Of a stretch of DNA of 64,000 nucleotides, positions 1 to 64,000 are shown in pieces. The notes below the pieces were generated by a model. The model had not been told where the DNA came from. It saw only the letters and a program-made list of their open reading frames with translations, and ran no database searches. The DNA is from a virus (taxonomy: Duplodnaviria; Caudoviricetes). Made by a program: the position numbers and the translations under genes. The stretch is taken from positions 1 through 64,000 of the IMG/VR virus record IMGVR_UViG_2882837327_000005; one strand, given 5' to 3'. Numbering within the stretch: the stretch's first letter is position 1; each line of letters begins with the position of its first letter.

Positions 1-369
1 ATGGAGTACCTCGGCATCGCCGGCGGCTGCCTGGTGGCCGGCGCGCTGACCCTGCTGCGGCTGCTGCAGATGTCGCGCTGGATCAGGCGCGACGCGGTGC
101 ATCTGGGCGTGCCGTCCCTCTGGGCGGTCTCGGGCCAGGCGGTGCAGGTGCGTTACCTGCTGGACGACGGCAGGCCGGTCATCGCCTCGTTGCGCCATTA
201 CGGCAGGGGCGGCCCGCCCGCCAAGGGCGCGACGGCAAGGATCATCCAACATCCGGAAGACCCGGAGCGCATCGAATGGGCCATGGCCCGCCCCATCCTG
301 GCCGCGATACTGGCGGTGCTGGCCTTCGTCATGGTGAAGGCGCTGATGGGGTGGTGGTCTGGGGGGTGA
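1..369 (+). CDS. Host membrane protein (DUF3592-like: TM, beta-rich domain, TM) outside the prophage; may be 5'-truncated
   Basis: N- and C-terminal hydrophobic helices; lies outside the att core. Confidence 0.55.
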   Translation: MEYLGIAGGCLVAGALTLLRLLQMSRWIRRDAVHLGVPSLWAVSGQAVQVRYLLDDGRPVIASLRHYGRGGPPAKGATARIIQHPEDPERIEWAMARPILAAILAVLAFVMVKALMGWWSGG

Positions 370-418
370 TGGTGCCGACTCGGGGAATTGAACCCCGGAC
401 CTACTGATTACGAATCAG
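370..418 (-). repeat. Prophage att core: duplicated 3' half of tRNA-Thr(CGT)
   Basis: Minus strand reads CTGAT-TCGTAA-TCAG...GGGG-TTCAATT-CCCC-GAGTCGGCACCA (anticodon arm CGT, T arm, CCA); the 5' acceptor and D arm are replaced by AT-rich non-tRNA sequence. Confidence 0.85.
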
Positions 419-670
419 AGTTTCCACCAAATAAATAGCTGAAAAGACTACAAATTATTTTCGGTATCCCGAAATTCGGCCTTTTGGCTACCACATGGCT
501 ACCACTGCGCTGAAGCGGGGCTGGCCGAAAAATTTTGCAGCAAGAACAATGACCACAGCGAATTAACCATCGCGATGTGTTTTCGTGGTTGTCAGAGCAC
601 ATTCTAATGTGTTTTCTGTGTTCCGCCGGGGAGCCTTCCCAGGCCTAAACAGCCACAGAGAACGCCTCCG

Positions 671-2395
671 ATGCTCCCCTCCACCTTCCTCGACGAACTG
701 CGCGGCCGCACGCCGTTGCACACCCTCGTCGGCCGTAAGGTGAAGCTGGAGCGGCGGGGTCGCCAGTGGAAGGGTTGCTGTCCTTTCCATTCCGAGAAGT
801 CGGCGTCCTTCTATGTCTACCCGGACCACTACCACTGCTTCGGCTGCGGCGCCCACGGCGACGCCATCGCCTTCCTGACCGAGGGCGAGGGCCTTCCGTT
901 CCGCGAAGCCGTGGAGCGCCTGGCTGCCGAGGCGGGCATGGACGTGCCCCAGGACAGCCCCAAGGCGGCGCAGCGCGCTGAGGAAGCCAAGTCTCTGCAG
1001 GACGTCCTGGCCGCTGCCCAGGATGCCTTCACCCGGCGCCTGAAACTGCCCGAAGGTGCTGAGGGTCTGGCCTACCTCCGTAAGCGCGGCCTCAGCGACG
1101 AGACCATCGCGCGCTTCGGCCTCGGCTGGTCCGGGTCGGGCCGCGGCGCGCTGACAGCAGATCTCCGCGCCCAGGGCATCACTCCAGAGCAGATGCTGGC
1201 CGCCGGCCTCCTGCTGGAGCGCGATGGGCGCCTGGTGGATCTCTACTTCGACCGGGTGACCTTCCCCATCAGGAACGAGCGGGGCCGGGTCATCGCCTTC
1301 GGCGGCCGCGTGCTCGGTGACGCCAAGCCCAAGTACATCAACGGCAGCGAAAGCCCGGTTTTCTCGAAGCGCCGCAGCCTCTACGGCCTGGATCTGGCGC
1401 GCGAGGGCATCTTCCGGGGTGCCGCGCCTGTGGTGGTCGAGGGCTACCTGGACGTCATCGCCCTGCACGAGGCGGGGTTCCGTGGCGCCGTCGCCCCGCT
1501 CGGCACCGCGCTGACCGAGGAACAGCTGCAGCTTCTCTGGGGCATCAACCCCGAACCCGTCCTGTGCTTCGACGGCGATAGCGCGGGCTCGAAGGCCGCC
1601 GCGCGGGCTGTGGAGCTGGCAATGGGCCTCCTCGAGCCCGGGCGCTCCATCCGTATCATGACCCTGCCGGTGGGCCAGGATCCCGATAGCCTGGTGCGCG
1701 AACGCGGCGCTGCCGCCTTCCAACAGCACATGGCTGTCGCCCGCCCGCTGCACGAGGTTCTCTACACGGTCATCGAGCGGTCCATCCCCGCCGGCACGCC
1801 CGAAGCCCGGGCCCAGCTGCGCCATCGCCTGGAAACGGCCGCTGGCCAGATCAAGGACAAGGCGCTGGCGCAGGAGTACCGGAAGGCCCTGCTGGACCAG
1901 TTCTATCGCGCAGCCCGCCCGGGCGCTCCCAGCCGCGGGGCGAAGGGCATGCGATACGCCCGGCCGACCGAGGTCGGGGACCAGGTGCGCGTGGCGCTGG
2001 CCCGCATCGTCCTGCACGCGGCGGCCCACCACCCGGACGTCCTCGACGAGCTCGAGGAGCAGCTGGCCATGGCCTCCCTGCCCCGCGGCCGCTGCGCCGA
2101 CCTTCGCGATGCCCTGCTCCGCGACCGCACGCTGCCTGCCAGCGACCTGGGCTGGCTCCAGGGGGCGGACATCCCCCCCGAGGTGACTGCCCATGCCGCG
2201 CCGGACGAAGCGGTCGCCATCGCCCAGGGCGTGCTGACCCGACTGCAGAGCGAGCAAGTGCTCACCGCTGACCTGGAAGCCGCCGTCGAGGCCTTCGCAG
2301 CCGGCGACGCCGCCGCTGAGGCCCGCCTCATCACCCTCAACCGTGAGCTGCTGGCGCTGCGCGCCGGCGAGCCCTTGGAGGACGCGTTGTGCTGA
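671..2395 (+). CDS. dnaG: DNA primase (CHC2 Zn finger + TOPRIM)
   Basis: CPFHSEKSASF..YHCFGCGAHGD, FGGRVL, PKYING, VEGYLDV, FDGDSAG, QDPD motifs. Confidence 0.95.
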   Translation: MLPSTFLDELRGRTPLHTLVGRKVKLERRGRQWKGCCPFHSEKSASFYVYPDHYHCFGCGAHGDAIAFLTEGEGLPFREAVERLAAEAGMDVPQDSPKAAQRAEEAKSLQDVLAAAQDAFTRRLKLPEGAEGLAYLRKRGLSDETIARFGLGWSGSGRGALTADLRAQGITPEQMLAAGLLLERDGRLVDLYFDRVTFPIRNERGRVIAFGGRVLGDAKPKYINGSESPVFSKRRSLYGLDLAREGIFRGAAPVVVEGYLDVIALHEAGFRGAVAPLGTALTEEQLQLLWGINPEPVLCFDGDSAGSKAAARAVELAMGLLEPGRSIRIMTLPVGQDPDSLVRERGAAAFQQHMAVARPLHEVLYTVIERSIPAGTPEARAQLRHRLETAAGQIKDKALAQEYRKALLDQFYRAARPGAPSRGAKGMRYARPTEVGDQVRVALARIVLHAAAHHPDVLDELEEQLAMASLPRGRCADLRDALLRDRTLPASDLGWLQGADIPPEVTAHAAPDEAVAIAQGVLTRLQSEQVLTADLEAAVEAFAAGDAAAEARLITLNRELLALRAGEPLEDALC

Positions 2396-2610
2396 ACTCC
2401 GTGATTCTGCTGGTGCAGATCTGCATGGCCCCCGCCTCCGGCGGCATCCTGCTCCAGGGCTGTGTCCACCGGACCTATGAGTCGACCGACTGCGCCTCGG
2501 CGCTGGCCATGGCCGCCTCCATTGTCGCTTCGGACCGCGTCGTGGTGCCGGGCGGCTGCGTCAACGTCATGGAGCCCGCGCGGCGCGCGGCGGCCCGGGG
2601 GCGCAACTGA
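2389..2610 (+). CDS. Small Cys-containing hypothetical protein
   Basis: Overlaps both neighbours; hydrophobic N-terminus. Confidence 0.6.
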   Translation: MLNSVILLVQICMAPASGGILLQGCVHRTYESTDCASALAMAASIVASDRVVVPGGCVNVMEPARRAAARGRN

Positions 2611-2936
2611 TGGGCGCCTTGGATCACGGGCGCATCCCGACCCATCGCCTGATGGCGGCCTTCACCTCGGCCGCCCAGGTCCATGTCGAGCTCACCTGCC
2701 GGCAGATGGCCTTTCTGTGCCGGTTGGCGACCGATGGCGGAAAGTCCACGGCGTACTATGCCGAGAAGCTCGGCGTGTCGAAGCCCGCCATCACCCGGGC
2801 CTGCGACCGCCTCAGCGTCCTCGGGCTCTGCCATCGGAAAGGCAGCGACTTCGACCGCCGCCAGGTGGTGCTGACCATCACCTCCGAGGGGCGCGCGCTG
2901 CTCGAGAAAGTGGCGTCCGCGCAGGTGGAGGGCTGA
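2610..2936 (+). CDS. MarR-family winged-HTH regulator
   Basis: LTCRQMAFL..YYAEKLGVSKPAITRACDRL..L..R..DRRQVVLTITSEG. Confidence 0.85.
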   Translation: MGALDHGRIPTHRLMAAFTSAAQVHVELTCRQMAFLCRLATDGGKSTAYYAEKLGVSKPAITRACDRLSVLGLCHRKGSDFDRRQVVLTITSEGRALLEKVASAQVEG

Positions 2937-2938
2937 CC

Positions 2939-3343
2939 ATGTCCGACCCCAACCACCTGAGCTTCGCCCCGCCGCCTGAGAGCGGGTTCTGGGCTGACGC
3001 CTTCAAGGAGGCGAGCCAGCCCCTCGAGGCACTGCAGCGCTACCTCTACGCCCTGCATGATGCAGACTGGGAACAGGCGGGCCCGCGCCAGGTCGGGCAC
3101 GCGCGCCGCATGGCTATCGCCATCCTGCCCGGGGTGATGCCGCTGCGCGAGGAGATGCTCTCGCAGCCGGGCGAGGCCGGGATCGCGGCCCGTGAACTGT
3201 TCAACTTCCTGGACCAGCTGCCACAGGCTGCGCCGCCCTGCCGGCCTGAGCAGGCGCGGGCCATCCGGCGGGCGCTGATGCCGGCGGCCAAGACTGGATT
3301 CCGGGATCGCGTGCGAGCCTTCTTCCGGAGGGCCTTCTCGTGA
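2939..3343 (+). CDS. Hypothetical protein
   Basis: ATG after a GGAGG RBS; stop overlaps the next GTG. Confidence 0.7.
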   Translation: MSDPNHLSFAPPPESGFWADAFKEASQPLEALQRYLYALHDADWEQAGPRQVGHARRMAIAILPGVMPLREEMLSQPGEAGIAARELFNFLDQLPQAAPPCRPEQARAIRRALMPAAKTGFRDRVRAFFRRAFS

Positions 3344-4083
3344 GCGCGGCGCAACAGACCAATCCGAAGCCTTTGCAGATGAAGGCGTATGGCAGCACGC
3401 CGCACCTGCCTGGATCTCGGCTTGGGCCTGGGGACTGGACCATCCACCCCGGCCAGGCCGCGATCTGCACTGACAAGGCGCGTGACAAGCACGACGTCAT
3501 CCACATCACCGAGAAGCTGGACGGCTCCTGCTGCTGCGTCGCTCGGATCGGGGACGACATCGTCCCGCTGACCCGCGCTGGCTACCACGCCAGCACGTCG
3601 CCTTTCCCGCAACACCACCGCTTCGCCGAGTGGGTGGCGGCCCGTGCCGAGCGCTTTCGGCACGCGATGCCTGCCGACACGCGGCTGGTCGGGGAGTGGA
3701 TGCTGCAGGCCCATGGCTCGCGATACGCGATCACCAGTGTCGAGCAGCTTTTCGCCCCCTTCGCTCTTTTCCAGGGGCGGAAGAGGCAGCCGATGGCGAG
3801 CTTCTACAAGGTCAAGACGCTGGCCGGCCTCTGCGCGGCCAAGCTGCTGCACTTCGGCGCCCCCCTCTCGATCGAGGCCGCCTTCAGCTTTGCCTGCGAG
3901 CGCGGCGGCGGGCTGGGATGCCAGGATACGCCTGAGGGCGTCGTCTATGTGGTGGAGCGGAATGGGGTCTTCGACTTCGCCGCCAAATGGGTGCGCCCCG
4001 ACAAGATTGACGGGGTGCTGCTGCCGGAGATCGGTGGCGGGCCGCTTGTCCTGAACTGGGCCGGCGGGATGGGTGCTGCCTGA
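3340..4083 (+). CDS. ATP-dependent RNA ligase family protein
   Basis: Y..TPHLP, TEKLDGS (KxDG), GEW, PEGVV, AKWVR nucleotidyltransferase motifs. Confidence 0.8.
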   Translation: MSAAQQTNPKPLQMKAYGSTPHLPGSRLGPGDWTIHPGQAAICTDKARDKHDVIHITEKLDGSCCCVARIGDDIVPLTRAGYHASTSPFPQHHRFAEWVAARAERFRHAMPADTRLVGEWMLQAHGSRYAITSVEQLFAPFALFQGRKRQPMASFYKVKTLAGLCAAKLLHFGAPLSIEAAFSFACERGGGLGCQDTPEGVVYVVERNGVFDFAAKWVRPDKIDGVLLPEIGGGPLVLNWAGGMGAA

Positions 4084-4310
4084 TGGCCGGCAACAAACTG
4101 ACGCCCTCGCGCCTCCTGAAGGAGCTCGGCTCTGGCGCCCAGACTTGGGTTCTTGCCAAGCGCCTGGACGCCCGGACCGCCGATGTGCGGAAGGCCATGG
4201 TGCAGTTGGAGAAGGCGGGCAAGGTCGGCCGCAAAGCTGACTGGAACGCGTGCAACAGCATCTTCTGGGTGCCGGCGAGCGCCGTGCAGCCGAAGGCGGT
4301 GGCGCCGTGA
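4083..4310 (+). CDS. Small winged-HTH protein
   Basis: TWVLAKRLDARTADVRKAMVQLEKAGKV...W; similar to 12839-13108. Confidence 0.55.
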   Translation: MAGNKLTPSRLLKELGSGAQTWVLAKRLDARTADVRKAMVQLEKAGKVGRKADWNACNSIFWVPASAVQPKAVAP

Positions 4311-5053
4311 CCGACCGCCCCATCATCTTCTCGGCGCCGATGGTGCGCGCCCTGCTGGACGGCAGGAAGGCGCAGACGCGGCGGGTGCTGAAGCCGCAGC
4401 CGCCTGAATGGGCCACCTTCTGCGAGCAACCCGAAATGATGAACGCGCTTCATCAGTGGGTTCCCTCAGGACTGTGGCGGTGGAGCGAGCCGGAGCAAAC
4501 CCCGCGCCGCCCTCTGCGAGCATGGCCCGTGGACGCGGACGGCGAGCACTTTTGGGCGCGCCTTCGCTACGCCCCCGGCGACCGGCTGTGGGTGCGGGAG
4601 GCGTGGTGGACAGACTGCGCATTCGACGGGACGGCGCCGCGCGATCTCCAGAGATTCGCTGGCGACCTTCAGCGCGACTTGCCGATCTGGTTTGCCGAGG
4701 ACGACAAGTCTCGCGCATGGGGAACTGCCCGCCCCTCCATCTTCATGCCGCGCTGGGCCAGCCGGCTCACACTGCACATCGAGGAGGTGCGGGTGCAACG
4801 GCTGCAGGAGATCAGCGAGGAGGATGCGTGCGCCGAGGGCGGCTTGCAGCTCCGATCTGGACGGTGGGTGACTGCCCAAGGCGAGCAGCATTTCGGGCTG
4901 GCGCGCCACAGCGCGCGCAGCTGGTTCAGCCGCCTGTGGGGCGACCTCCACGGCCCCGAAGCCTGGGCCGCTAATCCCTGGGTCGCCGCCCTGACCTTCC
5001 GGGTCGAGCACGCCAACATCGACGCGGCGAAGGCCGCCGAGGTGGCGGCATGA
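4307..5053 (+). CDS. Conserved phage protein (ASCH/PUA-like)
   Basis: RPIIFSAPMVRALLDGRKAQTRR, GDRLWVRE, RPSIFMPRWASRLTL, NPWV signature. Confidence 0.8.
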   Translation: MTDRPIIFSAPMVRALLDGRKAQTRRVLKPQPPEWATFCEQPEMMNALHQWVPSGLWRWSEPEQTPRRPLRAWPVDADGEHFWARLRYAPGDRLWVREAWWTDCAFDGTAPRDLQRFAGDLQRDLPIWFAEDDKSRAWGTARPSIFMPRWASRLTLHIEEVRVQRLQEISEEDACAEGGLQLRSGRWVTAQGEQHFGLARHSARSWFSRLWGDLHGPEAWAANPWVAALTFRVEHANIDAAKAAEVAA

Positions 5054-5541
5054 CCTTCGAGCGCGCGGATACCTGGCTGCTGGATCGCGTCTTCCAGCCC
5101 ATCGCCACGGGCCTCGCTGGCTGGGCCTCCCCGCTGAAGATCGGCCGGGAATGCCTGGTCGCGGCGCTGGGCTTGAGCCTGACCGCGGACTTCCTGGTGG
5201 TCAGCCAGGGCGCCTTCACCACTATGCGCCTGGCAGCCTCACTCCTGCAGCTGGTGGCCATCTGGTACATGGCCAGTCGCGCCAGCCAAGTGGACCAGCG
5301 CCTGAAGGAAGGCGCCATGAACCCGCTCCGCGCGGATTGGGTGCTGTTCCGGTACATTGACTTGGTCGTCGTGCCTTTGAGCGCGCTGGGGCTGCCTAAC
5401 GCCATTGCTGACAAGGGCGCGGCGCTGGCGCTCCTTAACTTCATCGAGGCCATTGCGGTGATGGCCGGGGTCTACCTCGCATCCTGCCAGAAAACGCCCC
5501 CGCCGCTGCCGTTGGCCCGCGCTGTGGGAGCGGGCGCATGA
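5050..5541 (+). CDS. Multi-TM membrane protein
   Basis: About 4 hydrophobic segments; ATGA coupling. Confidence 0.65.
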   Translation: MTFERADTWLLDRVFQPIATGLAGWASPLKIGRECLVAALGLSLTADFLVVSQGAFTTMRLAASLLQLVAIWYMASRASQVDQRLKEGAMNPLRADWVLFRYIDLVVVPLSALGLPNAIADKGAALALLNFIEAIAVMAGVYLASCQKTPPPLPLARAVGAGA

Positions 5542-6071
5542 CCGACCTCCTCCTGGCCGTGGACAACACGCGCAGCGCCCTCATCAGCCCCTGCGGCACC
5601 TATCGCTACACCCTGGGCCGAGTGCTCGGCCACGGGCGCAGGTCCGTGGTCTGGGCCATGCTGAACCCCAGCACCGCCGACGCCCTGAAGGACGATCCCA
5701 CGATCCGGCGCGTGGTCGATTTCTCCCGGCGTTGGGGCTTCGACCAGGTGACGGTGGTGAACCTCTACGCGCTCCGCTCGTCTCAGCCTGAGGCACTGTG
5801 GTGCCACCAGGATCCTGTGGGGACGGAGAACGACCGCCATATCCGGCGGGCCTTGCTCGACGCCGAGACGGTCGTTTGCGCCTGGGGCGCCCATGCCAAA
5901 GCGGACCGCGTGCGCGCCGTCCTGGACCTCATCCGAGATGCTGGCCTTCGCCCCCACTGCTTGGGGCTCACGAAACACGGGCAGCCCCGCCACCCCCTCT
6001 ACATCCGCGCCGCTGAGCCGCTGACCGTCTGGGACGGTGGCGCCCCGGCCAACCATGGAGCCACCGCATGA
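5538..6071 (+). CDS. DUF1643 family protein
   Basis: YRYTL, MLNPSTAD..DDPT, VNLYA, CAWG, GQPRHPLY. Confidence 0.9.
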   Translation: MTDLLLAVDNTRSALISPCGTYRYTLGRVLGHGRRSVVWAMLNPSTADALKDDPTIRRVVDFSRRWGFDQVTVVNLYALRSSQPEALWCHQDPVGTENDRHIRRALLDAETVVCAWGAHAKADRVRAVLDLIRDAGLRPHCLGLTKHGQPRHPLYIRAAEPLTVWDGGAPANHGATA

Positions 6072-6883
6072 GCAAATCCGACAGCGCCATGGCCGCCCCC
6101 GATACCGCCGCCGATTCCTGCCACATCACGATCGACCTGCTCAGCGAGTGGGATTGGCATGAGGAAGGCCGCGAATGGTTCCGCACCAAATTTCCCGACG
6201 GCGCCAGCTACGGTGAAACCAGCGAGGCTCTGCTGGCTGAAAACCTCCGTTCTGATGCCCTGTGGTTGGACTATCGCGCCATAGACGCCTGGGGCTTGCG
6301 GCGCGATTTCGTTGCCCGGGCTGTCACTGACATGACCAGGATCACCCAGCAGGCGGCTGGGAAAGCCCTGGATAGCTACGCTGGCCGCAGCGAGTGCTCG
6401 ATCTATTCCGGCCGCGTGGCGTCTTCAGCACATGCTGCCCGCCTCGCGGTATCGACACGCTTCAGCAACGTCGCGACCTCCGGTGACGCCAGTATCGTGG
6501 TCTCCTCGGGCTACGCCGACCAAATCGCGGCGTGTGGCGACGAAAGCGTCATCGCGGCCTCGGGCAGCTGCAACCGTCTCGCCGTATCAGGCGATGAAAG
6601 CAGCATCGCGGCCACAGGCGGCGATGGTTGCCTCGCGTCCTCAGGCAGATCCTGCCGTCTTGCGGCATCGGGCAGATCCAGCCGCCTCGCGGCCGCAGGA
6701 CCGGACAGCAGCCTGATGCTCGGCCCCGATAGCTGCGGCTCCGCCGTCTGGTGGGATGGGGTCCGCTATCGCTTCGCCACGTGCACCACGTCCGAGGGCG
6801 AACTGTCGCCCGGCGAGCAGAGAGTGCGCGTGGGCGTGCGGTATCGCGTCAGCGACACCGGTCAGTTCGAAGAGGACGCGTGA
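6068..6883 (+). CDS. Phage protein with 9-aa SGxxSxxAx repeats (beta-helix-like)
   Basis: EGREWF..KFP N-domain and tandem SGDASIVVS/SGDESSIAA/SGRSCRLAA repeats. Confidence 0.75.
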   Translation: MSKSDSAMAAPDTAADSCHITIDLLSEWDWHEEGREWFRTKFPDGASYGETSEALLAENLRSDALWLDYRAIDAWGLRRDFVARAVTDMTRITQQAAGKALDSYAGRSECSIYSGRVASSAHAARLAVSTRFSNVATSGDASIVVSSGYADQIAACGDESVIAASGSCNRLAVSGDESSIAATGGDGCLASSGRSCRLAASGRSSRLAAAGPDSSLMLGPDSCGSAVWWDGVRYRFATCTTSEGELSPGEQRVRVGVRYRVSDTGQFEEDA

Positions 6884-7065
6884 CAGGCGGGCGCCGCCCG
6901 CTGCCGTGCCTGTGCCCGGTCTGCCTGGGCACAGGCCTCGCCTGGAACCCTTTCCGTCGCACCGAGTGGCCCTGCCCCGTGTGCGACGGCCAACGACACC
7001 CCGAAGAGCAGCCGGCCACGATGCCGCTGCGGAGACGCCGAGATGAAGGTCACCGTATCCCATAA
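6880..7065 (+). CDS. Small CxxCxGxG zinc-finger protein
   Basis: CPVCLGTG...CPVCDG; GTG overlaps the upstream stop. Confidence 0.6.
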   Translation: MTGGRRPLPCLCPVCLGTGLAWNPFRRTEWPCPVCDGQRHPEEQPATMPLRRRRDEGHRIP

Positions 7066-7498
7066 GGTCGCCATTGAGGTGACGCATATCGATGTCGAGG
7101 CGGGCGTCCGCTACTGGGAGGACGCCACGGTCAACGGCGTTGCCGACGAGGATGGCACCCTGATCCCCGGCCGCGTGGGCGAGCACTGGAAGGTGCGCAT
7201 CCGGCTTGCCGATGGCGTGGTGGAGGACTGGCCGGCGGGAACCACCGCCGATATCCACTACAAGGTCTGCGACGAGGGCCAGTACTGGCTTTCTGATGCC
7301 TCCAGGCAGCGGCAGATGAAGTGGGCCGGCTACTATGTGCCCAACGATTTCCTATGCCACGGCGGCAGAGGCTACGGCGACTACATCATCCTGGAGATTG
7401 ATGGGGCCGGGGTGATCCAAGGGTATCAGCAGCCCACCATCGACGACGAAGAGTGGCAAGTCGTGGAGCCGGCCGCCCAGGAGCGCAACGATGGCTGA
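7043..7498 (+). CDS. Conserved hypothetical phage protein
   Basis: VRYWEDATVNG..HYKVCDEG..GYGDYI; GC3-rich codons. Confidence 0.8.
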   Translation: MKVTVSHKVAIEVTHIDVEAGVRYWEDATVNGVADEDGTLIPGRVGEHWKVRIRLADGVVEDWPAGTTADIHYKVCDEGQYWLSDASRQRQMKWAGYYVPNDFLCHGGRGYGDYIILEIDGAGVIQGYQQPTIDDEEWQVVEPAAQERNDG

Positions 7499-7781
7499 CC
7501 ACGCTCTTCCGATGCCCGGCATCATCATCGAGACCCTGGCGGGCCAGTGCCCGGTCGAGGCCGAGGGCACCATCGACGGCGAGCCCTTCTACTTCCGGTC
7601 GCGCGGCGCCCACTGGACGCTGGGCATCGGCGGAGAGGTGATCGGCGATCCCCGGTGGCAGTACCGCGAGCCCTACGGCACCTGGCCGGACGCCGGCTAC
7701 ATCACCGAGGAACAGGCTCGCCGCTTCATCGCGGAGGGCGCTGCGCGCTACCGCGCCGCTGCGGAGGTCGCCGATGCCTGA
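7491..7781 (+). CDS. Hypothetical protein
   Basis: CPVEAEGTIDGEPFYFRSRG; coupled operon. Confidence 0.75.
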   Translation: MADHALPMPGIIIETLAGQCPVEAEGTIDGEPFYFRSRGAHWTLGIGGEVIGDPRWQYREPYGTWPDAGYITEEQARRFIAEGAARYRAAAEVADA

Positions 7782-7869
7782 GCTCCTTGCCGTGGCGATC
7801 GGCTGCTTCGTGGCTGGCTGGTGGTGCGGAGAGCGCTATCTGCGCCGCCGCCGGCGGTCGCGCCTATGA
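7774..7869 (+). CDS. 31-aa single-TM peptide (not in ORF track)
   Basis: MPELLAVAIGCFVAGWWCGERYLRRRRRSRL; GGAGG RBS; fills the operon gap. Confidence 0.55.
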   Translation: MPELLAVAIGCFVAGWWCGERYLRRRRRSRL

Positions 7870-8147
7870 GCACCGCACCCGTCGCCCGCGCCCGCGAGGC
7901 GCGCATCCGCGAGATCGCCACCGCCCGCTGGACCGCCACGCCCCAGCGCGGCGACTGGTGGTTCAACACCCACCACCAGAACTACCAGGCCGTGCTGCGC
8001 GCGGGCCCGTTCTGCGTGGTGGACGCGCATCTGGTCGAGATGACCGACGCCCAATTCGAGCGCTGGCTCAGCCGGGTCCAGGAGATCCGAGGCAATGCCC
8101 AGCGCGCCCTGGCCGCAGAGGCCATGCCCTCGGAGGAAGCAGCATGA
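7866..8147 (+). CDS. Hypothetical protein
   Basis: ATGA coupling. Confidence 0.65.
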   Translation: MSTAPVARAREARIREIATARWTATPQRGDWWFNTHHQNYQAVLRAGPFCVVDAHLVEMTDAQFERWLSRVQEIRGNAQRALAAEAMPSEEAA

Positions 8148-8701
8148 GCAACCGCACCCTGATCGAGCTGAACCACGACTACTGCCCGAACCCGCGCGAC
8201 GACGCGGCACTGCTGGACTGGGCTCGCGCCATGGTCCGGTACATGGGTGGCGCCGACCCCGCCGATCTGCCGCAGGGGGTGGTGCGCAAGCACTTCCGGC
8301 ATCACTCCGAGCCGTGCCCGATGGAGGCCGGCCCCACTGGCGGCGTCACCGCAGCCGATCTCATCGCGCTGAGGCGGCATCTCGACCGTGCTGCAGAACA
8401 GGTGAGCGACCTTCAAGGCAAGGTCATCAGCACGCGATCGAGATTCGACGCGGACACCTTCGCCCTTGCTGGGGACGAGGTGCTGCCCGGCTACGGTGTC
8501 GCCGAGGCCCTCGATTTCCAGGACTTCCTGGTTCCAGTGGAGGTGCATGCCTGGGCGATCGTGCGCCGCGTTTGGGCCGTCCGCGTCCCGATTGGCGACG
8601 CTGACGGCAACCATGATGGCGACGAAATCATGGAGTTCGCCACCAAGGACGAGGCCGAGGCCTTCGTGAAGTCCGTGGAGACGCCCGATGCAACCGAATG
8701 A
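8144..8701 (+). CDS. Hypothetical protein (possibly two fused modules)
   Basis: MSNRTLIELNHDY..RHHSEPC; RBS present. Confidence 0.7.
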   Translation: MSNRTLIELNHDYCPNPRDDAALLDWARAMVRYMGGADPADLPQGVVRKHFRHHSEPCPMEAGPTGGVTAADLIALRRHLDRAAEQVSDLQGKVISTRSRFDADTFALAGDEVLPGYGVAEALDFQDFLVPVEVHAWAIVRRVWAVRVPIGDADGNHDGDEIMEFATKDEAEAFVKSVETPDATE

Positions 8702-9068
8702 AGCCCTCATCCGCGCGGTGGCCAAGGCCGCGTGCCCGGGCCGCGAGCCCTGCAAGGACGACCTCTGGCAGGCGGAGATCTACATCCGCGCCCTGGCCGA
8801 GGTCAGCCCTGAGGTTCGCATGGTGCTGTCCGACAGGGACGAGGACCAGGCCTTCATCATCCGGCACGCCGATCCCGACTGCCCGGACATCGTGTTCTCC
8901 GGGTGCGGTGCGCGGGAGGGCGCCTACCGTCGCTATGCTCGGCGCCTCGCCGCCTGGAACTGCGACCTCTTCCAGCTGATTTGCGGCAGCCAGCACAAGG
9001 ATGAGGTGCGGCGCCGGATCCTGCAGGAGAGCCGCCGCGCGCAGCAGGAGGGGCCCCGTGCAGCTTGA
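8688..9068 (+). CDS. Hypothetical protein
   Basis: Coupled ORF, GC3-rich. Confidence 0.65.
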   Translation: MQPNEALIRAVAKAACPGREPCKDDLWQAEIYIRALAEVSPEVRMVLSDRDEDQAFIIRHADPDCPDIVFSGCGAREGAYRRYARRLAAWNCDLFQLICGSQHKDEVRRRILQESRRAQQEGPRAA

Positions 9069-9231
9069 CCCCCAACTGTGCGAGCGCCTGGCCCGCAAGG
9101 TCTGGCCGGGCCGCAAGCCCTCCAAGGCCAACCTCTGGAACACAACCGCGCTGCTCGGCGCCCTGTGCGAGGAGGTCCCCGAGATCGCGGACGTCCTCGG
9201 GGCGCGGCTGGCCGCAGGTGAACCGAAATGA
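9058..9231 (+). CDS. Small hypothetical protein
   Basis: GGAGG RBS, GTG start, coupled. Confidence 0.55.
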   Translation: MQLDPQLCERLARKVWPGRKPSKANLWNTTALLGALCEEVPEIADVLGARLAAGEPK

Positions 9232-9563
9232 ACCGCCGCATCCTGAAGAAGCAGTGCAAGCGCGCCATGGAGGTGCTGATCCAGCACCACGGCTACCGCG
9301 CGTCCTCCTTCAAGGCGGCGACTGGCGACGAGTGCATCGTCGTCCTGGCAAAGGGCTTCGACCGCCGGCAGCTGGACGATGGCAGGCCCGAACCAGACTG
9401 GGCCTGGCTGCACCCCGGCCCCCTGAAGGGCACGCCGCTGTTCTACCGGCAGGTCAACCACGAGCACGACGAGTGGGACCACAAGCTTCCCACCGAGGAG
9501 CTCGCCGACATCACTACGGACTGGTCAGGGTTTCTGGCCCCGGCTGGAAGCGAGGCAGCATGA
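9228..9563 (+). CDS. Hypothetical protein
   Basis: MNRRILKKQCKRAM; ATGA coupling. Confidence 0.7.
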   Translation: MNRRILKKQCKRAMEVLIQHHGYRASSFKAATGDECIVVLAKGFDRRQLDDGRPEPDWAWLHPGPLKGTPLFYRQVNHEHDEWDHKLPTEELADITTDWSGFLAPAGSEAA

Positions 9564-9772
9564 GCAAGCTCCGCATCAGCGCTCTGGTGCTGCTCGCGAT
9601 CGCGGGCGCCGTCTGGCTCGCCGGGACCGCGCTGGCACTGTCCGTGGTGGCGCCGCGCTTCTGCCCCCAGGCATATTACGCCTGGGCCGCCACATGGCCG
9701 GTCTGGCTCGTCGCCCCCACCTCATGGCGGGAGGCGTTTTTCGCCTGGACCTTCGGCTGGTGCATGCCGTGA
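9560..9772 (+). CDS. Small membrane protein
   Basis: Hydrophobic N-terminal helix. Confidence 0.6.
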   Translation: MSKLRISALVLLAIAGAVWLAGTALALSVVAPRFCPQAYYAWAATWPVWLVAPTSWREAFFAWTFGWCMP

Positions 9773-9865
9773 CCCCCACCCCCATCCCCCCTTCCAGTCT
9801 GGTGAAACCCGAAACCATGGTCGATGGGCGGGGTCATCCGCCCCGCCTTCGGACAGGAGGCGACC

Positions 9866-10261
9866 ATGCCAGACGGCTCTTTCGACGCGCGGCGGCAGCA
9901 GATGCTGCAGGACATGCACCATGCCGTCCCCGGCGTGACGCTGCATGCCCGCGAGCGGATGCTCGAACGCCACGGCCGGGATCTCACGCGCCTGGAATGG
10001 CTCCATGCAGTGATGTCCATCCTGGACCGCCGCGCGCTGCTGCTGTCCTCCAAGATCCAGTCCAACGGCTGGGCCGAGTGCTGGGCGGTGACGGTGGGCG
10101 CCGTGACCATCCGCATGATGTGGTCCCCGGACCGTGCCCATGTCCTGACCGTGCTGGACGACGAGCACAGCCAGGGCGGCCGGGCCGTGAACATGGCCCT
10201 GGCCTCGCCCCTCAAGATCACCGCGCCCCCGCGCAAGCCCACACACTGGAGCCGCCGATGA
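9866..10261 (+). CDS. DUF4258-like / RelE-fold putative RNase
   Basis: TLHARERMLER and C-terminal VLTV motif; AGGAGG RBS. Confidence 0.5.
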   Translation: MPDGSFDARRQQMLQDMHHAVPGVTLHARERMLERHGRDLTRLEWLHAVMSILDRRALLLSSKIQSNGWAECWAVTVGAVTIRMMWSPDRAHVLTVLDDEHSQGGRAVNMALASPLKITAPPRKPTHWSRR

Positions 10262-10728
10262 GCGACATCGACACCACGCGCCTGGCCGCGATCAGCGGCA
10301 GCTACACCGACAAGGATGGCGTGCGGCGCCAGATGTCGCCTGATGAAGCGCGGGCTTTGTGGGACCAGGCTCAGGCTGCGAAGGCCCGTCGCCACGAGCT
10401 GATGCCGGATGAACCCAGCGCTCTACGGTTTCTCTCAAGTGCCTACTACCGCCTGCAGGAGCTTGGCTGGATGGAGGCCAAGTACGGCCCGAAAGACGGC
10501 AGCGAGGTCCGCGCCATCCAGGCTGGCAGCACGGGCATCTTTGCCGCCCGATACTCCGGCATCTGGCCCGATGGGCACTGGCTCATGTTCGACGGGACCG
10601 ACGCCTGGGTCGCTGAGCCGTTGCTTGTCCGCCTTCTTCCGGAGGCCGAAGCCGCTCGAGCGGAGCGCCTCGCTGCAGCGGCCACCATCTATCGAGAACA
10701 GCTCCAACGGGAGGCAGCTCATGGCTGA
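10258..10728 (+). CDS. Hypothetical protein
   Basis: AYYRLQELGW..YGPKDGS..GSTGI; ATGA coupling. Confidence 0.7.
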   Translation: MSDIDTTRLAAISGSYTDKDGVRRQMSPDEARALWDQAQAAKARRHELMPDEPSALRFLSSAYYRLQELGWMEAKYGPKDGSEVRAIQAGSTGIFAARYSGIWPDGHWLMFDGTDAWVAEPLLVRLLPEAEAARAERLAAAATIYREQLQREAAHG

Positions 10729-10906
10729 CACCCTAAGCGCCTTCGGCGCGCTCGGCCCCCTCGGGATGATCCTGCTGGTGGCGCCAATCTACTACATCGT
10801 CACGCGCGGCTACCGCGCGCTCACCATCCTCGTCCGAGGGTGGCCACCTGCGCACCTCGACGCCGATGGGCAGTGGAAGCCTGAGCCACGGGAGAACCGG
10901 GAATGA
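10721..10906 (+). CDS. Small membrane protein
   Basis: TM helix plus RGWPPAHLDADG. Confidence 0.65.
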   Translation: MADTLSAFGALGPLGMILLVAPIYYIVTRGYRALTILVRGWPPAHLDADGQWKPEPRENRE

Positions 10907-11430
10907 CCACCGCACCAAGCCTCTGGGCACGCCTTCGTGCGCGCTTCGCCTGGCGCGAGATGGGCCGCTCCACGCGCCACATCTACCAGCAGAACGCCGT
11001 GACCGGCGCTCGGCGCTTCATCTTCAGGGATGGCGGCGGCTATGTGCCGCTGGATCAGGCTTGGCTTGATGGCAAGCACGACAAGCTGTTCCAGACCCCA
11101 ATGTCCGAGCAGCAGCGTGTCGTCGCTGGCTTGGGGGCGACGAGCGTTCGTGGCCCGCGCCTCGCCTCCTCGCCCCCGGCGGCGTCGCCGCGCATCGCGG
11201 CTGCACCCAGCGGAGGGCCCGGCCATCGGCGGGAGGACTACACCACCCTCCATATGCCTACGCCGCTGTTCCTGGACAGCCACACGCCGAGCGCCACGCC
11301 CGCCAGCAGCACGCCCAGCTCCAGCGGCGGCGGCAACGAGAGCAGCAACAACTCCTACTCCAGCGGCGCCAGCGATGTGGGTGGCGGAGGAGGCGGTGGT
11401 GATCCGGGCGGCGGGGGTGGCGGCGAATGA
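10903..11430 (+). CDS. Hypothetical protein with Ser/Gly-rich tail
   Basis: Coupled on both sides; ends GGGGGGDPGGGGGGE. Confidence 0.65.
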   Translation: MTTAPSLWARLRARFAWREMGRSTRHIYQQNAVTGARRFIFRDGGGYVPLDQAWLDGKHDKLFQTPMSEQQRVVAGLGATSVRGPRLASSPPAASPRIAAAPSGGPGHRREDYTTLHMPTPLFLDSHTPSATPASSTPSSSGGGNESSNNSYSSGASDVGGGGGGGDPGGGGGGE

Positions 11431-11774
11431 CCCCGGCCGACCCCTTTGCCCTCCTGCTCCTGCTGCTGGCCGGGCACGCCCTCTGCGATTACCCGCTGCA
11501 GGGCGACTTTCTCGCCCGGATGAAGGATCCGCGCAGCGACATCGGCGCCCGCCTCTGGCCGCACGGCCTGGCCGCTCATGCCCTGATCCATGGCGGCATG
11601 GTCACTGCCCTGACCGGCTCATCCATCCTGGGCCTGGGCGAGGCCGTGGCACACGCTTGGACCGACTATGCCAAGTGCCGCGGCTGGCTGAGCTTCAACC
11701 AGGACCAGGCCTGCCATGTCGCCTGCAAGGTCGTGTGGTGGGCCCTGGTGCTGGTGGCGGAGGGCCGGCTGTGA
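11427..11774 (+). CDS. DUF3307 family membrane protein
   Basis: GHALCDYPLQ, HALIH, HAWTDYAK, DQACH. Confidence 0.9.
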   Translation: MTPADPFALLLLLLAGHALCDYPLQGDFLARMKDPRSDIGARLWPHGLAAHALIHGGMVTALTGSSILGLGEAVAHAWTDYAKCRGWLSFNQDQACHVACKVVWWALVLVAEGRL

Positions 11775-12067
11775 TCCGCCGCCTCGAATCCAAGATGCTC
11801 GGCTGGCTGACCCGGAGGAAGGAGGAGCGCCTTCTCCTCCGCCACGGCGGCATTCAGACCTGCCCGTGGTGCCGGCAGTGCGCGCAGTTTTCCCCTGACT
11901 GGTCGCTCGTGCCCAGTGAGGAGCACCCCACGCTGGACGTGCTGACCTGCGGCGTGTGCGGTGGCACGAGCCTGTGGCTGTTCGCCATCGGGATGGTTCC
12001 AATGGCGCCGCTTGCGCCACCGCTCCCTGACCCCGAGTTTCCTAACAGACTGGGGCAGCACACATGA
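11771..12067 (+). CDS. Zn-ribbon protein
   Basis: CPWC...CGVC. Confidence 0.65.
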   Translation: MIRRLESKMLGWLTRRKEERLLLRHGGIQTCPWCRQCAQFSPDWSLVPSEEHPTLDVLTCGVCGGTSLWLFAIGMVPMAPLAPPLPDPEFPNRLGQHT

Positions 12068-12312
12068 GCGGCGCCTCGAAGAAAGTCACCCTGAAGCGCC
12101 TCGGGCGCGCCACCGCCCAGGCGACCGGCTTGGCGCTCTGCGCTGCCACCGCTGTCTTCGCCGCAGGCCTGGGGCTGCAAGTGCTGGTCGCGCTGCTGAC
12201 GTCCCTTCAATGGGGATCGGGCGCAGATGCCTGGATGGTGGGCGTGGCTATCATGGCCATGTTTCCGGGCGGCATCGCGGGCTTCGTACTGGAGTTCGCC
12301 AATGACCTTTGA
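12064..12312 (+). CDS. Two-TM membrane protein
   Basis: Two hydrophobic helices; coupled. Confidence 0.6.
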   Translation: MSGASKKVTLKRLGRATAQATGLALCAATAVFAAGLGLQVLVALLTSLQWGSGADAWMVGVAIMAMFPGGIAGFVLEFANDL

Positions 12313-12640
12313 CCTCCCCTGGTACGTCCTCGGCTTCATCGCCACCGGCGCCATCGTGTGGGCCGCCGCCGCCGGCTGGGTGGCCATCACCACATGCGCC
12401 CTGCTCTACGCCGCGACTTGGGCCACCTTCTATGTCGGGTGCCAGCTCTGGAACCTGCATGTCGTCGAGCGCGAGGGGCGCGACGCCTGGCGCATCACGC
12501 CCTGGCGCGCCTGGTGGCGGAGCCTGTGGTCAACGCCCGCATGGCGCCATGCCTGGAAGATCGCGCGCCGGCCTCGCGGCTGGAAGCCGGCGCTCGGGTT
12601 CACCTATCCGCCGGCGACGATGGAGGCCCAGGATGGCTGA
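12302..12640 (+). CDS. Membrane protein
   Basis: Hydrophobic N-half, Trp/Arg-rich C-half. Confidence 0.6.
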   Translation: MTFDLPWYVLGFIATGAIVWAAAAGWVAITTCALLYAATWATFYVGCQLWNLHVVEREGRDAWRITPWRAWWRSLWSTPAWRHAWKIARRPRGWKPALGFTYPPATMEAQDG

Positions 12641-12842
12641 GTACCGCATCGTCACCGACAACGCCTCCGGCTTCATGGTCCAGGCCCGCCGCTGGTGGTG
12701 GCCCTTCTGGCTTCAGGTCGGGTTCAACAGCAGCAGCAGCGCGGAGGGCGCGCGACAGTGGATAGAGCGGGAATTCGCATATGCTGCGCGGAAGAAGAAC
12801 GCCGGCAAGGTGGTCGAGCACCTCGGAAGGTGGACGTCATGA
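12633..12842 (+). CDS. Small hypothetical protein
   Basis: YRIV..FMVQARRWWWPFW. Confidence 0.65.
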   Translation: MAEYRIVTDNASGFMVQARRWWWPFWLQVGFNSSSSAEGARQWIEREFAYAARKKNAGKVVEHLGRWTS

Positions 12843-13108
12843 CCCCAGCCATCAGCGACCAAGCCCTGCTCCACGCCGTGGGCCCTAAGGGCAACCACAC
12901 CTGGCGCATCTCGGCCGCCCTTCGCCACTCCGTCGAATACAAGCGGCTCGGCCGGCGCCTCCGGCAGCTGGAGCAGCGCGGCCTGCTCGAGCGGGTGGCC
13001 GCCCTCAGCACGCCCTGCGATCCCTTTTGGCAGCGGCCACAGAGGTCCCCTGGAATTCCAAGGGAGGTGGCGCCGCCTGTCTTCCCCGCCACGGCAATGG
13101 AGGCCTGA
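12839..13108 (+). CDS. Small winged-HTH protein
   Basis: TWRISAAL..RRLRQLEQRGLLER..W. Confidence 0.55.
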   Translation: MTPAISDQALLHAVGPKGNHTWRISAALRHSVEYKRLGRRLRQLEQRGLLERVAALSTPCDPFWQRPQRSPGIPREVAPPVFPATAMEA

Positions 13109-13111
13109 CCC

Positions 13112-13417
13112 ATGGCAACCGCACGCCTCGGAGACGGCACCATCCTGACCTATTCGCCCGGCTTCAAGCCAGGCGACCCCGAGCCCAAGGGCTACCTGGA
13201 CTGGCACGACTGGGCCGAAGTCCAGCACAAGGCGGGCTTACGCCAGACGCAATGCCCTTCCTGCTCGAGGTGGCAGTACCCGCAAGGGATGAGCACCAGG
13301 GAGGTGGCCTACGAGGCCGCCACCAGCCGGGGTCAGAAGATCCGGGTCTCCTCGTTCATGTGCCTCGCCTGCGCTGAGAAGGCCGGGCCGCCGGAAGGAG
13401 CCGTCAATGGCCGCTAA
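13112..13417 (+). CDS. Zn-binding hypothetical protein
   Basis: GYLDWHDWA..QCPSC..CLAC. Confidence 0.65.
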   Translation: MATARLGDGTILTYSPGFKPGDPEPKGYLDWHDWAEVQHKAGLRQTQCPSCSRWQYPQGMSTREVAYEAATSRGQKIRVSSFMCLACAEKAGPPEGAVNGR

Positions 13418-13580
13418 CTTCAGCATCACGACGCCCGCCTTCCTCGAGATGCTGCAGGAAGCCAAGGGCCGATACGACGTGGTCGAGCGCGCCATCGTGA
13501 AGGCGACGGAAAACGCCGGCCGCGCTCCATCCGTGGAGGCGGTTCTGGCCATCATTCGGACTGAGGGAGCCATGCAGTGA
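13407..13580 (+). CDS. Small hypothetical protein (57 aa, not in ORF track)
   Basis: AAGGAG RBS; fills the operon gap. Confidence 0.55.
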   Translation: MAANFSITTPAFLEMLQEAKGRYDVVERAIVKATENAGRAPSVEAVLAIIRTEGAMQ

Positions 13581-13795
13581 TCAAGGCCGGCGATCTGTCC
13601 ATCAACCCACGATACGTCGCCAGCATGCGTTGGGACCGTGGGCACAGCTACACCAACCTCGTTGTCCGGATGCACGACGGACACGAGCATCACATTCGGC
13701 ACACCACCACCGCCCCTGGCTGGGGCGTGGACGCCTATGAGGTGGAGAAGGCGATCCAAGACGCGCTGAACCTCCACAGCACGCAGGAGCACTGA
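13577..13795 (+). CDS. Small hypothetical protein
   Basis: Coupled GTGA start; INPRYVASM. Confidence 0.65.
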   Translation: MIKAGDLSINPRYVASMRWDRGHSYTNLVVRMHDGHEHHIRHTTTAPGWGVDAYEVEKAIQDALNLHSTQEH

Positions 13796-13797
13796 CC

Positions 13798-13947
13798 ATG
13801 CTTCGTTTCCTCCGCATCCTGCTGACCATGTGCCTCCTCGGCATCGCCATGCAGGCGTGTGACTGGGCCAACCGGCCCAGCCAGTTCGGCGAATGGGCTG
13901 CCAAAGCGCGGCAGGCCTATGACGCGAGTTTGAGGACCAGGCCATGA
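13798..13947 (+). CDS. Small exported peptide or lipoprotein (not in ORF track)
   Basis: MLRFLRILLTMCLLGIAMQAC; AGGAG RBS. Confidence 0.5.
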   Translation: MLRFLRILLTMCLLGIAMQACDWANRPSQFGEWAAKARQAYDASLRTRP

Positions 13948-14327
13948 CCCGATACGGCCGCAACCAGAAGCGCGCCCACCGGGCCGTTGTAAAGCGACTG
14001 CAGGCCGAGCTGGCCGCGACCAAGGAGGAGCTGGCCCTATTCCAGCAGCGCCTTCGGGCCGCCTTGTACCAGTCCGCAGGTGCCGAGGAGCGGGCATTCG
14101 AGAAATTCGCTGCGCAATCCGGCATGCTGGCGCACGTCACAGAGACGATGGCGCGTGAAGTGGGGCGGTTTCTCGGGCCGCACGAGGCAGCCGCCGCCCG
14201 GCAACTGGTGGGGCGCGACCGGAATGTCGGGCTTTACCTTCGCCACGACCCCATGGCCTCACGGCCCTGGCGGGTGGTGACCATCGATGTGCCGTCCGCG
14301 CGCATGGAAGTTGCGGTGGATGAGTGA
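13944..14327 (+). CDS. Hypothetical protein
   Basis: MTRYGRNQKR.. with coiled coil; ATGA coupling. Confidence 0.7.
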   Translation: MTRYGRNQKRAHRAVVKRLQAELAATKEELALFQQRLRAALYQSAGAEERAFEKFAAQSGMLAHVTETMAREVGRFLGPHEAAAARQLVGRDRNVGLYLRHDPMASRPWRVVTIDVPSARMEVAVDE

Positions 14328-14402
14328 TCCTCACAAGCCGGCGCCGAGAGCCGCGGAAGCTGAATGCTAGGAATCACTCCCCGTCGCTCGTATTCTACCG
14401 AA

Positions 14403-15314
14403 ATGAATGACGGCCTCCCGCTGGTGATACAACTTCAGCAAAAAGCCTTCGACGCCCAGGACTCAATTTCAACCTTACTTCGGATGTCGAAGTTGGTTGC
14501 TATAAAGCTGGGCGTGGAGGGTGCCCGCGAGTGGATTGAGCACGAGCTGAACGGCTACGAAGGCGTAGTCAATGATGACCTCCCTAAGTATCGTAAAGTC
14601 AAAGGCAGCCCACGCGCACGGAATCCGTTCCATGGTTGGATACCGATGACGATATCGGACAACGATTTTGCGGAAGCAATATCCACAGCCCACATAATTC
14701 AGTCAGCGGGCGCTTTGGAGGAGACAATCCGAAGCCACCCCAATGAAGACTATCTCCAAATAAATTACAGCAATCAGCAGTACACGATACTCAGGAAGAT
14801 GTTCAGCACTGACTTTCCCATGGCGATCCACCTTACTCCCGCCTCCATCTGGGCAATCGTTGACCGAGTAAGGAATTTGGTACTGGACTGGGCCATGGCG
14901 CTGGAACGCGAGGGCGTCCTAGGTGCCGGCATGCAGTTCTCGATGCCTGAGCGACAGAAAGGATCGATTGTGACGAACAATTACTTCGCCAACAACATCG
15001 GCGTTGCAGGCGATATCAGTGGCAGCGCTCAACTAAATCTCAACCAGCACGCCCATGTGGGCTCGATCGACGTAGCCGCGCTTCGACAGCTGATCGCACA
15101 ACTCGAGATGAATTCGAGCGCCCTGCCGCCAGAGGTACGCTCAGCGATGGCGCCGGCTTTAGCGGCGCTTCAGCACGAGGCCGGTCAATCATCGCCTGAC
15201 CCGTCGAAGATCCGCACGTTGCTGGCATCGGTCCGCACGGCATGCGAGGGTGCGGCCGGTAATCTGGTTGCCTCTGGCGCGGTGGAGCTGATCAAGGCGT
15301 TATTGGGAGGGTAA
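14403..15314 (+). CDS. AbiTii-domain protein (putative abortive-infection moron)
   Basis: LLRMSKLVAIKL..WIEHELNGY..PKYRKVKG..NPFHGWIP; visibly lower GC than flanks. Confidence 0.8.
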   Translation: MNDGLPLVIQLQQKAFDAQDSISTLLRMSKLVAIKLGVEGAREWIEHELNGYEGVVNDDLPKYRKVKGSPRARNPFHGWIPMTISDNDFAEAISTAHIIQSAGALEETIRSHPNEDYLQINYSNQQYTILRKMFSTDFPMAIHLTPASIWAIVDRVRNLVLDWAMALEREGVLGAGMQFSMPERQKGSIVTNNYFANNIGVAGDISGSAQLNLNQHAHVGSIDVAALRQLIAQLEMNSSALPPEVRSAMAPALAALQHEAGQSSPDPSKIRTLLASVRTACEGAAGNLVASGAVELIKALLGG

Positions 15315-15315
15315 T

Positions 15316-15759
15316 CTAGGCGCCCACCCCCGTGCTCCCAAACCCGCCGGCGCCGCGCTCGCTGATGGGCAGCCTGTTCGTCTCCACCAGCACCTGCCTC
15401 ACCACCGGTGCCAGCACCGCCTGGGCGATGCGCATGCCGCGCGTCACCTCGAAGGCCTTGGCGCCGGCGTTGAGGAGGATGACCCCCACCTCGCCGCGGT
15501 AATCCTCGTCGATGGTGCCAGGCGCATTCAGCACAGTGACGCCGTGCTTCAGCGCCAGGCCAGAACGCGGCCTGATCTGCCACTCATGGCCCACGGGCAG
15601 CGCCACCGCGAACCCGGTCGGCACCAGCGCGCGGCCGCCGGGCGGGATCACCACCGGCTCCTGCACCGCCGCCATCAGATCCACGCCAGCAGCACCGGAC
15701 GTCGCAGCAGAGGGGAGAGGCAAGCCGTCGCTGTGCGGCAAGCGTTCGATCATGATCAC
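15316..15759 (-). CDS. dut: Trimeric dUTPase
   Basis: [37 protein letters not shown]; start codon uncertain. Confidence 0.95.
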
Positions 15760-15870
15760 GGTCTGTATCCCAGCAGTGGAGCCGCCAGGATACAGGCCTG
15801 GGCGTCGACGGGACAGGCGCGCCGCCCCACTTCTCACCGAGGTGCTATGGTCGCTCGATAACAGACGAGC

Positions 15871-16308
15871 ATGCCCATGTCAGACCCCACCGACGAGCCC
15901 ATCCACGCCTCCTGGCCGAAATACCGCATCGAGATGATCCTCAGCGAGGAGGTTGAGCCAATCGAGCCTGGCCTCGTCGTACGGCAAGCCTGGATCGTCG
16001 CCCCCTTGGAAGACGCCCCGGAGGACCTGGAGGCGGCCAATGCAGCGCGGGCTACCTGCCTCGACCGCCTGCACATCGCCGCCTGGACGATGCGCAATAT
16101 GGCTGGCCCAGCCTGGGCCAAAGCTCTCGTCGACGAAACCGCGCAGGGAATTAGCCGCCGCACGGATGCCGGCTTCTGGAGAGAGAGGCTGGTGCAGGAT
16201 GACATGCGCCAGTTCCTCCGATCCGGAGTGCTATCACGCGCGGTGCATGGCTTCGGCCTCCACGTGGACTACATGGCCGAGAGTGCTGAGGAGCCCGAGG
16301 ACGACTGA
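15871..16308 (+). CDS. Hypothetical protein
   Basis: Fills the gap; plausible composition. Confidence 0.55.
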
Positions 16309-16514
16309 CCCAATGCATGGGGGCTGAAACCCTTTCACCCCCTTCCACGTCACCCCCTTGCCGCCACCCCAGCGCTTACACCCTGTCACCGCCTGAAACC
16401 GACGATGGATCAATCGCGTAGCCCTGCCTGCAACACCTGACACCTCCAGGTGCAACACCACCTGTCACAGACCCTTGTCAGGGTGCCAGCGCCTTCGACC
16501 ATGCTGCCATCATC

Positions 16515-17354
16515 ATGCAGACGCCTCCGAAGATGACGCCCGAGGACTGGGAAGCGCTGATCGCGAAGCTGTTCGCGGAGCCCCAGGAAGGCGTGCCCCA
16601 GGCGACCATCAGCTCCCTGGCGCGGGAGTACGGGATCTCGCGCGCGCTCATCCATGGGCAGCTGAAGAAGCGGAACCTCACCTGGTCCATCGACAGGCAG
16701 GCGGCAAAGAAGGCGAGCCTGGATGAGGAGGCGCAGCACCGGGATCGGATAGCCCAGACCCCTGCCCCTCCCCCCCTTCCCGGCTACCGGCCGCCCGAGG
16801 CTATCCGCGCCCAGGGCGACGCGCTGCGTGAGACCCTCCCCGCCTCCCTGCGCCCTATCCTCGACGCGGCAGCCATCCGGCAGGTGGCGCTGGAGCGGCT
16901 GAAGGAGCGGAACGAGCGCATGGCCGGGCTGGCCGAGCGACTGGTGCATCTGGTGCAGGTGGCGCTGACCACCCCAAAGGACGACGACCAGGTGGGGTTG
17001 ACGAAGAAGATGCAGGCCCTGTCCACCCTGCTGCCAGGGAAGAATGACGGCATCCCGGCGATCGTCGCCTCCATCACCTCCCTGACCAACACGCTGCGGA
17101 TCTCGGAGGCCGGCGTGCTGCGCCTCGAGCTCGACGGGCTGAACGACCGCCATAAGTACGAGAGCGAGAGCGGCGCCCTGGATGGGCTCGGGGCCGAGGG
17201 AGACGACATCGACAGCCTCTCCACCGAGGAGAAGGCCCAGCTGCTGGACGCCATCAATATTCTCGAGGGGACAAGCCGCCGTGCCCCTATCCCCATGCCC
17301 CCGCGCCGTGTCATCGACGTGCGCCCCGATGAAGGAGAAGACGATGCTACCTGA
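16515..17354 (+). CDS. Terminase small subunit-like protein
   Basis: N-terminal HTH (TISSLAREYGISRALI..W), C-terminal DIDSLSTEEKAQL; directly upstream of the TerL genes. Confidence 0.65.
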   Translation: MQTPPKMTPEDWEALIAKLFAEPQEGVPQATISSLAREYGISRALIHGQLKKRNLTWSIDRQAAKKASLDEEAQHRDRIAQTPAPPPLPGYRPPEAIRAQGDALRETLPASLRPILDAAAIRQVALERLKERNERMAGLAERLVHLVQVALTTPKDDDQVGLTKKMQALSTLLPGKNDGIPAIVASITSLTNTLRISEAGVLRLELDGLNDRHKYESESGALDGLGAEGDDIDSLSTEEKAQLLDAINILEGTSRRAPIPMPPRRVIDVRPDEGEDDAT

Positions 17355-17958
17355 GCCGCCGGCCAAGGGGTCGCTGCAGCTGTTCGTGCGGGAGGCATGG
17401 CCGCAGGTGGTGGTGGCGCCGCTCGAGTGGGGCAACGTCCTCGAGAGCATGAGCGAGCAGATTGAGCAGGCTCTCCACGAGCCGGGTACGCCCTGCCTTA
17501 TCGCCTGCCCCACGGCGCGCTGTGGAAAGACCATGCTGATGAGCGTTCTGCTGCCGGCGTGGATCTGGACCTGGGCACCGGCCGCACGCCTGATGACCGT
17601 CGGCGTTTCCGAAAGGGCGGCTCATGCGGACGCCCGCCTCACCCGAGAGCTGCTGCGCAGCGTGTGGTACCGCCGGCGCTGGGGTGAGGGCATCGTTCCT
17701 TTCGCGACATCCAACTTGGCCTTCACCGAGAACAGGGCCGGCGGCTATCGCCGAGCGGTTGGTGTCCGGAGCGCCATAAGTGGCCTGCGTGTCGATGTGG
17801 CGATCGCAGATTGCATCTATCCTTTCGCCTACCCGGGCGCCGAGCGAGGGGAAGCGCGCGACCGCGTGGACACCTGGTGGCAGCAAGAAGCCCTGAAGCG
17901 GGTCGTCCCCGGCGGCCACATGCTGCGCGTCGAAGAAAGCATCCTCGCCACCGCATGA
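17344..17958 (+). CDS. Truncated paralogue of the TerL ATPase domain (no nuclease, degenerate Walker B)
   Basis: Collinear with the downstream TerL N-terminus: SLQLFVREAW/SFKAFVKMAW, SVLLPAWIWTW/SVLFVAWVWTW, SVWYRRRWG/SDWYQARWG. Confidence 0.75.
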   Translation: MLPEPPAKGSLQLFVREAWPQVVVAPLEWGNVLESMSEQIEQALHEPGTPCLIACPTARCGKTMLMSVLLPAWIWTWAPAARLMTVGVSERAAHADARLTRELLRSVWYRRRWGEGIVPFATSNLAFTENRAGGYRRAVGVRSAISGLRVDVAIADCIYPFAYPGAERGEARDRVDTWWQQEALKRVVPGGHMLRVEESILATA

Positions 17959-19565
17959 CCCCTCACGGCCTCCCCTCTGCCGTGAATCATGCCCGACTGC
18001 AGCGCTTCCGCAGCCGGACTGCCTCGCCGCGCGTGAAGCTCGAGGCGCAGCTGGGCCAGGAATCCTTCAAGGCCTTCGTGAAGATGGCCTGGAGCGAGGT
18101 GGACCCTGCGGTCCTGTCCTGGAACTGGCACCTGGACCTGATCTGCGACGAGATGGAGAAGGCCGCGCGCCGCGAGGTGCGGGAAATGGTCATCTGCATC
18201 CCGCCGCGCTCCCTGAAGAGCCAGCTCGTCTCCGTGCTGTTCGTGGCCTGGGTGTGGACCTGGCACCCGGCCGCCAAGTTCATCACCGCGTCCTACGAGA
18301 TGAAGCTCGCCACCCGCGACGCGGTGAAGACCCGCCGCCTGGTGAAGAGCGACTGGTATCAGGCCCGCTGGGGCCCCGCCTCGCCGTACCGCGGCAAGCT
18401 CAGCACGGGCGAGGATCACCCGGGCGTCGCGATCGAGGGCGACCAGGACAACAAGACCTATTACGAGACCACGGCCGGCGGGCACCGCTTCTGCGCGACC
18501 CCGGGCGGCCAGGTCACGGGCCACGGCGCCGACTTCATCCTCGGCGACGACATGAACCATGTGAAGAAGGTCGAGCAGGAGGCCGACCGCGAGAAAGTCA
18601 CGTCCTGGTGGCGTGAGGCCATCCCGTCACGCCTGAACGACCAGGCCTATGGCGTGAAGATGGTGATCCAGCAGCGGACCCATGTGAACGACCTGGCCGG
18701 CGAGTGCATCCGCCTGGGCTACCACAAGGTCGTGCTCCCCATGGAGTTCGAGGCCGACCATCCGGATCGGCACCCCTTGGACCCCCGCAAGGTCGATGGG
18801 GAGGTGCTGCACCCAGCGCGCTGGGTGCAGCGCAATGCCCTGTCCCGATACAAGGCCAACCTGGGCGCCTATGCGGTGGCCGGCCAGCTGCAGCAGCGCC
18901 CAGCCCCGCGCGACGGTGGCATCTTCAAGCGCCACTGGTTCCGCATCGAGGCCATGGCCCCGGCCGAGGTGCTGCAGGGCGGCACGGTGCGGCGCTGGGA
19001 TCTCGCGGCCACGGTGCCGAAGTCTGGCACCGACCCCGATTACACCGCCTCGGTGAAGATGGGGCGCGACCAGTTCGGGCGGGTGTACATCCTGCACGCC
19101 AACCGACTGCGGGAGACGCCCTTCAATGTGGATCTCGCCATCCAGGCCATGGCCAGTCAGGACGGGAACAGCTGCCGCCTCATCCTGCCCCAGGATCCAG
19201 GCGCGGCGGGCGTCGCGCGCATGCAGCAGCAGCAGGCCTTCCTGGCGCCCATCGCCACCGAGTTCGAGCGGGAGACCGGCGACAAGGCCGAGCGAGCCCG
19301 CGGCCTGGCCTCGGCCGCCCAGGCGGGCAACGTCATCCTGGTGCGTGGGGAGTGGAACGACGCCTTCCTCGAGGAGCTGTGCACCTTCCCCGCCGCCGCC
19401 CATGACGACTGGCTGGACGCGGCGGCCGGCGCCTACAGCGCGCTGTTCGGGGGCGCGGACAACATCCTGCAGGCCTATGCCCAGATGCTGCGCGAGGCCC
19501 AGGGCACGGACAGCCATGATCCTGGGTCGGAGCATGTGTCGCAGGGGGTTTATGGGGGCGGGTGA
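17955..19565 (+). CDS. Terminase large subunit
   Basis: IPPRSLKS Walker A, ILGDD Walker B, IQQRTH, WDLA..DYTA, HDDWLDA nuclease motifs. Confidence 0.95.
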   Translation: MTPHGLPSAVNHARLQRFRSRTASPRVKLEAQLGQESFKAFVKMAWSEVDPAVLSWNWHLDLICDEMEKAARREVREMVICIPPRSLKSQLVSVLFVAWVWTWHPAAKFITASYEMKLATRDAVKTRRLVKSDWYQARWGPASPYRGKLSTGEDHPGVAIEGDQDNKTYYETTAGGHRFCATPGGQVTGHGADFILGDDMNHVKKVEQEADREKVTSWWREAIPSRLNDQAYGVKMVIQQRTHVNDLAGECIRLGYHKVVLPMEFEADHPDRHPLDPRKVDGEVLHPARWVQRNALSRYKANLGAYAVAGQLQQRPAPRDGGIFKRHWFRIEAMAPAEVLQGGTVRRWDLAATVPKSGTDPDYTASVKMGRDQFGRVYILHANRLRETPFNVDLAIQAMASQDGNSCRLILPQDPGAAGVARMQQQQAFLAPIATEFERETGDKAERARGLASAAQAGNVILVRGEWNDAFLEELCTFPAAAHDDWLDAAAGAYSALFGGADNILQAYAQMLREAQGTDSHDPGSEHVSQGVYGGG

Positions 19566-19643
19566 CGACCATTTTGTCGGCGTCAACAAAATGGTGGGCG
19601 GGGGTTGCCATGCAGCCGAGTGGTTCGACCATGCTTCCATCAT

Positions 19644-19729
19644 GGAAGGTGGCGCTGGGTTGGCTGGCAAGCGGTCTCGAAAACCGTGCCTACCGCAAGG
19701 TTGAGGGTTCGACTCCTTCACCTTCCGCC
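19644..19729 (+). tRNA. tRNA-Ser(CGA), probable 8/4 type
   Basis: GGAAGGTG/CACCTTCC 8-bp acceptor, GCGGT-CTCGAAA-ACCGT anticodon arm, long V arm, TTCGACT loop, G73; encoded 3' end GCC abuts the next tRNA. Confidence 0.85.
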
Positions 19730-19815
19730 GGAAAGAAGACCGCGCAGGGCGTGGCGCCGCTTGCTAAGCGGTTGGAGCCGAAAGGCTTGGGGTTCGAGAC
19801 CTCTGCTTTCCGCCA
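19730..19815 (+). tRNA. tRNA-Ser(GCT), probable 8/4 type
   Basis: GGAAAGAA/TGCTTTCC acceptor (one mismatch), GCCGC-TTGCTAA-GCGGT, V arm, GGGG-TTCGAGA-CCTC, GCCA end. Confidence 0.8.
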
Positions 19816-19817
19816 GT

Positions 19818-19891
19818 TGGGGCGTAGCTCAGTGGTAGAGTTCTGGTCTCCAAAACCAGCAGCGCAGGTTCGATTCCTGCCGCCCTAGCCA
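19818..19891 (+). tRNA. tRNA-Trp(CCA)
   Basis: Canonical cloverleaf; CTGGT-CTCCAAA-ACCAG; GCCA end. Confidence 0.92.
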
Positions 19892-19950
19892 CTGCTCCCG
19901 TCCCAGTTTCCATTGTATTAGAACTTCCACCTACAGGCGTGGAGGCTTCG

Positions 19951-20154
19951 ATGGCGTTCGTTGTGACTTTCTGGTCGAAAGCTTATGTGGCGCACACGGG
20001 TAAGAGCACCAAAACCTATGAAAGTGCGGCCGAAGCATGGGCGGCAGTCGATGCGCTCATGCGGAGTGACGAGACTGTGGAGATAAGGTCGCCCTCCGGA
20101 CATGAGATTGGATGGGCTGAGCTTAAGATGCTTGCGGAGCGAGAGCAGCATTGA
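19951..20154 (+). CDS. Small hypothetical protein within the tRNA cluster
   Basis: GGAGG RBS; AT-rich promoter-like upstream; lower GC. Confidence 0.6.
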   Translation: MAFVVTFWSKAYVAHTGKSTKTYESAAEAWAAVDALMRSDETVEIRSPSGHEIGWAELKMLAEREQH

Positions 20155-20338
20155 AGGACGGTTGCCCCGCAGCGGACAAGGCTCGGGCCCGTGAGGCAGT
20201 AGGAGATGGTGCGGGAGGTCCATTGGGCCGCTCCACCGCGCCCCTCCGACCCCAAGCCGGGATGGGAAGCGAGTGGCTGACCAGGGGCATCAGAGCGCTC
20301 GGGCTGGAAACGGCCCGGGCGCTTCTGCTATTCAGGGC

Positions 20339-20443
20339 GCGCTGCGGCGGCACGGAAGGACGTGCGAAGCTGTAGGGCGGCGGGTAGGCCCTCGGGAGCC
20401 GAACGAAGCGGCCCAGCCGGTATCAAGCCCGGCACGCAGCGCA
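20339..20443 (+). ncRNA. tRNA-like structured RNA (degenerate class II, GTA, with loop insertion)
   Basis: 8-bp terminal stem GCGCTGCG/CGCAGCGC enclosing D-, anticodon-, V- and T-like arms; no CCA. Confidence 0.4.
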
Positions 20444-20449
20444 AGTTCT

Positions 20450-20526
20450 GGTGCCCTAGCTCAACTGGATAGAGGAGCCCCGTCCTAAGGGGATGGTTCG
20501 GGGTTCAAGTCCCTGGGACACCACCA
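20450..20526 (+). tRNA. tRNA-Arg(CCT)
   Basis: TAGCTCAACTGGATAGAG D arm, CCCC-GTCCTAA-GGGG, GGGG-TTCAAGT-CCCT, ACCA end. Confidence 0.9.
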
Positions 20527-20564
20527 ACCCTGGCGGGCCATCACGCCCGCGCCCGGAGGATGCA

Positions 20565-20738
20565 ATGGCCCACCACAAGCGCGGCCGAGCCCGCAACCGC
20601 CGGGCCGGCTGCAAGCTCTGCAAGCCCTGGAAGGTGACCGGCCATGCCAAGGGGCGGCCGGGTGCCGAGACCATCAGCAGCTATCGCAGCCGCATCGGCA
20701 CTAAGCTGGATCTGAGGGACGCGCTTCGCTGCGACTGA
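20565..20738 (+). CDS. Small basic CxxC protein
   Basis: MAHHKRGRARNRRAGCKLCKPWK; GGAGG RBS. Confidence 0.65.
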   Translation: MAHHKRGRARNRRAGCKLCKPWKVTGHAKGRPGAETISSYRSRIGTKLDLRDALRCD

Positions 20739-20750
20739 GCCCAGGGCGCA

Positions 20751-20948
20751 TCAGGACGCGCCTTCGGCCTCCGGCTCCTCAGGCGGCTGCGCCAACGCCA
20801 CCGGGTCAGCCTCCCCACCTCTGCCGATATTCACCAGCGCGTTGCGCGCCTGGCAGCCGGGGCAGAGGAAGAAGCACCCCTCCTCATCGATCTCGGGATC
20901 CACCGCCCGGAACATGATTTCCAGGCCGCAGTGTCGGCATGTCCACAT
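20751..20948 (-). CDS. Small Zn-ribbon protein
   Basis: CRHC...CPGC; GAGG RBS. Confidence 0.65.
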   Translation of the reverse strand: MWTCRHCGLEIMFRAVDPEIDEEGCFFLCPGCQARNALVNIGRGGEADPVALAQPPEEPEAEGAS

Positions 20949-20957
20949 GCCCAGACG

Positions 20958-21242
20958 CTACCTCTCGGCCTCGGGCGACGCCAGCTTCACGTGCGCTCCC
21001 AGGATCGGCGGCCCGCCTTTCTCGGGAAAGCTCATGGTCGGACCCCGCGCCCTGCACCGAGAGCATGTCAGCCGGTGGTAGAACTCCGATAGATTCATAT
21101 CCGTATCAAGCCCAAATCTGACGATCCATTCCTGGATCCGTGCACGCCGGGTGTGGCTACAGCGACACAGCAGCGAAACCAAAAGATCCCGCCTCCACCC
21201 CAGAGGGTCTATCGGCTTCGGTCGATGGTAGTTCGCTGCCAT
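20958..21242 (-). CDS. SOS-boxed Zn-ribbon protein
   Basis: CRCSH...LTCSRC; probably leaderless behind a LexA-boxed promoter. Confidence 0.7.
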   Translation of the reverse strand: MAANYHRPKPIDPLGWRRDLLVSLLCRCSHTRRARIQEWIVRFGLDTDMNLSEFYHRLTCSRCRARGPTMSFPEKGGPPILGAHVKLASPEAER

Positions 21243-21248
21243 AGTACG

Positions 21249-21263
21249 GAACATAAACGGAAC
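21249..21263 (-). promoter_or_regulatory. Alphaproteobacterial LexA (SOS) box overlapping a TTGCGA-N16-TATGTT promoter
   Basis: GAAC-ATAAACG-GAAC, exact N7 direct repeat. Confidence 0.8.
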
Positions 21264-21538
21264 ACATTATCTCGCAAGGTTGCGCAGGACGATCAGCCGG
21301 CATCTCGCAGCAGCCTGTTGAGGAACATATTCAACTCCCTCAAATGGCTGATCAAATCCCTGTGGGTAAACTCAACCTTTGCTGCAGCTTACCATCCAGC
21401 CGTCTCCCCCCGCCGAGACACATTAAAATGGCGGACGATGACTCTGGGATGGGCTTGGCCCACCTAAGCCGCAAAAAACCGTAAAATGTTACCGTTCTGT
21501 CTGGTTGGGGAGTGCGTCCCTTCCCGTGGGCAAGCAGA

Positions 21539-21553
21539 GAACCAATAGGGAAC
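21539..21553. promoter_or_regulatory. LexA (SOS) box
   Basis: GAAC-CAATAGG-GAAC in an AT-rich intergenic region. Confidence 0.65.
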
Positions 21554-21744
21554 ATGACCACAGCCCGACAAAGGGCCGACAACGCACGCACAGGCGGCGA
21601 CCGGCCGTCATCATTATGAATGAGCATCAAACTCCAGTAGGCGACATTGCCGACCATTCCGGACTCGCTACGACATTGGTCCTATTGTGCGCTCTAAAAT
21701 CCTGATATGAGAATGATCGGCACCCACGAACCCGTGATGAGAAG

Positions 21745-21975
21745 ATGCGCCTAGAAAAGCTCGACATTCTTCCTGCCGAAGATCAGCCACTTTGCCTGTT
21801 TTGGCCCGCCAGAACGCCGGCCGTGTTCTCTTTGCGAGGGCCAGCGCCGCGGCACCGCCAGGGCAGTATGGTCATCCGCCAAGGCGGATCGTCCTACGTG
21901 GTCGATGGCGGCGACGTGTTCATCCTGCCGCCAGTCCCCCGCTGCTTCGTGTCGCCAGAGATGGGGAATGCCTGA
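21745..21975 (+). CDS. Small hypothetical protein
   Basis: TGATG coupling to the next gene. Confidence 0.5.
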   Translation: MRLEKLDILPAEDQPLCLFWPARTPAVFSLRGPAPRHRQGSMVIRQGGSSYVVDGGDVFILPPVPRCFVSPEMGNA

Positions 21976-22445
21976 TGACGAACGCTGCGCTACCGGACGC
22001 GCCCTATGTGGTAGTCGCGGTCACCTATGATGAAGCCACGCTTCACCGCCTGAAGGCACTCGCAAGGCGCCGGCTGCCATTGGGCGAGATTGCAAAGCGC
22101 ATGGGCCGGTCGCTCGAGGATGTTCGCTACATCGCGGACACCAACCGTATCATGGTCGTGCGGGACAACCGCACAGGCGGCCCCCGCACCGTCCTGGCCT
22201 CGCACCATAGCCCCGCCGCCCATGCCGCCGACCGGCGCCTGGAATGGCTCTCAGCCGTGGCTCACCGGAGCCGACTTGCATCCGCGCCGCGGTTGAGCGA
22301 GCAAGAGCAGGCAGACCTCATCGCGCAGCATCTCGCCAGCAAGGGTGTGACCCATTGCCCCTCCGTGCACCTCGAAGGCTCCGCCGCCAACGAAATCGTG
22401 CCCTCGAAGCTGAGGGGCCGAGGATCCTTGCAAGTCGAACTGTAG
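21975..22445 (+). CDS. HTH protein, GcrA-like N-terminus
   Basis: YDEATLHRLKALARRRLPLGEIAKRMGRS; C-terminal LIAQHLASKGVTHCP. Confidence 0.55.
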   Translation: MTNAALPDAPYVVVAVTYDEATLHRLKALARRRLPLGEIAKRMGRSLEDVRYIADTNRIMVVRDNRTGGPRTVLASHHSPAAHAADRRLEWLSAVAHRSRLASAPRLSEQEQADLIAQHLASKGVTHCPSVHLEGSAANEIVPSKLRGRGSLQVEL

Positions 22446-22471
22446 CCGAGGAAGCCGGCGCCCGCGCCGAT

Positions 22472-22741
22472 ATGGCGGCCTTCGACGCCCTGCCGCCTGA
22501 AGTGCGCCAGGTGCTGCGGAACCTGCTCTACAAGCCGATCTGCCCCAAGGTGCTGACCGCCGTCTGGAAGATGTCTGGCGTGCCCGCCGAGGTGATCGCC
22601 GCGATCATGGCAGGCGAAGCGATCAAGACCGAGGCGAGATTGGTGGCGGAGCTGGACGGCAAGTTCATCTGCCAGGGCTCCCGCTCACCCCACGCCGCGG
22701 CCCAGGCCACCATCCTGCGGGCGGAGCCGCTTACCGGCTAG
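22472..22741 (+). CDS. DUF6525-like small protein
   Basis: MAAFDALPPEVRQVL; start uncertain. Confidence 0.5.
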   Translation: MAAFDALPPEVRQVLRNLLYKPICPKVLTAVWKMSGVPAEVIAAIMAGEAIKTEARLVAELDGKFICQGSRSPHAAAQATILRAEPLTG

Positions 22742-22807
22742 ACGCCGCGCCAAACCTCCGACCATGCCAATGAAGCGGCACCTCTGCCGCGTTGGTCGGA
22801 GTAAGCC

Positions 22808-24553
22808 ATGGATAAGCAAGTCGGGCCGACCTCGGCGGTGCAGACCCGCAACAGCCCGTTGGCGGTGATGAGCAAGATCCCCTCGGGGTTCATCGCGGCC
22901 GCCACCCGTGGCCTGCGTTCCGTCTTCGGCCCCAACTCCACCATCCGCGATGCCCCGCAGAGGCCCGTCTCGGCGCCCCAGGCGGTCGAGCCGACCTTCG
23001 ATCAGCCCTATGCGTGGATGGACCCCGGCAAGCCGGTGCGGCCGATCCCGATGCCAAATAACGACCTGGTGGGCCTGCGCTTCGCCTACCAGCCTGGCGT
23101 CAACAACCTGCAGCAAGGCCGCTCCCTAGAAGGCGTCACCTTCGAGACGCTGCGCAATCTGGCCGAGAACTTCGACCTTCTCCGCCTGGCCATCCAGACC
23201 CGCAAGGACCAGCTGCGGAAGCTGGGATGGTCCATCCAGCCGAAGGTGAAGCCCGGTGAGCGCCGGCGCCCCGTCAAGGACGAGAAGCTGATCGCCCGCT
23301 GCACCGCGCTGCAGGAATGCATGCTGCGGCCGGATGGCGACCTGACATGGGACCAGTGGATCAGCGCCATCGCCGACGATGCTTTCGTCCTGGACGGCGT
23401 TTGCCTGTACCGCCGCCGGCATCCGGATGGCCGGCCCTACGCGCTCGAGATCATCGACCCGGCGACCATCCAGCCCCTTCTCGACGTCACGGGCCGGAAG
23501 CCCCTCCATCCCAGCCCGGCCTATGTCCAGATCCGCAATGGCACGGTCGTCAACCACTACACGCGCAACGAGCTGACCTATTGGGCGCGCAACGTCCGCA
23601 GCAACAAGATCTACGGCATGTCCGAGGTCGAGCAGGTGGTACGCACTGCCACGCTCGGCATTGCCCGCGTCACCAAGCAGGTGGGACACTACTCCGAGGG
23701 CAACATCCCGGACATGCTGCTGAGCACGCCGCAGAACTGGACGCCGCAGCAGATCAGGGATTTCCAGGGCATCTTCGACCAGCTGATGTCGATGCCAGGG
23801 TCAAAGCGGAGGGGCTGGTTCGTGCCCGCCGGCACCGGGCAGCCCATCATGCTGAACCAGGAGGCCCAGCTGTTCGGGCCCTTCGACGAGTGGCTCGCCC
23901 GCATCATCTGCTACGCCTTCAGCCTACCGCCCTTCCCCTTCGTCAAGGAAACGAACCGGGCCACGGCCGAGACTCAGTACGACGCCGCCATGGCCGAGGG
24001 CTTGGGTCCGTTCCTGACCGGCTTCAAGAACATCATGGATATCGAAATCCGGGAGTTCTGGGAGGAAGACGGCCTCGAGCTGGTGTGGGACGACAGCGAG
24101 AACCTCTCGGCCGCGGAGAAGACGGCGCGCGAGCAGTCGGACATGCGCTCGGGCATCATCTCCATCGACGACATCCGTGCTCAGCGCGGGCTCGACCCCG
24201 TGGGCCTGCCGCCCATGATCTTCGGCCTGGGGCCCATGGGGTTCATGACCTTGGATCAGGTGAAGCAGGCGATCGATGTCGGCACCAACCTGCCGCCGGC
24301 GCCAATGGCGTTCGACGCCGCCGCCGGTGACGATCCCCTGGCCGGGGCGCCACCGGAGCTGCTGGCGCAACTCGGAATCCAATCGCCAGCCGCCCCCGGG
24401 CAGGCAGGCGGCGCCGGGCCCGGTGGGCCAATGGGGAACGGGGCTGGCCCCCGAGGTCCGGCGCGATCCATGGGGGCGCTCGGCGCCGCGCTGTCCCGCA
24501 CCAAGCCGGTGCCAGGCGTGAGCGAGCTCCTGCAACGCGCCGGAGGGTATTGA
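22808..24553 (+). CDS. Portal protein
   Basis: LEIIDPATI, YVQI, KIYGMSEVEQ, ARIICYAFSLPP, NRATAE, SIDDIRAQRGLDP; follows terminase. Confidence 0.9.
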   Translation: MDKQVGPTSAVQTRNSPLAVMSKIPSGFIAAATRGLRSVFGPNSTIRDAPQRPVSAPQAVEPTFDQPYAWMDPGKPVRPIPMPNNDLVGLRFAYQPGVNNLQQGRSLEGVTFETLRNLAENFDLLRLAIQTRKDQLRKLGWSIQPKVKPGERRRPVKDEKLIARCTALQECMLRPDGDLTWDQWISAIADDAFVLDGVCLYRRRHPDGRPYALEIIDPATIQPLLDVTGRKPLHPSPAYVQIRNGTVVNHYTRNELTYWARNVRSNKIYGMSEVEQVVRTATLGIARVTKQVGHYSEGNIPDMLLSTPQNWTPQQIRDFQGIFDQLMSMPGSKRRGWFVPAGTGQPIMLNQEAQLFGPFDEWLARIICYAFSLPPFPFVKETNRATAETQYDAAMAEGLGPFLTGFKNIMDIEIREFWEEDGLELVWDDSENLSAAEKTAREQSDMRSGIISIDDIRAQRGLDPVGLPPMIFGLGPMGFMTLDQVKQAIDVGTNLPPAPMAFDAAAGDDPLAGAPPELLAQLGIQSPAAPGQAGGAGPGGPMGNGAGPRGPARSMGALGAALSRTKPVPGVSELLQRAGGY

Positions 24554-24555
24554 AC

Positions 24556-24768
24556 ATGGCGGCTTGTGCGCATCATTGGGTGCAGAGCTGGAAGCACTTC
24601 GACCATGCCCATCACCACGAGGAATGCAGCAGATGCGCCACCCGGCGCGTGCTGCGGCAGGCCGACACCAAGGTGATGTGGGACGTGACCTGGCTGGAGC
24701 GGCGCGGCGAACCCGAGCATCCGACTGCCGGCGATCCCATTGTCATCCGGCCGGGAGGCTTCGCATGA
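24556..24768 (+). CDS. Small Cys/His-rich protein
   Basis: CAHHW..CSRC; coupled. Confidence 0.55.
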   Translation: MAACAHHWVQSWKHFDHAHHHEECSRCATRRVLRQADTKVMWDVTWLERRGEPEHPTAGDPIVIRPGGFA

Positions 24769-26336
24769 GCCAGCTTTCTGAGGCCCAGATCGAACAGCGT
24801 CGCGAGGCTGCGAAAGCACGCTGGAGCCGTTACGGCAGGCAGGCACAACACGCGGCAATCGCAGGTGCCATCGGCGCGGGTGTAGCAGGACTGGCCTTTC
24901 GCCGACCCCGTCCCGCGCTTCTGGGTGCTGCACTTACAGCCGCCATCCCGGCTGGGCGCTTCCTTGCGCGAGAGATCTCAGGCGATCCCGACCTTGAAGG
25001 CGCGACGCTTTCCGACAAGCAGACCGCCTCCGTCCTGCGTGACTTTGGCGCCCGCACGATGCGCGAGCGCCTTATCGTCCGCGACAGAAGTGGCCGGGTG
25101 ACCATGGACAACTTGGGCGGCAAAGAAAGTGTCGCTGCGATCACCCTGCTGGATGTCGTGCGAGGCGAGAGCCGCCGCCCTGATTCCTCCGCATGGCACA
25201 ACCACCCCCATCCCGCCCTGCCATCGGCCACTGACTTGCTCTTCGGCCAGCGCGGCGTGGTGGTTCAGCCCGACGGAAGCACTGCACGCTTCAAGTGGGT
25301 TGGCGGCGATGTGTATCGCGACGGCTTGGGAGAGCTCAGCGACGTAGCCTCTGAAGTCCTCAAATTGTCGGGGGAGGCACAAGGCGCATTGCGGGAGAAA
25401 GCGGTGAAGGATTGGAGCCCGGCAGAGGTTGGGCAATACGCTCAGCGGTGGTCTAAGCATCTGGAGGGGCTCAAGCGCCGGAAGCTGATCGAACTTGAGA
25501 TCAGACCCTCGGCGCTGTCGAAACGCCAGGCGGGCCAGCCGCTTTCCGACGCCGAGCGCAATCAGCGCGTGGAGGCCGCCCGGGCCCGCTGGGCCAATGC
25601 CAGCACCCGGGGAGACGGCGAGGCCGCGCCCAAGAAGCCGTGGAGTGGCGAGCGCCTCGGCCTTGCGCGCGGCATGAAGGTGCAGGCCTCCACCACCCTC
25701 GCCCCTACTTGGCGCCACAACTATGACGGCAGCGAGTGGGGGCATGACGCGCCACCCGCCCAGGACGGCGGCAGGATGTACCAGGCGCTGTCCCGCCGCC
25801 CGCAGGTGCCGGACGGCATGAAGACCGAGGACTTCGTGGCCCTGGGCCGCTGGGCCTCGGCCACCAGCCGCGACATGCGTGACCGCATCGTGGCGGAGGG
25901 CGTGGACGGCGACCGGGCTCGTAAGAAGCTGAGCACCATCCCCGCCAGCCGCCGCAACGACGCCGAAGCCATCAAGATGGCCTTCAACCACGCCCGCATG
26001 CTGGCCCTGCACGATATCGGCCTGATCCGGGTGAAGGACTTCAAGCTGACGCCCGAGGCGAAGGAAAAGCTGCAGGGGCTCGAGCCATTCATGTGGCGCG
26101 CCCGCCGGCAGATCTCGAATCCGCTGCGCGAGCAGCACGCCGAGACCTGGGCCTCCATCCGCCGCCAGTACGGGGAGGCCTTCGCTGACGGCCGCACCCA
26201 CCGCGTGGCGACGCGCGGCGCAGCGGCGGGCGAGACCAAGCGACGCTTCGAGCGGCACAGCACCCTGGTTAAGGAGGCCCCTGCAGACTGGTGGGCCGGC
26301 TCCGGGCTCATCGTGCCGGTGGGCTGGGAGGCCTGA
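24765..26336 (+). CDS. Two-module head-associated protein with JAB/MPN-like domain
   Basis: E..HNHP..PSATD motif; two copies of the LS(E/D)AxxxQRxEAAxARW tag; Gly-zipper helix. Confidence 0.7.
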   Translation: MSQLSEAQIEQRREAAKARWSRYGRQAQHAAIAGAIGAGVAGLAFRRPRPALLGAALTAAIPAGRFLAREISGDPDLEGATLSDKQTASVLRDFGARTMRERLIVRDRSGRVTMDNLGGKESVAAITLLDVVRGESRRPDSSAWHNHPHPALPSATDLLFGQRGVVVQPDGSTARFKWVGGDVYRDGLGELSDVASEVLKLSGEAQGALREKAVKDWSPAEVGQYAQRWSKHLEGLKRRKLIELEIRPSALSKRQAGQPLSDAERNQRVEAARARWANASTRGDGEAAPKKPWSGERLGLARGMKVQASTTLAPTWRHNYDGSEWGHDAPPAQDGGRMYQALSRRPQVPDGMKTEDFVALGRWASATSRDMRDRIVAEGVDGDRARKKLSTIPASRRNDAEAIKMAFNHARMLALHDIGLIRVKDFKLTPEAKEKLQGLEPFMWRARRQISNPLREQHAETWASIRRQYGEAFADGRTHRVATRGAAAGETKRRFERHSTLVKEAPADWWAGSGLIVPVGWEA

Positions 26337-28528
26337 TGGAGAAGCGCGCGCCCGGGCTGCCCCTCTCGGAGGCGGAGCTGAAGCAGCGCCGCGAGGCCGC
26401 GCGTTCCCGGTGGGAGAAGGCGGCGGCCGGTGCTGGCGCGGTGACCGGGGCCGCGGCCGCCGGTGGCGCTGCGGCAGCCGTGGCCCGCATCGTGGAGCGC
26501 AGCCGCGCGGCCAAGGCCGTGCGACAGGGCAATGAGCGCGGCGCTCGGCAGGAGGCCTGGGGCAAGCGCCTGGGTGAGAAGGTCGAGGAACGCGGCCAGC
26601 GCCAGGCGGCACGTGCCCGCGCGGGGGACGTGGTGCCGAAGTACCGCGCCTTCCTCGAGCGGCGCAGCGCGGAGGCAGCCCGGGATCTCGCCACCCTGCG
26701 CGCTGGCGAGCGCCCTGTCCCGGGCTATCGCAACACCGCAGACCGGCTGGACCCGATCAAGAGCGTGGTGCAGGACGGGCGGAAGCTCACGCGCTTCGAG
26801 ATGGAGTTCGTCGATGACGGCGCGCCCCTGGGACCGGCCCAGCTGGATGACGCGCTTCAGGCGGCCCGGGAGCGCTGGCGCGGCACCATTGACCGCCTGA
26901 AGGCCACGCCCCGCAACAGGCGCGTGAAGGTGGAGGGGTTCGACCGCGCGGCGGCCCGCCCTCATGACCGGAAGATCAAAGCCACCGAGGGATGGGCCTC
27001 ATCACGTGGCCGGGCCACGCAGGCAGCCGCTGATGGCGCCAGCAGCCCGCGCGTGGAAGCCGCGAAGGCGATCCTGGACAGCCACCGAGAGGCCATGGCC
27101 GAGGGGCTCGCATCAAACGACACCATGAGCCGCCGGCAGAAGGTGGATCTGGGCCGGGCGCGGCGCGTCCTCCACGAGGTGGGCCAGTTGCCAGAGGGAG
27201 AACCCGTGCCCTCTGTCCGCGGCAAGAAGCGTGGCGTCCGGGTGGAGCCCACGCAGGGCGCTACGGTGCGCAGCCATACCCGCAAGGTGCCGCGCGCCTG
27301 GCCGGGAGCGGAGCTGAGCGCTTCCTGGCGGCGCGAGATGGGCGCCGATATCCGAGAGGGCACCGAATACGCGGCGGGCAACCTGCGCGCCCGTGTCGCC
27401 CAGCGCGCTGCCGCGAGCCGCGCCGCCGGCATTGGCCGGGCAAAGGCCATCCTGGCCCGGATGCCGGGCCGCGTGAGGGTCACTGGTGCTGCCGCAGGCG
27501 CGCTCGGCGCGGCGCTGGGCGGTTTCGCCGCGTGGCGCAAGGCCAATTCGGTGGAAAAACTGGCAAAGGCTGCCCCGCGCGGCACCACGGCGCTGGTCGG
27601 CAGCCTGGCCACCCGGCTGGCGAGCCTGTTCCGTGCCTGGGGCCAGGATCCTTCGACGGCGGATGCCAGCGCAGGAATCCAGGAGGCGCTGGAGCCCGCC
27701 GCCGATGTCTTCCGGCTGGCAGCCGAGAGCGTGCAGCCGAACATGGACGGCGACAGCACCCAGGCGCCCATGACCGGCGGCGACCCGCGCCGCACCATCG
27801 CCTTCAACTTCGACGCCCGGAATCCCCGCGTGGAGCAGTACCTGCGCGGGTACGAGCTGGATCTCATCCGGAACCTGACCGACCAGTCGCGGGAGGCGGT
27901 CCGCACCGCGCTGCGCCTGGGCGCTATGACAGGCGCCAGCATCCCCGAGCAGGCCCGGCTGGTGCGCCAGAGCATCGGCCTCGCGCCCGGCCAGGTCGCC
28001 TGGGTGCAGTCCTATCGGATGCAGCTGCGCGAGCTGAACCCCAATGCCCTGAACCGGAACCTCCGGGACGCCCGGTTCGACAGCACCCTGCGCCGCGCGA
28101 TCGCGGACGGCGCCCCCCTGAGCGAGGATCAGGTGGAGCGGATGGTAGACGCCTATTCCAGGCGCACGCTGGCCTACCGCGCCACCAGCATCGCTCGCAC
28201 CGAGGGGCTGCGCGCCGCGACGGAGGGCAGCCTTGCCCAGGTCAAGGCGATGCTGGAGAGCGACAGCACCCTCGATGTCGAGAAGACGTGGCTGGCCACG
28301 GAGGACGGGCGCACGCGCGATGAGCACGTGCACCTGAACGGCCAGAGCGTGACCGGCCTCGAAACTGCCTTCCTTGTGCGGAGCAGCGACGGCCAGATGC
28401 ACAGCATCCGATACCCGCGCGACCCGATGGCGCCCGCGCACCTCACCATCGGCTGCCGCTGCACCATGGGCTTCCGCCTGGTGCCGCGCGCCGATCTCCG
28501 CCGCCCCATGACCGCAGAGGCTGTGTGA
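26336..28528 (+). CDS. Minor head protein (MuF/SPP1 gp7-like C-domain) with long basic N-extension
   Basis: RATSIARTE, KTWLATEDGRTRDEH..LNGQ, IRYPRDP..IGCRC. Confidence 0.85.
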   Translation: MEKRAPGLPLSEAELKQRREAARSRWEKAAAGAGAVTGAAAAGGAAAAVARIVERSRAAKAVRQGNERGARQEAWGKRLGEKVEERGQRQAARARAGDVVPKYRAFLERRSAEAARDLATLRAGERPVPGYRNTADRLDPIKSVVQDGRKLTRFEMEFVDDGAPLGPAQLDDALQAARERWRGTIDRLKATPRNRRVKVEGFDRAAARPHDRKIKATEGWASSRGRATQAAADGASSPRVEAAKAILDSHREAMAEGLASNDTMSRRQKVDLGRARRVLHEVGQLPEGEPVPSVRGKKRGVRVEPTQGATVRSHTRKVPRAWPGAELSASWRREMGADIREGTEYAAGNLRARVAQRAAASRAAGIGRAKAILARMPGRVRVTGAAAGALGAALGGFAAWRKANSVEKLAKAAPRGTTALVGSLATRLASLFRAWGQDPSTADASAGIQEALEPAADVFRLAAESVQPNMDGDSTQAPMTGGDPRRTIAFNFDARNPRVEQYLRGYELDLIRNLTDQSREAVRTALRLGAMTGASIPEQARLVRQSIGLAPGQVAWVQSYRMQLRELNPNALNRNLRDARFDSTLRRAIADGAPLSEDQVERMVDAYSRRTLAYRATSIARTEGLRAATEGSLAQVKAMLESDSTLDVEKTWLATEDGRTRDEHVHLNGQSVTGLETAFLVRSSDGQMHSIRYPRDPMAPAHLTIGCRCTMGFRLVPRADLRRPMTAEAV

Positions 28529-28749
28529 TGCCGAAGGAATTGACGACGCCGCGCATGAGCATCCGCCTCATGCAGGCAGATCACGGGATCCAGCAGTTCC
28601 AGCTGAAGATCGACATCGCGACCCTGGACGTGATCCAGGACCGCAATGAGGTCATCCGGCTGGCGAAGGAAGGCGTGGCCTCGCTGCTGCAGCAGATGGT
28701 GTGGCGGGTGCCGCTGGAGGGTGAGCAGCTCGAGGCGGCTGTTCCCTAA
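28528..28749 (+). CDS. Small hypothetical protein
   Basis: TGATG coupling. Confidence 0.6.
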   Translation: MPKELTTPRMSIRLMQADHGIQQFQLKIDIATLDVIQDRNEVIRLAKEGVASLLQQMVWRVPLEGEQLEAAVP

Positions 28750-28843
28750 GTCGCGCGACGATCCGGCAAGATAGCCCTTCGCAGACCGTTTGCGCTTTCT
28801 GAAAACCCGCGACCATGACGGTGGAAGTCAGTCGGGGGCTTCC

Positions 28844-29569
28844 ATGCTGAACTTCAGCGCCGAGGAAATCGCAGGCATCGAGGCGGCCATCACCGCGTAC
28901 CGGGAAGGCCCGGAGCGCGATGCGGCCATGACGAATGCCTACCGCCAGGTGGAGGCCGCCGGCCGCCGCTGGAACTCGGGGGAGCCCATTGTGCCACCCG
29001 AGGGCTGCACGCCGCTGGCCAAGGCCTGCTTCGCCGCCGTGGATGCGTTGGCGAAGCGGGAGGCGATGGAGAAGGCGGTGAAGGCCGGAGAGGCGACCGT
29101 CGACGAGACGAGGGCAGCCCGGCGCCTGAAGCCGCTGGGCGCAGCGCTGAGCAAGATGGCGCCGGCGGCGTCGGCGGATGTCGCACCGGCTCACCCCAAA
29201 GTCGCGCAACAGCCGAACCACCAGAAGGCCATCGCCGCCCTGCCCCTCGCCCAGCGCGCCCATGCCGAGCAACTCGCGAAGGCCGGCCAGGAAGAGGAGC
29301 TGCAGAAGTTCCTGGGCCTGGCCCGGGTGGCCCTGCCCCCCATTGTCCGCGCCGGCACCCGCGTCGCCACCAACCTCCTGCGCGCCTCGGCCACCGTGGC
29401 CCCAGGCGCCGCCGCGAAGCCGACTGGCCTGGCCAGCGCTGCGAAGAAGGTCAGCGGCTGGACGGCATGGCGGTCGAAGCAGCCGAGCGCCAAGAGCGCA
29501 GGCGTCATGGGCGCGAAGCCGCGCGCCCCCAGTCTCGGCGTGGCCGCCCAGCCCGCAACCCAGAAGTAA
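28844..29569 (+). CDS. Basic Ala/Lys-rich head-associated protein with many LxK motifs
   Basis: PLAKA, ALAKR, MEKA, LSKM, LAKA, LQKF; lies behind a late-promoter motif. Confidence 0.65.
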   Translation: MLNFSAEEIAGIEAAITAYREGPERDAAMTNAYRQVEAAGRRWNSGEPIVPPEGCTPLAKACFAAVDALAKREAMEKAVKAGEATVDETRAARRLKPLGAALSKMAPAASADVAPAHPKVAQQPNHQKAIAALPLAQRAHAEQLAKAGQEEELQKFLGLARVALPPIVRAGTRVATNLLRASATVAPGAAAKPTGLASAAKKVSGWTAWRSKQPSAKSAGVMGAKPRAPSLGVAAQPATQK

Positions 29570-29580
29570 GGGAGACCATC

Positions 29581-30219
29581 ATGCTGCTGAGCCTGCTGAA
29601 GGTGGATGAGGAGCGCAGGCTGGTTTACGCCCGCGCCGCCACCTCCGAACCCGACCGTTCCGGCGAGATGCTGGACTATGCCACCGCCAAGCCCGCCTTC
29701 GAGGAATGGTCGCGCGGCATCGAGGAGGCCTCGGGCGGCCTGTCGAAAGGCAACCTCCGCGTCCAGCACGATCCCAAGAGCGTCGCCGGCAAGATCGTGG
29801 ACATGAGCTTCGACGACGCCAACGAGGCCGTCGATGTGGTCTGCAAGGTCGTGTCGGACGAGGCCTGGAAGATGTGCCTCGAGGGCTGCTTCACCGGTCT
29901 GTCCATCGGAGGCGGCTACGCCAGGAAGTGGAAGGACGAGAGCACCGGCCTGACGAAGTACACGCCGCGCCTCACCGAGATCTCGCTGGTCGACAACCCC
30001 TGCATCCCCGGCGCCCGCATCATCCGGCTGGAGAAGGCCGACGGCGCAGTGGCCGACCTGCTGCTGAAGGGCCGCGCGCGGTCGTTCGACGAGATCCTGC
30101 CGCTGCCCGCCTTCCGCAGTTTCGAGGAGGTGCTGAAGGCCGCCCCGCGCCCCCGCACCTTCGAGGATGTCCTCCGGAAGGGCGGCACCGCTATCTGCGC
30201 GGCGAGGCCGCTGCACTGA
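29581..30219 (+). CDS. Prohead serine protease (XkdF-like)
   Basis: KVDEERRLVY, DRSGE, LRVQH, FTGLSIGG, LTEISLVDNPCIPGA. Confidence 0.85.
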   Translation: MLLSLLKVDEERRLVYARAATSEPDRSGEMLDYATAKPAFEEWSRGIEEASGGLSKGNLRVQHDPKSVAGKIVDMSFDDANEAVDVVCKVVSDEAWKMCLEGCFTGLSIGGGYARKWKDESTGLTKYTPRLTEISLVDNPCIPGARIIRLEKADGAVADLLLKGRARSFDEILPLPAFRSFEEVLKAAPRPRTFEDVLRKGGTAICAARPLH

Positions 30220-30398
30220 TGCCGGTCTTCGAGCGCAAGTCCCCGGCGCCACCGGCCACCGATCCCGGCCAGGCCTTCGTGGTCCAGACCCTGGCCAAGG
30301 TCGCGGCCGGGCAGAACCTACCCCGCCTGGCGCCCACCCCTGCCGCGCTCAACAGCGCCTTCCGTAACCCGCTGGTGATCCCCCCGGAGGAAACCTGA
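30219..30398 (+). CDS. Small Pro-rich protein
   Basis: TGATG coupling at both ends; TLAKV motif. Confidence 0.55.
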   Translation: MPVFERKSPAPPATDPGQAFVVQTLAKVAAGQNLPRLAPTPAALNSAFRNPLVIPPEET

Positions 30399-33300
30399 TG
30401 GCGCGTTGCCGCTGGACCCCAGAGCTGATTGGCGACCTGCGCATGCGGGTAATGCGCCACAACCAGACGCCCGGCACCCAGAAGGTGCGCCTCGAGGAGC
30501 TGAAGAAGGCCTTCGCCGCGCGCGCCAGGGGTGCGGAGCCCATGGCGGCCGGGATGAAGGCGGTGGATCGCCTGCTGCTGGCCAAGGCGGACGACGATCA
30601 GCCCCGTGAGTCCAACGGCCGCTTCGCGCGCAGTGGTGCTCCCGACATGTCCGGCCAGGGCCGGTTCTATCGGGATGTCGCCACGCCCTTCCAGCATCGG
30701 CAGCTGCGTGAGCAGAACGCCGGCTATGAGGCGGCCAACCAGACCGTCATCCCCGAGACGCGCTATGGCCAGTTCCTTCCTGGCGCGCTGGCGGCAGCGT
30801 CGCTGGCGAGTGCCGCGGTCGATGGCGCCACCGCCAAGTTCGGCCGCAAGCCGAAGCTGAACCTGCCGAACAGCCTGGATGCGCTGCGCCTGGCGGCCCG
30901 TGCTGCGACCCTCGGCCGCGAGAACATTGCCAGCAAGGGGCTGAAGCAGGCCTCCCGCGCCTATAACGCCCTGTATGAAGACGGGGCCCTGGTGCCGGCA
31001 AAGCTTGTTCGGCGCTATTCAGACAAGAAGGTAGCGCGGATCGCGGCCCAGCCTACCAAGACCGCTGCCGAGCGCTTTCTCCGCTCCAGCAAGATCCTCC
31101 GCACCAAGATCGGGGGCCGCGTGGGCGCGGCGCTGACGGCCGCCGCCTTCCCTGGCGCCATCTTCGCCCCTCTCGCCTACGGCACCGGCCAGGCTATCGG
31201 CCCCGCCATCGACAGCGCGGTGGGCGGCCGCACCGTGAACAAGGCCAACACCGTGGAAGATCTCGCCAAGCGCTGGAAGCTTGCCAGCCTGACCGGCGCC
31301 GCGCGCCGCGCCCTGACCGGCTTCTCCCCCAGCGCCTCGCCCCTGGTGCAGGCGCGGCAGGCCATCAGCGGCCCCGCCGGCATCGCCGCGAACCGCGTAA
31401 AGCGCCACAACCTCGGCACCTTCGGGCGCGTGGGCACCCAGGCCGCTGCCGCCGCTGCTGGTGCCGGTGCCGCCGGCACGGCCGCCTGGGCTGCGGCCAG
31501 CCTCGGCCCACGCGTGTTCTACCGCGACGAGGACGGCAAATTCACCTCGAAGGAGAAGGCCGTCATCACTGGCGTCGCGGGTGTCGCTGGTGCTGCTGCT
31601 GGCCTGCTGGCAGGCCGCCGCGCCGTGGGCAATTTCGCCCGGGAGGCCCAGCGCCGCGCCACCGCCGCATTCGAGGCGCCGGCCACCGGGAAGGTGAAGA
31701 GTTCGGACGGCGTGTTCGACGCCATGCGCACCCGACTGGAGGGTGTGGACCGCCGCGCGGCCACCGGTCGAGGCACGCCGACGCCCGAGCAGGCTGCCGC
31801 CGCCAACCGCGCGCTGGACAGCGGAGCCGGGGATCGCCGCAACCTGTCCGACATGCTGGCCGCGCGCATGGAGGCCCGGACCAAGGGCGCCACCATGACC
31901 CGAGCCGAGGCGATCGAGGCGCGCAGCGCGTCGGGTGAGCTGGCGCGGCTGTATGGCAGCAAGGCCAACCGCACGCGGCGCCAAGCCGCGATCGCGGCGG
32001 CAACCAAGCCCATCGAGGCGCTGACGGTCGCCGCGCGCCAGGGCCCCGCCGCATGGGGCGCGAAGGCGCTGGACGATGTCGAGCGCAGCCAGATCGAGGG
32101 GCTGATGCGCCTGCCGGCGCGCGGGAAGCCCAGCTGGTGGGATGGTGTCGACAACCCGCGTGATGTGCGCCGGGCCTTCTTCGACACATGGAACAGCACC
32201 GGCAGCCTGGACCAAGCCATCGGCAAGCTGCCTAAGGCGAAGCAGGGCGACCTCAAGGCCATCCGCAGCGCCGTGGACGAGGAGCGCACCGCGTTCGCAG
32301 GCCGGGTGACGGCCTGGGAGACGCAGCGCGTCTCTGCGATCGAGGGCGCCGACAAGGCGGTTGCCAAGGTTCGCGAGCTGGCTGCGAAGAAGACCAAGGC
32401 CGCGAAGGCCCTGGACGACCTGAACGCCATCGATGCCGCCACCCACAAGACGAAGGCGGCGCGCGCAGCGCACGCCGACGCCATCACCGCCGCCGAGAAT
32501 GAGCTGGTGCGCGCCGACAAGGCGCTGGCGGGGGCCAAGGAGGCCAGCGCGCGCGCCGAGCGCACCGCGAACCACGCGTCCCGCCTCGACCCGGCCGGCG
32601 GCGGCTTCCACAGCGCCCTGGCCGAGGCCAGCGACGAGGTGCGCGACGCGCTGCGCCCCCGCAACCCCTTCAAGCAGGGCAGCTTCCTCGAGGGGCTGCC
32701 CTCCCCAGCCCGGCTGAAGGAGCTGCGCGACGACGCCACGAAGCGCGCGCTGCTGGCGGAGAACACCCGCCTGGTGGACGAGGCCATGAAGCGCGGCGCC
32801 CGGGTGCGCCAGCTGGTGGACGATGTCGCCACCGAGACCGCCCGAATCAGCGGCACCCGCACCAGCGGCCCTGTGCAGCGGCAGGTGGAGGCAGTGGCGG
32901 CCCGCATCGCTCCCTACATGGAGAGCATGCAGCGCGACGTGCGCATGCTGCGCGGCGGCGCCAGCGCCTATGTGAATCGCCTCCTGGGCGATGGCCCGGC
33001 CAATTGGGGCACCGCCGCGCGCAACGCCCGCGCCAAGGTGGAGCGCTGGGTGCTGGGGCAGCAGGTCAAAGGCCCGACGGGCACGACGACGCGCGAAGGC
33101 GGCGCCTGGAACTGGGCAAAGCGCAACAAGGGCGCCATTCTGACCGCCGGTGCAGCCGCCGGCGTGCTGGACTACTCGGCCGATGGCCGTGTGAACCTCA
33201 ACTGGCGTGGCCTGGGCCGCTTCCGGGATGACCCGCTCTCCGCCGCCGACAGCGCGCGCAAGAACACGGGTGCCTTCTTCCGGATCTACAACCCGGGCGC

Positions 33301-35035
33301 CGCCAACGAGGCGGTGCTGACGGGCATCACCCTGAAGGGCAAGGACGGCAAGGAGACCTTCGTCACCGGGCGCATCACGCGCGCCGATGGCAGCGAGATC
33401 CCGATCACCACCGGCGCCGCCGTGGACGACATCACCCGCCAGTTCAATCGCGGCCCCTCCGGAGACGGCGGAGGCGGTGGCGGTGGCAATGCCGGCGGCG
33501 AGGGTGGAGCCGCGGCGCGCGCCAGCGCCCTGTTCGGGAAGCTGAAGTCCGGCGACGCCGTGAAGCGCGAGGAGATCGGCGGCGAGACCTTCCAGCATAC
33601 CGGGGGGCAGAACACCCTCTCGAAGGACGACGCCCGCACGCTCATGGCGACCCGGGACCAGTTCAAGACCTCGATGGAGCGGGTAGCCGAGAAGATCGGC
33701 AACAATGTCGGCGCCCATGCCGGCGACTTCTACCGCGCCCTGGGCCAGCTCATGGGTGAGCCGGGCCGGATCCTGACCATCAATCAGATGCGCCAGGCGC
33801 TGGTGGGCGATAAGGGGCTGTTCGGCACGGGCAGCCGCCTGAACGACAACCTCGACGCCAAGGCGCTGCAGGACAAGCTGAGCGGGCTCGCCGGCACCCT
33901 GCCTGCGCCCCAGGACGCAGAGCAGGCCAAGGCCCTGCGCCGCGCCATGCGGCTGCTGGGCGGCAAGGCCTCCCAGAAGGGGCAGGTCAGCAACTACAGC
34001 AGCATCGACAGCATCATCGATCGCCGCATGAGCAAGAGCGCACCGGGCACGCCTCCTGCAACACACGCCCCTGCCCCGAGCCCGCGCACCCACGGCGAGC
34101 TTGATGACGAGACCCTCTCGCGCCTCGAGGCGGATCTCCGCCCCCGGTACAGGAATGAGTTGTCGCGGCGCGGCGCGTCCTCGCGCGGGGGCCGCCCTGA
34201 TGCCGATACCGAGCGGCTCATGGCCTACAACGACCGCCTGACCGAGGAAGCGGCGACGCTGTTCAACAGCTTCCGCGACGAGCTGCGCGGCACCCACAGC
34301 GCGGCCGAGGCGCGCCGACTGGCGGCTGAGCAGACCTGGAGCGTGATGACGGCCAGCCTGCCGAACCGCCCCACGAAGAACCCCTTCGCCAAGGCGGCGG
34401 GCGGGCCACTGGCCAAGGCCCTGGACGAGGCTCGCGCCGCCGCGCCGCGCCGCTTCGATGAGGCGAAGATCAGCCGCCACGGCAAGGGCGACGGTCAGGG
34501 GGGCGAGTTCGCCCCGCGCGGCGGCGGGCGTGCGGCCCGTGAGGAGGCCGACGCAGGCCCGCAGCGCCGCCCTGCGCCCGGCGCCCCGCCGGCCAAGGAC
34601 GAGCGCGGCTACTTCGAGCCTGTGCGCCTGGGCGCCACGGTCGGCGGCACGGTCGGCAGTCAGGCGGCCTGGGAGCTGTTCAACCGCTACGCCCCCAAGG
34701 GCATCAAGCTGGGCGGCACCGCTGGCCGCTTCGTGCTGGGCATGCTGGCCAGCGTGGCGGGTGGCGTGGGTGGCGCGGCAGCGGGCGAGGCCGCTGGCAG
34801 GAAGACCTATGACGCCCGGGGCGAGAAGGCACCGGGCTCCTACGAGCAGCCGCAGCGGGACGGCGCCGAGGAAGTCGGCCGGGGTATCGGCGGGTTCCTG
34901 GGCGGCTTCGCCGGCCTTGCCACTGCCAGCGTGCCCGGGGCCATCGCCCTCGGCACCGCAGGCAGCCTGGCCGGTGAGGAGCTGTTCGGCCGCGCCGCGA
35001 AGATCGCCCGCGAGAGATTCGGAGTGGAGCTGTGA
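30398..35035 (+). CDS. 1545-aa modular head-associated polyprotein (putative internal or ejected cargo)
   Basis: Between protease and scaffold; LxK sites, three R-x-G(R/K/E)F tags, several Gly-zipper helices, coiled coil. Confidence 0.75.
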   Translation: MARCRWTPELIGDLRMRVMRHNQTPGTQKVRLEELKKAFAARARGAEPMAAGMKAVDRLLLAKADDDQPRESNGRFARSGAPDMSGQGRFYRDVATPFQHRQLREQNAGYEAANQTVIPETRYGQFLPGALAAASLASAAVDGATAKFGRKPKLNLPNSLDALRLAARAATLGRENIASKGLKQASRAYNALYEDGALVPAKLVRRYSDKKVARIAAQPTKTAAERFLRSSKILRTKIGGRVGAALTAAAFPGAIFAPLAYGTGQAIGPAIDSAVGGRTVNKANTVEDLAKRWKLASLTGAARRALTGFSPSASPLVQARQAISGPAGIAANRVKRHNLGTFGRVGTQAAAAAAGAGAAGTAAWAAASLGPRVFYRDEDGKFTSKEKAVITGVAGVAGAAAGLLAGRRAVGNFAREAQRRATAAFEAPATGKVKSSDGVFDAMRTRLEGVDRRAATGRGTPTPEQAAAANRALDSGAGDRRNLSDMLAARMEARTKGATMTRAEAIEARSASGELARLYGSKANRTRRQAAIAAATKPIEALTVAARQGPAAWGAKALDDVERSQIEGLMRLPARGKPSWWDGVDNPRDVRRAFFDTWNSTGSLDQAIGKLPKAKQGDLKAIRSAVDEERTAFAGRVTAWETQRVSAIEGADKAVAKVRELAAKKTKAAKALDDLNAIDAATHKTKAARAAHADAITAAENELVRADKALAGAKEASARAERTANHASRLDPAGGGFHSALAEASDEVRDALRPRNPFKQGSFLEGLPSPARLKELRDDATKRALLAENTRLVDEAMKRGARVRQLVDDVATETARISGTRTSGPVQRQVEAVAARIAPYMESMQRDVRMLRGGASAYVNRLLGDGPANWGTAARNARAKVERWVLGQQVKGPTGTTTREGGAWNWAKRNKGAILTAGAAAGVLDYSADGRVNLNWRGLGRFRDDPLSAADSARKNTGAFFRIYNPGAANEAVLTGITLKGKDGKETFVTGRITRADGSEIPITTGAAVDDITRQFNRGPSGDGGGGGGGNAGGEGGAAARASALFGKLKSGDAVKREEIGGETFQHTGGQNTLSKDDARTLMATRDQFKTSMERVAEKIGNNVGAHAGDFYRALGQLMGEPGRILTINQMRQALVGDKGLFGTGSRLNDNLDAKALQDKLSGLAGTLPAPQDAEQAKALRRAMRLLGGKASQKGQVSNYSSIDSIIDRRMSKSAPGTPPATHAPAPSPRTHGELDDETLSRLEADLRPRYRNELSRRGASSRGGRPDADTERLMAYNDRLTEEAATLFNSFRDELRGTHSAAEARRLAAEQTWSVMTASLPNRPTKNPFAKAAGGPLAKALDEARAAAPRRFDEAKISRHGKGDGQGGEFAPRGGGRAAREEADAGPQRRPAPGAPPAKDERGYFEPVRLGATVGGTVGSQAAWELFNRYAPKGIKLGGTAGRFVLGMLASVAGGVGGAAAGEAAGRKTYDARGEKAPGSYEQPQRDGAEEVGRGIGGFLGGFAGLATASVPGAIALGTAGSLAGEELFGRAAKIARERFGVEL

Positions 35036-35202
35036 CCTTCACGCAATCCGCCGGGGCCTTCTCCGGCCTCACCGCCACTGACCTCGCAGTGCCCGCCACA
35101 CGGGCACTTGCCAGGAAGAGGCGTCTTTCAACCATGCTGGCAAGGCTCGCGGCGCTGAAGCGGCAATCGGGGCAGAGCGCCCTTCGGAAAGAGGACAGAC
35201 AC

Positions 35203-36585
35203 ATGAACTTCCAGACCCTGATCGGTGCGCTGAAGACGAGCGCGAGCGAGATCGTCGCGAGCGGCGCCACCGATGCCGCCGACCAGCTGGCCAAGAGCAT
35301 CGACCAGTTCGCCGGCCGCGCCGCCGGCCTGGTGGTCTCGCCCCCCGAGCAGACCGACCATGTCGGCACCCTGGGCCGCACCTTCGACGAGATGGTGAAG
35401 GCGGTGGGTGTGGTCGAGGACGGCGGCTACGTCCTGATGAAGGGCGGCGCGAAGCCGGATGACGGCAAGATGGAGCTGCTGAAGTGCGGCCTGAACATCG
35501 CGGGCGTGGCGCTGAACCTCATGGCCGCCGAGCAGGCCGCGCCGGCGGGCAGCGAGGACGAAGCCCGCAGCGAGGGCCTGGGCCTGTTCAAGGTGGCCTT
35601 CGATGGTGGTGAGCAGCTGCTGAAGCACTCCCTGGCCGAGGACGGCATGCGCTGGCTGCGCGATCCGGTCGAGGCGACCCAGGAGGGTCAGGACGAGGCG
35701 CTGGCCGCGCTGGCGCTGCTGGGCGTCGATACCGACCGCCTGCTGAAGGCCTTCGAAGAGGCCGAGGGTGGGGATGGCGGTGGTGAACCGGGCGGCGGCG
35801 AAGGTGCTGGCGATGGCGCTGGCGAGGGTGAAGGTGCCGCCGAGGGCGGTGGCGACGACAACCCCATCATGAACATGGCCCGCATGGGCGTGGCCACCAT
35901 GACCACGGCCGGTGCGGTGCTGGAGGCCGGTGGCCAGGAGCTGCCGGAGGATGTCCAGCAGATGCTTTCCCAGATCGCCGAAGCCGGCGCGCTGATCACG
36001 ACTCACGCCGACCACCTGGCCCAGCTGCATGCGGCCGAGGAAGGCGAGGACGAGGGTGAGGGTGAGGACAGCGAACTCGAGCCCGAGGATGGTGCGGGTG
36101 AGGGCGAGGACGAGGGCGCACCCACTGGCGAGAAGGAACCGCCCGCCAAGGGTGATGAAGGCGACGGCGACAAGCCCGGCGCCGAGGCCGACGCCAAGCC
36201 CGGGTCCGCGCCGCCCACCGGCAAGGAGGGAGACGAGGGCAAGAAGAAGCCCAAGGCCCGCGAGCCCGAAATGGCCCTGGCGGCCAAGACCGGCGAACTG
36301 GCGAAAACGGCCGCCGCCTTCCTGGCCAAGGCCCGCCCGGCTGCAGCCCCCGCGCCCGCCCCTGCCCCTGTGCTCCAGGCGCCGCCTGTCCTGCCGGCGA
36401 ATGCGCCCGCTGCCCGGGTCGTGCCTGTCTCCAAGGCGGCCGATGGCGGTGGTGAGCCGCTGGCGAAGACGGCCAACGAAAAGACGCTGGAGGAGCTGGC
36501 GAAGATGTCGCCCACCGAACGTGAGCGCGCCGCGGTCTTCCTGGCACTCCGGGCCCCGCCGATCGAGCTGCCCGCCGCGAATTAA
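35203..36585 (+). CDS. Capsid scaffolding protein (acidic, low complexity)
   Basis: Directly before the capsid gene; Glu/Gly-rich; more than 10 (L/V/M)xK motifs; GAGGA RBS. Confidence 0.7.
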   Translation: MNFQTLIGALKTSASEIVASGATDAADQLAKSIDQFAGRAAGLVVSPPEQTDHVGTLGRTFDEMVKAVGVVEDGGYVLMKGGAKPDDGKMELLKCGLNIAGVALNLMAAEQAAPAGSEDEARSEGLGLFKVAFDGGEQLLKHSLAEDGMRWLRDPVEATQEGQDEALAALALLGVDTDRLLKAFEEAEGGDGGGEPGGGEGAGDGAGEGEGAAEGGGDDNPIMNMARMGVATMTTAGAVLEAGGQELPEDVQQMLSQIAEAGALITTHADHLAQLHAAEEGEDEGEGEDSELEPEDGAGEGEDEGAPTGEKEPPAKGDEGDGDKPGAEADAKPGSAPPTGKEGDEGKKKPKAREPEMALAAKTGELAKTAAAFLAKARPAAAPAPAPAPVLQAPPVLPANAPAARVVPVSKAADGGGEPLAKTANEKTLEELAKMSPTERERAAVFLALRAPPIELPAAN

Positions 36586-36772
36586 ATCTCATTTCGCGGT
36601 CTGATTTCCTCTAGACCGCGTGCTGATACTCTGAAATGCCCTAGGTAGCAGATGGCTCCTGGGGCATTTTCGCATCCGGTGTCGTGGCCCTTGCGGCCAG
36701 CTTACGTCCCGTATTCCACGCCTAGGGACGAGGCGGCGTTGGCCCCCCGAGGGGGCTCGAGCGTCATCGGAA

Positions 36773-38278
36773 ATGAATCCCAATCAGATCTCCGCAGAAG
36801 CGATGGACGCTCTGCGCGAAGCCCTGTCCAAGGCGGCCACGGGCGACAACCTGCAGAAGACCTTCGTCCAGAGCGGCAACCAGCTCACGGGCCTGACGGC
36901 CTTCAGCCTGGAAGCCCCGGCGAAGCTGTTCTACCCGAAGCTGACCCCCATCCGGAACCGCCTGCCGCGCGTCGGCGGCGGCACCGGCATCCAGGCGAAC
37001 TGGCGTGCCATCACCGGGGTCAACACCGGCCGTGCCTCCATCGGCGTGTCCGAAGGCAACCGCGGTCAGATCCAGGCCGTGTCGGTCAAGGAGTACATGG
37101 CCTCCTTCCGCACGCTGGGCATCGACAGCTACGTGACGGCCGAGGCGCAGCGCGCCGCCAACGGGTTCGATGACCCCGAGGCCCGCGCGGTGCAGTCCAA
37201 CCTGAATGCCCTGATGATCGGCGAGGAGCGCGTGCTGCTCGGCGGCCTGGGCACCTGGGGCCTGGGTCAGCCGGTCGGTCTGGCGATCGCGCAGACGACG
37301 GGCGGCAACATCGCCAACACCACGGTCGTCAATGTGCGCGTCTGCGCGCTTACCCTCGAGGGCTACAACCGCGCCAAGGCGGGTGAAGTCGTGGCGCTGC
37401 TGACCCGCACCACGGGCAATGGCGCGACCGACACCTTCGGCGGCGGCTTCTCGATGGCCTCGGCCGCGGTGAACCTGACCGCCAGCGCGGGCAGCACGCT
37501 GGTCAGCGCCAGCTGCACGCCCGTGAAGGGCGCCGTGGCCTACGCCTGGTTCATGGGCGCCAACGCCTCGACCATGTACCTCATGGACGTGACGACCAAC
37601 AGCGCGACGAAGCTGCTGAACTTCCCGGCCGGCACCGAGCCCGCCCTGCCCGCGGACCTGCTGACCAACGACCGCAGCCAGAACCAGCTGGTCCACGACG
37701 GCTACTTCGGCCTGGTGGCGGCGAGCGGCAGCGGTGCCTACTGGTACACGATGCCGAACGGCGCCGGCGGCCTGGGCACGCCTCTGACCTCCGATGGTGC
37801 CGGTGGCATCAAGGAGATCGACGCGGTGCTGCTGTGGTACTGGAACACGCATCGCATGAGCCCCACGCGCATGCTGGTGAGTGGCCGGGAGCTGAACAGC
37901 TTCCGTACCCTGGGCCTGCTGGGCACCAGTTCCAGCACGCAGCGCTTCACCTGGAACAGCGACCAGCGCGGGGTCCTGCTGAGCGCCAAGGTGCGCGGCT
38001 ACACGAATCCGTTCGCCATGGGCGGGTCCGAGGAGGTCGCGATCGAGCTGCACCCGGACGTGCCCCCGGGCACCATCCTGTTCGAGACGGACAGTCTTCC
38101 GTATGAACTGCCGGGCGTCGATCAGTTGAATCGCGTCCTGTGCCGCGCGGACTACCACCAGATCGTGTATCCGCAGATTACGCGCCGGAAAGATTTCGGC
38201 GTGTACACGGATCAGGTTCTGCAGTGCTACTTCCCGCCTGCGCAGGCCGTGCTGACCAACATCGGCGCGCCCACCTAA
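36773..38278 (+). CDS. Major capsid protein
   Basis: Position, strong codon bias, PKLTPIRNRLPRV, EERVLLGG; downstream terminator. Confidence 0.85.
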   Translation: MNPNQISAEAMDALREALSKAATGDNLQKTFVQSGNQLTGLTAFSLEAPAKLFYPKLTPIRNRLPRVGGGTGIQANWRAITGVNTGRASIGVSEGNRGQIQAVSVKEYMASFRTLGIDSYVTAEAQRAANGFDDPEARAVQSNLNALMIGEERVLLGGLGTWGLGQPVGLAIAQTTGGNIANTTVVNVRVCALTLEGYNRAKAGEVVALLTRTTGNGATDTFGGGFSMASAAVNLTASAGSTLVSASCTPVKGAVAYAWFMGANASTMYLMDVTTNSATKLLNFPAGTEPALPADLLTNDRSQNQLVHDGYFGLVAASGSGAYWYTMPNGAGGLGTPLTSDGAGGIKEIDAVLLWYWNTHRMSPTRMLVSGRELNSFRTLGLLGTSSSTQRFTWNSDQRGVLLSAKVRGYTNPFAMGGSEEVAIELHPDVPPGTILFETDSLPYELPGVDQLNRVLCRADYHQIVYPQITRRKDFGVYTDQVLQCYFPPAQAVLTNIGAPT

Positions 38279-38294
38279 TATTTCGTGGCGACTT

Positions 38295-38323
38295 GAGGCT
38301 CCCAGCCTAGCTGGGGGCCTTTT
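38295..38323 (+). terminator. Intrinsic terminator after the capsid gene
   Basis: AGGCTCCCAGC-CTA-GCTGGGGGCCT-TTT. Confidence 0.75.
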
Positions 38324-38355
38324 GTCGTTCAAGCCCCAGGACAGGGATCGTCCCA

Positions 38356-38811
38356 ATGCCGAAATTCATCACCAAGCCGCCCATCCGCCAGTTCGCCTGC
38401 GATCACGGCCAGATCGAGGTCGGGGAAGATGGCGCGTTCGAGTTCGAGGCCGGCTCCAACATCCACGCCGCGCTCCTGGGCGCCGGCTACCAGACCATCG
38501 AGCTTGCTGAGGGCATGACCGCACAGGTGGAGGACAGCCTCCCGCCCGTCGCGCTCGCCAGGATCAAGGCCCTGGAGGCAGAGGTCGTCACCTTCAAGGA
38601 GTTCGCCCGCCTCGCGGGTGAACGTGCTGATGCGGCCGAGGCTGTGGCCTTGGCGCTCCGCACCGCCGATGCTGAGCGCCAGGCCAAGGAGGCGACCGAA
38701 CAACCGCCGCCGGCCCCGCCGCCCGCGCCGTCGGAGGAGCCCGCCAAGGAGCCGCCGGCCACCGAGCAGACGGACGGCAGCAAGCAGACCAAGCAGCCGG
38801 CGAAGCGGTAA
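38356..38811 (+). CDS. Hypothetical head/neck protein
   Basis: Position; coiled coil and Pro-rich tail. Confidence 0.65.
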   Translation: MPKFITKPPIRQFACDHGQIEVGEDGAFEFEAGSNIHAALLGAGYQTIELAEGMTAQVEDSLPPVALARIKALEAEVVTFKEFARLAGERADAAEAVALALRTADAERQAKEATEQPPPAPPPAPSEEPAKEPPATEQTDGSKQTKQPAKR

Positions 38812-38814
38812 CCC

Positions 38815-39357
38815 GTGCCCCTCGCGCCCTACGCCACGCTGCAGCAGCTTCAGGACTTCCTGAGTGAGGTATCGCCTGACGCCAGCCGTCAGGCCGATCT
38901 GTATGCCGCGCTGCTGCGCGCCAGTAGCGCCGTCGAGGATTTCTGCTGCCGGGACTTCGCGCCCGGCCAGCGCACCGAAAGCAAGTGGGCTGCGGCGCCG
39001 ATCATGACGCCGCGTGCCACACCCGTGGCGAGCATCATCTCGGCGACCCAGGACGGCGCGCCGATCGAGCTGGTGAAACGCATGGGTGGCTCAGTGCTGG
39101 CTCGAAAGGATGGCCTGCCGTTCTCCGGTGAGGTCGAGGTGACCTACACCACCGAAGCTCCGGTGCCGAACAGCGTGCAGATGGCCACGCTGCTGACCGC
39201 CCAGGCCATGGCAGACGCGCCCGCCTACGACCAGAACGCGGGCGGCACCCAGTCCGCGGGCCTGTACAGCTTCAGCGCGCATGCGGGCGGTGCGGGATCT
39301 CTGCCTCCGGCCGCCAGGGCCCTGCTGGAGCCGCTGCGCGCGGTCTTCCTGGTATGA
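38815..39357 (+). CDS. Head-tail adaptor
   Basis: YATLQQL..ASSAVEDFC.R..VPNSVQMAT..LPPAARALLEP. Confidence 0.8.
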   Translation: MPLAPYATLQQLQDFLSEVSPDASRQADLYAALLRASSAVEDFCCRDFAPGQRTESKWAAAPIMTPRATPVASIISATQDGAPIELVKRMGGSVLARKDGLPFSGEVEVTYTTEAPVPNSVQMATLLTAQAMADAPAYDQNAGGTQSAGLYSFSAHAGGAGSLPPAARALLEPLRAVFLV

Positions 39358-39980
39358 ACCCCCAGGTTCGAATGGCGCGGCGCATGCTGCGACTTCAGCT
39401 GGCGCGCCGCGGCATCCCGGTGCTGATCCGCACCGTGACGCAGTCAGGCGGCGGCATGGACCAGCTGCGGCACCCGCCGGCGGTGGATGGCGCCGTCGTC
39501 GACGGTGCCCACGCCCAGGGCGCGACGACGCTGCGCCTGCGCGCGGCGCGGCTGGATGGTCGCTTCCTGACCGGGGACGAAATCTGGGTGGGCGGCACGC
39601 TGCCCTGGCCCCGCGTCAGCGCGGAGACCCCCATCGAGATCAACGGCCAAGTGGAGCTGCCGCTGAGCGTGCCACTGGCGGGCCCGCTGGCGAACGGTGA
39701 GACGGTCGTGGGCTTCGGCTTCACCAGCGACCGCCGCACCAAAGGCAATGTCGAAAGCTACCCCCTCCGCCTCATCGATGGGGAGATGATCCTGGCCAGC
39801 GATCGCCAGGTGCTGGTGGCAGCCGAGGACTGCCCCAAGCCTCCCGCCCCACAGGACCAGATCTTTTTCACTGAGGATGCGGCGGCCGGGCAGATGGACG
39901 GCGTCATCGTCGCCGTGCGCACCAGCGCTGAGTTCGGCTTTGCCATCGGCTACATCATCCAGGCACGGCGGGCAGGCTGA
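39354..39980 (+). CDS. Head closure/stopper protein with inserted beta domain
   Basis: Position; IDGEMILASDRQV..IIQAR C-terminus. Confidence 0.65.
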   Translation: MNPQVRMARRMLRLQLARRGIPVLIRTVTQSGGGMDQLRHPPAVDGAVVDGAHAQGATTLRLRAARLDGRFLTGDEIWVGGTLPWPRVSAETPIEINGQVELPLSVPLAGPLANGETVVGFGFTSDRRTKGNVESYPLRLIDGEMILASDRQVLVAAEDCPKPPAPQDQIFFTEDAAAGQMDGVIVAVRTSAEFGFAIGYIIQARRAG

Positions 39981-40477
39981 TGGCGGACGACTTCGCCGTC
40001 TCTGTCGGTGCCTTCGTGGCCAAGGCCAAGGAGCGCGGCCGCGTCGCTTTCGTGATGATCGGGCTCGAGGGCCTCAGCCGGGTGCAGGAGCTGACACCGG
40101 TGGACACTGGCTGGCTGCGCGCCAACTGGCAGATCCAGCGCGACGGCGAGGAAATGCCGGCCATCCGCGAGGCCCTGCCGGCCGACGGCGAGAAGGCCAC
40201 CAAAATGCTCGAGCGCCTGGCGCAGGAGAAAGCCCAGGGCGCTGGCCCGGCCGGGCAGCAGACCCTCGCCGTGCAGGATGCCCAGCTGGGCGAGACGTTG
40301 CGCATCGTGAACCCGGTCATCTACGCGCGCCCGGTCGAATACGGCCGCGAGATCGAACGCCAGGACGGCAACACCACCAGCGTCAGCGGCGCCGGCATGG
40401 TGGCCCAGACCGTGGCCGAAATTCCTGCCATCGCCGAGGCGGTCGTGACCGCCATCACCACCGGACAGCGGACATGA
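39980..40477 (+). CDS. Neck/tail completion protein (HK97 gp10-like)
   Basis: TPVDTGWLRANW, NPVIYARPVEYG, GMV. Confidence 0.85.
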   Translation: MADDFAVSVGAFVAKAKERGRVAFVMIGLEGLSRVQELTPVDTGWLRANWQIQRDGEEMPAIREALPADGEKATKMLERLAQEKAQGAGPAGQQTLAVQDAQLGETLRIVNPVIYARPVEYGREIERQDGNTTSVSGAGMVAQTVAEIPAIAEAVVTAITTGQRT

Positions 40478-40893
40478 GCGATACCCTGCTGCGCATCCAG
40501 CGCGCCTTCGAGAACCGCGTGAAGCTGCTGGCTAATGAGCCGCTGGTGCAGTGGGAAGGCATGGCATTCGAGCCTCGCACGGGCAAGCCGTGGATCTCCA
40601 CCAGGATGACGGGCCGCGACGTCTCGCCCATGGGCAGCTTCCAGGTCACGCCGCACCTCTGGCGCGGCAGCTACACCATCCTGGTCAAGCACCCGGCCGA
40701 TGAGGGCCTGCGCCCCGCCTATTCTCGGGCACTGGCCATCCGCGACTTCTTCCCGCGTGGCAGCCCGGACATCGCGGACGGCCCGGTGAAGATCACCATC
40801 ACCAATGTCGGGCTGCCGCCTGACTTCGTCACCGCCGGCTGGCGCACTCAGCCCGTGGCCATCAGCTGGTTTTACGAGGAGCCGCCGCAGTGA
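40474..40893 (+). CDS. Tail terminator-like protein (DUF4128-like)
   Basis: VQWEGMAFEP..A..IRDFFPRG..W..PVAISW. Confidence 0.7.
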   Translation: MSDTLLRIQRAFENRVKLLANEPLVQWEGMAFEPRTGKPWISTRMTGRDVSPMGSFQVTPHLWRGSYTILVKHPADEGLRPAYSRALAIRDFFPRGSPDIADGPVKITITNVGLPPDFVTAGWRTQPVAISWFYEEPPQ

Positions 40894-41189
40894 TCGTCAT
40901 GATCAAGAGCTATTTCCGTGAGGGTCGCTGGAGCTTCTACGAGGGCGAGACCTTCCACGCCGAGGCGATGTGCGACGAACGTGGCATCGCCATGGACGAC
41001 TTCCAGAAGCACGTCGCTCTGGGCGAGGTGGAGGTCACCGAGGACAACGATCCGGCGGCCGACCCGCTGGCCGACGACGTGCTGCTGGCCGTGGCCGGCG
41101 CGGCGATCCCTGGCGTCGCGCCCGAGCGCGATGAAGGCGCCGAACAGCCCCTTGCCGAGGATGCCCCTCCTTCGACCATGACGGAGTGA
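40890..41189 (+). CDS. Small acidic protein
   Basis: GTGA coupling. Confidence 0.6.
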   Translation: MIVMIKSYFREGRWSFYEGETFHAEAMCDERGIAMDDFQKHVALGEVEVTEDNDPAADPLADDVLLAVAGAAIPGVAPERDEGAEQPLAEDAPPSTMTE

Positions 41190-41218
41190 GTGGGGCCGCT
41201 TAGCCATAGGAGATAGGC

Positions 41219-42439
41219 ATGTCGGGCAGTCTGGGTCGCGGTCTGAACCGCCGGATCAGCATCGGTCGCCAGACCGCTCTCAAGACGCGGGCGGCCACCA
41301 ATGCGGGCGCGATCCTGCGCCGGATCTCGGCCGAGCCGAACTTCAATATCGACAATTTCACTTCGCCGGAGCTGCTGCTCAGCCAGCAGGTGCGTGAGAC
41401 GCGCAACGGCCCTGGCCGCGGTTCCTTCGCCTATTCCAGCACGCTCGCGCCCGGCGCGCAGACGCCCTTCTTCGAGGGCATCCTGCGCAGGCAATTCGCC
41501 GTGTCGGGCAGCACGACCGCGAACACCGGCGTCACGGCCGCTGCTGGGCCTCCGGGCACCTTCACGCGCGCGGCGGGCTCCTGGATCACCGACGGCTTCC
41601 GCATCGGCATGGTGGTGCGCTTCTCGGGCTTCACCACCACGGCCACGGCGAACAACGCCAGGAACTACCGGATCATCGGCCTCACCGCCACGGTGATGAC
41701 CGTCGCCGGCACGGGGAACGAGACCGTCGCGTCCAAGGCGGCGGGCGACAGCGTGACGGTGGTCGCGGTCGGCAAGAGCACCTTCATCCCGGCCAGCGGT
41801 CAGGTGGTGCCCTACTACACGATCGAGGACTATCAGTCGGATCTCGCGACCCCGACCGTGAAGGTCTACGAGGACGGCGTCGTGCAGACGGTGGGCATCA
41901 ACATGCCCGCCACCGGCATGACCCAGTTCAGCGCGCAGATGCTGACCCGGGAGAAGAAGGACGAGGGGCCGAGCCCCTACTTCACCTCGCCCACGGCCGC
42001 CAGCACCGTCGCCAGCGTGGCCGGCAACACCGGCACCGTGCGCCTCAACGGCGCCGATATCGCCATCATCACCTCGCTGAATTTCCAGATTCAGGCCCAG
42101 ACGGGTGGCGATCCGGTCGTGGGGGACAACCGCCTGCCTGACATCTTCAGCGGCCCCGTGAGCGTGCAGGGTTCCGGATCCATGTACCTGCAGAGCGACG
42201 CCCTGGTCGGCATGCAGGCCAATGAGCTGGAGTTCGAGCTGGCGCTCTACCTGAAGAGCGATCCCAGCGTGAACTCGCACTTCATGGCTTTCGTCATGCC
42301 GCGCTGTCGCATCACCGGCCTGCAGCAGTCGGATGGCCCGATGCAGCTGATGCAGAGCTTCCGCTTCCAGGCGCTCGAGCAGCTCACCGCCGGCGCCTAC
42401 GAGGCCACCACCATCCTGGTCCAGGACAGCTCGCTGTAA
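41219..42439 (+). CDS. Major tail tube protein with inserted domain
   Basis: Position; Thr/Gly-rich beta protein; YTIE, GSMYL, FVMPR. Confidence 0.8.
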   Translation: MSGSLGRGLNRRISIGRQTALKTRAATNAGAILRRISAEPNFNIDNFTSPELLLSQQVRETRNGPGRGSFAYSSTLAPGAQTPFFEGILRRQFAVSGSTTANTGVTAAAGPPGTFTRAAGSWITDGFRIGMVVRFSGFTTTATANNARNYRIIGLTATVMTVAGTGNETVASKAAGDSVTVVAVGKSTFIPASGQVVPYYTIEDYQSDLATPTVKVYEDGVVQTVGINMPATGMTQFSAQMLTREKKDEGPSPYFTSPTAASTVASVAGNTGTVRLNGADIAIITSLNFQIQAQTGGDPVVGDNRLPDIFSGPVSVQGSGSMYLQSDALVGMQANELEFELALYLKSDPSVNSHFMAFVMPRCRITGLQQSDGPMQLMQSFRFQALEQLTAGAYEATTILVQDSSL

Positions 42440-42482
42440 GGCGAGCTTCCCCCCTTCCCCTGCCCCTACCCCGAGGTTCCTC

Positions 42483-42896
42483 ATGTTCGACCTGAACAAG
42501 CTCGACACCCTGACCGCGTCCGAAGAGGGCCGCTGGTGGCACCCCATCAACCCGAAGACCGGCGCCCAGATGAAGCTGCCCGACGGCCAGACCTTCGGCT
42601 TCCTGCTGGTCGGCGCCGCCGCCGACATCTTCCGGGATTCCGTGCGCCGCGCCACCGAGGCACGCCTGCTCATCGAGCAGTCCAATGCCCGCGTGAGCAC
42701 GGAGCAGGAAGACAAACTGATGGCCGAGCATATGGCGCGCTGCACCAAGGCTTGGCCGCCGATGATGGTGGACGGGGTGGAGTTCCCCTGCACCTACGAC
42801 AACGCGGTGAAGCTCTGGAGCGACCCCCGCTTCGCGTGGCTGCGGCCGGGCGCGCGCGCCTTCATGCAGAGCGATGCCCATTTTTTTCCCGAGTAA
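42483..42896 (+). CDS. Tail assembly chaperone G
   Basis: Between tube and tape measure; ends in a slippery site. Confidence 0.85.
   Translation: MFDLNKLDTLTASEEGRWWHPINPKTGAQMKLPDGQTFGFLLVGAAADIFRDSVRRATEARLLIEQSNARVSTEQEDKLMAEHMARCTKAWPPMMVDGVEFPCTYDNAVKLWSDPRFAWLRPGARAFMQSDAHFFPE
42881..42887 (+). other. -1 programmed frameshift site (T TTT TTT) giving the GT fusion to 43243
   Basis: CAT TTT TTT CCC GAG TAA; the -1 frame stays open to 43243 and lacks its own RBS/start. Confidence 0.85.
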
Positions 42897-43243
42897 CATC
42901 GGCCGCGCGCCACTGGGGTGAGCGGGCCTTCAAGCTCGAAGCGCCCCAGAAGGCCGGCGGCACCCTGCGCGACCACCTGCTGGCCGCGCAGCGCTCCGGC
43001 GCGGCCGTGCCAGAGCTGGATCTGCCGCCGCCGCCGCCCGAGCTGCATTTCGCGCTCCCTGCATTCCGTGACCTCTGCAACCGGCGCCCCTTCTCCCAGG
43101 GCGTGCCGTTGCCGCTGCCTGCCACCGAGATTCTGGCGTGGAGCCAGCTGACCGGCCAGCGGATGACGCAGCGCGACTTCACACTGGTCACGGTCCTTGA
43201 CCATGCATGGCTGAAGGCCATTCGCTCCGAGGAGCCGCACTGA
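42888..43243 (+). CDS. Tail chaperone T portion (via frameshift)
   Basis: TLRDHL..FRDLCNRR..LPATEILAWSQLTG..LDHAWL. Confidence 0.8.
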
Positions 43244-46200
43244 TGCAGGACATTGCCGCGCTCGCCTTTGCGATCGACAGCTCCCAGGCCGTCACGGCGA
43301 CCCAGGAGCTGGACAAGCTCACCCGGGGCGCCGGCAGCACCCAGGCCGCCTTCCGGCAGATGGCCGAGACCAGCAACGACAGCAGCAAGGCTCTCCGGGA
43401 TCTCGCCAGCCAGGCGCATCTGACCGACAGCATGCTACGCCAGGCGGGCACGGGCCTGGATGCTCTCATCAACCGGATCCAGACGCTCTCCCGCGAGGTC
43501 GGCACCTTCCGCACCACCACCACGGAGCTGACCACCGCCCTGGGCCAGCTGCGCGCCGCGGGCGACCTGTTCGGCACCACGGCCTCGGGCATCGATGAGT
43601 TCGTGCGGGCCAGCCGCCAAATCGGGCTCAACTCCTACGAGACCGTGTCCAGCCTGCAGCGCATCACCCAGGCGCTGGAAGGCACCTCGGTGGCTGGCGA
43701 GCGCGCGCGGCGCGTCCTGCGCGAGTACGGGGTCAATGTGGACGGCCGTTCCCCTGATGACGGAGCGGCGGTGCTGCGCGAATTCGTCCAGGCGATGCGC
43801 GGCCGGCGCGCGGACGGGCTTCGGAATGACGAGGTGTTCGCTGTCCTGGGCCCGCAGAGCATCTCGAGCCTGGCCGCCCTGAACAACGACGCCTATGTCA
43901 CCTCAGAGCAGCGCGCCCGGCGCGCCCAGGAGGGCGTCATCAGCCCGCTGACCCTTCGGGTGCGGGGATCGATCTCCGAGCGGGACGCCACCCTCCGCAA
44001 CCAGATCGCGGAGCGCGAAGACCTCGAGCGCAACTACGGCGACTTCTGGGAGGATGCGGTCCCGAACTGGCTGGGTGGTGGCGCGGAGCGGCCCTCCGTG
44101 CTGCGCCAGCGCCGCGCATCGGGCCAGACCTCCAACGGCGATGCCTTCCGTATGGAAGTTCAGCCGGATGGTACCGTGCGCTGGCGGCAGGGCAGCTGGG
44201 GCCAGGCATTCCGCGGCGCGGTGCGCAACCAGCTGGGCCTCGGGTCCCAGGTGCGCGGCCCCGACCAGCTGAACGAGGAGATGGAGGCCTACCGGAACAG
44301 CGACCTCTATGGCGCGGCCCAGTCCGACATCCTGCTGCGCTTCCAGCAGGAGGATGAGGCCAGGCGGGACACCGGATGGCTCAACCGGAACTTCAACTTC
44401 GGGGCCGAGGGCCGCTACTACTGGAACCGCTTCCAGGCTTATCGGGGGCAGTACGCGCCGCGGACCGACATGCGCCGGAACCCAGATCTCCAGCGCACGG
44501 TTAACTGGGATCTCGACAGCGACACCCTGATCGCCCAGGGCGCCATGACCGATGTGCAGCAGCAACTGCAGCGCATGATGATCCCGGCCCTCCAGGGCTT
44601 CGGCAACATCGACGTCGCGGGCATGGAGCGCATGTCGCCCAGCGCGATCATGGACCGCCTGCGCAGCCGGGATCAGGGGTGGGCCAGTGAAGCCCTGCAG
44701 CGCCGGATCGACGCCCTCAACAGCAACGCCTTTCAGCGCGACGGCCGCGGCTACGACGACCGGGATATGACCCGCCGCGTGACAGCCGGCGCCGGCAGCC
44801 GGAGCGACCTCTTCGGCCTGGACCCTGCTCGCCTGGGCATCCAGGGCACAGAGGTGCTCACCGACCAGGAGGCGCAGCAAAAAGCCCAGCTCATCGCCCA
44901 GGCCGTGCTGCGCATCCGGCAGCAGTACACTGGTCTGGAGGACCAAGCACGGGCGCTACAAGCGGCAGCCGATGACATCGATCGTGATCAGAGGGCGCGC
45001 ACCGAGCAGCGGCAGGCCCAGGCCACACGCAATCTGCGTTTTACGGAAGATCAGCGGTCACGGCTTATCGACGTGAACCCGCAGAATCGCCTCTCGAACA
45101 TCTACGAGAGCACCCGGGACCGGGTGATGAATGACACACGGGATCCGGTTCTGGCCAACACCGAGGCGCTGCGTGCACTGACCTCGGCCGTGACCGATCT
45201 CGAGCGTGCCACCAATGAGGCTTTGCGCAACTCCGCTCTGGGTGTCGTGCGAGCCACGAATGCCTCTAACATGCTTCTGACCGATGCGCCGTATGTGCGG
45301 CAGCTGGGCCTCAGCATCGAGCAGGCGCAAGCATTCCAAGCCGACGCGCGCCAGCGTTTGAACATCTACGCCCCCGGCGCGCCTGTACCTGGAGTTCTTC
45401 CGGCGGCCGGCGCCACAGATGCACTCGGTGACTCAGCCACACGCTACAATGCTATGCCGGGTCGGCCGGCCCTGGGCAGCAGCTATCCCAGGCGGCCAGA
45501 AGATGCTGGACCTTACGTGTGGGATCCCGAGAGGGGCCGCATGGTAAGTAACCCGTGGCATGCACTGCGTGGGGCCTTGCCGCCTGCCACGGGCCGAATG
45601 GCCGACTTCGGTACCCAAGCTCGGCCGAGTGTAGGGCCACCGCTGCCAACTGCGCCGGGGATGCTCCCGGAAATCAACGTTACCGCCCAAGCAATTGTGC
45701 GCCCTGGGGAAGCCGATCCCCGTGGTGATGTGCGGCAGGCTGCGATTGGTGGCTTCATCGACCCCACCCAGCAAGGCCTCGCATGGCTTTACGGGCGTCA
45801 GTATGGTGCTCGCGCGATGGACTTCAGCGCACGGTCCCAGGCTGAGCGGCTGTCCCAGAACAGCTTGGAAGGCAGCTTTGACAGTTTCCTGAGGGACGCA
45901 TCGAGCAGCGAACGCCGTGGCATCATGCAACAGTTCGATCGAACCTTGCTGGACGCCATTCGTGCCTACCGTGAGCAGACTGAGGCACTAACTGCGGCAA
46001 CTCCCTTGGAGCGCGAGCTCATTCAAGCACGGCAAAGGCAGCTTCGGGAGGAGACGCAGCTGCGTGGCGCGATGCAGGGCGCGAGTCTGGAAGAACAGCG
46101 CGCGCTTCGCGCTCGACTGGCAGTGCTGGGCATTGGCAGCGCAGAGGGAGGCGGCCTGTACGAGCGCCAGGCCCAATCACGGTCCCAATTTCAGCTGCGC

Positions 46201-47043
46201 GCAGACCTCACGATGCAGCAGCGGACCTTGGATAACCGGGAGGAGGATGCTGCCCCGTGGTGGTACACCTCCAACAACCGAGAGGCCTATGCCAACCGAT
46301 CCCGAGCCGTGCGCACAGCTCGAGAAGCCGGCGGCACCGAGGAAGATATCCTCCGGGCCTCCAACCTCGCCGACCGCGGCTCCGAAATGCAGCGGATGCT
46401 GCGCGAGACGGAGCAGCTACGCCAGGCATTCGTGGGAATGGGCCAAGCCGGCGCCCAAGCCCTGGAGCAGCTCATCCTCCGCGGCGGCAATGCCCGCGAG
46501 ATCTTCGCGCAGCTGACCGCACAGGTGGCCAGCACCTTCTTCCGCCAGGCCAGCAGCAAATGGGGCGAGCAGCTGTTCGAGTATGTGGGGGGCAGCATGT
46601 TCGGCAGCGGCTCCTCGGGCAGCCGGGCGCCGGCAGGCGACAGCTCGTCCGGCTCCAGTGGCAGCAGTGGGCTCTGGAGCTTCTTCCGCAGCATCCTGCC
46701 CTTCGCCCAGGGCGGCATGACGGACGGCACGGGTCAGGTCGTCGAGCACGCCACCATGTTCGCCCTACCCAGCGGCGGCCGCGCGCTGGCCGGTGAGGCT
46801 GGGGACGGTGATGCCATCCTGCCGCTGCGCCGCATGGCCAACGGCAGCCTTGGCGTGGCGTCCTCCGGCGGAGGTGGAGGCGGCGACATCTACGTCAACG
46901 TCAACAATCACGGGGCTGGCGCGCAGACCTCCCCCGAGCAGGCACGCATGATCTCGAAGGAGATCCGTCGCGCGGTCGCGGAGCAGCAGACCCAACAGAT
47001 GCTTGAGGAGCAGCGAGTGGGTGGGATGTTCAACCCGATCTGA
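43243..47043 (+). CDS. Tape measure protein
   Basis: MQDIAALAFAIDSS start, helical body, C-terminal FAQGG..AGEAG..AILPLRR..G.LGV. Confidence 0.9.
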   Translation: MQDIAALAFAIDSSQAVTATQELDKLTRGAGSTQAAFRQMAETSNDSSKALRDLASQAHLTDSMLRQAGTGLDALINRIQTLSREVGTFRTTTTELTTALGQLRAAGDLFGTTASGIDEFVRASRQIGLNSYETVSSLQRITQALEGTSVAGERARRVLREYGVNVDGRSPDDGAAVLREFVQAMRGRRADGLRNDEVFAVLGPQSISSLAALNNDAYVTSEQRARRAQEGVISPLTLRVRGSISERDATLRNQIAEREDLERNYGDFWEDAVPNWLGGGAERPSVLRQRRASGQTSNGDAFRMEVQPDGTVRWRQGSWGQAFRGAVRNQLGLGSQVRGPDQLNEEMEAYRNSDLYGAAQSDILLRFQQEDEARRDTGWLNRNFNFGAEGRYYWNRFQAYRGQYAPRTDMRRNPDLQRTVNWDLDSDTLIAQGAMTDVQQQLQRMMIPALQGFGNIDVAGMERMSPSAIMDRLRSRDQGWASEALQRRIDALNSNAFQRDGRGYDDRDMTRRVTAGAGSRSDLFGLDPARLGIQGTEVLTDQEAQQKAQLIAQAVLRIRQQYTGLEDQARALQAAADDIDRDQRARTEQRQAQATRNLRFTEDQRSRLIDVNPQNRLSNIYESTRDRVMNDTRDPVLANTEALRALTSAVTDLERATNEALRNSALGVVRATNASNMLLTDAPYVRQLGLSIEQAQAFQADARQRLNIYAPGAPVPGVLPAAGATDALGDSATRYNAMPGRPALGSSYPRRPEDAGPYVWDPERGRMVSNPWHALRGALPPATGRMADFGTQARPSVGPPLPTAPGMLPEINVTAQAIVRPGEADPRGDVRQAAIGGFIDPTQQGLAWLYGRQYGARAMDFSARSQAERLSQNSLEGSFDSFLRDASSSERRGIMQQFDRTLLDAIRAYREQTEALTAATPLERELIQARQRQLREETQLRGAMQGASLEEQRALRARLAVLGIGSAEGGGLYERQAQSRSQFQLRADLTMQQRTLDNREEDAAPWWYTSNNREAYANRSRAVRTAREAGGTEEDILRASNLADRGSEMQRMLRETEQLRQAFVGMGQAGAQALEQLILRGGNAREIFAQLTAQVASTFFRQASSKWGEQLFEYVGGSMFGSGSSGSRAPAGDSSSGSSGSSGLWSFFRSILPFAQGGMTDGTGQVVEHATMFALPSGGRALAGEAGDGDAILPLRRMANGSLGVASSGGGGGGDIYVNVNNHGAGAQTSPEQARMISKEIRRAVAEQQTQQMLEEQRVGGMFNPI

Positions 47044-47159
47044 GCGGGGGGTAAGGCGGCGCCCCAAACTGAGCGCCGCCTCGGAAGTCCTGCGACCCCT
47101 CCGACCGCAGGCAAAGGCACCTTACGGTCTGCTATCTTGATTGCAAGCAAGCAAATGTT

Positions 47160-47696
47160 TCAGTTTCTGCGCGGCGTGGGTCTGCCTTGGCGTGTCGCGG
47201 CACTGGGAGGATCGATTGGCCGGTCCAGCTGAGCGAAAGCTCTGTCATTGGCAGAGGCGGCAGACAGTGCTTCGCTGAAGCCCGCACTGGAAATCGTCCC
47301 GTTGTGGGGCCCTACTTCTAGAATGACACTGCCGCCGCCTCGTAATTCGCGGATGGCCGCTACTGTGAAGGGCTGAGGTGCCATGCACAGCGACTCCTCG
47401 AAGCACCTGCCCGCAAACACCTCACCAGTGCCGACGATCCGCGCCCTCCAGGTCTCAGGCCACTGAATACTGGTGCCGATCAACGCGCCTCCGGGCCGCA
47501 GCACTAAGCTCAGCCAGGCGAAGCCGACATCGCGCACTTCGATCGCGCACGTTTGCCGATCGAGGATGCGATCTTGCCGGCATTCGTGACGCCAAGTTGG
47601 GTTTGCGGCACCGGTTCGTGGCATGACAGGTTGCGGGGCAGTGGGAACGCAGCCCATGAGAGCCACACAAAGCAGTAATAGATAACGGACCGTCAT
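47160..47696 (-). CDS. Lipoprotein moron (candidate superinfection exclusion)
   Basis: Lipobox LMGC; antisense to the late operon; lower GC; AT-rich upstream. Confidence 0.65.
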   Translation of the reverse strand: MTVRYLLLLCVALMGCVPTAPQPVMPRTGAANPTWRHECRQDRILDRQTCAIEVRDVGFAWLSLVLRPGGALIGTSIQWPETWRARIVGTGEVFAGRCFEESLCMAPQPFTVAAIRELRGGGSVILEVGPHNGTISSAGFSEALSAASANDRAFAQLDRPIDPPSAATRQGRPTPRRN

Positions 47697-47846
47697 TCCA
47701 ACCCTCTTACAATTCAGATTTATTTGAGATAAACGTTCTATTGAATTGATAAATTAGATTTATTTTGATATATTATTAGTTGGGCCAGTTAGGTAATTGC
47801 CACCCAACTGGCCCGTTCCTTCCAACATTACTGAAAGGAGCGTCTC

Positions 47847-48599
47847 GTGGAGACCCACGAAACGTATACGCGCGCGCGCCCTACGCGCAAGCGCGAAGGC
47901 CCGCTCATGCCCGGAGACGAGGCCCTGCTCAGGACCTCTGATGGCAAGACCCTCAAGGTCGCTGTCCTCGAGGAAACTGACCTGGTCATCGCGCGGATGC
48001 CGCGCCAGGCCGAGAAGCCGCCCTGCTCCGAAAGGAGACGCGAGACCTCCCGTGAAAACGGGAAGCTCGGCGGCCGCCCCCGCACCGTCAGGGAGCCCAC
48101 GGCCCCTCTACCCGAGGAGCCAGAGGATGAGCCCGCACCCCGAGCCTTCCGGGCCGCTGACGTGCTGCCGGTAACGGACATGCTCCGTGCCGGCGTCTGG
48201 GAGACGGAGGCCCACTCGAACGCGAACTTCGGCGTTCTGGCCATCGTGCCCGGCTTCGACGCCCAGGCCGCCATGCTCGTGACCGACCACCATGTCGGTT
48301 CCCGGGCGCGGCCAGGCGCCATGGTCGGCATCTCCCTCGGCCCTGTCGATGACGGGCAGCTGGTGGTGGTCGAGCGCCGAGACGACCTGCACCGCCGCGA
48401 GCTCACGCTCCGGCTGCTGACGATCGAGAAGGACACCGTCCGTCTCTCGTTCCTCGGCGATGTGCCGCCCCAGGCGGCGCAGCTGGTCTGGCCCCGTGCC
48501 GTGACCAATAACCTGGTAGCTGGCCTGCCCATCCCCCTGGATGGCGGCGAGCTCCGGATCCTCGGCAGGGTGACCATCACCTCGAGGATCGAGGGATGA
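47847..48599 (+). CDS. Basic ENGKLGGRPR motif plus catalytically dead S24 (LexA/CI-like) domain
   Basis: VLPVTDMLRAGVW (Ala-Gly site), MLVTDHHV (GDSM position), ELTLRLL (TxK position), ILGRV. Confidence 0.6.
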   Translation: METHETYTRARPTRKREGPLMPGDEALLRTSDGKTLKVAVLEETDLVIARMPRQAEKPPCSERRRETSRENGKLGGRPRTVREPTAPLPEEPEDEPAPRAFRAADVLPVTDMLRAGVWETEAHSNANFGVLAIVPGFDAQAAMLVTDHHVGSRARPGAMVGISLGPVDDGQLVVVERRDDLHRRELTLRLLTIEKDTVRLSFLGDVPPQAAQLVWPRAVTNNLVAGLPIPLDGGELRILGRVTITSRIEG

Positions 48600-48817
48600 C
48601 ACGCCCGCCTGCGGCCCGCGAGGGCCTGTGGGCGAGCGCCGCCGGCCCCCGCTTCGTGCAGATGCTGGGCCCACACCCCGACCTTCCCGACATGATCCTG
48701 ATCTCCTGCGACGAGCAGGAACTCACCGTGCCGGCGTCGGCCGTCCACGCGCTGCCGGAAGGCACGCGTGAACTCGTCCGCTGGGCCATGGAGCCCGCGC
48801 CCGACTGGGACCGTTAA
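48596..48817 (+). CDS. Small hypothetical protein
   Basis: ATGA coupling; followed by a terminator. Confidence 0.6.
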   Translation: MTRPPAAREGLWASAAGPRFVQMLGPHPDLPDMILISCDEQELTVPASAVHALPEGTRELVRWAMEPAPDWDR

Positions 48818-48833
48818 CTCGGCCCCAGACGAC

Positions 48834-48872
48834 AAGAAGCCCCTCAGCCAGTGATGGCTGGGGGGCTATTTT
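48834..48872. terminator. Intrinsic (possibly bidirectional) terminator
   Basis: AGCCCCTCAGCCA-GTGA-TGGCTGGGGGGCT-ATTTT. Confidence 0.75.
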
Positions 48873-48873
48873 G

Positions 48874-48907
48874 TTGACATTTCTGCCTTATCGTTCTATA
48901 TTTGTTC
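48874..48907 (+). promoter_or_regulatory. Sigma70 promoter with a LexA box over the -10
   Basis: TTGACA-N17-TATATT; GTTC-TATATTT-GTTC at 48893-48907. Confidence 0.85.
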
Positions 48908-49179
48908 CGAAACAGTCTGCTCTGTTTTCCTCCCCGGATTGGATTCCAGCTGTCGCCCTCGGACGACGCGGCCCTGCATTTTTCACATCATGAAATTTTG
49001 CGTGCCGTCCCAGCGCATCGCGATTTCCGCGATGAATCAACCGCATGCTAACTGCGACATTGAAATGTGAAGGTCGTGCGAGCACATCGCTCGCCCGGCC
49101 TCAATTTTGCTGCGTTATGCGAGCATTGATTTTCCAACGCGGGGATGCACACATGCGCCTCAGAAAGGGAAAAACTAGC

Positions 49180-49413
49180 ATGTCTACGGAGACCAAAGCC
49201 GCAACCGTCACCTTCAAGGCCGAGTTTGATAGCGAGGCCAACATGTGGTGGGTGTCGGAGTGCTCCTATCCGGGTGTCAACGCCGAGGCGCCCACGCTGG
49301 ACCGCTTGTATAAGAAGGTCCAGGCCGTGGTCGCTGATCTGCGCGAGATCAATGGCGACACCGCGCCTGCCGGCATGATGCAGATGTCGGCGGAGATGCC
49401 GATGGCTGCCTGA
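49180..49413 (+). CDS. HicB-like antitoxin (DUF1902), no DNA-binding domain
   Basis: AEFDSEANMWW..PGVNAEAPTLDRL; adjacent to HicA. Confidence 0.75.
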   Translation: MSTETKAATVTFKAEFDSEANMWWVSECSYPGVNAEAPTLDRLYKKVQAVVADLREINGDTAPAGMMQMSAEMPMAA

Positions 49414-49426
49414 TAGGCCGCCGCCA

Positions 49427-49621
49427 ATGGCGAGCTATGATCGGCAGATCGAGAAGCTTCTAAAGGACGCTGGATGTCAGTTCGAGCGTCCCGGAAAAGG
49501 AAGCCACAGCATTTGGCGTAATCCCGCCACCAACCAGACCTTCGCCGTTTCCCATGACGTCAAAACCAAGGGAACGGCAAACAAGATCCTGAAGGACGCT
49601 GGCCTGCCCAAGGCCTTCTGA
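49427..49621 (+). CDS. hicA: HicA-family mRNA interferase toxin
   Basis: LLKDAGC..GKGSHSIW..TANKILKDAGL. Confidence 0.9.
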   Translation: MASYDRQIEKLLKDAGCQFERPGKGSHSIWRNPATNQTFAVSHDVKTKGTANKILKDAGLPKAF

Positions 49622-49624
49622 CCC

Positions 49625-49659
49625 AGAGCCCCGGAGCCTCTTCGCTCCGGGGCTTTTTT
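49625..49659 (+). terminator. Intrinsic terminator
   Basis: AGAGCCCCGGAGC-CTCTTC-GCTCCGGGGCTTT-TTT. Confidence 0.85.
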
Positions 49660-49749
49660 GCATTTTCTGCACATAAGTCGGAGCCACCAGCGGGCCTTGC
49701 GCCCCCTGATAGCCCGCGACCATGACGGAGACGGAGACCCCGCCCCGCC

Positions 49750-50178
49750 ATGACCGTCAACATTGGCCCCGTTACGATCTACCCGGATGGCACCGCCACC
49801 TGGAGCGGGGCCACGCCCAGCTACATCGGCACCCAGCCGGTGTGGCAGCCGCCGCGATCGCCCGACGCTCCGGTGGAGGGCGACGAGGCCCCCGAGCTCG
49901 TGAAGCACCGTTTCAACGACGGCTACGTCATGCGGTCGCCCAAGGGCCTGAACCACGTGACGATGAACGTGAACCTCAGCTTCTCGAACATCTACGCCGC
50001 GGAGAAGGACGCCATCCTCGGCTTCCTGCGCGGGCGTGGTGGCTACCAGCCCTTCTGGTGGCAACAGCCCAACGAGCTCATGCGGCGATGGATCTGCGAG
50101 CGCTGGGCGGGCCGGCAGCTGGGCCCTGACCGCTGGCAGGTCACCGCCGCCCTCACCCGTGATTGGAGCCCCAGCTGA
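49750..50178 (+). CDS. Minor tail protein, lambda gpM-like
   Basis: RFNDGY..R..KGLN..ILGFL..RGGYQPFWW. Confidence 0.85.
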   Translation: MTVNIGPVTIYPDGTATWSGATPSYIGTQPVWQPPRSPDAPVEGDEAPELVKHRFNDGYVMRSPKGLNHVTMNVNLSFSNIYAAEKDAILGFLRGRGGYQPFWWQQPNELMRRWICERWAGRQLGPDRWQVTAALTRDWSPS

Positions 50179-51458
50179 TGGCTGTCCGTCATCGCCGCGC
50201 CCAGGAGCTGGCCGGCCAGGCCCTCATCGACCTCTACGAGCTGGACATCACCAAGTACGGCGGTGGCGTGCGGCGCTGGACCCCGGGGCCGGTGGGTGGC
50301 CCGGGCAGCAATGGCATCTGGAATCCCTCGCCGAAGGCCAATGTCACCGGCTGGTCGTATGGTGCGCCGCCCTACAACCCCGCAATCTTCGACACGGCCA
50401 CGAATGCCTGGGGCGCCAGCAATCCTGGTTGCGTCCTCGACGAGGGCAACGGCGTCGCCCAGTGGGCGAGCATCCCTGCCGACGAGGAGCGCGGCATCTG
50501 GTGGGCGAGCCCGTTCCAGGTCAATTCGGGCTTCTTCTTCCAGGCCCAGGCGCGCCTGCTCGCTTACCGCTGCCGCGCCTGCGTGTCCGTGGAGTTCTGG
50601 AATGGCGCCACCCTCCTCACCACCCAGCGCAGCCTCTGGGCTGGCCTGACCGACCTCCCCAATATCGGGCGCGATTTCAAGAATTTCGCCCTGGTGTCAG
50701 TCTCGGGCCAGGTGCCGCCGAACACCACCCACATCATCTACGGGATCGTTACCACGCCCTATTCAGCCGGCTCGGCCGCTACCGACAGCGGTGTGTCCTG
50801 GGCGCGGACCAGCATTACCTTTGGGGCTCAGGCCTTCTCGGCCACCCCCATCGAGTTTGCGCCTGGCGCCAAGGTGGGCAGCGTCAGCTTCGGCGGGCTC
50901 GTCTACTCGCCGCTGCCTCTGCGCCTGGAGGGGATGGAGAAGACCGGGCGCGGCGCCGTGCCGCGCGTCACGGTGGTGATCCCTGACCAGAACGCCCTGA
51001 TGACCGCCCTGCTCGTCACCTACAAGGATCTGAAGGGATGCAAGGTCAGCCGCAAGCAGGTGTTCCGCGGCGCGCTGGATGACGGGCCAGACGCCGACCC
51101 CACCGACTTCTATGGGCCCGAGGAATTCTACATCGACCGGGTATCCCGGCACTCGCCCGGCATCGAGGCTGCCCTCGAATGCGTCTCGCCGCTGGACATC
51201 CAGGGCCAGCGCCTGCCCGCGCGCCAGGTGATCCGCGACGTATGCGATTTCGACTACCGGTACTGGAACGGCAGCAGCTTCGAATACGGCTCCTGCCCCT
51301 ACGCGGGCTCGGAGATGTTCGACTCTGCTAACCAGCCGACGACCACCGCGGCCCAGGACAAGTGCTCCCGCTCCCTGCTCGGCTGCCGAGCGCGCTACGG
51401 CACATCCACCCCGCTGCCGATGAGCGCCTTCCCCGGGGTGGGTAAGGTGAGGTTCTGA
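50178..51458 (+). CDS. Minor tail protein, lambda gpL-like, with about 190-aa insertion
   Basis: LIDLYELD, Y.PLP, EEFYIDR, LPARQ..C..Y..C.Y.G..DKC..GC..R four-Cys motif. Confidence 0.85.
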   Translation: MAVRHRRAQELAGQALIDLYELDITKYGGGVRRWTPGPVGGPGSNGIWNPSPKANVTGWSYGAPPYNPAIFDTATNAWGASNPGCVLDEGNGVAQWASIPADEERGIWWASPFQVNSGFFFQAQARLLAYRCRACVSVEFWNGATLLTTQRSLWAGLTDLPNIGRDFKNFALVSVSGQVPPNTTHIIYGIVTTPYSAGSAATDSGVSWARTSITFGAQAFSATPIEFAPGAKVGSVSFGGLVYSPLPLRLEGMEKTGRGAVPRVTVVIPDQNALMTALLVTYKDLKGCKVSRKQVFRGALDDGPDADPTDFYGPEEFYIDRVSRHSPGIEAALECVSPLDIQGQRLPARQVIRDVCDFDYRYWNGSSFEYGSCPYAGSEMFDSANQPTTTAAQDKCSRSLLGCRARYGTSTPLPMSAFPGVGKVRF

Positions 51459-52192
51459 TGTTCTCGGCCGACATCATCGCAGCCATCAAGGCTGACGCCG
51501 CCACGCGCTACCCGAAGGAGAGCTGCGGCATCGTGACCGCCCGCGGCTATGAGCCGCAGCCCAACCTCAGCGATGAGCCGGAGGCGTTCTTCGTCATGCC
51601 GCGCTGCGTCGCCGCGCGCGCCGCCGCCGGCGAGGTGTTGGCCGTGGTCCATAGCCACAACGAGAACGGCTTCGACCACCCCTCCCGCGCCGATCAAGAA
51701 CAGTGCCTCGCCATGGGCATTCCCTGGGGCCTGGTGCTGGTGGTCAATGGCAAGCCGGGTGAGCCCTTCTTCTGGGGCGAGGGTGTGGCGCGCCCGCCGA
51801 TCATGCCCCGCGACTTCCGGTGGGGCCCGAGCGGCACGGACGGCTGCGGGGACTGCTTCGCCCTGGTGCGGGACTGGTACGCACTGGAGATGGGCCTCGA
51901 GATTCCGGACGTGGCGCGCGACCAGGATTGGGAGCTGGACGACAAGATGGCCTATGTCGACGGCTATAAGCGGGCCGGCTTCACCCATGTGGGCGAGGAG
52001 CAGATCCAGCGCGGCGACGGCCTGTTGTTCTCCTTCGGCAGCCCGAAGCGGACCCCCAACCATGCGGGCGTCTACCTGGGCGACGGCACCATCCTTCACC
52101 ACAAGCGCAACTGCCTTGTGCAGCGGGAGAGCCTGGGCTTCCTGCGCGCCTCGCTGGTGGCAGTGCTGCGGCCGCCGGCGGTGCCCGCATGA
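51458..52192 (+). CDS. Tail assembly protein gpK-like (JAB + NlpC/P60)
   Basis: YPKESCG, VHSH..PSRAD, DCFALVRDWY, NHAGVYLG..ILHH. Confidence 0.9.
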   Translation: MFSADIIAAIKADAATRYPKESCGIVTARGYEPQPNLSDEPEAFFVMPRCVAARAAAGEVLAVVHSHNENGFDHPSRADQEQCLAMGIPWGLVLVVNGKPGEPFFWGEGVARPPIMPRDFRWGPSGTDGCGDCFALVRDWYALEMGLEIPDVARDQDWELDDKMAYVDGYKRAGFTHVGEEQIQRGDGLLFSFGSPKRTPNHAGVYLGDGTILHHKRNCLVQRESLGFLRASLVAVLRPPAVPA

Positions 52193-52896
52193 ACACCATC
52201 CACCTGCACGGGCCCATGCGGAAGCAGTTCGGCGGTCCCTTCACCCTCGCGGTGCGCACGCCGGCCGAGGCCATCCACGCGCTGAACATGCAGCTTCCGG
52301 GCTTCGAGGAGGCCATCCGCAGCCGCAGCTGGCGCGTCGTGCGCGGCTCCCTGAAGAAGGGCCGATCCCTGCCCAGCGAGCAGCTGGGCGTGAACCTGGG
52401 CGGCGAGATGCACCTCGTGGCGGCAGCTGAGGGCGCGGGCGGGCGCGGCACTGGCAAGATCATCATCGGCGCCCTGCTGCTGGTGACTGCTGCAGTCCTG
52501 ACCGCAGGCTTTGGCGGCGCGGCGGGTGGCGCGGCGGCTGGCGCGGGTGAAGCAGCAGGCGCGGGCGCGGCGACCGCTACCCAGAGTGCAACTGCGGCCG
52601 CGTTTGGCACCGTGACCGGGAGCGGCCTTGGGACCACGCTCAACCTCGGCTCAGTCCTGGGCACATCGCTCTCCGTCTCCGCCGGCAAACTGGCCTTGTT
52701 CGGGGCTGCCATGCTGTTCGGCGGTATCTCCCAGGCCCTGTCCTCCACGCCTAAGGCTGGGGACACGAAGCGCAGCTTCCTGTTCAACGGCTCGGTGAAC
52801 CCGGCCGAACAGGGCGTGCCGGTGCCGCTGGCATTCGGAAAGCCCCGCACCGGTGGCGTCATCATTGCAGTGGCCATGGAGACGACTGACTTCTGA
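52189..52896 (+). CDS. Tail assembly protein gpI-like
   Basis: IHLHG..FG..TPAEAIHAL, FNGSVNPAEQGVPVPLAFG. Confidence 0.9.
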   Translation: MNTIHLHGPMRKQFGGPFTLAVRTPAEAIHALNMQLPGFEEAIRSRSWRVVRGSLKKGRSLPSEQLGVNLGGEMHLVAAAEGAGGRGTGKIIIGALLLVTAAVLTAGFGGAAGGAAAGAGEAAGAGAATATQSATAAAFGTVTGSGLGTTLNLGSVLGTSLSVSAGKLALFGAAMLFGGISQALSSTPKAGDTKRSFLFNGSVNPAEQGVPVPLAFGKPRTGGVIIAVAMETTDF

Positions 52897-52936
52897 CCGC
52901 TGGACGCCGCCGGAAACCGGCGACCATGCAGGATGA

Positions 52937-55900
52937 ATGCCAGACGGTTTCTCGTCCCATTCCCCGATTCATGGTGCTGGCGGCCTTGGCGGCGGCGGCT
53001 CGTCGGGTGGCCGCGAGGCCGAGAACACGCTGCGCGCGCGCAATATTCTGCGCGTCCTGTATCTCATCTCCGAGGGCCCGATCGCGGGCTGGCAGACCGA
53101 CGAGGCGAGGAAGTCGATCTTCCTCACCGAAAACCAGACCCCGATCATCGCGGCCGACGGCAGCACCAATTTCGAGATGGTGGATGTCCAGTGGCGCCTG
53201 GGCGATGCGGGGGCGTCCTACATTGAGGGGTTCCCAAGTGCTGAGGACACCTTCGCCGGGCCTGGCCGTGTCACCGCCGACAACACCCCGCAGATCCGGA
53301 CCGTCGATCTCACCAGCCGCGATAGGCTGAAGGTCGGCATCCAGCTGCCCGCGATGTACCACCAGGACGACAAGGGCAACGTCGATCCAACCTCCGTCAG
53401 CCTGCGCATCGAGTGGCGCCCGAGCAGCGGCGGACCCTGGCAGAGCCTGCAGAGCGACACCATCAGCGGCAAGTGCGTCTCGCCCTATTCGAAAGTCTAC
53501 TCCTGGGCGAAGCCCTACAACGGCATCATCGACATCAGGGTCGTGCGGGAAACCCCCGATCCAGCTGACACGAAGACCGGCAACCTGATCGATTGGGTCA
53601 GCTACTCGGCCGTCCTCGACCAGAAGATGCTCTACCCGGGCTGCGCCTATGTCGCGCTGGCCTTCGACGCCGAGAAGTTCAACGGTCAGATCCCGCAGGT
53701 CACCTTCGCGCCGCTCGGGCTCTATTGCGACGTCCCGACCAACTACGACGCGGAGACGCGCACCTACAGCGGGCTGTGGAACGGCACCTTCAAGCAGGCC
53801 TGGACCCGCAACCCGGCGTGGATCTTCTGGACACTGGCGACGAACCCGCGCTGGGGCGCAGGCCGCGCGCTGGCGGCTGGCCTGGTGAACCCCACCGCCG
53901 CCTACCAGGCCGCGGCGTCGCTGGTCGACCGCTGGACCCTCTACTCGATCGCCCAATACTGCGACGAGACCGTGCCGGACGGCTTCGGCGGCATGGAGCC
54001 GCGGTACCAGACCGACCTTTGGATCAACAGCGACGACGAGGCCTACCGCGTCCTGCAGTCCATCGCCTCCTCCTTCCGGGCGATGATCTACTGGGGCGGG
54101 GGCAAGATCGTGCCCGTGGCCGACAGGCCCAGCGAGCCGAAGAAGCTCGTCACCCGCTCCAACATCATCGGCGACTTCCTCTACGAGGGTGCCTCGCAGC
54201 GGTCGCAGCACTCCCTGGTGCGTGTGCGCTGGCGCGATCCCGTCACTGGCTACCGCGAGGCGGTGGAACTGGTGGACGACCCCGAGCTCATGCGGGCGGT
54301 CGGCTATCGCCCCATCGACTACGAGGCCGTGGGCTGCACCAGCCGAAGCCAGGCGCGCCGCATGGGCCGGTGGATCCTGTTCACCGAGAAGTACGAGGAC
54401 CGTATGGTCCGGTGGACGGCGTCCCGCGACCACGCGAACGTTGTGCCCGGCGATATCGTCCTCATCCAGGATTCCAAGCTGGCCGGGCTGCAGCTGAGCG
54501 GCCGGCTGGCCTGCACGCCGACCTCGAACTCTCAACTGCAGCTTGATCGTTCGGTCACCTTCGAAGCCGGCAAGACCTACTCCTTCGCCGTGGTCTTGCC
54601 CTCGGGCGACCTCAGCGCGCTGACGCCCCTCACGAACGGCCCGGGCACCACCGACCTGGTGCTGCTGCAGACGCCACTCGGTCAGGTGCCCATCGCGGAA
54701 GCGGTGTGGGTCATCACCGCCAGCGACCTGGCGCCGGTCCATTACCGGGTGCTGCACGTCAAGGAAGACGCCGAGGAAGGCACCTACGAGATCTCGGCCG
54801 CCCGCCACTACCCGGGCAAGTACGACATGATCGAGCAGGGCCTCGCACTCGAGGACACCCCCTTCTCGATCGAGCGTGACCCCTATCGCGCCGTCCCGGT
54901 GCCGACGAACCTCCAGGTTGAGGAATATGTCGGCGGCCAAGCCAACACCGCGCTGCTGCGCGTCATCTTCTCCTGGACCTCGGTGCAGGACACGTGGGTC
55001 ACGGGCTATGAGGCCGAGGCCATCCGCGAGGGCGCGCTGCAGGCGGCGCAGCTGGTGGCCGGGGCCACCGTCGAATTCGCGGACCTCCAGCCGGGCAACT
55101 ACACCTTCCGGGTGCGCTCGCTCGGCCGACAGGGCGCCACCTCCGCCTGGGCATACATCGATGCGGTCAATGTCGACGGCCGTGCCGACCCGCCGGCGCC
55201 GCCCACGGGCCTGACCGCCGAGGGCGGCATCCGGGCGAACGTCATCCGCTGGAACAGCGCAGCGTCGCGCCACCTGCGCGGCACGCAGGTGTGGGCCAGT
55301 TCCAACGCCACCTTCTCGGCCGGCGGCCAGGTAGGCGAGGCCCCCTTCGGCAGCTTCATCCACAGCGGCCTGCTCCCGAACCAGACCTGGTTCTACTGGA
55401 TCCGCTCCGTCGACACCTTCGGCCAGACCTCGGGGTGGGTGGGGCCGGTCCAGGCCACCACCAGCCTGCTGGTAGCTGCCGACCTGACGCAGGGCATCAT
55501 CGACACGGCGGCGTTCGCCGCTGGCATCGCGCCTGTGATGCTGATCGATGACCTCACGGCCAGCGCCGCAAACGACACAGTCGCCTTCAACAAGGCGGAC
55601 GGCCAGCTATACCGGCGAAACGGGGGCACCTGGGTCAACAGCGTGCCAGCGGTCGCCATCACCGGCTCGCTGAGCAGCGACCAGATCGAGGGCCTCGACG
55701 CCGCCAAACTGGCCGGCGAGATTGGCGAAACGCAGATCTCCGACGGGGCAATCTCCACGCCGAAGCTGGCGGCCGGCGCGGTCACGGCAGCCAACCTCGC
55801 CGCCGGATCAGTCACCACCTCAGCGCTCGCCGTCGGCAGCAGCAACGTCATCTGGAACTCCTGCAGCACGCTCACCATCGATGGCTGGTCGGTCTACGGT

Positions 55901-56836
55901 GAAAGCGGGCTCGTTGCCGCGCTCACCAGCCCGGCCAAACTTTCGTGGCCCGCCTATGACCTGGCGGGTCATGGTGCCGCAGGGACATATATCTCTGGTG
56001 CACCGAATGGCCCGAAGCTGTTCGTGCAGTGGGACCAAGAGATGGCGGTGGCGGCCGATCAGCGGGTCCAAGTCTCCGCCTTGGTCATCACGCATCGAAG
56101 CGAAGGGGCCTCCCTAGAGGTCATGTGGCTCGACATCTCAGGAAATCTCCTCGCGAGCAGCGTCACCAGCGTCCTGGCCAATACGACCTTCGAAGGCCGA
56201 AGCCTCGCCAACTGGCAGCGCATCGGCGGAATTTTCACTGCTCCCTCTGGCGCAACCGGCGCTCGACTGCGGCTGCGGCTCCATACCGATGGAGGCACCG
56301 ACCCCTACCTGTTCTGGACGCAGGCCATGCTGGCCCCGGCGCCGGCAAACGCGACGGAACTCGGAACATGGACCCCGGGAGGGGTAACCGCCATCAGCGG
56401 CGGTCAGATCCTGGCCGCGACGATCCAGGCGGCAGCCCTCGCCGCTGGTAGCGTCACGACCGACAAGCTGGCGGCCAACAGTATCGTTGCCGGCAAAATC
56501 GCCGCCGGCGCCATCAGTGCGACAGAGATCGCGGCGAATGCCATCAACGCCACGCATCTTGCAGCCACGACCCTTATCACCGCTACGGCCCAGATCGGGG
56601 ACCTGACCGTCAGCACCCTCAAGGTCGTCGGGGAGGGCGTCACCAGCAACAGCTACACGGAGCAGACGCCCAGCGTCAGCGTCTCCCGAGGAACCCCTTA
56701 CAACCACACCCAGATCGCGGATCTGTGGGTGGATGTGGCCGCGGACGGCCGAGTGCTCATTTTCGCCTCGGCCGGAGCCGCCTTCATTGCTGATTCGGGC
56801 GGCGGCGGTGGAGATGGCGGTGGTGGCAGTGAATAA
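52937..56836 (+). CDS. Central tail fibre / host specificity protein gpJ-like
   Basis: ISEGPIAG, YSGLWNGTFKQAWTRNPAW, QYCDETVPDG..EPR, GCTSRSQARR, FN3 domains, AGAVT repeats. Confidence 0.92.
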   Translation: MPDGFSSHSPIHGAGGLGGGGSSGGREAENTLRARNILRVLYLISEGPIAGWQTDEARKSIFLTENQTPIIAADGSTNFEMVDVQWRLGDAGASYIEGFPSAEDTFAGPGRVTADNTPQIRTVDLTSRDRLKVGIQLPAMYHQDDKGNVDPTSVSLRIEWRPSSGGPWQSLQSDTISGKCVSPYSKVYSWAKPYNGIIDIRVVRETPDPADTKTGNLIDWVSYSAVLDQKMLYPGCAYVALAFDAEKFNGQIPQVTFAPLGLYCDVPTNYDAETRTYSGLWNGTFKQAWTRNPAWIFWTLATNPRWGAGRALAAGLVNPTAAYQAAASLVDRWTLYSIAQYCDETVPDGFGGMEPRYQTDLWINSDDEAYRVLQSIASSFRAMIYWGGGKIVPVADRPSEPKKLVTRSNIIGDFLYEGASQRSQHSLVRVRWRDPVTGYREAVELVDDPELMRAVGYRPIDYEAVGCTSRSQARRMGRWILFTEKYEDRMVRWTASRDHANVVPGDIVLIQDSKLAGLQLSGRLACTPTSNSQLQLDRSVTFEAGKTYSFAVVLPSGDLSALTPLTNGPGTTDLVLLQTPLGQVPIAEAVWVITASDLAPVHYRVLHVKEDAEEGTYEISAARHYPGKYDMIEQGLALEDTPFSIERDPYRAVPVPTNLQVEEYVGGQANTALLRVIFSWTSVQDTWVTGYEAEAIREGALQAAQLVAGATVEFADLQPGNYTFRVRSLGRQGATSAWAYIDAVNVDGRADPPAPPTGLTAEGGIRANVIRWNSAASRHLRGTQVWASSNATFSAGGQVGEAPFGSFIHSGLLPNQTWFYWIRSVDTFGQTSGWVGPVQATTSLLVAADLTQGIIDTAAFAAGIAPVMLIDDLTASAANDTVAFNKADGQLYRRNGGTWVNSVPAVAITGSLSSDQIEGLDAAKLAGEIGETQISDGAISTPKLAAGAVTAANLAAGSVTTSALAVGSSNVIWNSCSTLTIDGWSVYGESGLVAALTSPAKLSWPAYDLAGHGAAGTYISGAPNGPKLFVQWDQEMAVAADQRVQVSALVITHRSEGASLEVMWLDISGNLLASSVTSVLANTTFEGRSLANWQRIGGIFTAPSGATGARLRLRLHTDGGTDPYLFWTQAMLAPAPANATELGTWTPGGVTAISGGQILAATIQAAALAAGSVTTDKLAANSIVAGKIAAGAISATEIAANAINATHLAATTLITATAQIGDLTVSTLKVVGEGVTSNSYTEQTPSVSVSRGTPYNHTQIADLWVDVAADGRVLIFASAGAAFIADSGGGGGDGGGGSE

Positions 56837-56847
56837 GGGGAACCCGA

Positions 56848-57105
56848 GTGGCGATCGACGCTGAATACTATCGCTATTGTGCCGGCATCGCCCTCGTGCG
56901 CTGGAACGGCACGGGATGGTCCCACGTCAGATGGATCCACGGGGGCTACCTGGGCGGCGGCGGACAGCGGCCAGTGGTGTTCGACAACCCCGGATCTGGA
57001 GCGAAGAACTACGCGCTGTGGGTAGTGAACGGCCAACTCTCCACGATGAGTTCTGTGACCGTTAACAAGCCGATTCAGCTCGGCACCCAGTTGAATAAGC
57101 GGTGA
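56848..57105 (+). CDS. Small protein resembling the missing C-terminal half-domain of gpJ
   Basis: DNPGSGAKNYAL..LNKR; own AAGGGG RBS. Confidence 0.6.
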   Translation: MAIDAEYYRYCAGIALVRWNGTGWSHVRWIHGGYLGGGGQRPVVFDNPGSGAKNYALWVVNGQLSTMSSVTVNKPIQLGTQLNKR

Positions 57106-57590
57106 GCCCCATGAGCGAGGAATCTGGTTTGGAGATGCTCGGCCCACCGTCGCCCGACGCATTAGCCGCATACCACGTCATCCACGACAGCGGCGTGATC
57201 CTCTCGCTCGGCTGCTCAGCGGCGCACCTGGTGCCGCTGTACATCTCCGGCACGCCGTATGAGCTGCTGCTGATCGACCATGCGACCTTCAACGCGGTGC
57301 GCGGGCGGCTCGAGGCCTTTCATGTGGCGGGAGGCGCGGTGCTGCAGCGTGTGGCGGCCCCGATAGCCTTGAGCGCCAGCTCCATAGCGGCGGACGGGGA
57401 GGCCCAGGCCGTCATCAGCGGAATCCCGGATGGGGCGGAGATCTCTGTCCGCGGGGCGGCTTCGGTGCCTTGGACACCGGTCATCGGCACCGCCGTAACT
57501 CTGACGAGCACCGAGCCTGGCCAAATGCTCGTCACCGTGCGCCTGCCGCCGCCATATCTCGAATGGAGGGACGTGATCCATGCGGTTTGA
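57102..57590 (+). CDS. Tail-associated protein
   Basis: IAADG..ISGIPDGA..PPPYL; position after J. Confidence 0.7.
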   Translation: MSPMSEESGLEMLGPPSPDALAAYHVIHDSGVILSLGCSAAHLVPLYISGTPYELLLIDHATFNAVRGRLEAFHVAGGAVLQRVAAPIALSASSIAADGEAQAVISGIPDGAEISVRGAASVPWTPVIGTAVTLTSTEPGQMLVTVRLPPPYLEWRDVIHAV

Positions 57591-57954
57591 GTTGGGTCGG
57601 CCCGCGGCCGATCTCCGTGTGGCCGAGGAGGCCAGAATCGACGCCGAGGCACACGCAGCCGCGGAGGCTGTGCGTCCCGCGATCAGTACCCGCATGGATG
57701 CGGCCAGGCTGGAACAGGCTCGAACCGCCGCGCTGTTGGCAGACGACTATGCCTCGACGGTGCCGCTGATCGCCGCGGTGCAGCTTTCGGGCACCCTCGC
57801 GCAAAAGGCAGCAGCGGTGCTGGCCGCCGCCGCGGATACCAACCGGCGTCTCACCATCATCGAAACCGCGCGGCTGGCGGCGAAGGCCCGACTGCGTGCG
57901 GCCGTGACCCCCGCGGAAATGCGCCTGGTGCGCCTCGAGATCTCCGTTGACTGA
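57580..57954 (+). CDS. Tail fibre assembly-like protein
   Basis: Ala-rich helical; IETARLAAKARLRAA. Confidence 0.65.
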   Translation: MRFELGRPAADLRVAEEARIDAEAHAAAEAVRPAISTRMDAARLEQARTAALLADDYASTVPLIAAVQLSGTLAQKAAAVLAAAADTNRRLTIIETARLAAKARLRAAVTPAEMRLVRLEISVD

Positions 57955-58093
57955 TCTTGATCCCGGCCTGACGAGGCGGAAATCGCCTCGGCCACGGTGA
58001 TCTTCTGGTCCTAAGGGAGCCACTTGCGGAAATTGTGAGCCGGCGACCATGCCAGAGATGACGCAGCAGGTGCGTCCGGCATGGGGTGCTACA

Positions 58094-58429
58094 GTGAGCC
58101 AGCCCGCAACCTACGATCTCGTGTTCGATCCGGAGAGAGGCCTCACCGAAAGCTTCTTCCTTCATGACCAGGAAGGGCGGCCTCTCGATCTCGAGGGCGC
58201 TTCGGCGGAGATGAGGATTTCCGACCAAGCCGGCATCCCCCTGCTTACCCTGACAGTTGGAGGCGGCCTGACCATCGAGACGGGAAGGTCTCGACTGTCG
58301 ATCGGCCTGGGCCCCTCCGCAGCATCTGGATTGCGCCCGGGCATCCAGCGGTACGAATTGAATCTCGCACTGCGGTCTGGCGACCGGCCGCTCCTGGCTG
58401 GGCGCCTTCTGGTTCGGGAGGGGGCATGA
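58094..58429 (+). CDS. Fibre adaptor (BppU-N-like)
   Basis: PLDLEGASAEMRI..YELNL..LLAGRLLVREG. Confidence 0.7.
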   Translation: MSQPATYDLVFDPERGLTESFFLHDQEGRPLDLEGASAEMRISDQAGIPLLTLTVGGGLTIETGRSRLSIGLGPSAASGLRPGIQRYELNLALRSGDRPLLAGRLLVREGA

Positions 58430-61400
58430 GCGACATTTATGTCGTACCCGACCGCCCGGATGCGACCCTGGCGACGCCGGGCGAGCGCGCAGACGCTTTG
58501 GTGGCGCTGAAGGCACGCGAGGCCGCCCAGAAAGCCGCCGTCACGGCGCAGTCGTCCGCAGCCACCGCTCTGGACGCCCAAGCGCAGACGGAAGCAGCTC
58601 TGCCCGGGGAGGTAGCCGCCCGTGCTGCCGGCGACGCCGCGCTCGGCGCCTCGATCTTCGATCTGGCGTCGGCGGTGCCAAGCATGGCGCCGGTGCAGTC
58701 CGTGGCGGGCCAGATGGGCGCCATCGACGACCAGACACTGCGCGTCGCACTCGGCATCGGCACTTTCCGCACGAGGCTTGCCGCTATTGTCGCCGCCATC
58801 CCCTTGGTGGTCACGTCGATCACCACGCTTGGCTTCAGCCAGATGGATGACCGAGGGGGGGCCGCATATCAGCGGGTTTCGAGCGCCACCCCTGGCGGTT
58901 TCACGGATGCTACTGGCGGGACCTGGGCGATTGTCGGGGAGAAGCTCACTCCCTATCAGTTTGGCGCCCTGGGCAACGGCGGGAATGACCGCACGGCGCT
59001 GCTGGACTGGTGGGCGGCCATTCATGTCGCGTCCACGCAATTCGGAGCACAGTACCCGGCCTCTCAGGCGCGCGTTGGCATCGTTCCGCCGGCGAGGTTC
59101 CGTGCCAGCCCTGTCCTGCAATTGAGTTCCGAAAGCACAGGCACCACGATCATCGGCAGCGGCCCGGCCAGCATGCTCGACGGCGTCGAACTGCATGTGG
59201 GCGGAAACCGCGCGCGCGTCAGCAACGTCGGCCTGACCGGTGCCTCCGCCTGGGGGCTCCGCCTCTACGGGCGATATCGCCGTCAAGCTCAGATCGACAA
59301 CGTCTGGGTACGCGACAAGCTGTATGCGTACTCCATCGAGGGGCCCGGGAGCGGCGACCTCTGGATCAATGTCAAGGCCGAGAAGTCGACCTGCGGCCTG
59401 CTCTGCGTCGACACGCTGAATAGTCAATTCGTCAACTGCGAGTTCGACCAGCCGGTGGCGACCGTGGCGGGGCTGACCGGCGGCCTCGGCGGCGTCGGAA
59501 TCAGGCAGTTGGCCGGTGGGCAGCTCAAGCTGTCCAACTGCTCGGCGGCCGGCATTCGCGCCTCGATGCTCATCACCTCCCAGACGAGGCGACAGAGCTA
59601 CGAGTGCTATTACTCACAGCTGACCCTGGCGGGGGTAGGGCGCTCGCGGATCCTGCCTATCCTCGGAGTGACCGATAACGGCAGCGGGCTAGCGAGGCTG
59701 CAGACCAGTCAGGCCTGGGCCGTAAGCAGCATCGCTGATCGGGGCGCCCGCTTCATCGGCCGATCGCCGCAGGGCGCGCGGCTGACCATTACCGGAAGCG
59801 GTGGCTCCATCACGAGCCTGAAGGCCGGCTTCTCCGAGCTGCTGCCCCTCGTGGGCGATGTTCCGACTTCAATTGCATGGCAGGGCAGCGCCGCGGCAAC
59901 GGCGCAGGCGATCGCGGCGGCCATCACCACCGGTACCGCTACGCACTGTTGGGCCGCCCTGGCGGTGGGCGACGATCTGATCGTCGTTGCTGTCGACCAG
60001 TACCGGCCCATGGACAACCTGACGCTGACCATTTCCGGGATCGGAGGGGCAGGCAGCGCTTCGGCCGCCTTCTCGACCATGGCGCACGCCGACATCGGCT
60101 TCTCCGTGTCGCAGAACAGCGCCGCTGGATCGATTACCTCGCTTCTGGCGGGCACCACCCAGCTGCTGAGCGCCCCGGTCTCCTGGGTCGAGGATGGGGT
60201 CACGCTGCCACCGACATCAGCGGTTCAGACGGCGATCAATATCGCGGCCTCCATCAACGCCGGCCAGGCGGTCCATGGATACTTCGCATACGCGATTAGC
60301 GGGCGTGTCTGGCTTATGGCCCCAGTTGCTGATGGCTTGGCGGCACACTGGCGCAGCCTCACGCCGACGATCAGCGGCGGCTTGTCCATCTCTTTCCCCA
60401 CCTACGCCGCGGTACAGACCACGGCCGCCGCGGATTTCGTGAAGGGCGACAGCCTCGGGATCAGCGGCAGCACGGGGTACGACGGCATCGCCGAGGTCCT
60501 GCAGCGCGAGGATGCCAGTACCTTCGGCATCTTCCTGACCGTTGCCGGCACCATGACGCCTGGCGGTTCCGCCTGGCACCCCAACCGGCTGATCGATGGC
60601 GACCGCAGCCTTCTCGTGACGTCGGGCCTGAGCGCCTACGACGGGACAGTGGACATCGTCGGCGCAGGCGACACATGGGTCGACATCAACCGCGCCTACA
60701 CCGCCGATGCGACTGGCACCTTGGCCGCTTGGGGCAACGATCTCGAGGTCCTCGTCGACGACGGCGCGCTCAGGTGCAACGACCTGTTCTGGCACGGCGG
60801 GAACATCAACTACACTTTCATCGCCTCGGGCTACAATTTCCGCTTCAAAGGAACGCGGCTCAAGTCGCACATTTGGTTTGATCCGCAGATCTCAACGATC
60901 CTCCACATTGCTCGCATCTCGATCGAGGGCGACATGCGGGGCCGGGACGCGGACGCCCTGACCGACACAAAGATCGGAGGCGCGATCAAAGGCTGGAGTG
61001 CCTTCGGGCACCGTGACGACAGCGGGGCAGCATCCGCAGGCACCGGCTATCTGCTCTTTGCTGTGCCCGACGCGACGGCCGGACGGCAGAACAATCGGGC
61101 TGCCTCCTTCAACGCCCAGCGCATTCGTGAAAACGGCACCATCGAATGGACCGTAGGCGGCTTCAGCCAGACGCTTAACTATGCCCAGCTGAGTGTCTTT
61201 GGTCACCGACTGAGAAGGCCAACAAACCTCCCGACGCCCACGAACACTATCGACGCCGTGGCAGCGGGCGCTGGTAGTCCAGCCCTGATAGCCGCTGTGG
61301 GGGAATCGAACGCCGGCCTGGCCCTGGCTGCAGCCGGCGCGGGCGATCTCGACCTGCGGTCGGGCGGAGGCACCAGCCGCATTGCGCGGTTCAGATCTGC

Positions 61401-61701
61401 GCCCGGGGCGCCCGCCGGACCGAACTACCTCCAGGTCACGGCCGGCGCCAGCGGCAGCCCGGTGGTCGTCACCGCAAATGGCACCGACGCCAATCCGGCC
61501 CTCCACCTGGGAACCGTCGGCAATGAGGTGCGCTTCCTCGGCATCCCGCGCCTGCCGCTCTACCTTCGGTCAACGCTGCCGAGCCCGACTGGGGCTCCGC
61601 GCATCGTGGCCATCAGTGACCCGGCCGCCGGCAAGTCGCGCGTCGTCTTCGACGCTGGCAGTTGGCGCTACTTCGACGACAGCGTCGTCGCCCTGACCTG
61701 A
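58426..61701 (+). CDS. Tail fibre/tailspike with beta-helix (pectate-lyase-like) region
   Basis: VQSVAGQMG, DDRGGAAY, TPYQFGALGNGGNDRTAL; internal duplicated domain. Confidence 0.75.
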   Translation: MSDIYVVPDRPDATLATPGERADALVALKAREAAQKAAVTAQSSAATALDAQAQTEAALPGEVAARAAGDAALGASIFDLASAVPSMAPVQSVAGQMGAIDDQTLRVALGIGTFRTRLAAIVAAIPLVVTSITTLGFSQMDDRGGAAYQRVSSATPGGFTDATGGTWAIVGEKLTPYQFGALGNGGNDRTALLDWWAAIHVASTQFGAQYPASQARVGIVPPARFRASPVLQLSSESTGTTIIGSGPASMLDGVELHVGGNRARVSNVGLTGASAWGLRLYGRYRRQAQIDNVWVRDKLYAYSIEGPGSGDLWINVKAEKSTCGLLCVDTLNSQFVNCEFDQPVATVAGLTGGLGGVGIRQLAGGQLKLSNCSAAGIRASMLITSQTRRQSYECYYSQLTLAGVGRSRILPILGVTDNGSGLARLQTSQAWAVSSIADRGARFIGRSPQGARLTITGSGGSITSLKAGFSELLPLVGDVPTSIAWQGSAAATAQAIAAAITTGTATHCWAALAVGDDLIVVAVDQYRPMDNLTLTISGIGGAGSASAAFSTMAHADIGFSVSQNSAAGSITSLLAGTTQLLSAPVSWVEDGVTLPPTSAVQTAINIAASINAGQAVHGYFAYAISGRVWLMAPVADGLAAHWRSLTPTISGGLSISFPTYAAVQTTAAADFVKGDSLGISGSTGYDGIAEVLQREDASTFGIFLTVAGTMTPGGSAWHPNRLIDGDRSLLVTSGLSAYDGTVDIVGAGDTWVDINRAYTADATGTLAAWGNDLEVLVDDGALRCNDLFWHGGNINYTFIASGYNFRFKGTRLKSHIWFDPQISTILHIARISIEGDMRGRDADALTDTKIGGAIKGWSAFGHRDDSGAASAGTGYLLFAVPDATAGRQNNRAASFNAQRIRENGTIEWTVGGFSQTLNYAQLSVFGHRLRRPTNLPTPTNTIDAVAAGAGSPALIAAVGESNAGLALAAAGAGDLDLRSGGGTSRIARFRSAPGAPAGPNYLQVTAGASGSPVVVTANGTDANPALHLGTVGNEVRFLGIPRLPLYLRSTLPSPTGAPRIVAISDPAAGKSRVVFDAGSWRYFDDSVVALT

Positions 61702-61712
61702 TTGGAGCCATC

Positions 61713-62093
61713 ATGAACCCGACCCGCGTCGCTGAAGAACTGCTCATCCGCTTTGACGATGTCGGCGCGGTTCGGGGCGTGCACTTCAAGGAGATCGACG
61801 TCTACTGGAAGGCGGACGGGACCGTCGATTTCCGCCGTGATGTTGACCCGCGTCCCATTTCGTTGATGGAGGCCGTTGACCTGCTGGGAGAAGCCTCGGG
61901 GCCACTTGTGGCGCTGGCAACCGCGCAGAGAGCCGAGATTGAAGGTCAGCAGGCAGAAATCTTCGCGGTTCGCCAGGCGCTGACAGCCGAGCAGAGCCGC
62001 TCTCTTGGTTTGGAAGAGCAGATCGATTTTCTGATGCGGGAGCGAGAGGCATTGCAGGAGCGCCTGAGCTTGCTGTCGCCTGCGGCCGGGTAG
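61713..62093 (+). CDS. Hypothetical protein with coiled coil
   Basis: GGAG RBS; ELLIRFD..G.H. Confidence 0.65.
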   Translation: MNPTRVAEELLIRFDDVGAVRGVHFKEIDVYWKADGTVDFRRDVDPRPISLMEAVDLLGEASGPLVALATAQRAEIEGQQAEIFAVRQALTAEQSRSLGLEEQIDFLMREREALQERLSLLSPAAG

Positions 62094-62216
62094 CATGCGA
62101 GGGGAAGCCACTCGACAACCTGCGCAGAGAGCCGAGATTGACCGCTTGCGGAAATTTCGGACCGACGACCATGCCGGAGGTGACGCAGCAGTTGCGTCGG
62201 GCATGGAGTACTTGCC

Positions 62217-62585
62217 TTGACGAAAACCGCAGAAACGCTGCTCGGCTGGGCCATCGACAAGGCAGTGCCGCTCCTGATCACAGGCTTGATCGCGGGCGTC
62301 AGCTGGGTCGGCAACTCCGTGCTGGAGCAGCGGGCCCGGGCGAGCCTGTTCGACGCTCGCATGACGGCCTTCGAACGGCGCCTGGACTCCGAACTCCGCG
62401 CCGAGGTGGCGGCCACCAGGGCAAGGTCCGACGAGAACGATGTACGTCACGAGGCCCGCCTCAACGCGGTGGAAACGGCGCAGCGAGCGTCGGACCTGCT
62501 GGGTGCCGAGCTGAAGACCGAAATCCGAAACCTCAGCGCCGGGATCAACCGTGTCGAGGTGCTCATCAGGGAGACGCGGCGATGA
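62217..62585 (+). CDS. Single-TM coiled-coil lysis protein (holin or antiholin candidate)
   Basis: TM plus coiled coil; first gene of the lysis cassette. Confidence 0.55.
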   Translation: MTKTAETLLGWAIDKAVPLLITGLIAGVSWVGNSVLEQRARASLFDARMTAFERRLDSELRAEVAATRARSDENDVRHEARLNAVETAQRASDLLGAELKTEIRNLSAGINRVEVLIRETRR

Positions 62586-62812
62586 ACCCCGAACTGACGG
62601 GCGTGCTGCTCTGGGCCGTCCGAATGGGCCTGGTGGCGCTGGGCTCTGCCCTGGCGGCACACGGCGTGGGCGACAAGGACCTTTGGGAGCAGGTCGCCAC
62701 CCAGGTTGCGGGGCCGGCCGTAGCCATGATCGGCATCGTGCTGTCCTACCGTGCGCGCAAGAAGCAGATCGCTGCCCCGCCGCCGCCTCGAGTGCGCGAG
62801 TGGCGGGAGTAA
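62582..62812 (+). CDS. Holin (two TM, basic C-tail)
   Basis: VRMGLVALGSALAAHG..IGIVLSYRARKK. Confidence 0.7.
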   Translation: MNPELTGVLLWAVRMGLVALGSALAAHGVGDKDLWEQVATQVAGPAVAMIGIVLSYRARKKQIAAPPPPRVREWRE

Positions 62813-62816
62813 GCCG

Positions 62817-63053
62817 ATGCCGACCGTAGTCAGCGCCATCTTCGGCACCACTCTGGGCCGATATGCCCTGGCCATCGTGGCCTTGGTCGCGGTCCTCACC
62901 TGGGCCCGCTGGGACGCGGCGCGCGACGCCGTGACCCAGCAGACCGCCACCTCCCTCCAACGCCAGGAGACCACCCGTGAAGGTGCTGATGCTGCTGCTC
63001 GCGATGCCGAGCGCACTGGCGCTGGCCGGCTGCTCGACGCCGGTCGTTTCTGA
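62817..63053 (+). CDS. i-spanin (Rz-like)
   Basis: N-terminal TM plus short periplasmic helix; overlaps a lipoprotein gene. Confidence 0.65.
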   Translation: MPTVVSAIFGTTLGRYALAIVALVAVLTWARWDAARDAVTQQTATSLQRQETTREGADAAARDAERTGAGRLLDAGRF

Positions 63054-63207
63054 GCGGCCCTGCCCGCGCCTGACGGAGTTCCCGCTCGAGGTGCAACAGG
63101 CCGCTGCCGCTGAGCTGGCCGCGCCGCCGGCCAAACCCGCGTTGGATCGGATGATGGCCTCCATGGCCGCCGACCGCGCCTTCAATCGGAGCGTCTGCAA
63201 GCGATGA
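62977..63207 (+). CDS. o-spanin (Rz1-like lipoprotein)
   Basis: Lipobox LAGC; CP motif and terminal Cys. Confidence 0.7.
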   Translation: MKVLMLLLAMPSALALAGCSTPVVSERPCPRLTEFPLEVQQAAAAELAAPPAKPALDRMMASMAADRAFNRSVCKR

Positions 63208-64000
63208 GCCTGCTGTCTCGTATCGCCCTCGCCCTGCCGGCGATCTTCTACACGCCCACGATCGCGCCCGCCGCGCCGCAGCCGGACCCGGTGCCTATCG
63301 TCGCACCGCCGTCCGAGGCCGGCATCCGCACTGTGCGCATGGGTAGCAGCGGCACCGATGTCGCGTGGCTGCAGACGGCCCTGGGCGAGAAGCCCGACGG
63401 CATCTTCGGCTTCCGCACCCGCGACGCGCTGCTCGAATGGCAGGTCGAACAGAAGCTGGTCGCTGATGGTATCGCTGGACCGGCCACCTGGCGCGCGCTG
63501 GGGATCAAGGGCACCTCGGCGCCGGCGGTGTTCGAGCGCCCCATCGCGGCCAGCACCTCCGAGCTGCTGCTGCAGACCTCGATCGCCCGGGCGCTGCGCG
63601 CCGTGGGCACCGTGGATCCTGCTGGCTGGGCCGCCGTCATCGCGAAGGAGATCCAGGGCGAGGGCATGCCGCGCGACGGCGAGCTCGCCGCCTGGCTGGC
63701 GAATGTGGTCAACGAGACAGGCGGCCTGTCGGTGCTGGTGGAGAACCTCTTCTACACCAAGCCCGAGCGCATCCGGGAGAATTGGCCGAAGCGCTTTCCG
63801 ACCCTGGCCGATGCCGAGCCCTTCGCGCGCAACGCCTATGGCCTAGCCGAGAAGGTCTATGGCGGGCGCATGGGCAACCGCCCGGCGGGCAGCGGCGACG
63901 GCTACGCGAACCGCGGCCACGGCCTGTTCCAGACCACGGGCTACGACAACCTGTCCGCGCTGGCCAAGGCCCGGGGCATCACCCTCGACGAACTCCGACC
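63204..64000 (+). CDS. Modular endolysin: PG-binding domain + GH19 (truncated by window edge; not in ORF track)
   Basis: RMGSSGTDVAWLQ..DGIFG..ADGIAGPATW; NETGG..ENLFY..YGGRMGN..GDG..RGHGLFQTTG. Confidence 0.88.
   Translation, partial: MSLLSRIALALPAIFYTPTIAPAAPQPDPVPIVAPPSEAGIRTVRMGSSGTDVAWLQTALGEKPDGIFGFRTRDALLEWQVEQKLVADGIAGPATWRALGIKGTSAPAVFERPIAASTSELLLQTSIARALRAVGTVDPAGWAAVIAKEIQGEGMPRDGELAAWLANVVNETGGLSVLVENLFYTKPERIRENWPKRFPTLADAEPFARNAYGLAEKVYGGRMGNRPAGSGDGYANRGHGLFQTTGYDNLSALAKARGITLDELR

Follow-up and report, generated by a model that had tools for sequence, protein, structure and literature searches.

Phage-specific late promoters are already known, and the characterized cases are drawn almost entirely from a handful of E. 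coli and Bacillus model phages. In SPO1 of Bacillus (gp28, gp33/34) and in T4 (gp55, gp33 and the gp45 clamp), phage sigma factors work with the host RNA polymerase at middle or late promoters. Elsewhere a small phage protein opens promoters that would otherwise be ignored: MotA/AsiA at the T4 middle promoters, Ogr of P2, C of Mu, and CII of lambda, which acts at TTGC-N6-TTGC. On the host side, the promoter of E. coli RpoH (sigma-32) reads CTTGAAA...CCCCATnT. Staphylococcal phages of the RinA type have one late promoter, before terS (PMC3152322). In Rhodobacter sphaeroides, TTG is reported to be conserved in the RpoHI and RpoHII promoters, and a C immediately before it to be over-represented in those that depend on RpoHI (PMC3441632).

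The signal considered here belongs to a temperate, siphovirus-like prophage of 99.9 kb in a Rhodovarius genome; the window, the whole stretch of DNA at issue, is 64,000 nucleotides long. Lambda-like tail genes (gpM, gpL and gpJ types) are present in the prophage. The signal has two boxes, cTTGCS and CGACCATGM, held 15-16 variable bases apart. The -35 box is near the normal one of the host (cTTGCSn or TrGACGC); the box at the -10 position is long and nearly invariant (aaCCnnC GACCATG M CGG). As a class it is most likely a phage-gene switch of a familiar kind in a new version. On balance, we favor reading cTTGCS-N15/16-CGACCATGM as a late promoter class used by the host RNA polymerase together with a putative phage-encoded specificity factor, which could be sigma-like yet unrecognisable, or could re-aim the host sigma. 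Directly seen are the motif, where it sits, its restriction to the phage and its conservation or co-variation in relatives; promoter activity, the start point, the need for a phage factor and late timing are inferred. Such promoters would drive the packaging, head, tail, fibre, lysis and tRNA genes of the prophage; the factor would turn on about a dozen late units simultaneously, and the requirement for it would hold them silent in the lysogen. The copies follow, with their counterparts in two relatives: L011, from a Rhodovarius MAG (portal 54% identical), and G401, a collinear 105-kb IMG/VR phage (portal 51% identical).

9792..9820, + strand: weak copy, TTCCAG-N15-AACCATGG, in the early/middle region
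16475..16505, + strand: copy with spacing 22, TTGTCA-N16-GACCATGCT, before the terS-like gene
19605..19635, + strand: copy with spacing 22, before the tRNA-Ser/Trp/Arg cluster
22739..22768, + strand: copy with spacing 21, TAGACG-N15-GACCATGCC, before the portal gene (22808); conserved in L011
24580..24609, + strand: partial copy after the portal gene, with a perfect TTCGACCATGCC box
28790..28819, + strand: copy with spacing 21, before the protease block (28844); at 8933 in L011, variant in G401
35108..35138, + strand: copy with spacing 22, AACCATG variant, before the scaffold-like gene (35203); variant in G401
36691..36721, + strand: degenerate candidate, cTTGCGG-N16-TTCCACGCC, ahead of the major capsid gene; found by eye, below the scoring threshold
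41152..41182, + strand: copy before the major-tail-type gene (41219), top score of all
49697..49726, + strand: copy at the head of the distal tail genes (49750, gpM-like); variant in G401
52901..52930, + strand: copy, TGGACG-N15-GACCATGCA, before the gpJ-like gene
58024..58053, + strand: copy before a small ORF and the fibre gene
62146..62175, + strand: copy before the presumed lysis block (62217)

An earlier note on this DNA had reported nine main sites heading nearly every late module, the G or A of (G/A)ACCATG coming 21 or 22 nt after the T of the -35 box. All nine are present where it placed them, each with one of these spacings, and a tenth full site joins them at 41152-41182, before major-tail gene 41219. 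Its picture of a late region split into many units, the same phage-specific signal heading each, agrees with what can be read from the sequence. The weak copies it proposed fared unequally: that at 9792 is plausible, and the gene that follows has its probable start at ATG 9866, preceded by AGGAGG; that at 36612 is a poor match, and 36691 fits the capsid gene better. The major capsid gene has no good copy, only this degenerate candidate. In the partial copy at 24580 the TTG lies 25 nt upstream instead of the usual 21-22, that is, 3 nt too far. A cassette of about 70 nt holding the 58024 copy is duplicated at 62146.

An alignment of 13 copies holds roughly 30 bits of information, much more than ordinary sigma-70 promoters do; no copy departs from ACCATG or from the T of TTG, and conservation is unbroken from about -22 to -1. 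One subclass has TTC before GACCATG and spacing 22; the other has rAAACCnnC at that place and spacing 21. A loose pattern, T[TGA]G-N3-N15/16-[GA]ACCATG, was scanned on both strands of the window, with 300 dinucleotide shuffles as the null: there are 11 matches on the + strand and one on the - strand, against a mean of 0.52 and a maximum of 5 in the shuffles. The motif had been described as intergenic rather than genic, and so it is: nine of the 11 + strand matches lie wholly within non-coding DNA, which makes up 11.6% of the window. The match at 41152 overlaps the final 12 codons of gene 40890-41189, and the eleventh, at 6030, is a chance occurrence within a gene. Every full site is on the + strand and precedes gene blocks of that strand, and nine of these sites are intergenic. 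With leave-one-out scoring, each site ranks in the top 1-71 among 10.5 million genome positions.

The motif or a variant of it was seen in three phages only. In L011 it precedes the portal and protease-block genes, and is thus kept at both orthologous sites covered, while the spacers have diverged. G401 has a variant, cTTGMSc-N15-CCGCCAYGGTG, in which the T-to-box distance is again 21 and the geometry identical; its box precedes the terS, portal, protease-block, scaffold and gpM homologues (five orthologous sites). A -10 box specific to the lineage points to a putative specificity factor evolving along with the phage.

A genome-wide scan finds the motif before no host gene, and the surroundings of the ten host sigma genes are free of copies. 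Across the 5.3 Mb of the host genome a single non-coding copy is comparable, in an island remnant that adjoins another tRNA; host positions of at least 18 bits are all in coding frames except C5:364 (island remnant) and a weak one at C46:152267. The extra copy, beside a tRNA-Ser on another contig, may mark an element that listens to this phage. This distribution bears on the suggestion that a host alternative sigma alone reads the motif, the obvious candidate being one of two RpoH-like paralogues; the late genes would then be tied to host stress. Host RpoH-type promoters (those of two hsp20 genes, and others) do share the cTTG and CCAT core, as CTTGnAAC-N15-CCATTT; the G401 terS copy reads CCCCCAT; and no phage sigma was found in the prophage. 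There are differences: CCAT lies at offset 23-24 in the phage and 22 in the host RpoH-type promoters, 1-2 nt farther from TTG; the final T of CCATnT is replaced by C or A in 13 of 13 phage copies; and the host promoters lack the CGA and the G that invariably flank the phage core. The motif is absent upstream of groES, dnaK, hsp20 and clpB, and the groES and dnaK promoters look different. Nor is the -10 box the same in related phages, and a lysis operon expressed only on heat shock would be a hazard for the lysogen. We therefore consider a host sigma acting alone unlikely, and the RpoH-like sigma proposed in the earlier note is not supported, in view of the spacing, the key final base and the lack of any host gene behind the motif.

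The housekeeping sigma has also to be considered. The copies could be weak promoters for it (TTGCSN, 15-16 bp, GACCAT), with invariant bases that bind a phage repressor or some other protein, so that control is negative. The -35 box is indeed TTGACA-like (TTGCSN or TrGACG, with TTG invariant or nearly so) and resembles TTGACG/CTTGAC of the host; GACCAT keeps the A at -11 and the T at -7, the bases sigma-70 needs most; and conservation reaches past the usual sigma contacts. Host housekeeping promoters are exemplified by TTGACG-N17-CTACAT and CTTGAC-N17-CTAGAT. Measured against a TATAAT-like -10 (host CTAnAT, 17 +/- 1 bp), GACCAT matches at position 2 (A) and positions 5-6 (AT) only, the spacer measures 15-16 bp, and no site passes the consensus scan. 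Such a spacer with three of six -10 matches would make a very poor sigma-70 promoter for highly needed genes. In the same scan, sigma-70 consensus promoters are confined to an inserted block. A repressor fits the box poorly as well, as it is non-palindromic and has no repeat partner, and the operator-like palindrome of the prophage is a different sequence limited to early regions:

598..611, unstranded: operator-like palindrome CACAT-N4-ATGTG in the early promoter region before the primase operon, a contrast class

This repressor-type sequence occurs six times in the prophage, once beside the CI-like repressor gene and nowhere in the late region. Housekeeping promoters under negative control are, in our judgement, decidedly improbable. 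As the -10 box is unlike the housekeeping and heat-shock elements of the host, and the motif is absent from host promoters, a phage factor is probably needed by the host RNA polymerase.

That the motif works at the level of transcription is suggested by what lies immediately behind it. Past the G of GACCATG, tRNA-Ser starts after 17 nt (at 19644, behind the 19605 copy), the ATG of the terS-like gene after 18 nt (16515) and that of the gpJ-like gene after 15 nt (52937); neither ATG has a ribosome-binding site. As a tRNA gene is headed by the motif, and two ATGs without ribosome-binding sites are too, it is presumably transcription and not translation on which the motif acts. Transcription would most likely begin 12-15 nt past the G of GACCATG; this would give two leaderless mRNAs, for the gpJ-like and terS-like genes, and a tRNA precursor beginning just upstream of the mature 5' end. 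The geometry fits the earlier proposal that transcripts start at or just before the gpJ ATG and tRNA-Ser, and fits such a start at the terS-like ATG likewise. The remaining copies would have leaders of 32-73 nt, most with a ribosome-binding site (doubtful for 49750).

Further evidence comes from a terminator 40 nt before the 49697 copy:

49625..49656, + strand: strong intrinsic terminator, 13-bp stem and T run

It closes the inserted block, which has its own sigma-70 consensus promoters (47746, 48874); its position requires re-initiation at the 49697 copy.

Base pairing between the -10 box and the ribosome-binding region behind it is possible at three sites (z = -4.8, -2.5 and -2.0). The strongest case is the 22739 copy (z = -4.8), where read-through RNA could fold so that the box pairs with the ribosome-binding site of the portal gene; at 62146 the box CCATGCC can pair with GGCATGG adjoining the ribosome-binding site. 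A hairpin of this kind makes sense only if transcripts start inside it. One might instead take the motif for something other than a promoter: an RNA-level signal for processing or translation, or a DNA site for packaging, replication or recombination. It does include an ATG, and there are these hairpins; however, this ATG is either unused or in another frame than the gene that follows, hairpins are absent at most motif sites, and no Rfam family matches at the sites. The motif also heads a tRNA gene, and two boxes at a fixed distance with a free spacer are the architecture of a promoter; a non-promoter role is highly improbable.

For the putative phage factor, the best candidate we can offer is the following:

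21975..22445, + strand: codes for an HTH protein of 156 aa, as specificity factor a weak candidate

A three-helix HTH at the N-terminus of the protein is combined with a conserved KGVTxCPxVHLEG module at the C-terminus; in other proteins the KGVTxCP module is also seen joined to HTH domains that resemble sigma region 4. About ten relatives are known. The family is tiny and turned up nowhere outside this phage group, where the three phages with a version of the motif have it. It has no Pfam match (E <= 0.01) and no PHROG match, and its AF2 model has no PDB match at E <= 0.001, being only a generic three-helix HTH. The earlier note had called it GcrA-like and proposed it as a candidate activator. 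The family assignment is not supported: PF07750, which takes in the GcrA DNA-binding domain and the sigma-interacting domain, finds the host copies at 1e-34 to 1e-14 but has no match in the window at E <= 10, and no GcrA family member is detectable in the prophage. The candidacy is retained, as a weak one. No annotated late activator is found among about 80 proteins scanned, no homologues of gp55 or gp33 appeared in PHROG scans of 30 proteins, and sigma regions 2 and 4 (Sigma70_r2, r4_2) have no match in the prophage at E <= 10. With ECF-sigma promoters the motif shares a high-information two-box form, CGAC opening the -10 box and TTGCG-like letters at -35. It does not fit that class otherwise: its -35 box lacks AAC, the prophage has no cognate Sigma70_r2/r4_2 at that threshold, nor any sigma found whole or split, and no copy lies close to a host ECF sigma gene. 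The phage encodes a beta-clamp, outside the window; nothing ties it to transcription.

Continuous conservation of high information is also what promoters of single-subunit polymerases display, and an unrecognised RNA polymerase encoded by the phage might read the motif. We give this hardly any credence. PF00940 (T7-type RNA polymerase) has no match in the genome, and none in the control genomes either, so that this search had no positive control; the large unassigned proteins sit in head and tail modules and have homologues in ordinary relatives; and the invariant TTG at -35 suggests a sigma-type contact.

To return to a phage factor acting with the host enzyme, a more specific version may be put forward tentatively, as a possibility we hold to be less likely than not to be right. 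A small unclassified phage protein would re-aim the host RNA polymerase to a promoter of about 30 bits, the -10 box of which (CGACCATGM here, CCGCCAYGGTG in the sister phage) would co-evolve with it. The protein, best sought in the HTH protein at 21975-22445, would found a new sigma-like or sigma-appropriating family. If this is true, the system would have a translational lock built in: at several sites the -10 box of the promoter pairs with the ribosome-binding site of the next gene, and translation would be restricted to transcripts begun at that promoter.

Here, then, is a large temperate phage of an alphaproteobacterium (Acetobacteraceae type) with late genes split into about a dozen units under one high-information signal. 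A sister phage has the same layout and a different box; between the two, boxes and candidate proteins can be swapped, which makes the system directly testable and could uncover a new way to redirect bacterial RNA polymerase. In this group the consensus should help to annotate late operons, genes that start without a leader, and islands under phage control.

Among known systems, SPO1 and T4 are similar in having many copies of one phage-specific consensus at the head of late blocks, with a -10 region unlike that of the host and a signal missing from host genes; they differ in that no sigma-like gene is detectable in the prophage. Nor is the motif of the T4 late class, where promoters consist of TATAAATA at -10 only; here the box is different and a host-like TTG at -35 is invariant. 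With RpoH promoters it shares cTTG at -35 and the CCAT core in the -10 region. Like the MotA/AsiA, Ogr, Mu C, RinA and CII systems, it would turn on several units together; in those, however, the -10 stays of host type and the phage-specific element sits at -35 or farther upstream, whereas in this phage it is the -10 region that is specific and invariant, with a host-like -35. RinA-type phages have one late promoter against about a dozen copies here. Lambda, with a single late promoter and the Q antiterminator, resembles this phage in its temperate siphovirus-like genome and its tail genes; unlike lambda, the prophage has about twelve internal copies, and terminators are followed by a new copy rather than read through.

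The family of two-box candidate late promoters proposed for this phage (cTTGCS-N15/16-CGACCATGM) is confirmed and extended. All nine main sites (starting at 16475, 19605, 22739, 28790, 35108, 49697, 52901, 58024 and 62146) have the coordinates and geometry claimed for them; a tenth full copy, missing from that list, lies at 41152 before a major-tail-type gene and has the top score of all copies. At 24580 the box is perfect and the TTG is displaced. The weak copy proposed at 9792 is plausible; the one at 36612 is a poor match and was rejected, and 36691 gives a better, though degenerate, copy ahead of the capsid gene. A loose pattern matches 11 times on the plus strand and once on the minus strand, where dinucleotide shuffles give an expectation of 0.52; of the plus-strand matches, nine fall wholly within non-coding DNA, which is 11.6% of the window. 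In leave-one-out scoring, every site ranks between 1 and 71 among 10.5 million genome positions. An alignment of 13 copies carries about 30 bits in total: no copy departs from ACCATG or from the T of TTG, and conservation extends about 7 nt upstream and 11 nt downstream of the G of GACCATG.

The setting is a prophage of 99,895 bp, bounded by a 50-bp direct repeat; the window corresponds to C43:364395-428394 of the host genome G000 (5.28 Mb, 69% G+C; C43 is one of its contigs).

Boundaries and main gene blocks of the prophage
Window 369-418: attL copy of the 50-bp repeat, 3' part of tRNA-Thr
C43:464608-464657: attR copy, 3' part of tRNA-Thr, integrase adjacent
C43:463077-464474, minus strand: integrase, beside the intact tRNA-Thr
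Window 671-16308, plus strand: early/middle genes (primase, MarR-like protein, many unknowns)
Window 16.4 kb to about 3 kb beyond the window end, plus strand: late genes
C43:445553-446704, outside the window: the prophage's own DNA polymerase III beta-clamp
C43:437043-438725, outside the window: 560-aa C5-cytosine methylase

The ORF at window 1-369 is host DNA, given the position of attL. Late genes run in the order terS-like, TerL paralogue, TerL, three tRNAs, portal, head proteins, capsid, tail, gpJ-like and fibre, with the presumed lysis genes last. The paralogue, a 209-aa ORF (17329-17958) lying after the terS-like gene and before terL, corresponds in diverged form to the TerL N-terminal region; both proteins have a WxWTW...RWG stretch. 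Between the tRNA cluster and the gene for a helix-turn-helix protein (21975-22445), 21000-21800 has 50-60% G+C (68% in the phage) and only short, minus-strand ORFs; the stretch may be foreign DNA that was inserted, or may simply be non-coding. The part of the prophage beyond the window also encodes ThyX, GapR-like, RtcB, SSB, CI-like repressor, DnaB, ERF, integrase and radical-SAM proteins.

Within the prophage the motif is limited to the late region; early regions carry in its place the palindrome CACAT-N4-ATGTG, with six copies in the prophage and eight in the whole genome.

Prophage copies of CACAT-N4-ATGTG
Window 598-611
C43:441102
C43:442265
C43:449485
C43:453475
C43:455402

These always lie in A+T-rich gaps, one adjoining the CI-like repressor gene, and the palindrome is presumably that repressor's operator; similar palindromes occupy early-type gaps in two relatives, L011 (a Rhodovarius MAG) and G401 (a 105-kb IMG/VR phage). 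Sigma-70 consensus promoters are confined to an inserted block, 47100-49660, that separates the tape-measure gene from the distal tail genes and resembles a moron that the prophage expresses.

Signals of the inserted block
47746: sigma-70 consensus promoter, TTGATA-17-TATATT with TG
48874: sigma-70 consensus promoter, TTGACA-17-TATATT
48838-48867: strong terminator
49625-49656: strong terminator

A purely translational role is excluded by the copy that has tRNA-Ser 17 nt downstream. The terS-like and gpJ-like genes, which have no ribosome-binding site, begin 18 and 15 nt past the G of GACCATG; elsewhere the leaders of genes headed by the motif measure 32-73 nt, mostly with a Shine-Dalgarno sequence. 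A terminator with a 13-bp stem ends 40 nt upstream of the 49697 copy, and the distal tail genes therefore need re-initiation. At the portal gene, a hairpin (22755-22807; -25.6 kcal/mol, z = -4.8) pairs the promoter box (CUCCGACCA) with the ribosome-binding site (UGGUCGGAG); the fibre (58040-58095, z = -2.0) and lysis (62162-62217, z = -2.5) cassettes have an analogous pairing, CCAUGCC/GGCAUGG, of box and ribosome-binding region, and four other motif sites lack the fold. At these three copies, only transcripts starting inside the hairpin would be freely translated. That the motif is a phage-specific late promoter family is, from its sequence and placement, well supported but unproven.

Use of the motif's ATG as a start codon was also rejected: it is out of frame at 49718 and 62167, and the common 'peptide' of the 58024 and 62146 cassettes stems from duplication at the DNA level. 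Directly upstream of the first copy, 16388-16470 holds a CACCT-CC-AGGTG palindrome and a pair of CTGTCAC repeats, which may belong to the packaging site or serve as a further regulatory site.

Genome-wide, only one other non-coding site has a comparable score.

Extra full copy outside the prophage (locus L003, G000:C5:1-660)
C5:364, minus strand: TTGCCG-N15-GACCATGCC

It comes shortly after tRNA-Ser(gct) and is preceded by three direct repeats of CAGTGTGCCGGGGT; on its 3' side is a small 63-aa ORF, truncated by an IS element where the contig ends. The site may be what is left of an integrated element, or of a satellite responding to this phage's putative late factor. All other host matches of at least 18 bits are within coding frames, except one weak site (C46:152267), and host sigma genes have none nearby. 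Across 400 genomes of the family, a pattern scan did not rise above background counts and showed nothing like the cluster of G000; the strict pattern CTTGCG-N15/16-CGACCATG gave single, chance-level matches in IMG/VR.

As to close relatives, megablast found none among GenBank phages, a portal-only search of genome and viral contigs found none, and metagenome portal-homologue loci held none closer. The closest portal relative, in the Rhodovarius MAG (54% identical), keeps the motif before the portal gene (TGGACG-N15-CACCATGCC) and the protease-block gene (TTGAAC-N15-GACCATGACGG), with diverged spacers. With that exception the exact motif was not found in 2.4 Mb of portal-homologue loci from genomes and IMG/VR (portal identity at most 49%), so that one-letter and variant forms escaped the strict score; in more distant relatives the surroundings of the portal genes showed no ACCATG motif. 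A variant is seen in G401 (IMGVR_UViG_3300049811_000692; portal 51% identical, late genes collinear). There the ACCATG box is absent, and cTTGMSc-N15-CCGCCAYGGTG, with the same T-to-box distance of 21 as in the window phage, precedes the terS, portal, protease-block, scaffold and gpM homologues. What these phages share is thus a layout with a single candidate promoter for each module, together with the -35 box, the spacing and a CCAY core, and the flanks of the -10 box are lineage-specific; the sister phage's variant box makes a promoter-switch reading testable. In another relative (L095), gaps 1-95 and 691-801 have in common a G+C-rich element of about 45 nt (…CCCCCTSGRTCGACGGGC…CCCGGGGGCT…), which may be hammerhead-like.

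What reads the motif? The earlier note put forward a 'GcrA-like' activator, the 156-aa helix-turn-helix (HTH) protein of 21975-22445. Its model has a confident three-helix HTH and two further helices, and its C-terminal module recurs in proteins with sigma-region-4-like or HTH_23 N-termini. It has no Pfam or PHROG family, its model has no PDB match, and no GcrA member was found in the prophage; the family label is not supported, and the protein remains a weak candidate for the factor that reads the motif. Its own family is tiny (a word search gives 4 proteins, exhaustive HMMER about 10). Among 246 portal-homologue loci, both it and its downstream neighbour are confined to L011, and a G401 homologue (36% identical) follows terL; its presence in all three phages with the motif or variant must be read with the fact that these are simply the closest kin. 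Directly upstream of the first promoter copy, 15871-16308 encodes a protein without a family; its Atlas model is of low confidence, and its single IMG/VR relative, a weak one, lies on a contig that lacks the motif. When about 80 prophage proteins were scanned against Pfam and PHROG, none was annotated as a late regulator; Sigma70_r2 and Sigma70_r4_2 had no match even at E ≤ 10, and a search for T7-type RNA polymerase, run without a positive control, found nothing in the prophage.

An RpoH-like sigma had been suggested as reader, and the cTTG/CCAT likeness is genuine, yet the features that define RpoH-type promoters do not match. CTTGnAAC-N15-CCAT(T/C)T, in which CCAT has offset 22, is the form seen at two hsp20 genes and at several more non-coding RpoH-type sites of the host; this rough definition comes from a handful of promoters, and clpB and dnaK aligned poorly to it; groES and dnaK promoters differ again. 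In the phage motif CCAT lies at offset 23 or 24, the final T never occurs, and there are invariant CGA and G flanks as well. GACCAT retains the A and T most needed by sigma-70; however, the spacer is short, and the invariant non-consensus letters call for a reader other than host sigma-70. The RpoH and GcrA readings are not supported, and the best inference is dependence on a putative phage-encoded specificity factor working with host polymerase, which would also explain how a lysis operon is kept silent in the lysogen.

Follow-up and report, generated by a model that had tools for sequence, protein, structure and literature searches.

Short open reading frames which adjoin a full-length gene for the large terminase subunit (TerL) and encode an incomplete TerL ATPase domain have been described as 'truncated large terminase' in Rak2-like jumbo phages (CBB_274) and in the Sinorhizobium phages phiM12 and phiN3 (Buttimer et al. 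2017, PMC5259590). These copies fall into the T4 gp17-type family, and whole phage groups share them. Homology to the TerL ATPase domain is also found in vs.8 of phage T4, a stand-alone protein with intact Walker motifs, which is toxic together with EcAvs2 (Evans et al. 2026, PMC13601566). A further parallel is given by the coupled leader ORFs of phage late operons, in which a downstream gene lacking a Shine-Dalgarno (SD) sequence overlaps the stop codon of the upstream ORF in an ATGA and is reached by termination-reinitiation.

The locus studied here lies in a prophage of Rhodovarius and was analysed within a window of 64,000 nucleotides, i.e., positions 1 to 64,000 of the IMG/VR record IMGVR_UViG_2882837327_000005 (Duplodnaviria; Caudoviricetes). 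It contains ORF204, which shares with CBB_274 and with the copies of phiM12 and phiN3 the arrangement of a stand-alone TerL-ATPase-like ORF beside a full TerL. Going by the description of those copies, ORF204 is set apart from them: it belongs to a different TerL family, is flanked by a TerS-like gene on one side and TerL on the other, and was found in one genome only. From vs.8 it differs in its degenerate motifs and in having no orthologues. Compared with the coupled leader ORFs, the upstream ORF would here be a gene relic and not a dedicated gene, and the coupling is predicted from sequence alone. In our judgement, which is about evenly balanced, ORF204 is a translated leftover fragment of a TerL gene whose frame is kept open by translational coupling. 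The features of the region are listed in Table 1.

Table 1. Features of the terminase region; positions refer to the window.
Feature	Position	Strand	Description
TerS-like gene (P0003)	16515..17354	+	279 aa, N-terminal HTH
Shine-Dalgarno sequence AAGGAG	17332..17337	+	6 nt before the ATG at 17344, within the acidic tail of TerS
ORF204 (P0001)	17344..17958	+	truncated, probably catalytically disabled copy of the TerL ATPase domain; counterpart of TerL residues 37-250
Walker A-like motif PTARCGKT	17509..17532	+	Lys62 and Thr63 kept; second P-loop Pro lost
Walker B remnant VAIADC	17797..17814	+	D156 kept; catalytic second carboxylate replaced by Cys157
C-motif remnant MLRVEESI	17920..17943	+	MQRLHExD in the family; Gln replaced by L194, His by E197, Asp by I200
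ATGA overlap	17955..17958	+	stop codon TGA of ORF204 shares letters with start codon ATG of TerL
TerL (P0002)	17955..19565	+	536 aa, intact; ATPase and RNaseH-like nuclease domains

According to the sequence and the list of open reading frames, ORF204 extends over 204 aa from its ATG to a TGA at 17956-17958 without interruption. Its 5' end overlaps the end of the TerS-like gene (stop at 17354) by 11 nt, and its 3' end is joined to TerL by the ATGA. The upstream gene is provisionally named TerS from its position and because a homologue precedes TerL in G010, a prophage of the same genus (also L004 or L018); its protein is 29% identical to the 287-aa product of that homologue (E 2e-25), and searches against Pfam and PHROG gave no family match. 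The resident TerL matches Pfam Terminase_6C at residues 348-496 and phrog_38 at E 1.8e-71, is 60% identical to the TerL of G010 and keeps 95% of the near-invariant family columns. In the late operon of the prophage, the TerS-like gene, ORF204 and TerL are followed by three tRNAs and by the portal and head genes. Neither a promoter nor a terminator was predicted from TerS to the tRNAs, which is consistent with a single operon.

The three tRNAs (Ser-CGA, 19644-19729; Trp-CCA, 19818-19891; Arg-CCT, 20450-20526) are found between TerL and the portal region, an unusual site for a tRNA cluster. Just upstream of the terminase operon, a dUTPase-like gene on the minus strand (15316-15837) was recognised by eye from its translation. 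Elsewhere in the host genome a second, distant TerL is encoded in an open frame of 477 aa (G000:C45:16578-16970), which may be part of another prophage or of a GTA-like element.

BLASTP aligned residues 10-181 of ORF204 collinearly with residues 37-221 of TerL (29% identity, E 3e-23), and the family alignment carries this collinearity on to TerL residue 250. The PHROG TerL families 4758 and 38 matched ORF204 with an E-value of about 1e-10, and no Pfam model reached the threshold. An exhaustive phmmer search with ORF204 gave 2636 matches at E ≤ 1e-3, nearly all of which were full-length TerLs. An AlphaFold2 model was built from an alignment with 71 family sequences and had a pLDDT of 91, a result driven by the family alignment. 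Superposed on the ATPase domain of PhiV-1 TerL (8dgc_E), the model reached a Z-score of 18.3 with an rmsd of 2.7 Å over 185 residues, and Z-scores of 14-15 were obtained with the TerLs of P74-26, T4 and HK97. An ASCE/RecA-like TerL fold is predicted on this basis. The model stops near residue 203 of P74-26 TerL in two crystal forms. ORF204 ends after the strand of the C-motif, inside the ATPase domain and about 95 residues short of the nuclease domain (near TerL residue 348); the lid subdomain, the linker and the nuclease have no counterpart, and TerL residues 250-536 are unmatched.

For the motif comparison, ORF204 was aligned with 106 TerLs, i.e., 104 full-length phmmer matches, the resident TerL and that of G010. 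The distance from P56 to K62 in the P-loop is 6 in ORF204 and 5 in 106/106 relatives; this insertion of one residue is unique to ORF204, which thereby departs from the fixed-length Walker A of the family (PPxxxKS). The second Asp of Walker B, present in 98-99% of the family, is Cys157 in ORF204. In front of the C-motif, R186 and R195 are 9 residues apart, compared to 13-20 and mostly 15 among the 104 listed of the 106 relatives, and the strand preceding the C-motif is 4-6 residues shorter than in these listed relatives. Lys62-Thr63, G134, R136, G147, D156, R186, R195 and every conserved Trp are retained.

Measured against the N-domains of the phrog_38 and phrog_4758 TerLs (Terminase_6-type), ORF204 is therefore alike in being collinear, 29-38% identical and of the same predicted fold, and in retaining the Lys of Walker A and the first Asp of Walker B, together with the conserved W, G and R positions. 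It differs in lacking the second Asp and the Gln, His and Asp of the C-motif, in its longer P-loop and in its truncation. ASCE ATPases with such motif changes should not hydrolyse ATP. Because of the motif losses and of this established knowledge, ORF204 is predicted to be inactive: with neither the catalytic carboxylate nor the C-motif, with a longer P-loop and no lid, ATP hydrolysis has probably been lost. ATP binding is doubtful given the altered P-loop. In lambda terminase, for example, all changes of the catalytic Glu179 are reported to be lethal (PMC6379665).

Up to this point the original prediction stood. It had described an intact ORF of 204 aa, coupled to both neighbours and encoding a diverged but collinear copy of the TerL N-domain, with CGKT in a Walker A-like position, with VAIADC as Walker B and ending before the nuclease domain. 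Its proposal that the copy is probably ATPase-dead agrees with the loss of the second Walker B Asp and of the C-motif residues, and the structural superposition on TerL it had suggested gave the modelled match reported above.

Throughout the TerL family considered here, Walker A is short and deviant (PP[RG]xxKS). In the resident TerL (residues 83-89, 18210-18230) and in that of G010 it reads PPRSLKS, without a Gly before the Lys, and the GKT of the presumably dead ORF204 looks more canonical than the Walker A of the working TerL. Another degenerate TerL ATPase-like protein is P0113 (311 aa, on a Logan contig of 1.7 kb), in which Walker A is PPGHLTS, the Lys being replaced, and Walker B is VVADT; its N-terminus resembles a twin-arginine signal. 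The family TerLs P0021, P0029 and P0153 appear to be interrupted at or just after Walker B, probably by inteins.

Orthologues of ORF204 were sought with word-indexed searches, exhaustive phmmer, scans of viral, metagenome and genome contigs and in phage GenBank records, and 61 related and 301 family genomes were covered in addition. In all these collections, none was found except ORF204 itself. Among 1.84 billion representative proteins searched with phmmer, only ORF204 itself had an E-value below 1e-30; the next-best match was 37% identical (E 1.8e-17), and the closest relatives reached at most 37-38% identity. The 90% cluster of ORF204 comprises one member on one contig. The only moderately close prophage found was G010, in which TerS is joined directly to TerL by an ATGA overlap, with neither ORF204 nor any other gene between them. 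A second match to the TerL N-domain was sought in 22 other TerL loci and not found; two matches were present only in the window. Orthologues in related phages, as known for the conserved truncated or dead TerL paralogues, are thus missing for ORF204 in the one close relative available and in the 22 loci. Synteny in relatives had been named in the original prediction as a check, and absence from close relatives as one half of what would speak against a maintained gene; the absence was observed.

Short phmmer matches of about 190-330 aa were considered as a possible family of short paralogues. They were rejected, as they were mostly fragments, or TerLs interrupted by inteins or frameshifts, with normal motifs and on contigs of 1-10 kb. 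The ESM Atlas contains clusters of viral proteins of about 190-240 aa, with Terminase_6N in 23-35%.

Fold, motifs and distribution bear on the idea that ORF204 might be a decoy which shields TerL from terminase sensors (Avs1-3, Upx) or from satellite hijacking, as had been suggested when the ORF was first noticed. Its modelled TerL ATPase fold would suit this role, the best structural match 8dgc_E being the PhiV-1 TerL chain of an Avs3 complex, and co-expression with TerL would be expected. However, the isolated TerL ATPase domain and vs.8 activate EcAvs2, and the ATPase domain alone activates Upx, instead of blocking these systems (PMC13601566). Since binding drives Avs oligomerisation, a TerL look-alike is more likely to be a trigger than a shield. 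Furthermore, Avs3 reads active-site residues and bound ATP according to the introduction of the same publication, whereas the active site of ORF204 is changed and its ATP binding doubtful. Conservation across phages is also lacking among the 1.84e9 representatives. The idea is weakened by these results, and a shielding function is regarded as very improbable.

Constraint on the protein was assessed at the conserved positions of the family. ORF204 keeps 27/44 family-conserved residues, i.e., 17 are lost. At columns conserved to ≥ 90%, it keeps 77%, while the family median is 100% and the 5th percentile 91%; in its loss of conserved residues ORF204 hence falls below the 5th percentile of the phrog_38 and phrog_4758 TerLs. 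At columns conserved to 70-90%, 48% are kept compared to a family median of 83%. At variable columns ORF204 is ordinary for the family, and TerLs which are as diverged as ORF204 or more so at these columns still keep 86-100% of the near-invariant ones. For comparison with neutral evolution, the DNA of TerL or of the TerL of G010 was mutated randomly, with only stop codons forbidden, until 27/44 conserved residues were left. About 100-136 substitutions were required. The replacements at conserved columns had a mean BLOSUM62 score of -0.94 in ORF204 and of -0.90 to -0.94 in the simulations (P about 0.55). Hydrophobic positions were retained at 0.88 in ORF204 compared to 0.79 ± 0.06 simulated (P 0.07-0.13). 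The GC content at the three codon positions (0.68/0.54/0.80) is inside the range of the real genes of this phage and is not decisive.

There is, therefore, no significant sign of purifying selection on the ORF204 protein since it left the role of a TerL. Weak selection on the fold is possible in view of the hydrophobic retention and of the surviving Trp, Lys, Gly and Arg residues. The original prediction of a copy that is 'maintained rather than decaying' is not supported at the protein level, where ORF204 is a singleton, has lost conserved residues far beyond the range of the family and shows neutral-like replacements; only the reading frame appears to be preserved.

These results also bear on the possibility that ORF204 is a maintained pseudo-ATPase accessory, which mimics the TerL N-domain, binds nucleotide without hydrolysing it, associates with TerS, TerL or the portal and tunes terminase assembly or the initiation of packaging. 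This reading, which we consider possible but tentative, would account for an intact ORF with a strong SD inside the terminase operon, for the retention of Lys and Thr in Walker A, of the first Asp in Walker B and of conserved Gly, Arg and Trp residues, for a hydrophobic retention slightly above the neutral expectation and for the confident TerL-like model. It has precedents in the truncated TerL beside terL (PMC5259590) and in T4 vs.8 (PMC13601566). As dead TerL-ATPase paralogues beside terL recur and are conserved in Rak2-like phages (PMC5259590), the prior for a function of ORF204 is raised.

On the other hand, no orthologue exists in the collections searched, the nearest relative G010 has no such gene, the 17 losses among 44 conserved residues are as radical as under neutrality, and two indels, one in the P-loop and one preceding the C-motif, are unique to it. 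The protein is moreover cut within the ATPase domain and has no lid, and surface of the core should be exposed. Judging from ring ATPases in general, an inactive copy that could enter the TerL ring should poison packaging. A more specific version, in which ORF204 would be a working pseudo-ATPase particular to this lineage, co-translated with both terminase proteins and influencing packaging or immune detection through binding to TerS, to TerL or to a terminase sensor of the host, is judged unlikely. If true, the recurrent 'dead terminase-ATPase beside terL' would have arisen independently in a second TerL family. If the protein works, the locus would provide a small tractable system for the function of such copies, including a natural relative which lacks the gene.

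The frame itself might be open by chance, ORF204 being an irrelevant or untranslated pseudogene in GC-rich DNA. The GC content is 67%, long spurious ORFs are common in the window, and the loss of conserved sites is neutral-like. Under the neutral point substitution required, considered alone, ORF204 stayed free of stop codons in 0.06-0.30 of the trials, which is compatible with chance. Substitutions are accompanied by indels, in bacteria roughly one per ten substitutions; several indels are thus expected in ORF204, given about 100 substitutions. Nevertheless, the homology to TerL stays in one frame from end to end. In the conserved segments only two length changes were observed, both in-frame (one residue gained in the P-loop; 4 to 6 residues lost before the C-motif), although several frameshifts should have arisen. 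ORF204 is also preceded by a perfect AAGGAG at ideal spacing, and both ends of ORF204 precisely overlap the neighbouring genes. For these reasons, a frame open by chance is considered improbable.

The initiation signals differ between the genes. The calculated energy of the duplex with the anti-SD sequence is -8.8 kcal/mol for ORF204, -0.6 kcal/mol for TerL and -2.5 kcal/mol for TerL of G010; by these values, ORF204 has a strong predicted SD and TerL has none. In both phages the start codon of TerL overlaps the stop codon of the upstream gene in an ATGA, the partners being ORF204 and TerL here and TerS and TerL in G010. The overlap between ORF204 and TerL has, judged by its sequence, the geometry of termination-reinitiation coupling. 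A frameshift fusion of ORF204 and TerL was considered separately and rejected: although TerL is read in the -1 frame relative to ORF204, the overlap shows no slippery heptamer, and TerL has a homologous N-terminus of its own.

The simplest reading of these observations would be selection on uninterrupted translation up to the start of TerL, and not on the protein sequence of ORF204. In the explanation by a translated leftover fragment, ORF204 would be the remaining 5' part of a large-terminase gene, comprising the first two thirds of the ATPase domain, which came to lie between TerS and the working TerL in one Rhodovarius prophage lineage. It would probably still be translated from its own strong ribosome-binding site, and TerL would be translated at the ATGA overlap by ribosomes which have just finished ORF204. 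The lack of a separate ribosome-binding site for TerL would be what keeps the frame open. Should ORF204 be such a relic, it would cleanly illustrate how phage mosaicism leaves gene stumps and how a useless frame can stay open under selection for nothing but translational coupling. It would also be a caution against equating an 'intact ORF' with a 'maintained protein'.

The split between the relic and the resident TerL would be ancient. Where ORF204 and TerL have the same residue, the codon coincides in 26 cases, compared to 22.3 expected from codon usage; as codon matches do not exceed the expectation from usage, the synonymous sites are saturated. In the loop between W108 and G134, ORF204 has the typical length of the family, and the insertions of 16 residues in TerL and of 51 residues in the TerL of G010 are absent. 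The terminal branch of ORF204 measures 1.19-1.27 substitutions per site, compared to 0.17 for TerL and a median of 0.67. The placement of ORF204 in the tree is tentative: it joins the long branch of P0059 (79% support), near the clade of TerL and its G010 counterpart (60-62% support). Saturation, loop length and the long branch show that ORF204 is not a recent copy of the neighbouring TerL. Nucleotide similarity between the two genes is confined to 30 nt at 80% identity, and a recent tandem duplication of TerL was ruled out by the saturated synonymous sites, the lack of the loop insertion common to TerL and its G010 counterpart and the shortness of this similarity. The loop insertion of 51 residues in the TerL of G010 (L004, 1363-3084) is itself of low complexity and rich in P, A, G, Q and S.

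From these data we infer that ORF204 is either an old partial duplicate or a stump of the TerL of another phage, which would have been displaced and left behind by recombination at the border between TerS and TerL. Identity to G010 is 29% for TerS, 35-38% for ORF204 and 60% for TerL. This step would fit a mosaic joint and could also be due to faster evolution of TerS. The gene located 3' of TerL in G010 (L018, 3134-3313) is homologous to a gene at 9896-10075 of the window (52% identity over 60 aa), which precedes TerS by about 8 kb; both prophages are mosaic, and their gene orders differ.

Follow-up and report, generated by a model that had tools for sequence, protein, structure and literature searches.

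The window analysed here, a stretch of 64,000 nucleotides of viral DNA, contains the head module of a siphophage-type prophage, to which about 8-10 kb of genes for virion-internal 'cargo' proteins have probably been added. In silico evidence supports an L-x-K motif as a selected and positionally conserved signal at the capsid N-terminus, in the scaffold, in a 1545-aa protein and at the junction of a MuF protein. The joint composed of L-x-K, a tag and a glycine zipper is most likely a cut site of the capsid protease, and the resulting pieces would be packed in the capsid. We consider this explanation, taken as a whole, probable, well short of certainty.

Gene content between portal and capsid

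The portal gene (22808-24553; on the plus strand, like all features described here) matches PF04860 (5e-13) and phrog_2662 (1e-52), and a motif scan of its product detected no motif site and no L-x-K[AST]. Tag-bearing genes lie directly 3' of it, a position they also occupy in a different phage type. They encode a 523-aa protein of two tagged modules (24765-26336), detected by the tag HMM and matching no Pfam or PHROG family, and a MuF polyprotein of 730 aa (26336-28528). These are followed by a 74-aa ORF (28525-28749) with no motif and no Pfam or PHROG family, and by the Ala/Lys-rich g259 (28844-29569), which probably starts at M19 of the ORF 28790-29569; an FLKT in this ORF is located upstream of the probable start. 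The prohead serine protease (29578-30219; phrog_9427 'head maturation protease', 2.8e-11), the 1545-aa protein (30398-35035), a scaffold-like ORF (35032-36585) and the major capsid protein (36773-38278; phrog_13692, 4e-95) complete the module. About 10 kb of extra genes between portal and scaffold had been claimed in the first-pass annotation, and 10.5 kb were measured from the end of the portal to the start of the scaffold gene. In the related Brevundimonas phage Polewnik, the same interval is limited to a fused portal-MuF gene and a single gene for a protease-scaffold protein of 593 aa.

The 523-aa protein begins with tag1 (24762-24824), a Gly-rich hydrophobic stretch and module 1, and continues with LSK/R (25515-25526; the slash marks the candidate cut), a second tag1 (25533-25592) and module 2 (25596-26333); the tag copies score 36.0 and 39.3 bits with the tag HMM. 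About 18 homologues of module 2 are present among tag-bearing proteins. The core of its AlphaFold2 model has a pLDDT above 90, and fold searches with it found nothing in the PDB (Foldseek E>=0.7; VIA best Z 5.4, the level of helical bundles) or in BFVD. In the ESM Atlas the 523-aa protein had no usable match, module 1 reaching only a TM of ~0.3 to MuF-like models. In P0021 and P0017, module 2 is followed by L-x-K and tag1 in one chain; in the window the gene ends after module 2, and the MuF protein then opens with MEK/R (26336-26347) and tag1 (26351-26413). The latter continues with a Gly/Ala zipper (26420-26485) and a payload of ~330 aa, followed on the C-terminal side by a second zipper (27479-27535), LAK/A (27560-27571) and the MuF domain (~27716-28522). 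This domain was recognised by PF04233 (6e-9, aa 584-711) and phrog_3517 (5e-57, aa 461-729), leaving an N-terminal extension of 460 aa, and it adjoins portal and protease. The LAK/A junction is conserved in seven of eight orthologues. LAKA, LAKR, MEKA, LSKM and LAKA are present in g259, and its homologues in the relatives L003 and L004 are longer, with repeated zipper modules led by LAK.

The 1545-aa protein starts with a conserved leader of 63 aa ending in LAK/A (30578-30589), followed by tag2 (~30590-30628). Its middle part contains VNK/A (31235-31246), LAK/R (31262-31273) and a zipper/YRDEDGKFT/zipper arrangement (31442-31615), its C-terminal part FAK/A and LAK/A (34385-34420), a tag2-like GGEFAP element (~34445-34513) and zippers (34730-34933). 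L60, L61 and K63 of the leader are invariant in eight sequences, and an alignment of nine sequences showed conserved L-x-K clusters at aa 63, 282 and 289, compared to none for four control motifs and one for LxE. Its eight homologues are all syntenic. One distant match was detected in 200 genomes of the order, none among viral contigs (peptide patterns) or in two genome-contig scans, and Pfam, PHROGs, the ESM Atlas and phage isolates gave no match. Pfam and PHROGs likewise returned nothing, even at E<=5, for the 523-aa protein, the N-terminal part of MuF, g259 and three slices of the 1545-aa protein, and revealed no effector or enzyme domains in the window's own proteins. Among relatives, proteins bearing the same tag include some with InPase, AAA_33/zeta kinase, sigma-70 or ferritin domains.

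The position of the 1545-aa gene allows a structural interpretation, in which this protein and the Gly-zipper pieces form an internal core, inner body or auxiliary scaffold, serving e.g. a larger head or the organisation of DNA, and are expelled or inert after cleavage, with no effector delivery. The gene is flanked by those for protease and scaffold, with translational coupling to the latter: the scaffold start overlaps its stop in the window, L003, L004 and L006, and is located 80-130 nt downstream of it in L005 and L007. The protein has no enzyme-like family, and T4 and phiKZ-type heads possess such cores (PMC10052503, PMC7697877). Phages of this clade are found on contigs of 93-105 kb compared to 62 kb for Polewnik; however, the length of a contig is not that of the genome, and the capsid protein is equally sized in small and large relatives. 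Since the same tags lead enzyme and regulator payloads (InPase, kinases, sigma-70) in relatives, we regard a purely structural role as quite unlikely.

The L-x-K motif in head proteins

Motif frequencies were determined with the strict pattern [LVM]xK[ASTR], using expectations matched to composition and window-40 shuffles as control. The head proteins of the window contain 26 sites versus 11.3 expected (2.3-fold, P=1.3e-4), the remaining proteins 24 versus 19.0 (P=0.15), which corresponds to background. All tetrapeptides listed in the first-pass annotation were found in their places. MSKS in the 1545-aa protein (aa 1211) is present but not conserved in homologues, and the claim of more than ten scaffold sites holds for L-x-K without a P1' rule (12 in all), whereas the claimed pattern gives seven (nine with F/I at P3 and G/M at P1'). 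Individually, only the scaffold (7/1.5, observed/expected) and g259 (4/1.1) were significant, and the 1545-aa protein (7/4.2), MuF (3/1.6) and the 523-aa protein (1/1.3) were not. In the window alone the cargo proteins show no significant enrichment, which is a weak point of the cleavage reading.

Six syntenic phages were then compared with the pattern [LVM].K[AST]; they are related to one another, so that their pooled counts are not independent. Their head proteins contain 137 sites versus 53.6 expected, their tail proteins 11 versus 14.3. Control motifs (reverse, K to R, K to E, P4-shift and acidic P1') gave ratios of 0.98-1.07. Enrichment amounted to 6.6x for the scaffold, 3.7x for the capsid, 1.7x for the 1545-aa family and 1.9x for other head proteins; the scaffold parts of 67 protease-scaffold fusions were 3.4x enriched, and ORFs 3' of the capsid reached 0.76x family-wide.

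Head proteins are Ala-rich (14-24%) and contain more Lys than tail proteins, so the motif might be a by-product of Ala/Lys/Leu-rich helices and the 'tag' a chance repeat. This is extremely improbable, being contradicted by the composition-matched expectations, by the window-40 shuffles and by four permuted or substituted control motifs without excess. In addition, sites are aligned across homologues of ~30% identity, as determined for the scaffold, the 1545-aa protein and the MuF junction, and a search of 1.84e9 proteins with the tag profile yields 40 at E<=1e-10.

The capsid protein, 41% identical to that of Polewnik, has a candidate maturation site LQK/T at 36851-36862 and a weaker LSK/A at 36824-36835. 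L-x-K-[TAS] is aligned in seven of seven capsid proteins. Among 50 distinct capsids of the family, 49 contain [LVMIF].K[ASTGN] shortly ahead of the conserved N-arm (at most 22 aa away), with Leu at P3 in 44, a variable P2 and Ser or Ala at P1'. The scaffold-like protein starts with a mimic of the mature capsid N-arm (35035-35097), followed by a basic linker, a core from M58 (35203), an acidic Gly/Glu region and a LAK-rich C-terminal region. Shuffling confirmed the excess of its seven strict sites (P<0.002). Six orthologues together contain 45 sites versus 6.8 expected, and four to five sites are held in the alignment. Cleavage of capsid and scaffold after L-x-K appears well supported by these sequence comparisons.

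The prohead protease and the putative joints

A prohead serine protease had been proposed, and its presence is supported by fold, by conserved His and Ser residues and by gene position. His64 (QHDPK; 29767-29769) and Ser109 (GLSIGG; 29902-29904) are invariant in six orthologues, positions which we take to be close to His65 and Ser114 of HK97 gp4. With the AlphaFold2 model (core pLDDT ~83), the top PDB match in Foldseek was T4 gp21 (5jbl; E 1.8e-4, prob 1.0), followed by herpesvirus assemblins (HCMV, KSHV and PrV proteases). The window's protease matched nothing in Pfam at E<=0.01, and its profile gave only chance matches to proteinase K among PDB sequences. The 60%-identical orthologue of L004 matches PF04586 (S78) with 25.4 bits (cut-off 21), that of L005 PF14550 (S78_2, XkdF) with 17.7 bits, below the cut-off of 24, and two tag-bearing relatives match PF14550 with up to 2e-18. 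Fusions of the protease to tag modules occur in L004, L005 and L007, standalone proteases in the window and L003; the tail of the window's protease contains three R(S/T)F(D/E)E(V/I)L repeats. LEKA after the protease was considered as a self-cleavage site and rejected as firm evidence, because it belongs to a KADG element that is conserved family-wide with a variable P3; the element is located in a predicted strand and may be structural.

Tag1 has the 20-residue consensus LxK/R..G.PLSEAE..QRR.AA.ARW, often with a Gly/Ala zipper after it, and tag2 is FDESKHPRD..GRFA-like. In a six-frame scan of the window, the tag HMM detected no tag1 copies beyond the three described above. The tag was found in 131 cluster representatives among the 1.84e9 proteins. 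Most tag-bearing proteins are MuF head proteins, in which the tags sit at the borders of domains, and the payload families of tag-bearing proteins comprise MuF (53), InPase (9), P-loop kinase/zeta (5), sigma-70 (4), prohead protease (3), ferritin and others. The proposed build of site, tag, Gly-zipper and payload is real, portable and widespread. Uncharged Gly/Ala runs occur six times in MuF and the 1545-aa protein, versus twice in 14.8 kaa of other proteins; their hydrophobicity is only moderate (Kyte-Doolittle 1.1-1.8), which counts against the cleavage and loading reading.

An L-x-K is located at most 12 aa upstream of 79 of the 98 internal tag1 copies, and Arg occupies P1' in 83 of 126. 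The P1' residue differs by class, Arg at tag joints and Ser or Ala at capsid and scaffold sites, which is a further weak point. N-terminal copies retain L-x-K-R in 47 of 66 cases, though freeing them needs no cut, and L-x-K-R may for this reason be part of the tag or of a binding epitope. It is possible in principle that only capsid propeptide, scaffold and protease are cut and that the extra proteins stay head- or portal-associated and uncut, with L-x-K-R-x-x-G-x-P as the start of a binding peptide (e.g., for portal, scaffold or DNA). This would fit the retention of L-x-K-R in most N-terminal tag copies, the Arg in place of Ser or Ala at P1', the best statistics coming from scaffold and capsid, and the non-significant counts of the window's cargo. 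However, the joints share the P3-Leu/P1-Lys signature with a variable P2, the same proteins contain fewer L-x-K-R outside the tags than expected (37 versus 66.5, 0.56x), and both the MuF junction and the 1545-aa protein have conserved L-x-K/A sites with no tag. Moreover, identical joints are gene boundaries in some phages and gene-internal in others. We regard the uncut alternative as unlikely.

In the cut-and-loading scheme, which we hold to be probable as a whole, a prohead serine protease of the HK97 gp4/T4 gp21/assemblin fold class would most likely cut after Lys in L-x-K. The cut at LQK/T would remove ~30 N-terminal residues from the capsid protein, the scaffold would be cut at at least seven sites, and the accessory proteins (523-aa, MuF, g259 and 1545-aa) at conserved joints. 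Most joints are composite, with L-x-K, tag1 or tag2, often a Gly/Ala-zipper helix, and then a payload domain. The tags would most likely be loading or recognition peptides, anchoring the pieces on scaffold, capsid interior, portal/MuF or DNA in the procapsid; the pieces would remain in the DNA-filled head and exit with the DNA. For the polyprotein cutting proposed in the first-pass annotation, the protease, the conserved L-x-K and the modular build were recovered, and cargo cleavage, packaging, ejection and the loading role of the tags are what we infer from them. That the zippers insert into membranes, and that the window's own payloads act as effectors, is speculative. As a tentative extension, rather doubtful as a whole, the cassette of L-x-K and tag, with or without Gly zipper, might be a general code with which a clade of phages hands any payload (even entire sigma factors, kinases and pyrophosphatases) to prohead protease and capsid interior, to be delivered together with the DNA, and the 1545-aa protein and zipper pieces might form a delivered, membrane- or DNA-associated ejection apparatus of a siphophage.

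Relation to known head-loading systems

The system is a variant both of the T4-type internal proteins and of the 'polyvalent' MuF proteins. In T4, short N-terminal peptides of the internal proteins (IPI-III, Alt) send unrelated proteins into the prohead, gp21 cuts at the three-residue code L/I-x-E, and the products are retained in the head and injected (PMC9024508 citing Mullaney and Black; PMC9026906). This layout recurs in the 63-aa leader of the 1545-aa protein, which ends in LAK/A. In contrast to gp21, which cuts after Glu, the cut predicted here is after Lys; the T4 targeting sequence is removed, whereas tag1 and tag2 are C-terminal to the cut and would stay on the product, a difference that counts against the proposed scheme. 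Here, modules are chained into polyproteins of up to 1.5 kaa, often with Gly zipper, in a siphophage-type head whose scaffold is a separate protein.

Polyvalent proteins are multi-domain phage proteins with MuF, InPase or zeta-kinase domains; their genes lie among those for the virion, and packaging and injection are predicted for them (Iyer et al., 2017; PMC5512222). Tag-bearing relatives carry exactly these domains, whereas the window's payloads belong to none of the families of Iyer et al. as far as Pfam shows. These authors credit MPTase and other built-in peptidases with processing, and a word search of their text turned up neither 'linker' nor 'sigma', nor any description of a prohead-protease site or of a tag at joints. 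Our literature search returned nothing on 'after lysine' prohead proteases or MuF-sigma fusions.

In giant phages (phiKZ gp175, SPN3US gp245, 201phi2-1), one prohead protease cuts many head, inner-body and ejection proteins at a short consensus, removing propeptides (PMC10052503, PMC5694885). This consensus ends in Glu, the phages are myoviruses above 200 kb, and a shared portable tag is not reported. HK97 gp4, an S78-type protease, cleaves gp5 at the Lys103/Ser104 bond, immediately ahead of the N-arm (PMC10275583), and the P1 Lys/P1' Ser-Ala and the position of this cut match the capsid site here. In HK97 a 103-residue scaffold domain is fused to the capsid protein and there is no cargo, unlike the ~30-aa propeptide and separate scaffold found here. 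The large anti-defence Dar proteins of P1 enter the head by means of an N-terminal signal (the capsid targeting sequence of DarB) able to carry a reporter (PMC9024508); they share no consensus tag (PMC9024508), whereas here one consensus tag heads many unrelated modules.

If cuts and packaging are true, a three-residue protease code and a 20-residue tag would predict capsid-travelling phage proteins from sequence alone, offer a ready-made means of introducing foreign proteins into the head of a siphophage, like the T4 and P1 targeting sequences, and explain the dismantling of MuF-type polyvalent proteins, which the founding paper left to built-in peptidases. The sigma-70 factors located behind the same tag in relatives also suggest that, in some phages, the incoming DNA may be accompanied by the phage's own sigma factor.

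Gene order and modules of the head region

The prophage containing the window lies in a 5.28-Mb host genome with 68% G+C, and the head genes of the window are encoded on the + strand throughout. The portal gene (22808-24553, PF04860) is followed by genes for a 523-aa protein (24765-26336), a MuF protein (26336-28528) with the MuF domain confined to aa 461-729, a 74-aa ORF (28525-28749), the Ala/Lys-rich protein g259 (28790-29569; homology puts the probable start at 28844), the prohead protease (29578-30219; phrog_9427, 2.8e-11), a 1545-aa protein (30398-35035), a scaffold-like protein (35032-36585) and the capsid protein (36773-38278; phrog_13692), which shows 41% identity to the capsid of Brevundimonas phage Polewnik. 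The 523-aa and 1545-aa proteins match no family, and the 74-aa ORF and the scaffold-like protein gave no identification. In Polewnik the same interval holds nothing but a portal-MuF fusion and a single protease-scaffold gene (593 aa). Since this simple layout is found there and, among 80 metagenomic phages whose protease is related, in about 70, the first-pass annotation was correct in describing about 10 kb of extra genes. The expanded head module is the mark of a small clade (relatives' loci L003-L007, L008-L015 and L091), and no carrier of the 1545-aa family was found among the isolates of the phage collection. Head modules of the relatives also host mobile elements: an IS605 OrfB/TnpB gene lies between scaffold and capsid in L003 (16261-17457, - strand), and a GIY-YIG/NUMOD3 homing-endonuclease-like gene amid the cargo genes of L005 (7510-8424).

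Joints that separate two genes in some phages lie inside a protein in others, as expected if the modules act as separate proteins after cutting. In the tag-bearing proteins P0021 and P0017, the chain runs on from module 2 of the 523-aa type into L-x-K and tag1 (R..G.PLSEAE..QRR.AA.ARW); in the window the gene ends after this module and the MuF protein starts with MEK/R (slash, candidate cut point) and tag1. The protease is a standalone protein in the window and L003, and is fused to tag and Gly/Ala-rich zipper modules in L004, L005 and L007. The g259 homologue of L004 (6526-8238) carries a whole module in tandem duplicate, LAK/[AG]EDGAPKKRRSLVGQ plus a Gly zipper, about 150 aa and YVGK/R, which illustrates protein growth through module duplication.

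Frequency and alignment of the L-x-K motif

All tetrapeptides listed in the first-pass annotation were found in the window. The motif [LVM].K[ASTR] occurs 26 times in the window head proteins (11.3 expected from composition, P=1.3e-4) and 24 times in the rest of the window (19.0 expected). Taken singly, the scaffold (7 vs 1.5) and g259 (4 vs 1.1) are the only proteins to reach significance; the 1545-aa protein (7 vs 4.2), the 523-aa protein (1 vs 1.3) and MuF (3 vs 1.6) do not. More than ten scaffold sites had been claimed, and the same pattern returns seven. Across six syntenic phages, head proteins contain [LVM].K[AST] 137 times (53.6 expected) and tail proteins 11 times (14.3 expected). Five control motifs (the reversed one, Lys replaced by Arg or by Glu, Leu at P4 instead of P3, and an acidic P1') all gave ratios within 0.98-1.07. 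By class, enrichment in the relatives is 6.6x for the scaffold, 3.7x for the capsid, 1.9x for other head proteins, 1.8x for MuF (not significant) and 1.7x for the 1545-aa family. Throughout the wider protease-capsid family, [LVMIF].K[ASTGN] lies at most 22 residues from the conserved N-arm (GL..Y.L) in 49 of 50 distinct capsid N-termini, with Leu at P3 in 44, P2 free and Ser or Ala at P1'; the motif is enriched 3.4x in the scaffold parts of protease-scaffold fusions (n=67) and stands at 0.76x in ORFs 3' of the capsid gene.

Candidate sites of the scaffold, the 1545-aa protein and the MuF junction align across proteins of just about 30% identity. Scaffold homologues share four to five aligned sites, and LAK/A directly precedes the MuF domain in 7/8 sequences. 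In the 1545-aa protein, L60, L61 and K63 are invariant at LAK/A (aa 61-63) in eight sequences, and VNK/A (aa 280) and LAK/R (aa 289) are kept in 6-8 of nine; four control motifs yielded no conserved cluster in this protein and LxE yielded one. Conservation did not extend to the proposed MSKS site at aa 1211 in the aligned homologues. In 6/6 loci the scaffold ORF starts with a peptide mimicking the mature capsid N-arm, followed by a basic linker (window 35032-35100, TFTQSAGAFSGLTATDLAVP; capsid N-arm counterpart, TFVQSGNQLTGLTAFSLEAP; starts at about 14785 in L003 and about 6474 in L006). In the window, L003, L004 and L006, the stop codon of the 1545-aa gene and the scaffold start codon overlap (ATGA/GTGA); in L005 and L007 the ORF starts 80-130 nt downstream of the 1545-aa gene.

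The protease and proposed processing

His64 and Ser109 are invariant in six protease orthologues. The L004 orthologue scores above the Pfam cut-off for S78, and that of L005 scores below the cut-off for S78_2 (XkdF). Fold comparison of the AF2 model (pLDDT about 83 in the core) puts T4 gp21 first (5jbl, E 1.8e-4) and herpesvirus assemblins next. HK97 gp4, an S78 type protease, cuts the capsid protein at K103/S104, before the N-arm (PMC10275583); P1, P1' and position are identical to those proposed here. Three R(S/T)F(D/E)E(V/I)L repeats in the protease tail (30070-30180) are kept in all six orthologues (alignment A1). In L004, L005, L007 and L008 the last repeat leads directly into an L-x-K/R tag1 joint, e.g. 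FEEVMLAK/R, and the scaffold contains RTFDEMVK/A; the element may serve in docking or form part of a longer cut site.

From the sequences we infer that the cargo would be cut, be present in virions and be ejected. In its mode of working, the proposed system would resemble the T4 internal proteins with gp21 and their capsid targeting sequence, as well as multi-substrate maturation in phiKZ/SPN3US heads. The proteins of the system are grouped with the MuF-type polyvalent proteins, whose processing was ascribed to built-in peptidases (Iyer et al., 2017; PMC5512222); in that text, a word search turned up neither a prohead-protease site nor a joint tag or a sigma-factor payload.

Tags, zippers and payloads

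Three copies of tag1 are present in the window and none elsewhere in its six frames; the six loci and L008-L015 contain about 30. Among these phages, the expanded clade (L008-L015) yielded it and the roughly 70 simple loci did not. In the viral loci all internal copies come after L-x-K-R; in the six syntenic loci eight of ten do. When 1.84 billion cluster representatives were screened with a 45-position tag1 profile, 131 proteins passed E<=1e-3, and 40 of them also passed E<=1e-10; together the 131 carry 170 copies. L-x-K lies within 12 residues upstream of 79/98 internal copies, the joints have Leu at P3 in 92/126 and Arg at P1' in 83/126, and an uncharged Gly/Ala-rich run follows the tag in 93/164. 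In these proteins L-x-K-R clusters at tag leaders (87 sites) and is depleted elsewhere (37 vs 66.5 expected). Arg is the P1' residue of tag joints, but Ser/Ala that of capsid and scaffold sites. The tag would stay on the product after the proposed cut and might act there as a peptide for loading, an exosite for the protease or a helix that binds DNA; since 47 of 66 N-terminal copies retain L-x-K-R, this element may belong to a binding epitope. The zippers are of moderate hydrophobicity only, and those of the relatives matched Gly-zipper families below threshold; membrane insertion by them is speculative.

A Pfam scan of the 131 proteins detected Phage_Mu_F (53), InPase (9), Intein_splicing (7), AAA_33/zeta-toxin kinase (5), Sigma-70 r2/r4 (4), prohead protease (3), and Ferritin, KTSC, UvrB_inter and DUF7831 (1-2 each). 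In worked examples the tags coincide exactly with domain borders, as in the chain tag1 - sigma-70 - LAK/R tag1 + zipper - MuF, whose gene is located in L091, where head gene order is identical to that of the window. The MuF polyproteins of L091 (5536-8250), P0011, P0020 and P0024 carry tag1 and, behind it, complete sigma-70 (regions 2 and 4) at their N-terminal end, which suggests that in these relatives a sigma factor may be packaged for delivery along with the DNA. A description of this arrangement was not found in a literature search.

In the 523-aa protein, module 2 (25596-26333), with a conserved NHAR.LALHD.GL motif, is the commonest payload without a family among tag-bearing proteins (about 18 homologues); its AF2 model exceeds pLDDT 90 across about 165 residues, and its fold had no match in PDB and BFVD. 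Module 1 (24945-25520) contains the string HNHP....PS..D, which had been read as JAB/MPN-like; Pfam at E<=5 gave nothing, the Atlas model is poor (pLDDT 0.49), and one tag-bearing homologue was found (P0033, 38% over 190 aa). A different, Baseplate_J phage type encodes a 1596-aa tag-bearing protein directly 3' of the portal. In the 1545-aa family a second tag, tag2 (FDESKHPRD..GRFA-like), follows LAK/A and recurs internally at about aa 380 and 1369; five tag1 proteins carry it after L-x-K, leading kinase payloads (0.15 expected).
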